DNA of 64,000 bases. It comes from Eledone cirrhosa (Eukaryota). Under the pieces are notes generated by a model. That model was not told the DNA's origin and did not search any database. It worked only from the letters and a program-made list of their open reading frames with translations. Shown piece after piece: positions 1 through 64,000 of the stretch. The DNA is taken from NCBI GenBank assembly GCA_964016885.1, contig OZ024743.1:162564001-162628000 (forward strand). The letters run 5' to 3'. Position numbers and translations under genes: made by a program. How positions within the stretch are numbered: position 1 is the stretch's first letter; each line of letters starts with the position of its first letter.

Positions 1-3000
1 ACTGTCCATTTAGATAACCAGACCACCACACTGTCAATCAGATAACCAGTCGACTACACTTTCCATTTAGATAACCAGACCACCACACTGTCCATTGAGA
101 TAACCAGACCACCACACTTTCCATTTAGATAACCAGACCACCACACTGTCCATTTAGATAACCAGACCACCACACTGTCCATTTAGATAACCAGACCACC
201 ACACTTTCCATTTAGATAACCAGACCACCACACTGTCCAAAGAGATAACCAGACCACCACACTGTCCATTTAGATAACCAGACCACCACACTGTCCATTT
301 AGATAACCAGACCACCACACTGTCCATTTAGATAACCAGACCACAACACTGTCCATTTAGATAACCAGACCACCACACTTTCCATTTAGATAACCAGACC
401 ACCACACTGTCCATTGAGATAACCAGACCACCACACTGTCCATTTAGATAACCAGACCACCACACTGACCATTTAGATAACCAGACAACCACACTGTCCA
501 TTTAGATAACCAGACCACCTCACTGTCCATTGAGATAACCAGACCACCACACTGTCCATTTAGATAACCAGACCACCACACTGTCCATTTAGATAACCAG
601 ACCACCACGCTGTCTATCAGATAACCAGACGACCACACTTTCCATTTAGATAACCAGACCACCACACTGACCCATTAGATAACCAGACCATCACACTGTC
701 CATTTAGATAACCAGACCAACACGCTGTTCATTTAGATAACCAAACCAGCACACGGACCATTTAGATCGCCAGACCACCACACTGACCATTTAGATAACC
801 ATACCACTACACTGACCATTGAAATAAAGAGACCACAACACTGACCATTTAGATAACCAGACCACCACACTGACCATTGAGATAACAAGACGACCAAACT
901 CTCCATTTAGATAACCAGACCATCACACTGACCATTTAGATAACCAGACCACCACACTGACCATTGAGATAACCAGACCACCACACTGTCCATTGATATA
1001 ATCAGACCACCACACTGTCCATTTAGATAACCAGACCATCACACTGACCATTTAGATAACCAGACCACCATATTGAACGTCTAGATAACCAGACCACCAG
1101 GCTGACCATTTAGATAACCAGACCATCACACTGACCATTGAGATAACCAGACCACCACTCTGACCATTTAGATTACCAGACCACCACACTGTCCATTTAG
1201 ATACCAAGACCACCACACTGTCCATTTAGATTACCAGACCACCACACTTTCCATTTAGATAACCAGACCACCACACTGTCCCTTTATATAACCAGACCAC
1301 CACACTTTCCGTTTAGATAACCAGACCACCACACTGTCCATTTATATAACCCGACCACCACACTGTCCATCAGATGACCTGACAACCACATTTTCCATTT
1401 AGATAACCAGACCACCACACTGTCCATTGAGATAACCAGACCACCACACTGTCCATTTAGATAACCAGACCACCACACTGTCCATTTAGATAACCAGACC
1501 ACCACACTGTCCATTTAGATAACCAGACCACCACAGTGTCTATTGAGATAACCAGACCACCACATTTTCCATTGAGATAACCAGACCACCACACTGACCA
1601 ATTAGATAACCGGACCATCACACTGTCCATTTAGATAACCAGACCACCACAGTGTCTATTGAGATAACCAGACCACCACATTTTCCATGGAGAAAAACAG
1701 ACCACCACACTGACCATTTAGATAACCAGACCACCACACTGTCCATTTAGATAACAAGACCACCACACTGACCATTTCGATAACCAGACCACCACACTGA
1801 CCATTGAGATAACCAGACCACCACACTGACCAATTAGATAACCAGAGCATCATACTGTCCAATTAGATAACCAGACCACCACACTGTCCATTTAGATAAC
1901 CAGACCACCACACTGTCCATTGAGATAACGACACCACCACACAGACCATCTAGATAACCTGACCGCCACACTGACCATTGAGATAACCAGACCACCATAC
2001 TGACCATTTAGATAACCAGACGACCACACTTTCTATTTAGATAACCAGACCACCACACTGTCCATTTATATAACCAGACCACCACACGTTCCATTTAGAT
2101 AACCAGACCACCACAATGTCCATTTATATAACCAGACCACCACACTGTCCATTGAGATAACCAGACCACCACACTGACCATCTAGATAACCAGACCACCA
2201 CACTGACCATTTAGATAACCAGACAACCACACTGACCATTTAGATAACCAGACCACCACACTGACCATTTAGATAACCAGACAACCACACTGACCATTTA
2301 GATAACCAGACCACCACACTGACCATTTAGATAACCAGACCACCACACTGTCCATTTAGATAACCAGACCACCACACTGTCCATTCAGATAACCAGACCA
2401 CCACACTGTCCATTCAGATAACCCGACCACCACACTGTCAATTGAGATAACCAGACCACCACATTGTCCATTGAGATAACCAGACCACCACACTGACGAA
2501 TTAGATAACCGGACCATCACACTGCCCATAGAGAGAACCAAGCCCCCACATTTTCCATTGAGATAACCAGACCACCACACTGACAATTTAGATAACCAGA
2601 CGACCACACTTTCCATCTAGATAACCAGACCACCACACTGACCAATTAGATAACCAGACCACCACATTGTCCATTGAGATAACCATACCACCACACTGTC
2701 CATTTAGATGACCAGACCACCACAGTGACCATTTAGATTACCAGACCACCACACTGACCATATAGATAACCAGACCACCACACTGACCATTTAGATAACC
2801 AAACCACCACACTGACCATATAGATAACCAGACAACCACACTGACCATTTAGATAACCAGACCACCACACTGACAATTTAGATAACCAGACGACCACACT
2901 TTCCATCTAGATAACCAGACCACCACACTGACCATATAGATAACCAGACCACCACACTGACCATTTAGATAACCAGACCACCACACTGTCCATTTAGATA

Positions 3001-6000
3001 ACCAGACCACCACACTGTCCATTTAGATAACCAGACCACCACACTGTCCATTTAGATAACCAGACCACCACACTGTCCATTTAGATAACCAGACCACCAC
3101 ACTGTCAATCAGATAACCAGTCGACTACACTTTCCATTTAGATAACCAGACCACCACACTGTCCATTGAGATAACCAGACCACCACACTTTCCATTTAGA
3201 TAACCAGACCACCACACTGTCCATTTAGATAACCAGACCACCACACTGTCCATTTAGATAACCAGACCACCACACTTTCCATTTAGATAACCAGACCACC
3301 ACACTGTCCAAAGAGATAACCAGACCACCACACTGTCCATTTAGATAACCAGACCACCACACTGTCCATTTAGATAACCAGACCACCACACTGTCCATTT
3401 AGATAACCAGACCACCACACTGTCCATTTAGATAACCAGACCACCACACTTTCCATTTAGATAACCAGACCACCACACTGTCCATTGAGATAACCAGACC
3501 ACCACACTGTCCATTTAGATAACCAGACCACCACACTGACCATTTAGATGACCAGACAACCACACTGTCCATTTAGATAACCAGACCACCTCACTGTCCA
3601 TTGAGATAACCAGACCACCACACTGTCCATTTAGATAACCAGACCACCACACTGTCCATTTAGATAACCAGACCACCACGCTGTCTATCAGATAACCAGA
3701 CGACCACACTTTCCATTTAGATAACCAGACCACCACACTGACCCATTAGATAACCAGACCATCACACTGTCCATTTAGATAACCAGACCAACACGCTGTT
3801 CATTTAGATAACCAAACCAGCACACGGACCATTTAGATCGCCAGACCACCACACTGACCATTTAGATAACCATACCACTACACTGACCATTGAAATAAAG
3901 AGACCACAACACTGACCATTTAGATAACCAGACCACCACACTGACCATTGAGATAACAAGACGACCAAACTCTCCATTTAGATAACCAGACCATCACACT
4001 GACCATTTAGATAACCAGACCACCACACTGACCATTGAGATAACCAGACCACCACACTGTCCATTGAGATAATCAGACCACCACACTGTCCATTTAGATA
4101 ACCAGACCACCACACTGTCCATTCAGATAACCCGACCACCACACTGTCAATTGAGATAACCAGACCACCACATTGTCCATTGAGATAACCAGACCACCAC
4201 ACTGACGAATTAGATAACCGGACCATCACACTGCCCATAGAGAGAACCAAGCCACCACATTTTCCATTGAGATAACCAGACCACCACACTGACAATTTAG
4301 ATAACCAGACGACCACACTGTCCATTTAGATAACCAGACCACCACACCGACCAATTAGATAACCAGACCACCACATTGTCCATTGAGATAACCATACCAC
4401 CACACTGTCCATTTAGATGACCAGACCACCACAGTGACCATTTAGATTACCAGACCACCACACTGACCATATAGATAACCAGACCACCACACTGACCATT
4501 TAGATAACCAAACCACCACACTGACCATATAGATAACCAGACAACCACACTGACCATTTAGATAACCAGACCACCACACTGACAATTTAGATAACCAGAC
4601 GACCACACTTTCCATCTAGATAACCAGACCACCACACTGACCAATTAGATAACCAGACCACCACATTGTCCATTGAGATAACCATTCCACCACACTGTCC
4701 ATTTAGATAACCAGACCACCACAGTGACCATTTAGATTACCAGACCACCACACTGACCATATAGATAACCAGACCACCACACTGACCATTTAGATAACCA
4801 AACCACCACACTGACCATATAGATAACCAGACCACCACACTGACCATTTAGATAACCAGACCACCACACTGACCATTTAGACAACCAGATCACCACACTG
4901 ACCATATAGATAACCAGACCACCACACTGACCATTTAGATAAGCAAACCAACACACTGACCATATAGATAACCAGACCATCACACTGACCATTTAGATAA
5001 CCAGACAACCACACTGACCATTTAGATAACCATACCACCACACTGACCATTTAGATAACCAGACCACCACACTGTCCATTTAGATAACGACGCCACAACA
5101 CTGACCAATTAGATAACCAGACCACCACACTGTCCATTTAGATAACCAGACCACCACACTGTCCATTGAGATAACGACACCACAACACTGACCAATTAGA
5201 TAACCAGACCACCACACTGACCATGTACATGACCAGACCACCAGACTAACTATTGAGATAACCAGACCACCACACTGACCATTTAGATAACCAGACCACC
5301 ACACTGACCATTGAGATAACCAGACCACCACACTGTCCGTTTAGATAACCAGACTATCACACTGTCCATTTAGATAACCAGACCACCACACTGTCCATCA
5401 GATAACCAGTCGACTACACTTTCCATTTAGATAACCAGACCATCACACTGTCCATTGAGATAACCAGACCACCACACCGTCCATTAGATGACCAGACCAC
5501 CACACTGTCCATCAGATAACCAGACCAGCACACTGTCCATTTGGATAACCAGACCAACACACTGTCCTTCAGATAACCCGAAGACCAGACTAACCATCTA
5601 GATAACCAGACCACCACACTGACCATTGAGATTACAAGACCACCACAATGACCATCAAATAACCAGACCACCACACTAACAATTTAAATAACCAAACCAC
5701 CTCACTGTCCATCAGATAACCAGACGACCACACTGACCATCTAGATAACCAGATCACCACACTGACCAATTAGATAACCAGACCACCACACTGACCATCT
5801 AGATGAGCAGACCACCACACTAACTACTGAGATCACCAGACCATCACACTGTCCATTGAGATATCCAGACCACCACACTGATCATTTAGATAACCAGACC
5901 ATCACACTGACCATTGAGATAAGCAGACAAACCACACTGACCATCTAGATAACCAAACCACCACACTGTCCATCAGATATGCAGACGACCACCCTGTCCA

Positions 6001-8049
6001 CTCAGATAACCAGACGACCACACTTCCATTTAGATAACCAGACCTCTACACTGTTCATTGAGATGACCAGACCACCACACTGCCCATTTAGATAACCAGA
6101 CCACCACACTGTCCATTTAGATATCTATACCACCACTCTCCATTGAGATAACCAGGCCACCACACTGTCCATTCAGATAATCAGACCACCACACTGACCA
6201 ATTACATAACCAGACCATCACACTGTCCATTGAGATAACCAGAGCACCAAACTTTCCATTCAGATAACCAGACCACCACACTGACCATTGCGATTACAAG
6301 ACCACCACACTGACAATTTAGATAACCAGACCACCACACTGTCCATTTAGATAACCAGACTACCACACTGACCATTTAGATAACCAGACCACCACACTGT
6401 CCATTGAGATAAACCAGACCACCACACTGTCCATTGAAATAACTAGACTACCACACTGACCATCTAGATATCCAGACCACCACACTCCCCATTCAGATAA
6501 CCAGACCACCACACTGTCCATCTAGATATCCAGACCACCACACTGACCATTGAGATGACCAGACCACCACACTCTCGATCAAATAACCAGACCACCACGC
6601 TGTCCATTGAAATAACTAGACCACCACACTGACCATTTAGATAACCAGACCACCACACTGTCCATTTAGATAACCAGTCCACCACACTGTCCATCAGATA
6701 ACCAGAGGACCACACTGACCATCTAGATAACCAGACCACTACAGTGACGATTTAGATAACCAGACCACCACACTGACCATTTAGATAACCAGACCACCAC
6801 ACTCCCCATTCAGATAACCAGACCACCACACTGTCCATCTAGATATCCAGACCACCACACTGACCATTGAGATGACCAGACCATCACACTCTCCATCAAA
6901 TAACCAGACGACCACAGTGTCCATTGAGATAACCAAACCACCACATTGTCCATTGAGATAACCAGACCACCATACTGACCATTTAGATAACCAGACCATC
7001 ACACTGACCATTGAATAACCAGAACACCACACTGACCATCTAGATAACCAGACCACCACACTGTCCATTTAGATAACCAGACTATCACACTGTCCATTTA
7101 GACAACCAGACCACCACACTGACCATTGAGATTACAAGACCACCACACTGACCATCTAGATAACCAGACCACCAGACTGTCCAATTAGATAACCAGACCA
7201 CCACACTGTCCATTAGATAACAAGACCACCACACTGACCATCTAGTTAACCAGACCACACTGACCATTGAGATGACCAGACGACCACATTTTCCGTTAAA
7301 CAACCAGACCACCACACTGTCCGTTTAGATAACCAGAGCACCACACTGTCCATTTAGATAACCAGACCACCACACTGACCCATTAGATAACCAGACCATC
7401 ACACTGTCCATTTAGATAACCAGACCACCACGCTGTTCATTTAGATAACCAAACCAGCACACGGACCATTTAGATAACCAGACCACCACACTGACCATTT
7501 AGATAACCAGACGACCAAACTCTCCATTTAGATAACCAGACCATCAGACTGACCATTTAGATAACCAGACCACCACACTGACCATTGAGATAACCAGACC
7601 ACCACACTGTCCATCAGATGACCTGACGACCACATTTTGCATTTAGATAACCAGACCACCACACTGACCATCTAGATGAGCAGACCACCACACTAACTAC
7701 TGAGATCACCAGACCATCACACTGTCCATTGAGATAACCAGACCACCACACTGTCCATTGAGATATCCAGACCACCACACTGATCATTTAGATAACCAGA
7801 CCATCACACTGACCATGGAGATAAGCAGACAAACCACACTGACCATCTAGATAACCAAACCACCACACTGTCCATCAGATATGCAGACGACCACACTGTC
7901 CACTTAGATAACCAGACCACCACATTGTCCATTTAGATAACCAGACCATCACACTGTCCATCAGATAACCAGACGACCACACTTCCATTTAGATAACCAG
8001 ACCTTCACACTGTCCATTGAGATGACCAGACCACCACACTGCCCATTTA

Positions 8050-8345
8050 GATAACCAGACCACCACACTGTCCATCAGATAATCAGACGACCACACTGTC
8101 CATTTAGATAACCAGACCACCACACTGTCCATCAGATAATCAGACGACCACACTGTCCAGTTAGATAACCAGACCACCACACTGTCCATCAGATAATCAG
8201 ACGACCACACTGTCCATTTAGATAACCAGACCACCACACTGTCCATCAGATAATCAGACGACCACACTGTCCATTTAGATAACCAGACCACCACACTGTC
8301 CATCAGATAATCAGACGACCACACTGTCCATTTAGATAACCAGAC
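8050..8345. repeat. 57-bp dimer (28+29 bp) repeated ~5 times
   Basis: Alternating CCATCAGATAATCAGACGAC and CCATTTAGATAACCAGACCAC monomers; appears as a 19-aa repeat in ORF 7989..8360. Confidence 0.9.
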
Positions 8346-8369
8346 CACCACACTGACCATTTAGATAAC

Positions 8370-9900
8370 CAGGCCACCACACTGTCCATTCAGATAATCA
8401 GACCACCACACTGACCATTGCGATTACAAGACCACCACACTGACAATTTAGATAACCAGACCACCACACTGTCCATTTAGATAACCAGACCACCACACTG
8501 ACCATTTAGATAACCAGACCACCACACTGTCCATTCAGATAACCCAACCACCACACTGTCAATTGAGATAACCAGACCACCACATTGTCCATTGAGATAA
8601 CCAGACCACCACACTGACGAATTAGATAACCGGACCATCACACTGTCCATAGAGAGAACCAAGCCACCACATTTTCCATTGAGATAACCAGACCACCACA
8701 CTGACAATTTAGATAACCAGACGACCACACTGTCCATTTAGATAACCAGACCACCACACTGTCCATCAGATAATCAGACGACCACACTGTCCATTTAGAT
8801 AACCAGACCACCACACTGACCATTTAGATAACCAGACCACCACACTGTCCATTTAGATATCTATACCACCACTCTCCATTGAGATAACCAGGCCACCACA
8901 CTGTCCATTCAGATAATCAGACCACCACACTGACCATTGCGATTACAAGACCACCACACTGACAATTTAGATAACCAGACCACCACACTGTCCATTTAGA
9001 TAACCAGACTACCACACTGACCATTTAGATAACCAGACCACCACACTGTCCATTCTGATAACCCGACCACCACACTGTCAATTGAGATAACCAGACCACC
9101 ACATTGTCCATTGAGATAACCAGACCACCACACTGACGAATTAGATAACCGGACCATCACACTGTCCATAGAGAGAACCAAGCCACCACATTTTCCATTG
9201 AGATAACCAGACCACCACACTGACAATTTAGATAACCAGACGACCACACTGTCCATTTAGATAACCAGACCACCACACTGTCCATCAGATAATCAGACGA
9301 CCACACTGTCCATTTAGATAACCAGACCACCACACTGTCCATTTAGATATCTATACCACCACTCTCCATTGAGATAACCAGGCCACGTCACTGTCCATTC
9401 AGATAATCAGACCACCACACTGACCATTGCGATTACAAGACCACCACACTGACAATTTAGATAACCAGACCACCACACTGTCCATTTAGATAACCAGATT
9501 ACCACACTGACCATTTAGATAACCAGACCACCACACTGTCCATTCAGATAACCCGACCACCACACTGTCAATTGAGATAACCAGACCACCACATTGTCCA
9601 TTGAGATAACCAGACCACCACACTGACGAATTAGATAACCGGACCATCACACTGTCCATAGAGAGAACCAAGCCACCACATTTTCCATTGAGATAACCAG
9701 ACCACCACACTGACAATTTAGATAACCAGACGACCACACTGTCCATTTAGATAACCAGACCACCACACTGTCCATCAGATAATCAGACGACCACACTGTC
9801 CATTTAGATAACCAGACCACCACACTGTCCATTTAGATATCTATACCACCACTCTCCATTGAGATAACCAGGCCACCTCACTGTCCATTCAGATAACCAT
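8370..9900. repeat. Triplicated ~490-519-bp higher-order unit (repeated at ~19730-21260)
   Basis: Near-identical ORFs at 8477, 8996 and 9486. The diagnostic variant CATAGAGAGAACCAAGCC recurs at these spacings. Confidence 0.9.
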
Positions 9901-10469
9901 ACCACCACACTGTCCATTTAGATAACCAGACCACCACATTGTCCATTGAGATAACCATACCACCACACTGTCCATTTAGATAACCAGACCACCACAGTGA
10001 CCATTTAGATTACCATACCACCACACTGACCATATAGATAACCAGACCACCACACTGACCATTTAGATAACCAGACCACCACACTGACCAAATAGATAAC
10101 CAGACCACCACACTGACCATTTAGATAACCAGACCACCACACTGACAATTTAGATAACCAGACGACCACACTTTCCATCTAGATAACCAGACCACCACAC
10201 AGACCAATTAGATAACCAGACCACCACATTGTCCATTGAGATAACCATACCACCATACTGTCCATTTAGATAACCAGACCACCACAGTGACCATTTAGAT
10301 TACCAGACCACCACGCTGACCATATAGATAACCAGACCACCACACTGACCATTTAGATAACCAGACCACCACACTGACCATATAGATAACCAGACCACCA
10401 CACTGACCATTTAGATAACCAGACCACCACACTGACCATTTAGACAACCAGATCACCACACTGACCATA

Positions 10470-13400
10470 TAGATAACCAGACCACCACACTGACCATTTA
10501 GATAAGCAAACCAACACACTGACCATATAGATAACCAGACCACCACACTGACCATTTAGATAACCAGACAACCACACTGACCATTTAGATAACCATACCA
10601 CCACACTGACCATTTAGATAACCAGACCACCACACTGTCCATTTAGATAACCAGACCACCACACTGCCCATTGAGATAACGACACCACAACACTGACCAA
10701 TTAGATAACCAGACCACCACACTGACCATGTACATGACCAGACCACCACACTAACTATTGAGATAACCAGACCACCACACTGACCATTTAGATAACCAGA
10801 CCACCATACTGACCATTGAGATAACCAGACCACCACACTGTCCATTTAGATAACCAGACTATCACACTGTCCATTTAGATAACCAGACCACGACACTGTC
10901 CATCAGATAACCAGTCCACTACACTTTCCATTTAGATAACCAGACCATCACACTGTCCATTGAGATAACCAGACCACCACACCGTCCATTAGATAACCAG
11001 ACCACCACACTGACCATTGAGATGACCAGACCACCACACTGTCAATCAGATAACCAGACCAGCACACTGTCCATTTGGATAACCAGACCAACACACTGTC
11101 CTTCAGATAACCCGAAGACCAGACTAACCATCTAGATAACCAGACCACCACACTGACCATTGAGATTACAAGACCACCACAATGACCATCAAATAACCAG
11201 ACCACCACACTAACAATTTAGATAACCAAACCACCTCACTGTCCATCAGATAACCAGACGACCACACTGACCATCTAGATAACCAGATCACCACACTGAC
11301 CGATTAGATAACCAGACCACCACACTGACCATCTAGATGAGCAGACCACCACACTAACTACTGAGATCACCAGACCCTCACACTGTCCATTGAGATATCC
11401 AGACCACCACACTGATCATTTAGATAACCAGACCATCACACTGACTATTGAGATAAGCAGACAAACCACACTGACCATCTAGATAACCAAACCACCACAC
11501 TGTCCATCAGATATGCAGACGACCACACTGTCCACTCAGATAACCAGACGACCACACTTCCATTTAGATAACCAGACCTTCACACTGTTCATTGAGATGA
11601 CCAGACCACCACACTGCCCATTTAGATAACCAGACCACCACACTGTCCATTTAGATATCTATACCACCACTCTCCATTGAGATAACCAGGCCACCACACT
11701 GTCCATTCAGATAATCAGACCACCACACTGACCAATTACATAACCAGACCATCACACTGTCCATTGAGATAACCAGAGCACCACACTTTCCATTCAGATA
11801 ACCAGACCACCACACTGACCATTGCGATTACAAGACCACCACACTGACAATTTAGATAACCAGACCACCACACTGTCCATTTAGATAACCAGACTACCAC
11901 ACTGACCATTTAGATAACCAGACCACCACACTGTCCATTGAGATAAACCAGACCACCACACTGTCCATTGAAATAACTAGACTACCACACTGACCATCTA
12001 GATAACCAGACCACCACACTCCCCATTCAGATAACCAGACCACCACACTGTCCATCTAGATATCCAGACCACCACACTGACCATTGAGATGACCAGACCA
12101 CCACACTCTCGATCAAATAACCAGACCACCACGCTGTCCATTGAAATAATTAGACCACCACACTGACCATTTAGATAACCAGACCACCACACTGTCCATT
12201 TAGATAAGCAGTCCACCACACTGTCCATCAGATGACCAGAGGACCACACTGACCATCTAGATAACCAGACCACTACACTGACGATTTAGATAACCAGACC
12301 ACCACACTGACCATTTAGATAACCAGACCACCACACTCCCCATTCAGATAACCAGACCACCACACTGTCCATCTAGATATCCAGACCACCACACTGACCA
12401 TTGAGATGACCAGACCATCACACTCTCCATCAAATAACCAGACGACCACAGTGTCCATTGAGATAACCAAACCACCACATTGTCCATTGAGATAACCAGA
12501 CCACCACACTGACCATTTAGATAACCAGACCATCACACTGACCATTGAATAACCAGAACACCACACTGACCATCTAGATAACCATACCACCACACTGTCC
12601 ATTTAGATAACCAGACTATCACACTGTCCATTTAGACAACCAGACCACCACACTGACCATTGAGATTACAAGACCACCACACTGACCATATAGATAACCA
12701 GACCACCACACTGACCATTTAGATAAGCAAACCAACACACTGACCATATAGATAACCAGACCACCACACTGACCATTTAGATAACCAGACAACCACACTG
12801 ACCATTTAGATAACCATACCACCACACTGACCATTTAGATAACCAGACCACCACACTGTCCATTTAGATAACCAGACCACCACACTGCCCATTGAGATAA
12901 CGACACCACAACACTGACCAATTAGATAACCAGACCACCACACTGACCATGTACATGACCAGACCACCACACTAACTATTGAGATAACCAGACCACCACA
13001 CTGACCATTTAGATAACCAGACCACCATACTGACCATTGAGATAACCAGACCACCACACTGTCCATTTAGATAACCAGACTATCACACTGTCCATTTAGA
13101 TAACCAGACCACCACACTGTCCATCAGATAACCAGTCCACTACACTTTCCATTTAGATAACCAGACCATCACACTGTCCATTGAGATAACCAGACCACCA
13201 CACCGTCCATTAGATAACCAGACCACCACACTGACCATTGAGATGACCAGACCACCACACTGTCAATCAGATAACCAGACCAGCACACTGTCCATTTGGA
13301 TAACCAGACCAACACACTGTCCTTCAGATAACCCGAAGACCAGACTAACCATCTAGATAACCAGACCACCACACTGACCATTGAGATTACAAGACCACCA

Positions 13401-14900
13401 CAATGACCATCAAATAACCAGACCACCACACTAACAATTTAGATAACCAAACCACCTCACTGTCCATCAGATAACCAGACGACCACACTGACCATCTAGA
13501 TAACCAGATCACCACACTGACCGATTAGATAACCAGACCACCACACTGACCATCTAGATGAGCAGACCACCACACTAACTACTGAGATCACCAGACCCTC
13601 ACACTGTCCATTGAGATATCCAGACCACCACACTGATCATTTAGATAACCAGACCATCACACTGACTATTGAGATAAGCAGACAAACCACACTGACCATC
13701 TAGATAACCAAACCACCACACTGTCCATCAGATATGCAGACGACCACACTGTCCACTCAGATAACCAGACGACCACACTTCCATTTAGATAACCAGACCT
13801 TCACACTGTTCATTGAGATGACCAGACCACCACACTGCCCATTTAGATAACCAGACCACCACACTGTCCATTTAGATATCTATACCACCACTCTCCATTG
13901 AGATAACCAGGCCACCACACTGTCCATTCAGATAATCAGACCACCACACTGACCAATTACATAACCAGACCATCACACTGTCCATTGAGATAACCAGAGC
14001 ACCACACTTTCCATTCAGATAACCAGACCACCACACTGACCATTGCGATTACAAGACCACCACACTGACAATTTAGATAACCAGACCACCACACTGTCCA
14101 TTTAGATAACCAGACTACCACACTGACCATTTAGATAACCAGACCACCACACTGTCCATTGAGATAAACCAGACCACCACACTGTCCATTGAAATAACTA
14201 GACTACCACACTGACCATCTAGATAACCAGACCACCACACTCCCCATTCAGATAACCAGACCACCACACTGTCCATCTAGATATCCAGACCACCACACTG
14301 ACCATTGAGATGACCAGACCACCACACTCTCGATCAAATAACCAGACCACCACGCTGTCCATTGAAATAATTAGACCACCACACTGACCATTTAGATAAC
14401 CAGACCACCACACTGTCCATTTAGATAAGCAGTCCACCACACTGTCCATCAGATAACCAGAGGACCACACTGACCATCTAGATAACCAGACCACTACACT
14501 GACGATTTAGATAACCAGACCACCACACTGACCATTTAGATAACCAGACCACCACACTCCCCATTCAGATAACCAGACCACCACACTGTCCATCTAGATA
14601 TCCAGACCACCACACTGACCATTGAGATGACCAGACCATCACACTCTCCATCAAATAACCAGACGACCACAGTGTCCATTGAGATAACCAAACCACCACA
14701 TTGTCCATTGAGATAACCAGACCACCACACTGACCATTTAGATAACCAGACCATCACACTGACCATTGAATAACCAGAACACCACACTGACCATCTAGAT
14801 AACCATACCACCACACTGTCCATTTAGATAACCAGACTATCACACTGTCCATTTAGACAACCAGACCACCACACTGACCATTGAGATTACAAGACCACCA
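10470..14900. repeat. 2,221-bp tandem duplication nested in the 11.36-kb block (repeated at ~21830-26260)
   Basis: Offsets of 2,221 for 10585/12806, 10948/13169, 11998/14219, 12315/14536. Boundaries are approximate. Confidence 0.9.
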
Positions 14901-17900
14901 CACTGACCATCTAGATAACCAGACTACCAGACTGTCCAATTAGATAACCAGACCACCACACTGTCCATTAGGTAACAAGACCACCATACTGACCATCTAG
15001 TTAACCAGACCACACTGACCATTGAGATGACCAGACGACCACATTTTCCGTTAAACAACCAGACCACCACACTGTCCGTTTAGATAACCAGAGCACCACA
15101 CTGTCCATTTAGATAACCAGACCACCACACTGACCCATTAGATAACCAGACCATCACACTGTCCATTTAGATAACCAGACCACCACGCTGTTCATTTAGA
15201 TAACCAAACCAGCACACGGACCATTTAGATAACCAGACCACCACACTGACCATTTAGATAACCAGACGACCAAACTCTCCATTTAGATAACCAGACCATC
15301 AGACTGACCATTTAGATAACCAGACCACCACACTGACCATTGAGATAACCAGACTACCACACTGTCCATCAGATGACCTGACGACCACATTTTGCATTTA
15401 GATAACCAGACCACCACACTGACCATCTAGATGAGCAGACCACCACACTAACTACTGAGATCACCAGACCATCACACTGTCCATTGAGATAACCAGACCA
15501 CCACACTGTCCATTGAGATATCCAGACAACCACACTGATCATTTAGATAACCAGACCATCACACTGACCATGGAGATAAGCAGACAAACCACACTGACCA
15601 TCTAGATAACCAAACCACCACACTGTCCGTCAGTTATGCAGACGACCACACTGTCCACTTAGATAACCAGACCACCACACTGTCCATCAGATAACCAGAC
15701 GACCACACTGTCCATTTAGATAACCAGACCACCACACTGTCCATCAGATAATCAGACGACCACACTGTCCATTTAGATAACCAGACCACCACACTGTCCA
15801 TCAGATAATCAGACGACCACACTGTCCATTTAGATAACCAGACTACCACACTGACCATTTAGATAACCAGACTACCACACTGTCCATTTAGATAACCAGA
15901 CTACCACACTGACCAATTATATAACCAGACCATCACACTGTCCATTGAGATAACCAGGCCACCACACTGTCCATTCAGATAACCAGACCACCACACTGAC
16001 CATTGCGATTACTAGACCACCACACTGACAATTTAAATAACCATTCCACCACACTGTCCATTTAGATAACCAGACCACCACAGTGACCATTTAGATTACC
16101 AGACCACCACACTGACCATATAGATAACCAGACCACCACACTGACCATTTAGATAACCAAACCACCACACTGACCATATAGATAACCAGACCACCACACT
16201 GACCATTTAGATAACCAGACCACCACACTGACCATTTAGACAACCAGATCACCACACTGACCATATAGATAACCAGACCACCACACTGACCATTTAGATA
16301 AGCAAACCAACACACTGACCATATAGATAACCAGACCATCACACTGACCATTTAGATAACCAGACAACCACACTGACCATTTAGATAACCATACCACCAC
16401 ACTGACCATTTAGATAACCAGACCACCACACTGTCCATTTAGATAACGACGCCACAACACTGACCAATTAGATAACCAGACCACCACACTGTCCATTTAG
16501 ATAACCAGACCACCACACTGTCCATTGAGATAACGACACCACAACACTGACCAATTAGATAACCAGACCACCACACTGACCATGTACATGACCAGACCAC
16601 CAGACTAACTATTGAGATAACCAGACCACCACACTGACCATTTAGATAACCAGACCACCACACTGACCATTGAGATAACCAGACCACCACACTGTCCGTT
16701 TAGATAACCAGACTATCACACTGTCCATTTAGATAACCAGACCACCACACTGTCCATCAGATAACCAGTCGACTACACTTTCCATTTAGATAACCAGACC
16801 ATCACACTGTCCATTGAGATAACCAGACCACCACACCGTCCATTAGATGACCAGACCACCACACTGTCCATCAGATAACCAGACCAGCACACTGTCCATT
16901 TGGATAACCAGACCAACACACTGTCCTTCAGATAACCCGAAGACCAGACTAACCATCTAGATAACCAGACCACCACACTGACCATTGAGATTACAAGACC
17001 ACCACAATGACCATCAAATAACCAGACCACCACACTAACAATTTAAATAACCAAACCACCTCACTGTCCATCAGATAACCAGACGACCACACTGACCATC
17101 TAGATAACCAGATCACCACACTGACCAATTAGATAACCAGACCACCACACTGACCATCTAGATGAGCAGACCACCACACTAACTACTGAGATCACCAGAC
17201 CATCACACTGTCCATTGAGATATCCAGACCACCACACTGATCATTTAGATAACCAGACCATCACACTGACCATTGAGATAAGCAGACAAACCACACTGAC
17301 CATCTAGATAACCAAACCACCACACTGTCCATCAGATATGCAGACGACCACCCTGTCCACTCAGATAACCAGACGACCACACTTCCATTTAGATAACCAG
17401 ACCTCTACACTGTTCATTGAGATGACCAGACCACCACACTGCCCATTTAGATAACCAGACCACCACACTGTCCATTTAGATATCTATACCACCACTCTCC
17501 ATTGAGATAACCAGGCCACCACACTGTCCATTCAGATAATCAGACCACCACACTGACCAATTACATAACCAGACCATCACACTGTCCATTGAGATAACCA
17601 GAGCACCAAACTTTCCATTCAGATAACCAGACCACCACACTGACCATTGCGATTACAAGACCACCACACTGACAATTTAGATAACCAGACCACCACACTG
17701 TCCATTTAGATAACCAGACTACCACACTGACCATTTAGATAACCAGACCACCACACTGTCCATTGAGATAAACCAGACCACCACACTGTCCATTGAAATA
17801 ACTAGACTACCACACTGACCATCTAGATATCCAGACCACCACACTCCCCATTCAGATAACCAGACCACCACACTGTCCATCTAGATATCCAGACCACCAC

Positions 17901-20900
17901 ACTGACCATTGAGATGACCAGACCACCACACTCTCGATCAAATAACCAGACCACCACGCTGTCCATTGAAATAACTAGACCACCACACTGACCATTTAGA
18001 TAACCAGACCACCACACTGTCCATTTAGATAACCAGTCCACCACACTGTCCATCAGATAACCAGAGGACCACACTGACCATCTAGATAACCAGACCACTA
18101 CAGTGACGATTTAGATAACCAGACCACCACACTGACCATTTAGATAACCAGACCACCACACTCCCCATTCAGATAACCAGACCACCACACTGTCCATCTA
18201 GATATCCAGACCACCACACTGACCATTGAGATGACCAGACCATCACACTCTCCATCAAATAACCAGACGACCACAGTGTCCATTGAGATAACCAAACCAC
18301 CACATTGTCCATTGAGATAACCAGACCACCATACTGACCATTTAGATAACCAGACCATCACACTGACCATTGAATAACCAGAACACCACACTGACCATCT
18401 AGATAACCAGACCACCACACTGTCCATTTAGATAACCAGACTATCACACTGTCCATTTAGACAACCAGACCACCACACTGACCATTGAGATTACAAGACC
18501 ACCACACTGACCATCTAGATAACCAGACCACCAGACTGTCCAATTAGATAACCAGACCACCACACTGTCCATTAGATAACAAGACCACCACACTGACCAT
18601 CTAGTTAACCAGACCACACTGACCATTGAGATGACCAGACGACCACATTTTCCGTTAAACAACCAGACCACCACACTGTCCGTTTAGATAACCAGAGCAC
18701 CACACTGTCCATTTAGATAACCAGACCACCACACTGACCCATTAGATAACCAGACCATCACACTGTCCATTTAGATAACCAGACCACCACGCTGTTCATT
18801 TAGATAACCAAACCAGCACACGGACCATTTAGATAACCAGACCACCACACTGACCATTTAGATAACCAGACGACCAAACTCTCCATTTAGATAACCAGAC
18901 CATCAGACTGACCATTTAGATAACCAGACCACCACACTGACCATTGAGATAACCAGACCACCACACTGTCCATCAGATGACCTGACGACCACATTTTGCA
19001 TTTAGATAACCAGACCACCACACTGACCATCTAGATGAGCAGACCACCACACTAACTACTGAGATCACCAGACCATCACACTGTCCATTGAGATAACCAG
19101 ACCACCACACTGTCCATTGAGATATCCAGACCACCACACTGATCATTTAGATAACCAGACCATCACACTGACCATGGAGATAAGCAGACAAACCACACTG
19201 ACCATCTAGATAACCAAACCACCACACTGTCCATCAGATATGCAGACGACCACACTGTCCACTTAGATAACCAGACCACCACATTGTCCATTTAGATAAC
19301 CAGACCATCACACTGTCCATCAGATAACCAGACGACCACACTTCCATTTAGATAACCAGACCTTCACACTGTCCATTGAGATGACCAGACCACCACACTG
19401 CCCATTTAGATAACCAGACCACCACACTGTCCATCAGATAATCAGACGACCACACTGTCCATTTAGATAACCAGACCACCACACTGTCCATCAGATAATC
19501 AGACGACCACACTGTCCAGTTAGATAACCAGACCACCACACTGTCCATCAGATAATCAGACGACCACACTGTCCATTTAGATAACCAGACCACCACACTG
19601 TCCATCAGATAATCAGACGACCACACTGTCCATTTAGATAACCAGACCACCACACTGTCCATCAGATAATCAGACGACCACACTGTCCATTTAGATAACC
19701 AGACCACCACACTGACCATTTAGATAACCAGGCCACCACACTGTCCATTCAGATAATCAGACCACCACACTGACCATTGCGATTACAAGACCACCACACT
19801 GACAATTTAGATAACCAGACCACCACACTGTCCATTTAGATAACCAGACCACCACACTGACCATTTAGATAACCAGACCACCACACTGTCCATTCAGATA
19901 ACCCAACCACCACACTGTCAATTGAGATAACCAGACCACCACATTGTCCATTGAGATAACCAGACCACCACACTGACGAATTAGATAACCGGACCATCAC
20001 ACTGTCCATAGAGAGAACCAAGCCACCACATTTTCCATTGAGATAACCAGACCACCACACTGACAATTTAGATAACCAGACGACCACACTGTCCATTTAG
20101 ATAACCAGACCACCACACTGTCCATCAGATAATCAGACGACCACACTGTCCATTTAGATAACCAGACCACCACACTGACCATTTAGATAACCAGACCACC
20201 ACACTGTCCATTTAGATATCTATACCACCACTCTCCATTGAGATAACCAGGCCACCACACTGTCCATTCAGATAATCAGACCACCACACTGACCATTGCG
20301 ATTACAAGACCACCACACTGACAATTTAGATAACCAGACCACCACACTGTCCATTTAGATAACCAGACTACCACACTGACCATTTAGATAACCAGACCAC
20401 CACACTGTCCATTCTGATAACCCGACCACCACACTGTCAATTGAGATAACCAGACCACCACATTGTCCATTGAGATAACCAGACCACCACACTGACGAAT
20501 TAGATAACCGGACCATCACACTGTCCATAGAGAGAACCAAGCCACCACATTTTCCATTGAGATAACCAGACCACCACACTGACAATTTAGATAACCAGAC
20601 GACCACACTGTCCATTTAGATAACCAGACCACCACACTGTCCATCAGATAATCAGACGACCACACTGTCCATTTAGATAACCAGACCACCACACTGTCCA
20701 TTTAGATATCTATACCACCACTCTCCATTGAGATAACCAGGCCACGTCACTGTCCATTCAGATAATCAGACCACCACACTGACCATTGCGATTACAAGAC
20801 CACCACACTGACAATTTAGATAACCAGACCACCACACTGTCCATTTAGATAACCAGATTACCACACTGACCATTTAGATAACCAGACCACCACACTGTCC

Positions 20901-23900
20901 ATTCAGATAACCCGACCACCACACTGTCAATTGAGATAACCAGACCACCACATTGTCCATTGAGATAACCAGACCACCACACTGACGAATTAGATAACCG
21001 GACCATCACACTGTCCATAGAGAGAACCAAGCCACCACATTTTCCATTGAGATAACCAGACCACCACACTGACAATTTAGATAACCAGACGACCACACTG
21101 TCCATTTAGATAACCAGACCACCACACTGTCCATCAGATAATCAGACGACCACACTGTCCATTTAGATAACCAGACCACCACACTGTCCATTTAGATATC
21201 TATACCACCACTCTCCATTGAGATAACCAGGCCACCTCACTGTCCATTCAGATAACCATACCACCACACTGTCCATTTAGATAACCAGACCACCACATTG
21301 TCCATTGAGATAACCATACCACCACACTGTCCATTTAGATAACCAGACCACCACAGTGACCATTTAGATTACCATACCACCACACTGACCATATAGATAA
21401 CCAGACCACCACACTGACCATTTAGATAACCAGACCACCACACTGACCAAATAGATAACCAGACCACCACACTGACCATTTAGATAACCAGACCACCACA
21501 CTGACAATTTAGATAACCAGACGACCACACTTTCCATCTAGATAACCAGACCACCACACAGACCAATTAGATAACCAGACCACCACATTGTCCATTGAGA
21601 TAACCATACCACCATACTGTCCATTTAGATAACCAGACCACCACAGTGACCATTTAGATTACCAGACCACCACGCTGACCATATAGATAACCAGACCACC
21701 ACACTGACCATTTAGATAACCAGACCACCACACTGACCATATAGATAACCAGACCACCACACTGACCATTTAGATAACCAGACCACCACACTGACCATTT
21801 AGACAACCAGATCACCACACTGACCATATAGATAACCAGACCACCACACTGACCATTTAGATAAGCAAACCAACACACTGACCATATAGATAACCAGACC
21901 ACCACACTGACCATTTAGATAACCAGACAACCACACTGACCATTTAGATAACCATACCACCACACTGACCATTTAGATAACCAGACCACCACACTGTCCA
22001 TTTAGATAACCAGACCACCACACTGCCCATTGAGATAACGACACCACAACACTGACCAATTAGATAACCAGACCACCACACTGACCATGTACATGACCAG
22101 ACCACCACACTAACTATTGAGATAACCAGACCACCACACTGACCATTTAGATAACCAGACCACCATACTGACCATTGAGATAACCAGACCACCACACTGT
22201 CCATTTAGATAACCAGACTATCACACTGTCCATTTAGATAACCAGACCACGACACTGTCCATCAGATAACCAGTCCACTACACTTTCCATTTAGATAACC
22301 AGACCATCACACTGTCCATTGAGATAACCAGACCACCACACCGTCCATTAGATAACCAGACCACCACACTGACCATTGAGATGACCAGACCACCACACTG
22401 TCAATCAGATAACCAGACCAGCACACTGTCCATTTGGATAACCAGACCAACACACTGTCCTTCAGATAACCCGAAGACCAGACTAACCATCTAGATAACC
22501 AGACCACCACACTGACCATTGAGATTACAAGACCACCACAATGACCATCAAATAACCAGACCACCACACTAACAATTTAGATAACCAAACCACCTCACTG
22601 TCCATCAGATAACCAGACGACCACACTGACCATCTAGATAACCAGATCACCACACTGACCGATTAGATAACCAGACCACCACACTGACCATCTAGATGAG
22701 CAGACCACCACACTAACTACTGAGATCACCAGACCCTCACACTGTCCATTGAGATATCCAGACCACCACACTGATCATTTAGATAACCAGACCATCACAC
22801 TGACTATTGAGATAAGCAGACAAACCACACTGACCATCTAGATAACCAAACCACCACACTGTCCATCAGATATGCAGACGACCACACTGTCCACTCAGAT
22901 AACCAGACGACCACACTTCCATTTAGATAACCAGACCTTCACACTGTTCATTGAGATGACCAGACCACCACACTGCCCATTTAGATAACCAGACCACCAC
23001 ACTGTCCATTTAGATATCTATACCACCACTCTCCATTGAGATAACCAGGCCACCACACTGTCCATTCAGATAATCAGACCACCACACTGACCAATTACAT
23101 AACCAGACCATCACACTGTCCATTGAGATAACCAGAGCACCACACTTTCCATTCAGATAACCAGACCACCACACTGACCATTGCGATTACAAGACCACCA
23201 CACTGACAATTTAGATAACCAGACCACCACACTGTCCATTTAGATAACCAGACTACCACACTGACCATTTAGATAACCAGACCACCACACTGTCCATTGA
23301 GATAAACCAGACCACCACACTGTCCATTGAAATAACTAGACTACCACACTGACCATCTAGATAACCAGACCACCACACTCCCCATTCAGATAACCAGACC
23401 ACCACACTGTCCATCTAGATATCCAGACCACCACACTGACCATTGAGATGACCAGACCACCACACTCTCGATCAAATAACCAGACCACCACGCTGTCCAT
23501 TGAAATAATTAGACCACCACACTGACCATTTAGATAACCAGACCACCACACTGTCCATTTAGATAAGCAGTCCACCACACTGTCCATCAGATAACCAGAG
23601 GACCACACTGACCATCTAGATAACCAGACCACTACACTGACGATTTAGATAACCAGACCACCACACTGACCATTTAGATAACCAGACCACCACACTCCCC
23701 ATTCAGATAACCAGACCACCACACTGTCCATCTAGATATCCAGACCACCACACTGACCATTGAGATGACCAGACCATCACACTCTCCATCAAATAACCAG
23801 ACGACCACAGTGTCCATTGAGATAACCAAACCACCACATTGTCCATTGAGATAACCAGACCACCACACTGACCATTTAGATAACCAGACCATCACACTGA

Positions 23901-26900
23901 CCATTGAATAACCAGAACACCACACTGACCATCTAGATAACCATACCACCACACTGTCCATTTAGATAACCAGACTATCACACTGTCCATTTAGACAACC
24001 AGACCACCACACTGACCATTGAGATTACAAGACCACCACACTGACCATATAGATAACCAGACCACCACACTGACATATTTAGATAAGCAAACCAACACAC
24101 TGACCATATAGATAACCAGACCACCACACTGACCATTTAGATAACCAGACAACCACACTGACCATTTAGATAACCATACCACCACACTGACCATTTAGAT
24201 AACCAGACCACCACACTGTCCATTTAGATAACCAGACCACCACACTGCCCATTGAGATAACGACACCACAACACTGACCAATTAGATAACCAGACCACCA
24301 CACTGACCATGTACATGACCAGACCACCACACTAACTATTGAGATAACCAGACCACCACACTGACCATTTAGATAACCAGACCACCATACTGACCATTGA
24401 GATAACCAGACCACCACACTGTCCATTTAGATAACCAGACTATCACACTGTCCATTTAGATAACCAGACCACCACACTGTCCATCAGATAACCAGTCCAC
24501 TACACTTTCCATTTAGATAACCAGACCATCACACTGTCCATTGAGATAACCAGACCACCACACCGTCCATTAGATAACCAGACCACCACACTGACCATTG
24601 AGATGACCAGACCACCACACTGTCAATCAGATAACCAGACCAGCACACTGTCCATTTGGATAACCAGACCAACACACTGTCCTTCAGATAACCCGAAGAC
24701 CAGACTAACCATCTAGATAACCAGACCACCACACTGACCATTGAGATTACAAGACCACCACAATGACCATCAAATAACCAGACCACCACACTAACAATTT
24801 AGATAACCAAACCACCTCACTGTCCATCAGATAACCAGACGACCACACTGACCATCTAGATAACCAGATCACCACACTGACCGATTAGATAACCAGACCA
24901 CCACACTGACCATCTAGATGAGCAGACCACCACACTAACTACTGAGATCACCAGACCCTCACACTGTCCATTGAGATATCCAGACCACCACACTGATCAT
25001 TTAGATAACCAGACCATCACACTGACTATTGAGATAAGCAGACAAACCACACTGACCATCTAGATAACCAAACCACCACACTGTCCATCAGATATGCAGA
25101 CGACCACACTGTCCACTCAGATAACCAGACGACCACACTTCCATTTAGATAACCAGACCTTCACACTGTTCATTGAGATGACCAGACCACCACACTGCCC
25201 ATTTAGATAACCAGACCACCACACTGTCCATTTAGATATCTATACCACCACTCTCCATTGAGATAACCAGGCCACCACACTGTCCATTCAGATAATCAGA
25301 CCACCACACTGACCAATTACATAACCAGACCATCACACTGTCCATTGAGATAACCAGAGCACCACACTTTCCATTCAGATAACCAGACCACCACACTGAC
25401 CATTGCGATTACAAGACCACCACACTGACAATTTAGATAACCAGACCACCACACTGTCCATTTAGATAACCAGACTACCACACTGACCATTTAGATAACC
25501 AGACCACCACACTGTCCATTGAGATAAACCAGACCACCACACTGTCCATTGAAATAACTAGACTACCACACTGACCATCTAGATAACCAGACCACCACAC
25601 TCCCCATTCAGATAACCAGACCACCACACTGTCCATCTAGATATCCAGACCACCACACTGACCATTGAGATGACCAGACCACCACACTCTCGATCAAATA
25701 ACCAGACCACCACGCTGTCCATTGAAATAATTAGACCACCACACTGACCATTTAGATAACCAGACCACCACACTGTCCATTTAGATAAGCAGTCCACCAC
25801 ACTGTCCATCAGATAACCAGAGGACCACACTGACCATCTAGATAACCAGACCACTACACTGACGATTTAGATAACCAGACCACCACACTGACCATTTAGA
25901 TAACCAGACCACCACACTCCCCATTCAGATAACCAGACCACCACACTGTCCATCTAGATATCCAGACCACCACACTGACCATTGAGATGACCAGACCATC
26001 ACACTCTCCATCAAATAACCAGACGACCACAGTGTCCATTGAGATAACCAAACCACCACATTGTCCATTGAGATAACCAGACCACCACACTGACCATTTA
26101 GATAACCAGACCATCACACTGACCATTGAATAACCAGAACACCACACTGACCATCTAGATAACCATACCACCACACTGTCCATTTAGATAACCAGACTAT
26201 CACACTGTCCATTTAGACAACCAGACCACCACACTGACCATTGAGATTACAAGACCACCACACTGACCATCTAGATAACCAGACTACCAGACTGTCCAAT
26301 TAGATAACCAGACCACCACACTGTCCATTAGGTAACAAGACCACCATACTGACCATCTAGTTAACCAGACCACACTGACCATTGAGATGACCAGACGACC
26401 ACATTTTCCGTTAAACAACCAGACCACCACACTGTCCGTTTAGATAACCAGAGCACCACACTGTCCATTTAGATAACCAGACCACCACACTGACCCATTA
26501 GATAACCAGACCATCACACTGTCCATTTAGATAACCAGACCACCACGCTGTTCATTTAGATAACCAAACCAGCACACGGACCATTTAGATAACCAGACCA
26601 CCACACTGACCATTTAGATAACCAGACGACCAAACTCTCCATTTAGATAACCAGACCATCAGACTGACCATTTAGATAACCAGACCACCACACTGACCAT
26701 TGAGATAACCAGACTACCACACTGTCCATCAGATGACCTGACGACCACATTTTGCATTTAGATAACCAGACCACCACACTGACCATCTAGATGAGCAGAC
26801 CACCACACTAACTACTGAGATCACCAGACCATCACACTGTCCATTGAGATAACCAGACCACCACACTGTCCATTGAGATATCCAGACAACCACACTGATC

Positions 26901-29900
26901 ATTTAGATAACCAGACCATCACACTGACCATGGAGATAAGCAGACAAACCACACTGACCATCTAGATAACCAAACCACCACACTGTCCGTCAGTTATGCA
27001 GACGACCACACTGTCCACTTAGATAACCAGACCACCACACTGTCCATCAGATAACCAGACGACCACACTGTCCATTTAGATAACCAGACCACCACACTGT
27101 CCATCAGATAATCAGACGACCACACTGTCCATTTAGATAACCAGACCACCACACTGTCCATCAGATAATCAGACGACCACACTGTCCATTTAGATAACCA
27201 GACTACCACACTGACCATTTAGATAACCAGACTACCACACTGTCCATTTAGATAACCAGACTACCACACTGACCAATTATATAACCAGACCATCACACTG
27301 TCCATTGAGATAACCAGGCCACCACACTGTCCATTCAGATAACCAGACCACCACACTGACCATTGCGATTACTAGACCACCACACTGACAATTTAAATAA
27401 CCAGACCACCACACTGTCCATTTAGATAACCAGACCACCACACTGTCCATTTAGATAACCAGACCACCACACTGTCCATCTAGATAACCAGACCACCACA
27501 CTGTCCACTTAGATAACTAGACTACCACACTGACCATCTAAATAACCAGACCACCACACTGTCCATTTAGATAACCAGACCACCACACTGTCCATTGAGA
27601 TAAACCAGACCACCACACTGTCCATTTAGATAACCAGACCACCACACTGTCCATTGAGATAAACCAGACCACCACACTGTCCATTGAAATAACTAGATTA
27701 CCACACTGACCATCTAGATAACCAGACCACCACACTGTCCATTTAGATAACCAGTCCACCACACTGTCCATCAGATAACCAGAGGACCACACTGACCATC
27801 TAGATAACCAGACCACTACACTGACGATTTAGATAACCAAACCACCACACTGACCATTTAGATAACCAGACCACCACACTCCCCATTCAGATAACCAGAC
27901 CACCACACTGTCCATCTAGATATCCAGACCACCACACTGACCATTGAGATGACCAGACCACCACACTCTCCATCAAATAACCAGACGACCACAGTGTCCA
28001 TTGAGATAACCAAACCACCACATTGTCCATTGAGATAACCAGACCACCACACTGACCATTTAGATAACCAGACCATCACACTGACCATTGAATAACCAGA
28101 CCACCACACTGACCATCTAGATAACCAGACCACCACACTGACCATTTAGATACCAAGACACCCACACTGTACATTTAGATAACCAGACCATCACACTGTC
28201 CATCAGATAACCAGACGACCACACTTTCCATTTAGATAACCAGACCACGACACTGTCCATTGAGATAACCAGACCACCACACTGTCCATTTAGATAACCA
28301 GACCACCACACTGTCCATTTAGATAACCAGACTATCACACTGTCCATTTAGACAACCAGACCACCACACTGACCATTGAGATTACAAGACCACCACACTG
28401 ACCATCTAGATAAGCAGACCACCCGACTGTCCAATTAGATAACCAGACCACCACACTGTCCATTAGATAACAAGACCACCACACTGACCATCTAGTTAAC
28501 CAGACCACACTTACCATTGAGATGACCAGACGACCACATTTTCCGTTAAACAACCAGACCACCACACTGTCCGTTTAGATAACCAGACCACCACACTGTC
28601 CATCAGATAACCAGTCGACAACACTTTACATTTAGATAAACAGACCACCACACTGTCCATTGAGATAACCAGACCACCACACTGTCCATTTAGATGACCA
28701 GACCACCACACTGTCCATTTAGATAACCAGACCACCACACTGACCCATTAGATAACCAGACCATCACACTGTCCATTTAGATAACCAGACCACCACGCTG
28801 TTCATTTAGATAACCAAACCAGCACACGGACCATTTAGATTGCCAGACCACCACACTGACCATTTAGATAACCAGACCACTACACTGACCATTTAGATAA
28901 AGAGACCAGAACACTGACCATTTAGATAACCAGACCACCACACTGACCATTTAGATAACTAGACGACCAAACTCTCCATTTAGATAACCAGACCATCACA
29001 CTGACCATTTAGATAACCAGACCACCACACTGACCATTGAGATAACCAGACCACCACACTGTCCATTGAGATAATCAGACCACCACACTGTCCATTTAGA
29101 TAAACAGACCATCACACTGACCATTTAGATAACCAGACCACCATATGGAACATCTAGATAACCAGACCACCACATTGTCCATTGCGATTTCAAGACCACC
29201 ACAATGTCCATTGCGATAACCAGACCACCACGCTGACCATTTAGATAACCAGACCATCACACTGACCATTGAGATAACCAGACCACCACTCTGACCATTT
29301 AGATTACCAGACCACCACACTGTCCATTTAGATACCAAGACCACCACACTGTCCATCAGATGACCTGACAACCACATTTTCCATTTAGATAACCAGACCA
29401 CCACACTGACCATCTAGATAACCAGACCACTACACTCTCCAATTACAAAACCAGACCATCACACTGTCCATTGAGATAACCAGACCACAACATTTTCCAT
29501 TGAGATAACCACACCACCACTGACCATTTAGATAACCAGACCACCACATTGACCATTTAGATAACCAGACCACTACACTGACCATTTAGATAACCAGACG
29601 ATCACACTTACGATTTAGATAACCAGACCATCACACTGACCATTGAGATAACTAGACCACCAAACTGTCCATTGAGATAATCAGACCACCACACTGTCCA
29701 TTTAGATAACCAAACCATCACACTGACCATTTAGATAACCAGACCACCACTCTAACCATTGAGATAACCAGACCACCACACTGTCCATCTAGATAACCAG
29801 ACCACCACACTGTCCATCTAGATAACCAGACCACCACACTGACCATTTAGATATCCAGACCACCACACTGACCATTTGCATAACCAGACGACCACACTTA

Positions 29901-32900
29901 CCATTTCGATAACCAGACCATCACACTGACCATTGAGATAACCAGACCACCACACTGACCATATAGATCACCAAACCGCTGCACTGACCAATTAGATAAC
30001 CAGACCGCCACACTGACCATTTAGATAACCAGACCACCACACTGACCATTTAGATAACCAGACCACCACACTGACCATTTATATAACCAGACGACCAAAC
30101 TCTCCATTTAGATAACCAGACCACCACACTGACCATTTAGATAACCAGACCACCACACTGACCATTTATATAACCAGACGACCAAACTCTCCATTTAGAT
30201 AACCAGACCACCACACTGACCATTTAGATAACCAGACCACCACACTGACCATATAGATGACCAGACCACCACACTGACCATTTAGATGAGCAAACCACCA
30301 CACTGACCATATAGATAACCAGACCACGACACTGACCATTTAGATAACCAGACAACCACACTGACCATTTAGATAACCAGACCACCACACTGACCATATA
30401 GATAACCAGACCACCACACTGTCCATTGAGATAACGACACCACAACACTGACCAATTAGATAACCAGACCACCACACTGACCATGTGCATGACCAGACCA
30501 CCACACTGACCATCTAGATAACCAGACTACCACACTGTCCATTTAGATAACCAGACTATCACACTGTCCATTTAGATAACCAGACCACCACACTGTCCAT
30601 CAGATAACCAGACCACCACACTGTCCATCAGATAACCAGTCCACTACACTTTCCATTTAGATAACCAGACCATCACACTGTCCATTGAGATAACCAGACC
30701 ACCACACCATCTATTAGATAACCAGACCACCACACTGACCATTGAGATGACCAGACCACCACACTGTCCATCAGATAACCAGACCAGCACACTGTCCATT
30801 TGGATAACCCGACCAACACACTGTCCTTCAGATAACCTGACGACCAGACTAACCATCTAGATAACCAGACCACCACACTGACCATTGAGATTACAAGACC
30901 ACCACAATAACCATCAAATAACCAGACCACCACACTAACAATTTAGATAACCAAACCACCTCACTGTCCGTCAGATAACCAGACGACCACACTGACCATC
31001 TAGATAACCAGATCACCACACTGACCAATTAGATAACCAGACCACCACACTGACCATCTAGATGAGCAGACCACCACACTAACTACTGAGATCACCAGAC
31101 CATCACACTGTCCACTGAGATAACCAGACCTCCACACTGTCCATTGAGATATCCAGACCACCACACTGACCATTTAGATAACCAGACCATCACACTGACC
31201 ATTGACATAAGCAGACAAACCACACTGAACATCTAGATATCAAAACCACCACACTGTCCATCAGATATGCAGACGACCACACTGTCCATCAGATATGCAG
31301 ACAACCACACTGTCCACTTAGATAACCAGACCACCACACTGTCCATTTAGATAACCAGACCATCACACTGTCCATCAGATAACCAGACGACCACACTTCC
31401 ATTTAGATAACCAGACCTTCACACTGTCCATTGAGATGACCAGACCACCACACTGCCCATTTAGATAACCAGACGACCACACTGTCCATTTAGATAACCA
31501 GACCACCACACTGTCCATCAGATAATCAGACGACCACACTGTCCATTTAGATAACCAGACCACCACACTGACCATTTAGATAACCAGACCACCACACTGT
31601 CCATTTAGATATCTATACCACCACTCTCCATTGAGATAACCAGGCCACCACACTGTCCATTCAGATAATCAGACCACCACACTGACCATTTACATAACCA
31701 GACCATCACACTGTCCATTGAGATAACCAGAGCACCACACTTTCCATTCAGATAACCAGACCACCACACTGACCATTGCGATTACAAGACCACCACACTG
31801 ACAATTTAGATAACCAGACCACCACACTGTCCATTTAGATAACCAGACTACCACACTGACCATTTAGATAACCAGACCACCACACTGTCCATTGAGATAA
31901 ACCAGACCACCACACTGTCCATTGAAATAACTAGACCACACTGACCATCTAGATAACCAGACCACCACACTGTCCATTTAGATAACTAGTCCACCACACT
32001 GTCCATCAGATAACCAGAGGACCACACTGACCATCTAGATAACCAGACCACCACACTGTTCATTTTGATAACCAAAGCACCACACTGACCATCTAGATAA
32101 CCAGACCACTACACTGACGATTTAGATAACCAGACCACCACACTGACCATTTAGATAACCAGACCACCACACTCCCCATTCAGATAACCAGACCACCACA
32201 CTGTCCATCTAGATATCCAGACCACCACACTGACCATTGAGATGACCAGACCACCACACTCTCCATCAAATAACCAGACGACCACAGTGTCCATTGAGAT
32301 AACCAAACCACCACATTGTCCATTGAGATAACCAGACCACCACACTGACCATTGAATAACCAGACCACCACACTGACCATCTAGATAACCAGACCACCAC
32401 ACTGTCCATTTAGATACCAAGACCACCACACTGTACATTTAGATAACCAGACCATCACACTGTCCATCAGATAACCAGACGACCACACTTTCCATTTAGA
32501 TAACCAGACCACGACACTGTCCATGGAGATAACCAGACCACCACACTGTCCATTTAGATAACCAGACCACCACACTGTCCGTTTAGATAACCAGACTATC
32601 ACACTGTCCATTTAGACAACCAGACCACCACACTGACCATTGAGATTACAAGACCACCACACTGACCATCTAGATAACCAGACCACCAGACTGTCCAATT
32701 AGATAACCAGACCACCACACTCTCCATTAGATAACAAGACCACCACACTGACCATCTAGTTAACCAGACCACACTGACCATTGAGATGACCAGACGACCA
32801 CACTGTCCATTGAGATAACCAGACCACCACACTGTCCGTTTAGATAACCAGACCACCACACTGTCCATCAGATAACCAGTCGACTACACTTTCCATTTAG

Positions 32901-35319
32901 ATAACCAGACCACCACACTGTCCATTGAGATAACCAGAGCACCACACTGTCCATTTAGATAACCAGACCACCACGCTGTCTATCAGATAACCAGACGACC
33001 ACACTTTCCATTTAGATAACCAGACCACCACACTGACCCATTAGATAACCAGACCATCACACTGTCCATTTAGATAACCAGACCACCACGCTGACCATTT
33101 AGATAACCAGACCATCACACTGACCATTGAGATAAACAGGCCACCACTCTGACCATTTAGATTACCAGACCACCACACTGTCCATTTAGATACCAAGACC
33201 ACCACACTGTCCATTGAGATAACCAGACCACCACACTGTCCATTTAGATAACCAGACCACCACACTGTCCATCAGATGACCTGACGACCACATTTTCCAT
33301 TTAGATAACCAGACCACCACACTGACCATCTAGATAACCAGACCACTACACTCTCCAATTAGAAAACCAGACCATCACACTGTCCATTGAGATAACCAGA
33401 CCACAACATTTTCCATTGAGATAACCACAACACCACTGACCATTTAGATAACCAGACCACCACATTGACCATTTAGATAACCAGACCACTACACTGACCA
33501 TTTAGATAACCAGACGACCACAATTACCATTTAGATAACCAGACCATCACACTAACCATTGAGATAACTAGACCACCAAACTGTCCATTGAGATAATCAG
33601 ACCACCACACTCTCCATTTAGATAACCAAACCATCACACTGACCATTTAGATAACCAGACCACCACTCTAACCATTGAGATAACCAGACCACCACACTGT
33701 CCATCTAGATAACCAGACCACCACACTGACCATTTAGATATCCAGACCACCACACTGACCATTTGCATAACCAGACCACCACACTGACCAATTAGATAAC
33801 CAGACCATCACACTGACCATTGAGATTACTACACCACCACACTGTCCATTGAGATAACCAGACCACCACACTGACCATATAGATCACCAAACCGCTGTAC
33901 TGACCAATTAGATAACCAGACCGCCACACTGACCATTTAGATAACCAGACCACCACACTGACCATTTAGATAACCAGACCACCACACTGACCATTTATAT
34001 AACCAGACGACCAAACTCTCCATTTAGATAACCAGACCATCACACTGACCATTTAGATAACCAGACCACCACACTTTTCATTGAGATAACCAGACCACCA
34101 CACTGACCATTGAGATAATCAGACCACCACACTGTCCATTTACATAACCAGACCATCACACTGACCATTTAGATAACCAGAACAACACACTGACCATTGA
34201 GATAACCAGACCACCATATTGACCATCTAGATAACCAGACAACCACACTGTCTATTGAGATTTCAAGACCACCACAATGTCCATTGCGATAACCAGACCA
34301 CCACACTGACCATTTACATAACCAAACCAACACTCACCAATTAGATAACCAGACCACCACACTGATCATTTAGATAACCAGATCACCACTCTGTCCATCA
34401 GATAACCAGACGACCACACTGACCATTTAGATAACCAGACCAACACTGTCCATTTAGATAACCAGACCACCACACTGACCATTGAGATGACCAGACAACC
34501 ACACTGACCATTGAGATTACTATACCACCACACTGACCATTTAGATAACAGAAGCAACACTCACCAATTAGATAACCAGACCACCACCCTGTCCATTTAG
34601 ATAACCAGATCACCACACTGTCCATTTAGATAACCAGACCACCACACTGACCATTGGAATTACAAGACCACCACACTGTCCATCACATAACCAAACCACC
34701 ACACTGACCATTGAGATGACTAGACCACCACTCTGTCCAGCAGATAACAGGGACCACCACACTGACCATCTAGATAACCAGACCACACTGACCATTGAGA
34801 TGACCAGACGACCACATTCTCCGTTAAACAAGTCCATTTAGATACTGTCCATTTAGATAACCAGACCACGACACTGACCAATTAGATAACCAGACCACCA
34901 CACTGACCATCTACATGACCAGACCACCACACTAACTACTGAGATAACCAGACAACCACACTGACCATTTAGATAACCAGACCACCACACTGACCATCTA
35001 CATGACCAGACCACCACACTAACTACTGAGATAACCAGACAACCACACTGACCATTTAGATAACCAGACCATCACACTGACGATTGAGATAACCAGAGCA
35101 CAACACTGACAAGCTAGATAACCAGACCACCACACTGTCCATCAGATAACCGACGACCACACTTTCCATTTAAATAACCAGAACACCACACTGACCATTT
35201 AGATAACCAGACCACCATATTGAACATCTAGATAACCAGACCACCACATTGTCTATTGCGATTTCAAGACCACCACAATGTCCATTGCGATAACCAGACC
35301 ACCACGCTGACCATTTAGA

Positions 35320-38300
35320 TAACCAGACCATCACACTGACCATTGAGATAACCAGACCACCACTCTGACCATTTAGATTACCAGACCACCACACTTTCCA
35401 TTTAGATACCAAGACCACCACACTGTCCACTGAGATAACTAGACCACCACACTGTCCATTTAGATAACCAGACCACCACACTGTCCATCAGATGACCTGA
35501 CGACCACACTTTCCATTTAGATAACCAGACCACCACACTGACCATCTAGATAACCATACCACTACACTCTCCAATTAGATAACCAGACTATCACACTGTC
35601 CATTGAGATAACCAGACCACAACGTTTTCCATTGAGATAACCACACCACCACTGACCATTCAGATAACCAGACCACCACATTGACCATTTAGATAACCAG
35701 ACCACTACACTGACCATTTAGATAACCAGACCACCACACTTACCATTTAGATAACCAGCCCATCACACTGACCATTGAGATAACTAGACCACCAAACTGT
35801 CCATTGAGATAATCAGACCACCACACTGTCCATTTAGATAACCAAACCATCACACTGACCATTTAGATAACCAGACCACCACACTGTCCATCTAGATAAC
35901 CAGACCACCACACTGACCATTTAGATATCCAGACCACCACACTGACCATTTGCATAACCAGACCACCACACTGACCATTGAGATGACTAGACCACCACAC
36001 TGTCCATTGAGATAACCAGACCACCACACTGACCATTTAGATAACCAGACCACCACACTGACCATTTATATAACCAGACGACCAAACTCTCCATTTAGAT
36101 AACCAGACCATCACACTGACCATTTAGATAACCAGACCACCACACTGTCCATTGAGATAATCAGACCACCACACTGTCCATTTAGATAACCAGACCATCA
36201 CACTGACCATTTAGATAACCAGAACACCACACTGACCATTGAGATAACCAGACCACCATATTGACCATCTAGATAACCAGACAACCACACTGTCCATTGA
36301 GATTTCAAGACCACCACAATGTCCATTGCGATAACCAGACCACCATACTGATCATTTAGATAACCAGACCACCACTCTGTCCATCAGATAACCAGACGAC
36401 CACACTGACCATTTAGATAACCAGACCACCACACTGTCCATTTAGATAACCAGACCACCACAGTGACCATTGAGATGACCAGACAACCACACTGTCCATC
36501 AGATAACCAGACCACCACACTGTCCATTTAGATAACCTGACCACCACACTGTCCAATTAGATATCCAGACCACCACAATGACCAATTAGATAACCAGAAC
36601 ACCTCACTGTCCATTAAGATAACCAGACCACCACACTGACCATTGAGATTACTATACCACCACACTGACCATTTAGATAACCAAAGCAACACTCACCAAT
36701 TAGATAACCAGACCACCACACTGACCATTTAGATAACCAGATCACCACACTGACCATTGGAATTACAAGACCACCACACTGTCCATCAGATAACCAGACC
36801 ACGACACTGACCATTGAGATGACTAGACCACCACTCTGTCCAGCAGATAACCAGACCACCACACTGTCCATTTAGATAACCGGACCACCACTCTGTCCGT
36901 CATATAACCAGCCGACCACATGGACCATTTAGATAACCAGACCACCACACTGTCCATTTAGATAACAAGACTAACACACTGACCATTTAGATAACCAGAC
37001 CACCACACTGACCATTGAGATAACCAGACCACAAAACTGTCCATTGAGATAATCAGACCACCACACTGTCCATTTAGATAACCAGACCACCACACTGTCC
37101 ATTTAGATAACCATACCCCCACACTAACCATTGAGATAACCAGACCACCACACTATCCATCTAGATAACCAGACCACCACACTGACCATTTAGATAACCA
37201 GACCACCACACTGACCAATCAGATAACCAGACCATCACACTGACCATTGAGATAACCAGACCACCACACTGTCCATATAGATCACCAAACCGCCACACTG
37301 ACCAATTAGATAACCAGACCATCACACTGAACATTGAGATGACTAGACCACCACACTGTCCATTGAGATAACCAGACCACCACACTGTCCATATAGATCA
37401 CCAAACCGCCACACTGACCAATTAGATAAACAGACCATCACACTGACCATTGAGATGACTAGACCACCACACTGTCCATTGAGATAACCAGACCACCACA
37501 CTGACCATATAGATCACCAAACCGCCACACTGACCAATTAGATAACCAGACCGCCACACTGACCATTTAGATAACCAGACGACCATACTGACTATTTAGA
37601 TAACCACACCACCACACTGACCATTTATATAACCAGACGACCAAACTCTCCATTTAGATAACCAGACCACCACACTTTTCATTGAGATAACCAGACCACC
37701 ACACTGTCCATTGATATAATCAGACCACCATACTGTCCATTTAGATAACCAGACCATCACACTGACCATTTAGATAACCAGACCACCACACTGACCATTG
37801 AGATAACCAGACCATGACACTGACCATTGAGATAACCAAACCACGACACTGTCCATCTAGATAACCAGACAATCACACTGACCATTGAGATAACCAGACC
37901 ACCATATTGACCATCTAGATAACCAGACAACCACACTGTCCATTGAGATTCCAAGACCACCACAATGTACATTGCGATAACCAGACCACCACACTGACCA
38001 TTTTGATAACTAAACCAACACTCACCAATTAGATAACCAGACCACCACACTGACCATTTTGATAACTAAACCAACACTCACCAATTAGATAACCAGACCA
38101 CCACACTGACGATTTAGATAACCAGACCACCACACTGTCCATCAGATAACCAGACCACCACACTGACCATTTAGATAACCTGACCACCACACTGTCCATT
38201 TAGATAACCAGACCACCACACTGACCATTGAGATTACAAGACCACCACACTGTCCATTTAGATAACCAGACCACCACACCGTCCCTTTAGATAACCAGAC

Positions 38301-41300
38301 CACCACACTGACCATCTAGATAACCAGACCACCACACTGACCATCTAGATAACCAGACCAGCACACTGCCCATTGAGATAACCAGACCACCACACTGTCC
38401 ATTGAGATTACAAGACCACCACACTGTCCATTTAGATAACCAGACCACCACACTGTCCCTTTAGATAACCAGACCACCACACTGACCATCTAGATAACCA
38501 GACCAGCACACTGCTCATTGAGATAACCAGACCACGACACTGACAATTGAGATAACCAGATCACCACACTGACCATTGATATTACAAGACCACCACACTG
38601 TCCATTGATATAATCAGACCACCATACTGTCCATTTAGATAACCAGACCATCACACTGACCATTTAGATAACCAGACCACCACACTGACCATTGAGATAA
38701 CCAGACCATGACACTGACCATTGAGATAACCAAACCACGACACTGTCCATGTAGATAACCAAACAATCACACTGACCATTGAGATAACCAGACCACCATA
38801 TTGACCATCTAGATAACCAGACAACCACACTGTCCATTGAGATTCCAAGACCACCACAATGTACATTGCGATAACCAGACCACCACACTGACCATTTTGA
38901 TAACTAAACCAACACTCACCAATTAGATAACCAGACCACCACACTGACGATTTAGATAACCAGACCACCACACTGTCCATCAGATAACCAGACCACCACA
39001 CTGTCCATTTAGATAACCTGACCACCACACTGTCCATTTAGATAACCAGACCACCACACTGACCATTGAGATTACAAGACCACCACACTGTCCATTTAGA
39101 TAACCAGACCACCACACCGTCCCTTTAGATAACCAGACCACCACACTGACCATCTAGATAACCAGACCACCACACTGACCATCTAGATAACCAGACCAGC
39201 ACACTGCCCATTGAGATAACCAGACCATCACACTGACCATTGAGATAACCAGACCACCACTCTGACCATTTAGATTACCAGACCACCACACTTTCCATTT
39301 AGATACCAAGACCACCACACTGTCCACTGAGATAACCAGACCACCACACTGTCCATTTAGATAACCAGACCACCACACTGTCCATCAGATGACCTGACGA
39401 CCACACTTTCCATTTAGATAACCAGACCACCACACTGACCATCTAGATAACCATACCACTACACTCTCCAATTAGATAACCAGACCATCACACTGTCCAT
39501 TGAGATAACCAGACCACAACGTTTTCCATTGAGATAACCACACCACCACTGACCATTCAGATAACCAGACCACCACATTGACCATTTAGATAACCAGACC
39601 ACTACACTGACCATTTAGATAACCAGACCACCACACTTACCATTTAGATAACCAGCCCATCACACTGACCATTGAGATAACTAGACCACCAAACTGTCCA
39701 TTGAGATAATCAGACCACCACACTGTCCATTTAGATAACCAAACCATCACACTGACCATTTAGATAACCAGACCACCACACTGTCCATCTAGATAACCAG
39801 ACCACCACACTGACCATTTAGATATCCAGACCACCACACTGACCATTTGCATAACCAGACCACCACACTGACCATTGAGATGACTAGACCACCACACTGT
39901 CCATTGAGATAACCAGACCACCACACTGACCATTTAGATAACCAGACCACCACACTGACCATTTATATAACCAGACGACCAAACTCTCCATTTAGATAAC
40001 CAGACCATCACACTGACCATTTAGATAACCAGACCACCACACTGTCCATTGAGATAATCAGACCACCACACTGTCCATTTAGATAACCAGACCATCACAC
40101 TGACCATTTAGATAACCAGAACACCACACTGACCATTGAGATAACCAGACCACCATATTGACCATCTAGATAACCAGACAACCACACTGTCCATTGAGAT
40201 TTCAAGACCACCACAATGTCCATTGCGATAACCAGACCACCACACTGACCATTTAGATAACCAGACCACCACACTGTCCATTTAGATAACCAGACCACCA
40301 CAGTGACCATTGAGATGACCAGACAACCACACTGTCCATCAGATAACCAGACCACCACACTGTCCATTTAGATAACCTGACCACCACACTGTCCAATTAG
40401 ATATCCAGACCACCACAATGACCAATTAGATAACCAGAACACCTCACTGTCCATTAAGATAACCAGACCACCACACTGACCATTGAGATTACTATACCAC
40501 CACACTGACCATTTAGATAACCAAAGCAACACTTACCAATTAGATAACCAGCCCACCACACTGACCATTTAGATAACCAGATCACCACACTGTCCATTTA
40601 GATAACCAGACCACCACACTGACCATTTAGATAACCAGATCACCACACTGACCATTGGAATTACAAGACCACCACACTGTCCATCAGATAACCAGACCAC
40701 GACACTGACCATTTAGATAACCGGACCACCACTCTGTCCGTCATATAACCAGCCGACCACATGGACCATTTAGATAACGAGACCACCACACTGTCCATTT
40801 AGATAACAAGACTACCACATTGACCATTTAGATAACCAGACCACTACACTGACCATTTAGATAACAAGACTAACACACTGACCATTTAGATAACCAGACC
40901 ACCACACTGACCATTGAGATAACCAGACCACAAAACTGTCCATTGAGATAATCAGACCACCACACTGTCCATTTAGATAACCAGACCACCACACTGTCCA
41001 TTTAGATAACCAGACCCCCACACTAACCATTGAGATAACCAGACCACCACACTATCCATCTAGATAACTAGACCACCACACTGACCATTTAGATAACCAG
41101 ACCACCACACTGACCAATCAGATAACCAGACCATCACACTGACCATTGAGATAACCAGACCACCACACTGTCCATATAGATCACCAAACCGCCACACTGA
41201 CCAATTAGATAACCAGACCATCACACTGAACATTGAGATGACTAGACCACCACACTGTCCATTGAGATAACCAGACCACCTCACTGTCCATATAGATCAC

Positions 41301-42440
41301 CAAACCGCCACACTGACCAATTAGATAACCAGACCATCACACTGACCATTGAGATGACTAGACCACCACACTGTCCATTGAGATAACCAGACCACCACAC
41401 TGACCATATAGATCACCAAACCGCCACACTGACCAATTAGATAACCAGACCGCCACACTGACCATTTAGATAACCAGACGACCATACTGACTATTTAGAT
41501 AACCACACCACCACACTGACCATTTATATAACCAGACGACCAAACTCTCCATTTAGATAACCAGACCACCACACTTTTCATTGAGATAACCAGACCACCA
41601 CACTGTCCATTGATATAATCAGACCACCATACTGTCCATTTAGATAACCAGACCATCACACTGACCATTTAGATAACCAGACCACCACACTGACCATTGA
41701 GATAACCAGACCATGACACTGACCATTGAGATAACCAAACCACGACACTGTCCATCTAGATAACCAGACAATCACACTGACCATTGAGATAACCAGACCA
41801 CCATATTGACCATCTAGATAACCAGACAACCACACTGTCCATTGAGATTCCAAGACCACCACAATGTACATTGCGATAACCAGACCACCACACTGACCAT
41901 TTTGATAACTAAACCAACACTCACCAATTAGATAACCAGACCACCACACTGACGATTTAGATAACCAGACCACCACACTGTCCATCAGATAACCAGACCA
42001 CCACACTGTCCATTTAGATAACCTGACCACCACACTGTCCATTTAGATAACCAGACCACCACACTGACCATTGAGATTACAAGACCACCACACTGTCCAT
42101 TTAGATAACCAGACCACCACACCGTCCCTTTAGATAACCAGACCACCACACTGACCATCTAGATAACCAGACCACCACACTGACCATCTAGATAACCAGA
42201 CCAGCACACTGCCCATTGAGATAACCAGACCACCACACTGTCCATTGAGATTACAAGACCACCACACTGTCCATTTAGATAACCAGACCACCACACTGTC
42301 CCTTTAGATAACCAGACCACCACACTGACCATCTAGATAACCAGACCAGCACACTGCTCATTGAGATAACCAGACCACGACACTGACGATTGAGATAACC
42401 AGATCACCACACTGACCATTGATATTACAAGACCACCACA
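35320..42440. repeat. ~3.9-kb higher-order duplication near the array edge, with an internal ~0.9-kb duplication
   Basis: Offsets of 3,899 (37161/41060, 37757/41656) and 894 (37757/38651). Copies differ by whole-monomer indels and point changes. Confidence 0.85.
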
Positions 42441-43014
42441 CTGTCCATTGTCATAACCAGACCATGACATTGACCATTGAGATAACCAGATCACCACACT
42501 GACCATTGAGATTACAAGACCACCACACTGTCCACTAGATAACCAGACCATCACACTGTCCATTGAGATAACCAGACCACCACACTGTCCATTGAGATTA
42601 CAAGACCACCACACTGTCCACTATATAACCAGACCACCATAATGTCCATTGAGATAACCAGACCACCATAATGTCCATTGAGATAACCAGACTACCACAC
42701 TGTCCATTGAGATAACCAGACCACCATACTGTCCATTTAGATAACCAGACCACCACACTGAGCATTGAGATAACCAGACCACCACACTGACCATTGAGAT
42801 AACCAGACCACCATACTGCCCATTTAGATTACCAGATATACTACCACATTATACATTCATATAATCAACCAAAGTTTCATGTTATACATTCATTTAGCCA
42901 AACTATCAGGCCATACATTCAATGACCTGCCAATACACCAGATATGTAGATGATCACACAACCCATAGTAAACAAAGAATTAAAATATTCCATCCTCGAT
43001 AGAAAGTAACTTAC

Positions 43015-43087
43015 CAGTGTAAGTATTAGCATGGCAATAATGGCTCCAATGCGGGCCATTGTTGAACAAGCAGCTACACCGAGAGAC
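43015..43087 (-). CDS. SLC22-family transporter exon (TM11): SLGVAACSTMARIGAIIAMLILTL
   Basis: Acceptor tttcttgtAG, donor CTG|gtaagt; 73 bp; continues the frame from PTVVR. Confidence 0.93.
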
Positions 43088-43335
43088 CTACAAGAAAACA
43101 GACAAAAATATTTACAGATATATCTACTAGCATATTACCCATCAAAAATAACAGGTTTAGAGGAAAAAAATTGTATGTAAAGATGTTTAAATCCTCAATC
43201 ATCCTTAACCTCCTCCGTCCTGTCACTCCAGTTATTGTCGTATTTCATTTTCCATTGATTTAAATCAATTACAATAATTTTCTTCTATATTTTCTTATAA
43301 AACAAATATTATGATGACTTTGTTCTATTTATCCA

Positions 43336-43866
43336 GTTTGGGATTGGATTGAATGAGATGAGATAGAATGGGAGGAGAGGGGAGAAGATGGGGATGGGGG
43401 ATAGGAGGTGATGGGATGTGATAGGATAGGAGGAAATCAGATTAGGCAGACTGGACTAGACTGGACAGAACTGGACTAAATTTGACTGGATTAGACTGGA
43501 CTGGACTGGATTGAACTGGATGGAACTGGACTGAATTTGACTGGATTAGACTGGATTAGACTGCAATGGCTTGGATTGGACTGGACTGAATTGGACTAGA
43601 TGGAACTGGACTGAATTTAACTGGATTCGACTGGATTAGAATGGGCTAGACTGTATTGGACTGCACTGAATTGGATTATATTGGATTCGACTGGACTTGA
43701 TGACTGCATTGGACTGGGTTGGATTGGATTAGACTGGGCTAGACTGGATTGAATTGGACTGGGCTCGACTGGATTGGATTGGACTGGGCTGGACTGGATG
43801 ACTGGATTGGACAAGTCTGGACTGGATTAGAGTGGACTGGACTGGATTGAACTGGATTGGACTAGA
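43336..43866. repeat. Degenerate pentanucleotide microsatellite (GGACT/GGATT)n with a purine-rich GGGAT/GGAGA leader
   Basis: 5-bp periodicity, e.g. CTGGA CTGGA TTGAA CTGGA. Confidence 0.92.
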
Positions 43867-44244
43867 TAGCCTGATAGAAGGTATGTATGGCAAGAAAGGA
43901 TGACAAGTACGATGTCATGTGTGTATGACAAGTGTGATGGGATTTGACAAGATCAAGTGAGTTATACAAGAGGTGGGAGTGAACAAGGATAGACAGTAAT
44001 GATGAGAATAGCTACTAAAGAGCTATGACAAGTGTGGGATCTTTAACGTGGCAGAGGGGTGGGAAGGGAGTTATCTAAGATAGCGAAGGAGGTGGGGTTC
44101 AGTGATAAAGAGTAGTTACTAAAGAGCTATAGTGTAGGGTGTAGCGCCTGAACAGGTTAAGATAAACTGTCACACATATGATGTGTCAAATGATGCAACA
44201 GATGGGGAGGAGAGGGCTTAGCAGATAGTATAGCAGTAATGGAA

Positions 44245-44364
44245 GGACATCTTGTTTTTATAGGCAAGTCTTCTCAAGTACTGCATGTTGCCAGTCATCA
44301 TGGTCCTTTATCATCTCCATCATGAGGTTCAGCTTCCTAAGGTCAGCTTTCACTACTTCATTGT
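44245..44364 (-). mobile_element. Short 3'-end fragment of an RTE-clade LINE
   Basis: Reverse strand encodes EVVKADLRKLNLMMEMIKDHDDWQHAVLEKT, homologous to the end of the element at 60540-60635. Confidence 0.75.
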
Positions 44365-45089
44365 ATGTAATCTCATAAATCTAATTAACTCACTAAAATA
44401 GTAGCTTAGTTAAAACATATTAAAATATAAATAAGCAGACATTAATATATCAGTCCTAACGTACACATGTATTTCTAACAGCGGGATAAATCCTTCACAC
44501 ATGAAATATTTCTTGTTATTGTGAGAAATTTCATTTCAGTATTAAATATATCATACCCATTCCATAAGTTAACTTATTTTTCTCTCAATCTGAGTTCTTT
44601 CTAACTGACTGAATAAAACATTTTAGTTCATATACTTTATGTATATTTTAAACTATTTTCAGTTTGAGTGTTTGTCTGTGTAATGCCACTGATGAAGGCT
44701 GTAGTGAATACTTTTGGCTTAGCCAATATGCTAAATTTTATGCTTGCCTATATATATAATAATTTAGGTCACTCCTGAGCACTACTGGTAACATGTAACC
44801 CATTACAGCCTGTTGCATTGTCAGCAACTAAACCAGCAACCCCACCAAACTTGCTTGGTGGGGAGAGTGATTATTGGATATCTAGTGGGACTAAAAGCAA
44901 AAGCCGTCAAAGGACGGAGGACTACATGTGAGTCAACAGCCGTTCATTTGTATGTACATTTGCGTGTGTGTGTGTATGAAATTGTAAAGAAAATATCCTT
45001 TTATCTTTTTAGCTTTTGAACTGTATTATTATATCATATTATCACTTTATTATACATCATTAATTTATTTTATAACTCTGATATAATAC

Positions 45090-46160
45090 TATCCAATGGC
45101 TCCCCAGGTTGCAGATAGGGGAACTCCCTCTAGATATAGAGGGTAACTGTGAATATATAGAATAAGCAGTGCCAGACAAAACATAGGTTTCGCTTTGGCA
45201 AGACATGGTACCTGCTAGCCAGCCCAATCAAGGTCATGGTATCTCATAAGAGTAAACCTTTAAATCCTAGTATTGGGAACAGGACACAAGAAGTAAATGT
45301 GGTGGTTATTGACAAATAAAAATTCCAATACCTTCACATATATCAATGTCAGAAGGTGACAGACACAGTCGACTACAATGGCATTGTTACTGCAATGACA
45401 TTCAGGAGTTGCAACCAATTGTCATTACAATAGCAAACAGAAAAACAACAATGATAAATAACACACAAAATGAAAACACATTCCACACCGCCCATTATGC
45501 AGGTGAAAAGGGGGCACAACACACAGTGGAAGACCAGGCTGTAGTGATCAAAATGTCTGTTATACGAAAACTTAAACTGAAACAACCGACTTTATTAAAT
45601 GTAAAAAACTGCTCATAGTTTCCACCTTTAATATCAATACTCTAAATTCCAAAATGAAAATGAGTGAATTGACATCAAATGCAGAAAAGCAATGCTATTT
45701 GGAAATCAAACCTGATTAAATTATTTCGATCAAAAGTTGAAAATGTGCTTGTGTATGGAGCACAGAGCTGGACACTCACAAAAGAGATGGAAAGCTGGTT
45801 AGATGGCACATATACAAGACTACTGAGGAAAGTGCAAAATGTTTCTTGGGGTAGCACAGAACAAATGAGTTTCTATTTGCGACCTATTATAGACATCCTA
45901 AAGGCTAGAAGACTCAGTTTCATAGATCATGTAGGGCAAAGAGATCATGCAGAGGCATTACACCAGTTACTGTTATGACAATATACACATGGTAGAAGAA
46001 CAAGAGGTTTGCCTCATGATATGTTTCTGGAGCAGGTTTGTAAAAATACAAATCTTAGAAAAAATGAACTTGCAGAAGCCATGCTGGATAGGGACAAGTG
46101 GGAAAGTATAATTATCAAAGTTGTCCAAGGAAATTCCACATAATGATGATGATGATGATG
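45090..46160 (+). mobile_element. Internally deleted (bipartite) RTE-clade LINE: 5'UTR, APE N-terminus, ORF C-terminus and (GAT)n tail
   Basis: IVSTFNINTL...SELTSNAEK (APE start, ~45615-45690) abuts AIWKSNL...VLVYGAQSWTLTK...RRLSFIDH (post-RT region). (GAT)n tail at 46142-46160. CTGATAT flanks both ends (45078, 46161). Confidence 0.8.
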
Positions 46161-46464
46161 CTGATATTTAATATACCAATAATCTGATCTAGATAATTTT
46201 TTGCCTTGCTCATTGGGTTCTTTATAAATCCCTTATACACAAAATATTTCTTGGTATTGAGAAATTTCATTTCAAAGTGTGTGTGTCTAAATCAGTACTC
46301 TAGCTGAGTTACCAACCTCTCAGATGAGCCAGGAGGTCCCCGTTTGGCTTACATAGGTTCCTGCATTCTACTGAGTACTCAGACAAGCCTGGGGTCTGCA
46401 TCATGCTTACATATGTCCCCATGCTCTACTGGGAGCATTTTATCATGGTACAAGCACTAAGAAG

Positions 46465-46750
46465 CACAGAGCTGGTTTGATTTGCAACTTTTTTAATGGC
46501 TGAATACCCATCTTATTACTATCTACTTTACAGGGTGTATTGGGTGCATTTACCAACACTAAATAGATTGTTATATCTTTGACATATCTGACGATTTCTC
46601 CCAATTCTTTGTTTGGCAGGTTTTCTATGGCTTGATTCCCTTCCTATCACCAACAACTTTACAGAGTGTACTGAATGCATTTATCATGTAAATCAGCAAC
46701 ACTAGAGAGGTTGTTGTACCATTGACACAACTGAAGAGCCCTCTCAACCA
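46465..46750 (-). mobile_element. Two tandem decayed copies of an RTE-5'UTR-related SINE segment
   Basis: Repeated (TGGCT)..CCCTTCCTA..CAAC.ACTTTACAGAGTGTACTG..TGCATTTA motif, also present at 49865-49940 and 53870-53960. Confidence 0.6.
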
Positions 46751-47458
46751 TTTTTTGGCATATATATATATATATATGAATGTATGTATATGGTTTCCAT
46801 GAGTATGTGTGTGAGTAGCATTTCTTTTTTTAACGTAGTCAAAGAAGGAAAGACAGTGCTTATATTCTTTGCAGAGCCTCTAAAGTTGGTGGTAAGGTGA
46901 GAAGGAAAATAGGACCATGCTAAAAGTACCTAAGGATCAGGTGATGTTGTTAAACTGAGCAAGAGATTAAGTTACCTATGTATTTATGTATGTATGTAAA
47001 TATTTGGTTTGATGTCTGAACATGTAGTTAGCCCACTGAGAGTGAGAGACCCCTGGTTCTTGTTATGAGTTTTCTTTCTAGAAGGAAAATTCTGATGTAA
47101 AGCCTGCAACTCAAGGGCAACCTATGATATTGACCTGTTCTTTTTTTGGGATACCTGTCACCATTGTTCAGAAAGTGAGATTGGTCCAGTGCAAGGCCTT
47201 TCTTCATTTAAAAAAACATTTGATCTAATCATATTTTATATGTGCTGCAAGAGCATGACTGGCTGTAACCGAAAAAAGGTTTCTTTTTTTTCCCACTGCA
47301 GAAAAAAGTTGTTGGCAGGCCTAAAAAGTCCTGTTTGTGCTACCCATTTGTGAGAAAAGGATCAAGTGATCGACATTCTCGAAATTAAGATGTAGCCATC
47401 ATGTGTGTGTATATGTATGTATGCATGTATAAAGAATAATTTCATAAGCCACACTTAC

Positions 47459-47579
47459 CTGACGACAGTAGGAAACATCTCAGCTGTTAAGACTTGTAAA
47501 GCAGCCCAAGCCCCAGTTCCTGTACATTTGGCTAAAGTGATGAGTATTGTTATTGCAGTCTCATGAGAATTTCCACTTT
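47459..47579 (-). CDS. SLC22-family transporter exon (TM10): ESGNSHETAITILITLAKCTGTGAWAALQVLTAEMFPTVVR
   Basis: Acceptor tttgcAG, donor AG|gtaagt; 121 bp; E[LM]FPTxxR signature. Confidence 0.94.
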
Positions 47580-48250
47580 CTGCAAATAATAACAATGATA
47601 CTTTGTAAAACTATGTAGCGGAACTATTTCATACATCACATCAGCAATGTGTTCATACGTGATTTGCTTAAACAAACCAATCGTTTTAAATTGCGTATGA
47701 ATACATTGTTGCCACCTCATTATAAAACCAAGAGACATAGTGATAACAATGAGGAGAGAAGAAGGTTGTACTAACACTGTGAAATTTCTCTTCACGAAAA
47801 ACCAGTCTGTTTGCTATGTTCTCACATTTCATACCAGCCTGACAGATCTACTACTACTACTACAGCAAATTTGACCAACGACAGGATAGACAAACATAAA
47901 CACACACGCAGTAGGTTTACTTATGTTTTTCACTAATCTTTCGTCTTCCTGTTATTTCACGTCTATTATATCGTTGTATTGATACATGTATACACGCTAG
48001 CTCGAAGTAGCTAACCAGCAAATAATGTAGTGATAATTGCTGCCACACATTTATTACTCGATGATCAATGTACCGACAAGTGAATATTGTTATTGTAAAA
48101 TAAACATTGTCAACATCACAATTCTGGCATTATTCTTTTTATCATTCATCCACAAAAGAATACATTTATCCACTACAACTACATCAACATTGCTGGTACT
48201 TATTGAAACAAAAACAGCACTACTTTTCAAGAAATAAAACTAGATAAATA

Positions 48251-48450
48251 CTCTTGGGTCTCGAATAATCGATTAGCATTCCTGTGACAATTTTCTTTAG
48301 ACATTAAAAAACATGTTATAAAATAAATAATATGGGTGGGTCTCAATATGTAAACTAAACAACCAATTCTAGTTTTTAAAAAAATCAAGGGAGACAACCC
48401 AGAAAAATTATCGATTTTCTGCCCACCCCCTATTATTTGGGACCTGAGAG
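48251..48450. mobile_element. ~200-bp Tc1/mariner-type MITE (decayed)
   Basis: Imperfect 19-bp TIRs CTCTTGGGTCTCGAATAAT / ATTATTTGGGACCTGAGAG (15/19 matches, all mismatches are transitions), flanked by TA and CA. Confidence 0.6.
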
Positions 48451-48715
48451 CAAGTAATTTCTAGTATTACTGATAGTAACACTACTATAGCAGTCATCTA
48501 GCATTACTATCAGTAGCACTAGTTAACAAGTGCTATTACTCCTAAAGTAAAAGTACTTGATATTTATATCTCTAGATAACTACTGCTAGTGATACTTCAG
48601 GAGTACTAGTGTTACATTCATCATCATCACTTTATGTCTACTTTCCATGCTGGCATGTATTAAGACAGGTCGCTATGATTTAAAACTAGACAGATTAGAG
48701 AATCACATCTTACTC

Positions 48716-48716
<1 letters not shown>

Positions 48717-48776
<60 letters not shown>
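48717..48776. repeat. (TA)n microsatellite
   Basis: About 29 TA units at the 3' end of the Penelope-like element. Confidence 0.97.
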
Positions 48777-48779
<3 letters not shown>

Positions 48780-49595
48780 TAGTTCCACAACAGTTATTAC
48801 ACCATTACCGAGAACAATTGTTTCATCTTATTCAGATCATCAGTTCGGTTTGAATAAGGTTGTACGGAAAAGGAAAAACAACTGAACGAATACGCATGTG
48901 CAGAAATACTCACTTACCCAGCGGGGAGGTAAACCCACAATAGATCGATGTGAGGGAGATAACTTTGGATGCCCGGAATAAATTATTCCTGTTATTCAGA
49001 ATATTATAGATTGTTCATGTTAGTCAATCTGGAGCTTTGTAATTACATCATAGGTATTTCCAGACGTGTGGACATGAAAAAACTTCATTCCTTGAATTTA
49101 GACAAGCGTTATTATGTAACATTCTCAGGATATTGATTCTTTCTTCAATGCACAGCCCACAAGACAGATTCTCTTTTGCGTAGACTTCATAACTTTCGAT
49201 TGGATGTAGTAATCTATGCCTGTGTCCTTGAGGGACCATATGTGGCTTGCGAGCTTCGTGCACGATCGTTTGTCCGGGTATCTGAAAGTCGACTGATGAT
49301 TCAGGAAGTGTTCCTTAAACCAGCCCTCCACTATACCTACATAGGATTTAACCTCTTGTTGTTGATTTGGTTTGTTAGAAGTGACCATAGCTTTGTAAAT
49401 TACAGCGGGTGTTACATTGTTGTTGAAGTGGACAAGCTGCAGGCCTTCGGCAAGAACATCCTGGTGGGGTGCTGCTCTTAGGGCTGTTGGTGATGAGGGC
49501 CTTCATATTCTTAGCACAGGAGTATCCTAGTTCCACCGTGTCTGTTAAAGTTGGAGCGATATTTGTGACCTATGGGGAAGTGTCTATCTAAACTC
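48780..49595 (-). mobile_element. Penelope-like retroelement 3' fragment (frameshifted GIY-YIG endonuclease plus 3' region)
   Basis: VIYKAMV...SYVG...FKEHFLNHQSTF...TKLASHIWSLKD, then CGLCIEER...LNSRNEVFSCPH; upstream DRHFPIGHKY linker. These are typical PLE endonuclease-region motifs. Confidence 0.85.
48807..48849 (-). ncRNA. Type I minimal hammerhead ribozyme (Penelope-associated), near-canonical
   Basis: Minus strand ACCGAA-CUGAUGA-UCU[GAAUA]AGA-U-GAAA-C[AAUU]G-UU-CUCGGU. Both core boxes are present, stem I is ACCGA/UCGGU and stem-loop III is palindromic. There is one A.C mismatch next to the cleavage site. Confidence 0.75.
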
Positions 49596-49639
49596 ATTTA
49601 TGCACCAAAACAAATAAAAACTAAACTAATAGACACACG

Positions 49640-50085
49640 ACCATCATCATTACCATTTAACATCCAATTTTTTCACACTAGCATGGGTTAGACGAGTTGT
49701 CCCATTATGAGACAAGTCAGATAAGGTGACCATGTCTTGCTCATACAGAACTGTTTCATCATCATTGTTTTACGTCTATCTTCCATGATGATGATGATGA
49801 AACAGTTCTGTATGAGCAAGACATGGTCACCTTATCTGACTTGTCTCACAACAGGACAACTCGTCAGGTTTCTATGTCTAGATACCCTTCCTAATGCCAA
49901 CCACATTTACAGTGTGTATTGGGTGCTTTTTGCCATGACACCTACACAACTATTTTACACTGTGGGCTGGGTGCTTTTTGTCATGACACTTTACAGTGTG
50001 GGCTGAGTACTTTTTGTCATGACACTTACATGGCCACTTTACAGTGTGGGCTGAGTACTTTTTGTCATGTCACCAACACCATATA
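49640..50085 (-). mobile_element. RTE-related SINE copy with an internal inverted duplication and a short ~36-50-bp tandem expansion
   Basis: (CAT)n tail plus TTTAACATCC...CTAGCATGGGTTAGA shared with 57985-58140; TTTACAGTGTGGGCTG..TTTTTGTCATGACAC repeated ~4 times at 49905-50075. Confidence 0.7.
49691..49865. repeat. Long inverted repeat (~75-bp arms, 25-nt loop)
   Basis: 49708-49765 is the exact reverse complement of 49791-49848 (58 bp); 49691-49702 pairs with 49854-49865. Confidence 0.92.
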
Positions 50086-51207
50086 TATTACAAAAACACA
50101 CAACACCCATCACTAATAAACTCTTCTATTAAATCATCTAGCCTTTTACTAATATAAGAATCAAAAATTTAATTTGAAAATGGTACAAAGCTGACAGACT
50201 TCATCAGGTTGCAACTGCCACCATCACCTGGTTTCTGATGCAACAGCAGTAACCAGACTATCTATACTTTAACCCCTGTAGTTTACATTCTAACCACCTC
50301 ACCAAACATCAATCAAACATTCTAGATCATAATATTAACTCCATTTGTTCAATAAAAAATTAGATTCATTAATTATTCTAACATACCTTAGTATTTGACT
50401 AGAAATAATATATCCTAATATTTTGTGAGTACAATTTGATGCATAAAACATTAATGTCAATGTAAAATTAAAATCATTTGTTTTATTATTAACATTAGTC
50501 ATTATTGATTTATTATTTTCTTATGTAACATAAATCTATATGCCTATAATATTCACTCTACCGCTTAATCAAACCTGATTTTTTTTTTTTTAGCTTACAT
50601 AAGCTGTTAAGAAAACTAACAAGAAGATAAATACCTCCCAAAGGAAGGGATTTATCTTCTAACTTATTTAAACACCTTAATCTTTCAACCTTTCTTTTGT
50701 TCAACTCATATATCCATTATATCTTACCTTAGATAGCATATCTTCATCATTTTTTATTGATATACATTTAAATTTTGTGCAAAACACTAAATCTATAGTA
50801 TTGAATCTACATTAGTACATAGCATAGAAAAATCATACACATGGCTGCTTAACTGGCTAAAGACAGCAGTCAATGTTCCTTCACATCACACTATATCGTT
50901 TTAAAGAAAGAACACAATCAATTATATAATCCTTCATACTCCTAAAAGAATGGAGTGGTCATAGCTGAAATATTTTTGATCAGAGATCTGCTGGATTAGG
51001 ATTTCCTTTGGCTAAAAAAGAATATCAACAATGCCTTAAGCTCTGACATCACAATGACATTAACTACCACTACTTTCTTCACTACTCAAAAACCTAATGT
51101 GACTGTTTACATCAAGAATCTCAACATTTTTACAGAGAAGATTTACCAGGGACAAGAAACTGGGTAGCAGCATTCCATTTACAAGAGAAATTAATTATAA
51201 AACTTAC

Positions 51208-51290
51208 CAAATAAGTAGAAAATCAAGACTGAGGTAGATAAGACGCCAGTGCTGGTTACGAGAAGAAAAATAGTCTTCTTACGACCAAAC
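51208..51290 (-). CDS. SLC22-family transporter exon (TM9): FGRKKTIFLLVTSTGVLSTSVLIFYLF
   Basis: Acceptor tttcacAG, donor TG|gtaagt; 83 bp; MFS G-R-[RK] motif plus hydrophobic helix. Not in the ORF track. Confidence 0.92.
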
Positions 51291-51569
51291 CTGTGAAATA
51301 TTGAACAAAACTTTAGCTAAAGTTTTCAGGTATGTTAGTACCAGCACTAAAGGAATATTTTTTTAGTGATCAATTCAGTACTTCCCAATTCTAAGTTCAA
51401 GTTCCGTCTTTCACTGCTTTGTAAGCATGGAAGAAGCTTTCAGCATGTTGTACCAATGAAATGCTGGGAGTTTAGTGGCATTTGGTTTAATAGGACCACT
51501 GATCTTTTGGCTATCTTTACTATAGTTAAATAGTAAATGGAACATGCTAAGATGTAAACTGACTTTTAG

Positions 51570-54200
51570 TCATGGTAGCAGGGCCACTTCCTTGAAGAAA
51601 TCAGGGTCCAATCTTCTCTCCTACTAACTAGCACTTTAGTTTTGGCTAAGTTTACTCTCAGACCTTTGGATTCCAAATTCTGTTTCCATAATCAGAATTT
51701 ATTTTCTAGTTCTTTTATGGATTCAGCTATCAGATCATCTATATAGAGAAGTTCTCATGGATAGCCAGTTTTAAACTCTTCTGTTATGGCCTGGGGAACT
51801 ATGATGAACAACAGTGAGCTAAGAACTCTGTACCTTCAATTCCTTACTAAACTCACTTCCTACTCTCACTTTACTTACAGCTACTCTGTACATGGTTCAT
51901 ACTGTTCTCATAAGCCATTTTTCTATACCTAATTTTCTTAAAAACCACCAGATAATAGATTAAGGTACTCTGTCAAAGGCCTTTTCTAGATCAACAAAAG
52001 CTAGGTATAGAGGCTAACTCTTATCTAAGAACTTCTCTTGTAGTTTTCTCACTAAGAGGGCATCTGTAGTACTTTTCCCAGACATGAAACCAAACTGCAT
52101 CTCATCTAATTTGACTCTTTCCCTAATTAGTTGCGCTATATCTCTTTCTATCACTTTCATAACTTGCTCCATTAGTTTTATTCCTCTGTAGTTGCTCTTT
52201 CCTAGGGCATCACCTTTTCTCTTGTAGCAATTAACGCGTGTACTACTGTGCCAGTCCTTGTGTATGGCACCATGCTGTATTACCTGATTGACTATGTGGG
52301 TTACTAGTTCAGCTCCGACTTCTGATGCTTTTAGCATCTCAGCAACTACTCTGATGGTCCTGCAGCTTTACCATTCTTCATCTTTTTGATCACTTCTTTG
52401 ACCCTATAATTGTTGATTTCAATAGCTAGTCTCCGGCCCTCTTTCTGTTGAGCATCAGTGGTGCTAAGAGCACCAGTGTCATTTCTAACATACTTTTTCC
52501 CAAAAATATCCTGATTCACACTGACACACTGCCTTGCAATGCAGAACACTTCACGACTCTGATCCTCACACTGCAAGACATTTGCAAACTTTCTTTTTTC
52601 ATCCTCTCTCCAAGCTGTGTATACCTGTAATCTAGCTTCTCTCTTAGCTACCTGATACTGGTCTCTGCTAGCCACATTATTCCATTCTTTTCATGCCTGT
52701 CTCTTAGCTTTAATGGCTCTATTCACTGTGCTGTTCCATCACCGGGTCACACTGTCTGGTTGGCGTTTTATTCCAGCCACAAATCTTATCAGCAGTTCAC
52801 AAAAGGTTGTCACGCAAGAATTTCCAACTGTCCTCTATGTAATATATATCTAGCTAACCCTCTCATCAAATGCATCTTGTAGGGTCTTTCTAAACCTATA
52901 TTTAACAGAAAGGTGCTTTACCTTCCAAAGCCTCCATCTCCATATTTTCCTGCATATCTTCTTGTCATATGTTTAATCTGATGTCATTAATAACTAACTT
53001 GTGTTGGGTGGCACATTCTTCCTGGGGCAAGGCCTTAGTGCTTATTACAGTTCATCTATCTCATTGTCTTACAGGTAAGAAATCAATTTGGCTTGTGTAT
53101 TTGCCTCATTGATTTGTGATGAGATGGCTAGCCGGTTTCCTAAAATTTGTATTGCAAATGGTTAGAATTCCAGGAGCCTCACTCTCTCTTCATTTCTTGA
53201 GCCATAACCATAACCACTGTGAACTCCACTAAATCCATCCTGGTACTGTCCCACATGTCCATTGAAGTCACCTGCCAGGATGATGAGGTCTCTTTCATCA
53301 GTAACTGAAGTTGCCTGTAAAAGTTATTCATGGAACCTGTGCTTTTATCCTTTACTCATTCCTGCCTGTGGTACATAGGTAGATGTAATTGTCACCATTT
53401 TATTTCTAAACTTGATCATTCTTTCACTTACTCTAACTACATGTTTCACCTTATCTATCCATTTCTCAGCTGGTAGAATGCCTACACCATGTTCTCCATT
53501 GTTGTTTCCTACTCAGTAAAGTTTACCTCTATGCTGTGAGTAGTCTAACTGAGGCACCCCTCCATCTCACCTCTTGTACACAGCATACAAACACCTCTCA
53601 CCTCTCTAACAGCTTCACAATTTCACCTGATTTACCCTCCTGGGTACTAACATTGAGAGTGGCAGTCCTGAGATTTGTATCTTGACAGTAGTTAGTTCCT
53701 TGAGTAGAAGTTCTACGTATCTGGAAGGGAAAAAGTCTATGCAATTGCTTGAAGATGGTTGAAGGGTTCTCACACATGGCTACTCTAGCCACCCCACTGC
53801 TGTGTGCAGCACTACAATGACTAGTGTTAGCCCTGTATATGCAATTAATGTTGTGCTTTCCATAATTGTGGCAGGGTTTCTTTCTTGTTGGATGCTCTTC
53901 CTATCACTAACCACTTTAGTGTGGACTGCATGCATTATTCGTGCCACCAACATTAGTGAGGTTGTCTTACTGGACACAAGAGTCCTCTTCACCCTATATT
54001 AGTTTTTATTTGGAGCATCTACTCTCCTGGATGGGTTGCCTTCACTACGGCTTACAGAGTCTGCCTCTGCCCCATGCAGCTGTTTTTAATCGGAGTCACT
54101 GCCTTCCTAAAAGCGTTTCCTTCACCATAGCTTACAGAGTCCATGTTTGTCCCATGTAGTCATTTTTATCGTAGTCACTGTCCTCTTAGATATGTTGCCT
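51570..54200 (-). mobile_element. Decayed RTE-clade LINE: 5'UTR, APE endonuclease and RT; 3' end missing
   Basis: LRTATLNVST (APE start), AGDFNGHVG, NYRGIKL, QFGFMSGKSTTDA, FVDLEKAFDRVP, LYIDDL, GLRVNLAKTK; many stops and frameshifts. Confidence 0.92.
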
Positions 54201-54518
54201 TTACTGCAACTTATGGAAGTTTCACTGCAGCTTGGAGATATATAAACAGGAGTGTGCTAAAGACAGAAGTGTGGTAGACACCTGCCTGCACATTGAATTC
54301 TTCACTAGGCTAATTATTTACTCTCACTGACAGTTCCTATGTACTTCTCTCACAAACCACTCATCTACACCTAGTTTTCTTAAGGACTACTAAATAACAG
54401 ATCCTGGTACTATGCCAAAGGCTTTCTCCAGATCAACAAAACCTAAATATATTGGCTTAAACTTAGCAAAGAACTTCTTTTGTAATTGTTTCACTAAGAA
54501 GAGGGTATCAGTGTTATT

Positions 54519-55114
54519 ACTTACTTCTACTTTGTATCAGTGTTCACCCAGGATAGGTTGAACCAGCTCCAACCAGTGCACACACAACATCGCAAACAGA
54601 GGCCACCCATGCACTGAAATCATACACACTCAGTGCAAATATTATCAGCCAGTCATGATTTCAACTGCAAACATCATATATGTGATGATTAAATATTAGC
54701 TCAAAATCTGACATGATCATGCCAATCCATATTTTCAAATGTCTGCCATTAACACCATCCTGGAAGGGGCACAGGTGTGACCACATCATAGATGAGCTCA
54801 CCTGATTGGCGGTAGACCAAACCAACAGTGGTGCCTTTTGAGTAAGGGATGTTGGAGGGAATCAATCCAAGAGCAATAACAAATTTCAGAGTTTCACACA
54901 AAATCCAATGCTCAAACATGCAGGATTCAGTAAAGGTAAAAATGGTCAAAAACCTCCAGTTTGCATAAATTCATCACTCTTATTGGCTATGTATTAGAGC
55001 TATAGAGGACAAGGGCGCAATAGATGAGGATTTTTGTGGCCAGATGGATGTCTGACCTAGACTAAAATCATCCCTGAAGACGACGAGATGCAGCATGCGC
55101 TCAGTTGATGCAGA
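54519..55114 (-). mobile_element. 5'-truncated LINE 3' end of a different RTE-like family, nested in the RT of the host element
   Basis: Splits the FVPGGN|TTDTLF motif. Decayed SDIHLATK...LY.S..(W) homology, a GTAA-type tail, and a candidate 13-bp TSD TATCAGTGTTATT / TATCTATGGTATT (10/13). Confidence 0.6.
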
Positions 55115-55733
55115 TATCTATGGTATTTCCTCCTGGCACAAAATCAAATTGGATCTCATCTAATTTGATTATTTCCTTAATTAGTCTGCTACTTTTATAA
55201 TTTGATCCAACAATTTGATGCTTCTATAGTTGCTCCATTCTAGAGTATCACCTTTTTCCTTGCCTTGTAATAATTAATGATTATATTACTAATGATGCCA
55301 TTATATGTTACCTGGTTGACTGTTTAAGTGACTAGCTTCAGCTCTACTTCACTGATAGTTGGACATCTTTTCTCTTTTTCATATCTCTGATGGCTTCTTC
55401 AATAATATATCTGGCAACTTAGATAGTTAAGCAGATCCCTCTGTTGGGTTTACTGGGGGTAGTCCTTGTTCCTTCCTCTACATTCATCATCAATGATAGT
55501 AACATTTCCAAACCTCTATCATTCTAAACACACTTTTCCTCAACATCATTCACACTGACACACTGCTTTGCAATGTGGAATACCTCACACTTCTGATCCT
55601 TACATTGCAAGATATTGGCAGACCTCCTGTCTTCAACTTCTCCATATTTATAAACCTGCCATCTTGCTTCTTGATTAGCTACTTGATATTGCTTTTTGCT
55701 GGCCCCTTTCTTCCACTCTTTCCATGTCTTTAA

Positions 55734-55940
55734 CCCCTATGATTCTAACCCAGCCAAAACTGTCTCTGGTTCAATGAAAGACAACTACCCATTTTAAAAG
55801 ATTCCTATTTAAATTAAAATATTCAAACATAATTTTATATAAGAACTATATGTTAGTAATAAAATTTTAGTAAATCCTCAAAATTCTTTGTTAATTAATT
55901 GAAATAGAGTATATTTCATTAAAAATACAGTAAGAAAAGG
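55734..55940. mobile_element. TTAA-flanked (piggyBac-type) non-autonomous element inserted in the RTE
   Basis: TTAA at 55730-55733 and 55941-55944, CCC.../...AGG ends and an AT-rich body. Removing it restores TTAATGGCTCTAT as seen in the paralogous copy at ~52710. Confidence 0.7.
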
Positions 55941-56995
55941 TTAATGGCTCTATCTACAGCACTATTCCACAACTAAGGCATGCGTTATCTGGTTAGTACC
56001 TGGCTCCAGCTACAGGTTTCTTCAGTAGCTAATAGCATGGTGTCTCGTAGAAACTTCCAATTGTCCTTTATGTCATATGTATCTATCTCCTCATCCATTT
56101 TGTCATAAGTGTCAATTAGAACTTTTCTAAAACTATACCTAACAGGAAGATCCTTTAGTTTCCAAACCTTCTTTCTCCAGATTGTCTTGCGTTTCGGATA
56201 CACAACTAATTCTGATTCTGATGTCACTAACAAGTAGCCTATGCTGGGTGGTATATTCCTTTCTGGAGAAAGACATAATATTCATAATCATCTGCCAATA
56301 CCTAATAAGCATAAAGTCAATCTGGCTTGTATGTTTACTTGACTGGAAGGTGATCATGTGACTTTCCAGTTTCCTAGAGTCAGTATTATAAATTGTTAGG
56401 TCGTTTGCATCACAGAGCTCTAAGAGCTTTGATCCTTTTTCATTTTTCAAGCCATGTCCACAGCCACTATGCACTCCAAAATAGCCATCCTGGAACTGCC
56501 CAACATTATCTATTGAAGTTGCCAGCCAGGATGATGAAGTCACTGCCTTGTGTTATTGAGGTAGTCTATAAGATATCCTCATAGAAACGGTCCTTTTGTT
56601 CTTTAGTAAGCTCTGGTTATGGTGTATAAGTTGAGAAAAATGTCATTCTGCCTGGTCAAGGGGTCCATATCGTTTCTGGTGGTTCCTGCATCAAGGGAAA
56701 TAACTCAAGCTCCCCCCCCACACACACACACATTTATTTGTAAATAAAGGACTCCTTTTTTTAAAATGTTTAAGCCTAAAAAAATTAAAGGTACATATTA
56801 TTTATTTTCCCATCTTCCATATATGGAAGCCATAACTGTTATAGCTATTGTCCAAGTTAAATGATGCTTAACATAAAGTTTAAATCACCATAATAATGTT
56901 ACATATTTTTATGGTAGTGATAATATATTACATACTAATTTGTTTCATAAGCTTGCCCACATCAGATGTCATATCGATCAATGTCTTGTTTCCTA

Positions 56996-57749
56996 TTTTA
57001 TTAGCATGTCAAAACAATTCTTAGAATTAATAAAATGTTGTAGTTTGCTTGAAGCATTGTACTGAATATAGTGCAAGATGGACGTTAAACAATAACAATG
57101 ACAGCGACGGTGGTGGCAACGAAGACAACGACGATGATGTGGAAACTGATATAAGTCTAAACCAGGGGTCCCCAACCCCCCGGCCAGCGAGCCACATCCG
57201 GCCCGCGAAGGGTTTCAATCTGTCCCGCGAAGGCCTTTATCCTTCCCGCGAGGGTTCTAAAAAAGGTACAGTTTGCAATAAATTTGCAGTTTGCAATAAA
57301 TTATTGCCAAATAAAACAATGTTTAAATGTATTTTTCTGCTTGGGACAGCTCTAAGTGTCAATATTGAATTTTGTTTCAAATCTAACATAAGGGATAAAT
57401 AAATTATTACTTATTTGTATATAAGTAGTATTAATTGTGCATCCGGCCCGCGGAGCCACCACTGCATGGCTATCCAGCCTACACACCCAAAAGGTTGGGG
57501 ACCCCTGGTCTAAACAATGCAAAATGGATTGTAAGATGAAGGTAATGAAAAAGTAAGTTACCTGTTAATCTTTGTTTTGTTTTTTAGTGTTAATATTAGG
57601 ACAAAAGAAACAACAACAACAAAAAACAACAAAGATTACCAGGTAACTTACTTTTTCATTACCTTCATCTTACAATCCATTTTGCATTGTTTAGGCTTAT
57701 ATCACTTTCCACATTATCATTCTTAGAATTGTTTTGACATGTTAGTAAA
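56996..57749. repeat. Large inverted repeat whose left arm is split by two insertions
   Basis: 57510-57576 pairs with 57628-57694 (1 mismatch in 67). Pairing continues between 57134-57160 and 57695-57720, and between 56996-57027 and 57720-57749. Confidence 0.88.
57163..57507. mobile_element. hAT (Charlie-type) MITE, 345 bp
   Basis: Perfect 15-bp TIRs CAGGGGTCCCCAACC / GGTTGGGGACCCCTG; perfect 8-bp TSD GTCTAAAC (57155-57162, 57508-57515); internal CCGGCCCGCG subterminal repeats. Confidence 0.95.
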
Positions 57750-57984
57750 CTGTAAAACAAAAACAGAAATAATGAAATGCATTTTCTGTTTATACACTAT
57801 TACATACTTAGTTTGTGTATATTCACTGATATAAAAAAATATATACTTCATAAAATTTTACTTGTTTCAATAACGACTAATAACAGAAAATAACACAAAA
57901 GTATTTCAGTTTTGACCATCAAGTCTAATTTACCACTTAATATATATGAAATATATATCCATTTAATATAAGGTTAAAATGGTT

Positions 57985-58140
57985 TCATCGTCGTCATCGA
58001 CACCATCACCATCACCGTCATTTAACGTCCATTTTTCACACTAGCATGGGTTAGAAGGGTTGACCCATTTGAGGCAAGTCAGATCAGGTGACCATGTCTT
58101 ACTCATATAAACTGGCTTGGTTTCTACAGCTAGATGCTCT
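57985..58140 (-). mobile_element. RTE-related SINE 3' portion with (CAT/CGT)n tail
   Basis: High similarity to 49640-49755 (TTTAACGTCC..CTAGCATGGGTTAGA..CAAGTCAGATCAGGTGACCATGTCTT). Confidence 0.72.
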
Positions 58141-58364
58141 TATACATAATTTATATAATCATGTTACCTTTTATTTTATTTTAATGCATATCCTACTTTG
58201 CCAGATATTTTCAACATCTCAGTAACTCTCTGGTGGATCTACTGCTTCCTCTGGCATATTTTATCATATAACTGTCAACCTCAATAGTCTCTCTGGTGAA
58301 TCTAAACTGGGTGTCTCTCTTTTTCTCCCCCATGTAGTATGTCTTTCTTCGCAGCATTAGTGTA

Positions 58365-59370
58365 GGCAAGTACATGATGATCTCACACTCATAGTAGAAT
58401 CTATGACGGAACTAGAGAAAGAATTCCAAACATGAAAGCAAGGCCTAGAAAGGAGGGGACTTAAAATCAACATGACAAAGACTAAAGTCCAAGTAAGTAG
58501 AAAACAGAACCCTGCTCCCCTCAGGGAAATGGCCTTGCTCAGTATGTAGGAAAAGTGTAGGTAGAAATTCCATCCTCTGCCCCAAATGCAAACTATTGAT
58601 ACACAAGAGATGTAGTGGAATCTCAGGAAGTTTAGCTAAGAATCTAGGCTTTACATGTAGCAGCTGCACTGGGACATTAAGCAGCAAACGACCAGAGGAA
58701 ACAAGCTCTGCCAAATTCTGAAAAGGCTCGGTAGAAACAGTAGATAGCTTCTGCTACCTAGGTGACCAAATTAGCAGTGGAAGTGGGTGTTCTGAAAGTA
58801 CAGTAACTAGGGTAAGAACGAGATGGAAGAAGTTCGGGGAGCTACTGCCACTGCTAGCTGCAAAAGGCTTTTCCCTCAAAATGAAAGGCAGACTGTATGA
58901 TGCGTGCATACAAACAGCAATGTTGCATGGTAGAGAGACCTGGGCGCTGTGTGCAGAAGACTTGTGTAGATTGGAAAGAAATGAAGCTTGCATGCTCCGA
59001 TGGATGTGTAATAGTAATATATGTGAATGGTAAAGCATAAATGTACTGAGAGAGAAACTAAGCATAAGAGGAATCAGATGCAGTGTGCCATAGAGAAGAC
59101 TGCATTGGTTTGGACATGTAATACATATGAAGGATGGCAGCTGTATAGGTACAGAGCGCTCAAAGTTGATGGAAACCATGGAGTGGAGAGACCCAGGAAG
59201 ATTTAGGGCGAGGTGATAAAAGCTGACCTTGCCCAATTGCACCTCTCAAAAGCAATGACACAGAACCACGACCTCTAGCATTACGCAGTATTACTGAAGA
59301 CCTGACTTCCCATGGCCACAGGCCAAGACTGAAGCATATATATAACGGTGATGTTGATAATGATGATGAA
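58365..59370 (+). mobile_element. 5'-truncated decayed RTE-clade LINE with (GAT)n tail
   Basis: GKWPCSVCRK..C..C...IHKRC..C..C, SFCYLGD, MKGRLYDAC..MLHG.ETW, RLHWFGH; homologous to 59730-60700. Confidence 0.9.
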
Positions 59371-59559
59371 GTACACCACTATAAATTCCATACACACTTA
59401 TTAACAACATCATGATTTACCTTACAACACCCTACATAGTAAACTTCTCACTATACTCATTGTTAACTCTCCAGTGTATATTGTACAGTCAGCTCTCATA
59501 AGCCATATTTATAACTATTTCTAACACTGGTACAGAGCCAGAAATTATACCACAGTATT

Positions 59560-59670
59560 TGACTGGTACTTTATTTTATAAAACCTGGAAAGATGAAAGG
59601 CAAAGTCAATCTTAACAGGATTTTATTTCAAACTTTTTTTTCTACTGCTAATACTGTCTGCCAGTCACCA
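59560..59670 (-). mobile_element. tRNA-derived SINE fragment
   Basis: GACTTTGCCTTTCATC..AAGTACCAG central motif shared with 60745-60880. Confidence 0.6.
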
Positions 59671-59729
59671 ATCTTGGCAGAAGGAGGTGGAATATAAACT
59701 CAGAGTGCACAGAGCTGAATTAAATACCA

Positions 59730-60669
59730 TGAATAGAGAATAAATTCTGGCTATGGAAACAGCAGTTGGAAGCAAAAGGACTGAGAGTGAACCTAGCCAA
59801 GACAAAAGGGTTGATGAGTAGAAAAGAGGACAAAACTCTGATTCCGTCAGGGAAATGGCCATGTACGATATGCAGAAAAGGAACTGGCATAAATTCTATA
59901 AAATGCACACAATGCAGATCCTGGGTACACAAGAGATGTAGCGGGATAGCAGGCAAACTAACAGGTAGGGAGAAATATGTATGCAGTAGATGTACAGGGA
60001 AATTAGACAGTAGAAGTCACATTGATAGACACATTTTTCAAATGCAGGTGAGTGCTATAGAAGTGGTGGATAGCTTCCGGTACCTAGGAGATCAGATTAG
60101 CATGGGAGGGGGGTGTTCCGAGGCCATAGTATCTAGAATAAGGACGGGTTGGAAGAAGTTTAGGGAGCTGCTTCCTCTGCTGACAAAGAAAGGTTTCTCC
60201 CTGCGTACGAAAGGCCGGTTGTATGATGCCTGTGTGAGGAGCGCGATGCTGCATGGTAGTGAGACATGGGCAGCAACTGCAGAGGATATGCAACGGCTGG
60301 AGAGAAATGAGGCAAGCATGTTCCGTTGGATGTGCAGTGTAAATGTGCGTGAACTACCCAGCATAAATGTGTTGAGAGAGAAACTGTGTCTGAGAGGGAT
60401 AGAATGTAGTGTACGGGAGAGGAGACTGAGGTGGTATGGACATGTGATGCGCATGGAGGATGACCGATGGGTGAAGAAGTGCCAGGAAATGCCAGTTGAA
60501 GGAAGACGTGGTAGAGGTAGATCACAAAATACATGGGCGGAGGTGGTGAGAACAGACCTCAGATAATTGAAGCTCACGGTGGAGATGACGAAGGACCATG
60601 ACGAGTGGAGAGATGCTGTGCTGAATAAGACCCGTCCCACCCTTGCAAGCAGGGAAAAGCGGACGTAAA

Positions 60670-60700
<31 letters not shown>
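59730..60700 (+). mobile_element. 5'-truncated RTE-clade LINE, best-preserved copy (ORF 59766-60566), with a PHD-type finger and (GAT)n tail
   Basis: 266-aa open frame: GLRVNLAKTK, C4HC3 cluster, FRYLG, LHGSETW, RRLRWYGH, RGRGR..W. The TAA at 60564 looks premature. (GAT)n tail at 60670-60700. Confidence 0.95.
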
Positions 60701-60701
<1 letters not shown>

Positions 60702-60744
60702 GCATCTTGTCCAACTCTTTAGCAATCCAGCCAAACCACTGCAT

Positions 60745-60880
60745 CGGGACTGGTACTTATCAAAAGGATGAAAAGCAAAGTTGATCTTGGCAGGATTCAA
60801 ACTGAGAATACAAAGAGCCAGAACAAATACTGATATAGTTAATCTGATACTGTAACAACTCTGCCAATCCACCATCTTTA
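60745..60880 (-). mobile_element. tRNA-derived SINE (octopus-type from memory)
   Basis: Minus strand has A-box-like TGGCAGAGTTG and B-box-like GTTTGAATCC, then ACTTTGCTTTTCATCCTTTTGATAAGTACCAG. Confidence 0.68.
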
Positions 60881-60990
60881 CATTAGTAATAATATTGATT
60901 ATAATATTAATGTTGCTAATGATTTGTGGTAAAATGTGAATAATAGTTAGAAAATGGATCAAGAAGAAACAAAATAAAAGGTTAACTCAC

Positions 60991-61253
60991 TTGTTATTGA
61001 CAGCAATGACAAATATAAGAGCTGGCAACTCAACAATTCCCGACAAGAAAAGGTTGATGTAACGGTCTCCATAAAGACTCTTGGTATTAAAGAGTAATCC
61101 ATAGTACACACTACAACACACAAACCAGCCAAACATTAGGATTAAAGTGAATTTACACTTTTCAACGGAGTTAAAGAGATGCCAGTAAGAATATGTTTTG
61201 TGTTCTTTTTTCACATTCTTTATATCTGTAACGTGTTCATTAGTATCATCTTC
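60991..61253 (-). CDS. SLC22-family transporter exon (loop, TM7-TM8): EDDTNEH...WFVCCSVYYGLLFNTKSLYGDRYINLFLSGIVELPALIFVIAVNN(K)
   Basis: Acceptor tttacAG, donor AA|gtgagt; 263 bp; in frame with both neighbours. Confidence 0.95.
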
Positions 61254-62079
61254 CTGTAAACAGAAATATATATATATATATTTTTTTATACATTATAATA
61301 AATACAAAAACCAAAATCCAGGGAGGATTTGATAAGGGTTGTATATATATAAACCCATAGAGCAAATATTTATTATTAGCACAGATTAAATGTTTAAGCA
61401 AATAATTTCTGCTTTCACCCTACAGCGGGATCCTCTGAAACTGAGAAATATCAATCCATGGATACAGAAATAAATATTTTTAAAAAATGATGACCAAATA
61501 TTGCCTATTGAAAATAGAAAGACATAATGGTAACGTATAAAGACATTCTCTTGAGATACGGTGAAATATATGCAAGGAGAATTACGTCATTAAGTGAAGC
61601 GTGAAGAACGAATTCTTGCTTTGAAAAGATCAGGAGACTAATGTTCTTTTTAGAATAGCCAAATATTTTCCAGATACCATATATGGAAAACGATATTAAT
61701 AGAAGTAATATGATTAAACATAAAAATACTGAGCTGTGTGAGCACACAGATCACAAAAACAAGATGTTGTAGGACAGAACAAAAGAGAGACACAAAATAA
61801 CAAATTAGTGACTGAGGAGGTCACAGAATGTGTGACAATAAAAAAAAAATGAACAACCATCCTGTTATCAAACTAAGCAACTGGAAGTTTATAATAAATT
61901 TAAGTGAAAACCAGCAGGTGTGTGTTTTTATTGGCAGCATGACCCTCCAAACAATATATATATAAAGTAAATATAAAATTTGATTGTTCTTAACTACAAC
62001 ATCATGATGTATATCATCTGCATATTGTCCGTACTAACCGTTGGGATATAATGTGGGGCTGTAATATAAGAATGTTTTA

Positions 62080-62490
62080 TACATTTTATGTTCACAAGTC
62101 GAAATTGTCTCAGATTTTTTATCTAAAATACATTTCTTGGCGTAAAGAATTTCCAGGGCTTCAGCAGCACAAAGATCACAAGGTATTTTATTAGTTATAG
62201 GATTTAGCTTTAATTAAGATTTCCTAGTGTAACCTAAACTGGATGTTATTGTCTTTTAAACTCCAGAAATAGACAGAAAGTGAAGTCATATTCCTTCTTA
62301 AAGGCTTTTGAAATGAATGAGAGTGCATGTACAAATGCTGCATGAATCTATTGGCTGTTAAACCTACGTCTGCCTTACTAGTAGTTGGTGTGTTAACCTT
62401 AAATTTATAAACTATATTGCTTGATAGGCATTTCCCAGCTGGAGGATAGTAGTCCCTATTAATACAATTGCAGATAGAACCTTGCACATA
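62080..62490 (-). mobile_element. Second Penelope-like GIY-YIG endonuclease fragment
   Basis: CNC....P..GKCLSSNIVYKFKV...DVGLT..RF..HSHSF...TSLSVYFWSLKDNNI, followed by CDLC..E and ETISTCEHK. Confidence 0.82.
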
Positions 62491-62834
62491 ACATTACTGC
62501 ATCCAACTTAGCTAAATTACCTAGCTGTAGTAATATAAGCAATTGTGAATCTCTTTAAAGAAAATGGAGGTTAAACAATGGTGATGATGATGATGAAATG
62601 TTTATAATAGTGTGTAGAATAATATATTAATATATTAATATAGTCGAATTGTCAGAAGTAATAAAACACTGTTTATCACTTGGCTAAAAAGATATAATAA
62701 TAATATATATAGAGAAAAAGGGACAAAGAGTGAGAGAGTCATGGAGAAAATGAAGGATTTTTTTTTTATTTTCTTTACATCAATACTGTGTGAGTGAAAT
62801 GGTCTATTTGTAGAAGTAGCAGGGATCAACAAAT

Positions 62835-63470
62835 CATTTGGTAACCTTCCTACTGAATATGAAGTCAGGAAGGCCACAAGTGCTCTATCCAATGACAAGA
62901 TATCTGGATCTGGTGCCATTCTGGTGGAGATCTACAAAATTAGCTTGCACTACCTGTGCAAAATGCTGCATGTTTATTGGCAAGACAAGGTCCCAGACAC
63001 CAAAGTTCTCAGTTAGGCAGTGTTGCCCAGTATCCACAATCCTATGCAATGATCTAGTCACATATTGCCAGATGATAAACAACTTTCAAAATGTCTTTTC
63101 AACAGTTGGTAAAGGATAAGCAATAAAGGCAGAAACCTTTTAAAGGAAGAAATAGCACAAACAATACAAAGATACTCTCAAGACTTCTCTAAAAGACTTC
63201 AACATTAATCTAGCGTCACAGAAGAGCCTTGTGACTGAGAGATCCACTTGGCACAGTCTAACAACGAAAGTTGACATAGCATCAAAACAGACCAGGAGCA
63301 GACAGACTGAGTAGAATAGGAAGCTGAGATAGTCCAGAGTCACTGGCACATTAACAAAAGAAAAAGACTTGTTAGCTACTCCTGGACATATCCATGGGAC
63401 CTCCTGATCATCATTCATATCGATAGAACATGTATTTATTGACAGAGTTGTTTTTCCACCACTCAACAGT
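62835..63470 (+). mobile_element. Decayed, internally deleted RTE (BovB-like) LINE fragment
   Basis: SG.GAILVEIYK jumps to KMLHVYWQDKVPDTKVL...QYKDTLKTSLKDFNI..ERSTW, a typical RTE C-terminal pattern. Confidence 0.72.
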
Positions 63471-63720
63471 GAAATAAGGTATGGAAACAGAATTTCTTCA
63501 CTCTGGCAAACTGGAGTAAGCAGATTTCAAATCTTTGTTAAAGAGTGCAAGGGTGCGTAAATAGTATAGTTGTTAATAAAGACCTGAACTTCTCACCATA
63601 ACCATATAGTAATCCAGCACTTTAACAGTTTCACAACCATTCTATCTATTGGGAATATACCCACGTCGTGACAATCCTCTACTACAGGACAGCCTTAATG
63701 AAATGGAGAAGCAAGTTTAC

Positions 63721-63853
63721 CTGAGTAAATAATTCAAGTTTAGTAAAGTCTGGAAAAGGCTTTTTATTAACACGTGCCATATCTGTTACAATTTTCCTCA
63801 TTTCTTCGTGTTTTCCTTGAGTTAGAAGCCAACGAGGACTTTCAGCTACAAAC
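63721..63853 (-). CDS. SLC22-family transporter exon: FVAESPRWLLTQGKHEEMRKIVTDMARVNKKPFPDFTKLELFTQ
   Basis: Acceptor tttccAG, donor CAG|gtaaac; 133 bp; (P/A)ESPRWL motif that follows TM6. Confidence 0.93.
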
Positions 63854-64000
63854 CTGGAAAATATTGCAATTGGTGGAGATAAAGTATGTGGAAGTAAGTA
63901 CATAGTCTTTAGAAGAGAGTAGTTGGAAGAATGACAGGAGGAGTACTCTGGGTAACTAATAACAAAAGTACTTGAGGGAGAGCAGAGAGAGTGTTTGGAA

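Follow-up and report, generated by a model that had tools for sequence, protein, structure and literature searches.

A private 29-bp minisatellite takes up most of intron 8 in a predicted SLC22-like transporter gene of an octopod, probably as a tolerated passenger

Long tandem repeats within introns have been described in several animal genes. A 30-mer array in intron 3 of human CACNA1C (Song, Lowe, Kingsley; 10.1101/311795) spans 3 to >30 kb, mostly about 6 kb, and its polymorphism, lineage-specific origin and enhancer activity have been demonstrated. In Drosophila, the introns of the Y-linked genes kl-3 and kl-5 are megabase stretches of simple satellites constituting >99% of the locus, and these genes follow a spermatocyte programme with dedicated RNA-binding proteins (PMC6508621, PMC11207136). 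The intronic minisatellites or "mirages" of amphioxus (PMC3087553) comprise few units and duplicate exon-intron borders.

The array analyzed here, part of which lies in the window (the whole 64,000-nucleotide stretch of DNA under analysis), is closer in kind to the intronic VNTR of human CACNA1C than to the Drosophila Y-loop genes. Like the former, the array consists of a head-to-tail unit of about 30 bp with interspersed variants, at one locus and within an intron of a gene that is intact and expressed; it differs in length (75.7 kb, or roughly 2.5-fold the longest CACNA1C allele given in 10.1101/311795) and in occupying 98% of its intron, compared with a small part in CACNA1C. With kl-3 and kl-5 it has in common an intact, spliced gene with a tandem-repeat-filled intron, but the octopod case concerns a transporter gene on a 379-Mb contig, with a 76,936-bp intron and no sign of a need for special factors. 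The Y-loop analogy drawn in the original prediction is not supported: the comparison is one of 77 kb with megabases, of a private 29-bp unit with simple satellites, and of 60% of the coding span with >99%. The amphioxus cases are similar in being gene-embedded minisatellites of an invertebrate that leave splicing unblocked and combine a homogenized interior with diverged edges, whereas the octopod array contains thousands of units and is purely intronic.

The host gene is encoded on the minus strand by nine exons, distributed as follows.

Exon 1, window-relative 91817-92146, minus strand, right of the window
Exon 2, window-relative 76434-76665, minus strand, right of the window
Exon 3, window-relative 71371-71560, minus strand, right of the window
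Exon 4, 63721..63853, minus strand, 133 bp
Exon 5, 60991..61253, minus strand, 263 bp
Exon 6, 51208..51290, minus strand, 83 bp
Exon 7, 47459..47579, minus strand, 121 bp
Exon 8, 43015..43087, minus strand, 73 bp, donor CTG/GTAAGT, phase 0
Intron 8, part within the window, 1..43014, minus strand, the remainder lying left of the window
Exon 9, G000:C4:162529956-162530078 (L006:5956-6078), minus strand, 123 bp, with TM12, the presumed LPET motif and the stop

Together the exons (1,548 nt) form a single open frame of 515 aa, in which 434 of the 515 residues are identical, in an ungapped alignment, to the Octopus vulgaris organic cation transporter P0001. The five exons within the window, already recognized as in-frame in the original prediction, have AG/GT borders throughout, are joined in one open frame once spliced, and end at the predicted donor, with intron 8 starting at 43014 and 178 bp separating the donor from the array. 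TM12 and the LPET-type C-terminus had been reported as absent from the window, with the suggestion that they be sought to its left; both were indeed located there, in exon 9, which begins 1,074 bp past the array, is in phase with exon 8 and is 82.5% identical to its O. vulgaris ortholog. The C-terminal motif is one that we take to be LPET, and the octopod proteins P0001 and P0002, as well as the present gene, end about 15 residues past it when set against the SLC22 family. No single exon alone produced a Pfam match. P0001, the 84%-identical ortholog, contains Sugar_tr (PF00083, E 3.9e-36) and MFS_1; its best solved-structure matches are OCTN2, OCT2 and OCT1 chains (E 1.9e-58 to 6e-46), and each of the 26 solved structures that it matches with E no higher than 1e-10 is of SLC22 type. 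Both the domains and the closest structures match those of the SLC22 organic cation/carnitine/anion transporters. The gene is predicted to encode an intact SLC22-like transporter, with no vertebrate subfamily attached, and the nine-exon frame with its last exon beyond the array agrees with the initial placement of the array in an intron of such a gene.

Splicing across the array was examined in assembled contigs. In run X4, which derives from the same organism but from another sample, whose array length may differ from 75.7 kb, one contig (1,784 nt, depth 13.8) carries exon 9 at 1-132 and exon 8 at 131-206 with 0 mismatches, as anticipated for a junction leaving 43015. X4, which no record identifies as RNA, was judged transcript-like solely by its exon-only cover; the unique intron sequence flanking the array had no cover in this run. 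A transcript-like contig thus links exon 8 directly to exon 9, which does not imply the exact 75.7-kb allele. A retrocopy as the source of this join is unlikely, exon 5 having one strong genomic match. In run X9, from another organism, letters of exon 9 and exon 7 appeared as loose ends of exon 8. Transcription of the repeat-bearing intron would follow from the exon join. X4 also contained two contigs of the repeat, 116 and 59 nt long (depth 4-8), which may include DNA carry-over and may represent either strand.

The complete array is 75,684 bp long, without gaps, and consists of about 2,620 copies of a 29-bp unit. Within the window, TRF returned one row (1-42836, period 29, 1,484.8 copies), and the array runs on leftward for 32.8 kb. 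The description of a pure array of >42.8 kb with ~1,480 or more monomers was thus sound as a minimum and fell short of the true size of 75.7 kb. Tiling of the whole array yielded 2,618 units with 1 poorly scoring tile, 0 insertions and 0 N; 458 of the 2,618 head-to-tail tiles are distinct, the commonest variant occurring 260 times. The transcribed (minus) strand is G/T-rich (G 0.33, T 0.36). The array accounts for 98.4% of the 76,936-bp intron 8 and for 60% of the 126-kb ATG-to-stop span (61% for the intron as a whole). In a genome search, all 887 of 887 exact matches to the unit fell inside the array, with 0 on the opposite strand, as did 1,662 of the 1,663 matches at one mismatch. The 29-bp unit is private to a single locus, and a multi-locus or centromeric satellite identity is contradicted by this confinement. 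Rfam had 0 matches in window 40000-64000. Two array units found no cover at 85% likeness in DNA runs X5 and X8, from other organisms, whose contigs cannot show absence.

The inner architecture of the array comprises the following features.

Minisatellite array, 1..42836, plus strand, right 42.8 kb of the 75,684 bp (G000:C4:162531153-162606836 overall)
Second of three tandem 11-13-kb core blocks, 63..11112, plus strand, matching, at 98.9% identity across 11,055 bp, the block that lies 12,286 bp further left
Duplicated block, 15659..28508, plus strand, matching window 4297-17145 at 98.4% identity across 12,857 bp, with an offset of 11,362 bp
Outer array zone, 28509..42836, plus strand, without 1-kb duplicates at >=98%
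Spacer from array to splice donor, 42837..43014, plus strand, 178 bp, with decayed unit likeness

Block duplications of 2-13 kb, at 98-99% identity, make up the core, and duplicates of at least 1 kb at >=98% identity, confined to the core, cover 48.9 of the 75.7 kb. The block at 15659..28508 contains the longest stretch of perfect identity, which measures 261 units or about 7.6 kb. Consensus match is about 0.90-0.92 in the outer zone (28509..42836), versus about 0.93 in the left part, and the outer zone is likely older. Self-similarity peaks solely at irregular lags (e.g., 394, 425 and 819 units), and no peak above 0.051 was found at lags of 1-40 units (background 0.020); a regular higher-order repeat organization was ruled out by this analysis. 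The spacer had a local score of 38 against the unit, which was reached by 0 of 300 base shuffles (shuffle mean 19), while in the left flank unit likeness was not significant (p 0.12). Since the 178-bp right spacer retains decayed unit likeness, the array likely arose in place, as judged from sequence. Its growth likely proceeded via repeated unequal exchange that duplicated multi-kb blocks, given the proportion of the array that sits in near-identical duplicates.

The potential of the array to interfere with mRNA processing was considered as well. On the transcribed strand, AATAAA/ATTAAA is absent (0 in 75.7 kb) versus 2.15 per kb in the other introns, and pyrimidine-rich acceptors number 4 on the sense strand versus 140 on the opposite strand. 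The sense strand also carries about 900 weak (GGTCAGT) and 12 strong donor-like sites, as well as 2,327 TGTG words. As for a coding or exonized array, the longest stop-free frame on this strand is 143 aa. U1 or UG-binding proteins could bind the donor-like sites or TGTG words, which leaves room for an active effect. Selection for a unit free of poly(A) signals and acceptors is unsupported: when 29-mers drawn at random from ordinary introns are tandemized, 88% of them lack both as well, and the strand skew is inconsistent among the 17 arrays compared.

The original prediction implied that such an array is rare, which the base rate in this genome contradicts. Among 59 evenly spaced 10-kb genome samples, arrays of at least 10 kb were met in 7 (12%, 95% interval 6-23%), with lengths of up to 145 kb and each with its own unit. 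Two of the three sampled arrays whose flanks were examined are intronic: an 11.2-kb array in an intron of a P450 gene and a 30.3-kb array in an intron of a CNH-domain gene, with unrelated units. The gene beside a 26-mer array rests on Pfam matches only; a homolog search for the PH-like exon near it passed 0 of 66 candidates, and the flanks of the 145-kb 35-mer array gave 0 Pfam matches in the 12 of 43 candidate frames scanned. Arrays of 48- and 82-mer units occur as well, and a 16-mer and a 19-mer of this genome are multi-locus (70,186 and 19,498 matches, respectively). The intron 8 array is not exceptional in its genome, in which very long minisatellites are common; arrays of at least 10 kb, some of them within genes, appear to account for about a tenth of its 3 Gb.

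Taken together, the locus is probably best explained as a private 29-bp minisatellite that occupies 75.7 kb of the 76.9-kb intron 8 in an intact, spliced SLC22-like gene, likely originated in place, grew by unequal exchange and is carried as a tolerated passenger. Polymerase II would read through the array. Since competing acceptors and poly(A) signals are almost absent from it, the spliceosome would pair the usual donor, 178 bp upstream of the array, with the usual acceptor, 1,074 bp downstream. Its cost would be added transit time, without a selected role, and it would represent one instance of a genome-wide tendency toward very long minisatellites, introns included. Neutrality of the array is likely. 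A role as a selected regulator, in which length delays completion of the mRNA or the units serve as enhancers or as sites for U1/UG-binding proteins, seems improbable. At a typical polymerase rate of 1-3 kb/min, from which the octopod rate may differ, an array making up three-fifths of the gene span would add roughly 25-75 min; the low-depth repeat contigs of X4, the numerous weak donor-like sites and the enhancer activity of the human CACNA1C 30-mer array (10.1101/311795) agree with such a role. Longer transit would follow from intron length. Unrelated units fill introns of unrelated, randomly sampled genes, so that no special role is needed for one more, and the unit is private and the array core recently reshuffled. 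Under the regulatory reading, the last exon carries TM12, hence no full protein would exist before transit ends. The sequence and contig data examined held no evidence supporting a selected role; the delay or rheostat function originally proposed is speculative, and nothing found requires it.

It is rather doubtful that the array, although real and intronic, has an assembled length inflated by stacked haplotypes or by a repeated 11-12-kb block. Assemblers tend to err on structures such as the three tandem 11-13-kb blocks (98.4-98.9% identity) and the 261-unit stretch of perfect identity, and the left array junction was bridged by no contig examined. However, 120-194 substitutions as well as gaps separate the blocks, the array holds 0 Ns, and about 44 kb remains after removal of all later copies. 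The summed contig depth of X1 on two units is 15,525 versus 9.3 in unique flank, about 1,670x, a rough figure from a run that may be the assembly's own data. Truncation of the gene by the array, raised in the original prediction, or a mis-join at 42836-43014 is rejected, and no observation favoured either. Exon 9 is intact, in phase, similar to its ortholog and ends in the same short C-terminus as P0001, and the exon 8-9 join is seen in X4 and X9. At the junction, a 496-nt contig of DNA run X1 spans 42850-43284 and extends another 61 nt leftward, so that by position it would start within the last array units.

The locus provides a clean, fully assembled example of splicing across an intron of which tandem repeat makes up 98%. 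Of greater interest as a lead is the pattern across the genome, and the array base rate bears on cephalopod genome size and annotation. There is perhaps an even chance that a genome-wide regime exists, in which some thousand ordinary genes carry 10-150-kb intronic arrays, many of them with a unit private to the intron concerned, and are still spliced. Array length would then be an unannotated and rapidly mutating factor with a large influence on how transcript timing varies. The gene kinds concerned would include transporters, P450s and CNH-domain signalling genes. Our literature search, which had most subscription journals outside its reach, found no account of such a pattern, and a shark paper (10.1101/2025.06.08.657570) and a cephalopod methylation paper (PMC9476566) did not bear on intronic arrays. 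In one octopus genome paper (PMC9795677), intron length in RNA alignment was capped at 20 kb, and the exon 8-exon 9 junction would consequently be missed. Its confinement to one locus makes the unit a ready-made probe for single-gene RNA and DNA FISH and for tests relating intron length to expression.

The array proved to be a real, large, single-locus minisatellite within an intron of an intact, spliced octopod SLC22-like transporter gene. As originally predicted, it forms one array in the window, which occupies G000:C4:162564001-162628000 (array at 1-42836, period 29, 1,484.8 copies by TRF). Within the 100 kb leftward and 50 kb rightward of the window that were examined, it reaches C4:162531153 on the left, for a total of 75,684 bp and 2,619.7 copies without Ns, in a genome of 2.996 Gb. 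The array makes up 98.4% of intron 8 (76,936 bp); the remaining seven introns measure 2.5-15.2 kb. Intron 7 carries 415 bp of degenerate GACTG pentamers in tandem (window 43449-43863, 360 bp upstream of exon 8), and intron 2 an 870-bp array of 27-bp units (C4:162636529-162637398). Broken frames in introns 5 and 6, at window 59733-60566 (plus strand), ∼51600-53700 and 49125-49502 (both minus), are presumably LINE reverse-transcriptase/GIY-YIG endonuclease-like.

The Octopus vulgaris organic cation transporter P0001, the closest homolog of exon 5 (83% identity), served as guide for placing nine exons. The five minus-strand exons of the window, predicted to be in frame, have AG/GT ends and give, once spliced, a single 224-aa open frame; the final exon stops at the predicted donor, CTG|GTAAGT (intron start 43014), 178 bp from the array. 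The missing C-terminus, which the prediction proposed to seek to the left of the window, was found there in exon 9, 1,074 bp beyond the left end of the array. This exon has a pyrimidine-rich acceptor and a phase (0) matching the donor, and takes the protein through its final helix and LPET motif to a stop. The model (nine exons, 1,548 nt, 515 aa) is identical to P0001, without gaps, at 434 of 515 residues; P0001 itself matches Pfam Sugar_tr and MFS_1, as well as SLC22 structures. With exon 9 running in phase to its stop, and the model ending at the position common to P0001 and Argonauta P0002, the suggested alternative that the array has truncated the gene is extremely improbable.

Splicing was examined in X4, contigs from another sample of the same organism (88 million letters), which are transcriptome-like by behaviour, no listed run being recorded as RNA. 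A single 1,784-nt contig (depth 13.8) matches exon 8 (contig positions 131-206) and exon 9 (contig positions 1-132) without mismatch, the overlap being limited to shared junction letters; no X4 cover was seen of the unique intron adjoining these exons. A contig from another organism (X9) likewise spans exon 8, continuing into exon-9 and exon-7 letters. Since the X4 contig joins both exons and the X9 contig runs on, the exon 8-9 junction is made; the array of the X4 sample may differ in length. Aligned to exons 8 and 9, the X4 contig would, by its length, fit the entire coding sequence plus 8 nt past the stop and ∼228 nt before the start. The contig stops at those 8 nt, and an AATAAA lies across the stop codon (L006:5950-5958, minus strand, in the stretch with exon 9); the 3' UTR may be very short, although the end of a contig does not establish that of an RNA. 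Two short X4 repeat contigs (depth 4-8) represent either pre-mRNA or DNA carry-over.

In X1, a DNA run that may itself have gone into the assembly, a single contig spans the spacer and exon 8, starting 61 nt left of 42850 within the last array units. Summed depth was 15,525 on two units versus 9.3 on the flank, an approximate ratio but one of suitable magnitude, and the left junction was bridged by no contig among the runs compared. The arrangement can therefore be trusted more than the exact array length; that the assembled length is inflated we nevertheless consider improbable.

All 887 exact genome-wide matches of a 22-mer of the unit, and 1,662 of the 1,663 one-mismatch matches of a 19-mer, fall inside the array, none on the reverse strand; the array is therefore a single-locus minisatellite, and this near-exclusive confinement rules out a dispersed or centromeric satellite. 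Among 2,618 tiles 458 are distinct, with ∼0.90-0.93 identity to the consensus, and no regular higher-order period was found in the array. The central 48.9 kb is made up of blocks of 2.4-12.9 kb duplicated at 98.0-99.3%, including three tandem 11-13-kb blocks, and the outer 12 and 14 kb lack such duplicates, as would be expected if unequal exchange had recently acted in the core and the edges were older. The 178-bp spacer retains a decayed likeness to the unit (score reached by 0 of 300 shuffles); likeness in the left flank was not significant (p 0.12).

The transcribed strand carries no AATAAA/ATTAAA in the 75.7-kb array, versus 103 in 47.8 kb of the gene's other introns, and 4 pyrimidine-rich acceptors, versus 140 on the opposite strand. 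Read-through of the array and normal splice-site pairing are plausible on these grounds. There are also ∼900 weak donor-like GGTCAGT sites on this strand, and 12 donor-like sites whose pairing with the U1 end, by the general U1 motif, equals that of the stronger donors in the gene. The lack of signals is not evidence of selection, because, of 29-mers drawn at random from ordinary intron DNA and tandemised, 88% also lacked poly(A) signals and acceptors, and base skew directions were mixed among 17 arrays compared. Most probably, expansion ran away locally and the resulting array is tolerated. That it was selected for timing or as an enhancer is unsupported and rather unlikely, although the closest known case, the human CACNA1C intronic 30-mer (3 to >30 kb, a single unit in chimpanzee), has enhancer activity (10.1101/311795). 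Drosophila kl-3 and kl-5 are of another scale and repeat type, and the share of the locus taken up by repeat is different too (PMC6508621, PMC11207136); gene-embedded minisatellites of amphioxus likewise leave splicing intact (PMC3087553). The pattern was undescribed in the literature searched on cephalopod and invertebrate intronic arrays, which excluded most subscription journals.

The main importance of the array is the genome-wide pattern to which it points. The genome was sampled at even spacing in 59 stretches of 10 kb from 19 contigs (60 requested, one nonexistent), in which arrays of at least 1 kb with period of at least 10 occupied ∼16% of bases. Five samples were entirely array and two more had one running off an end; these 7 of 59 (12%, 95% interval 6-23%) all belong to arrays of at least 10 kb, with seven different units. 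By small-number extrapolation, roughly a few hundred Mb would lie in such arrays, with plausibly of the order of a thousand intronic cases. The loci followed up were:

Long-array loci (assembly G000; C, contigs; L, stretches taken from it)
C2:409978245-410060000 (L084, L085, L050, L092, L105-L109), P450 3A-like gene, with 73-94% exon identity to O. bimaculoides P0007
C5:9972801-10050000 (L110, L111, L041, L112-L115), minus strand, CNH-domain gene with coiled-coil, PH-like and CNH frames
C3:359979203-360124351, 35-bp array, 145 kb, ∼2 times the SLC22-intron array
L047 (C2:210 Mb), L061 (C5:60 Mb) and C1:279.3-279.4 Mb, loci of 16-bp/19-bp satellites

Of the seven sampled units (16-, 19-, 26-, 35-, 48-, 64- and 82-mer), the genome-wide unit search took in the first five. 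The 16-mer and 19-mer are the multi-locus satellites among the seven and candidate centromeric repeats; they have 70,186 and 19,498 exact matches on several chromosomes and adjoin on C1. Some giant-array units are common to several loci: a 48-mer array of at least 71 kb (C8:39980101-40051000) has a relative on another chromosome, its unit being kin to that of the 49-bp array at C2:410.02-410.06 Mb, and a 61-bp unit is present on C2 and C5. The 35-mer and 26-mer arrays, with forward-only matches starting at their own loci, are candidate private arrays.

Flanks were examined for three sampled arrays (64-mer, 26-mer and 35-mer). In the P450 3A-like gene, an 11.2-kb 64-mer array separates the exons that encode residues 174-226 and 228-271, and two introns further on are occupied by a 20-mer array of 7.0 kb and a 61-mer array of 3.9 kb; >30 kb of the 49-bp array lies upstream of the first exon found, and 27.9 kb or more of a 37-bp array past the last. 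In the CNH-domain gene, which we take to be citron-kinase-like by domain order, the CNH domain is interrupted by 30.3 kb of the 26-bp array between same-strand frames matching profile positions 3-66 (E 5e-7) and 50-122 (E 0.019, weak), then 182-218 (E 4e-6), in a scan of 22 of 135 candidate frames; seven more arrays of other units lie within 80 kb. By homology rather than RNA, the 64-mer and 26-mer arrays would both be intronic. No host gene was found in the flanks of the 35-mer array, where 12 of 43 candidate frames were compared with Pfam. Probes on the same contig at C3 360180001 and 360230001, 50 kb apart, both fell in a 67-bp array. The chromosome set is very uneven, with four contigs of 379-443 Mb and the others seen at most 135 Mb.
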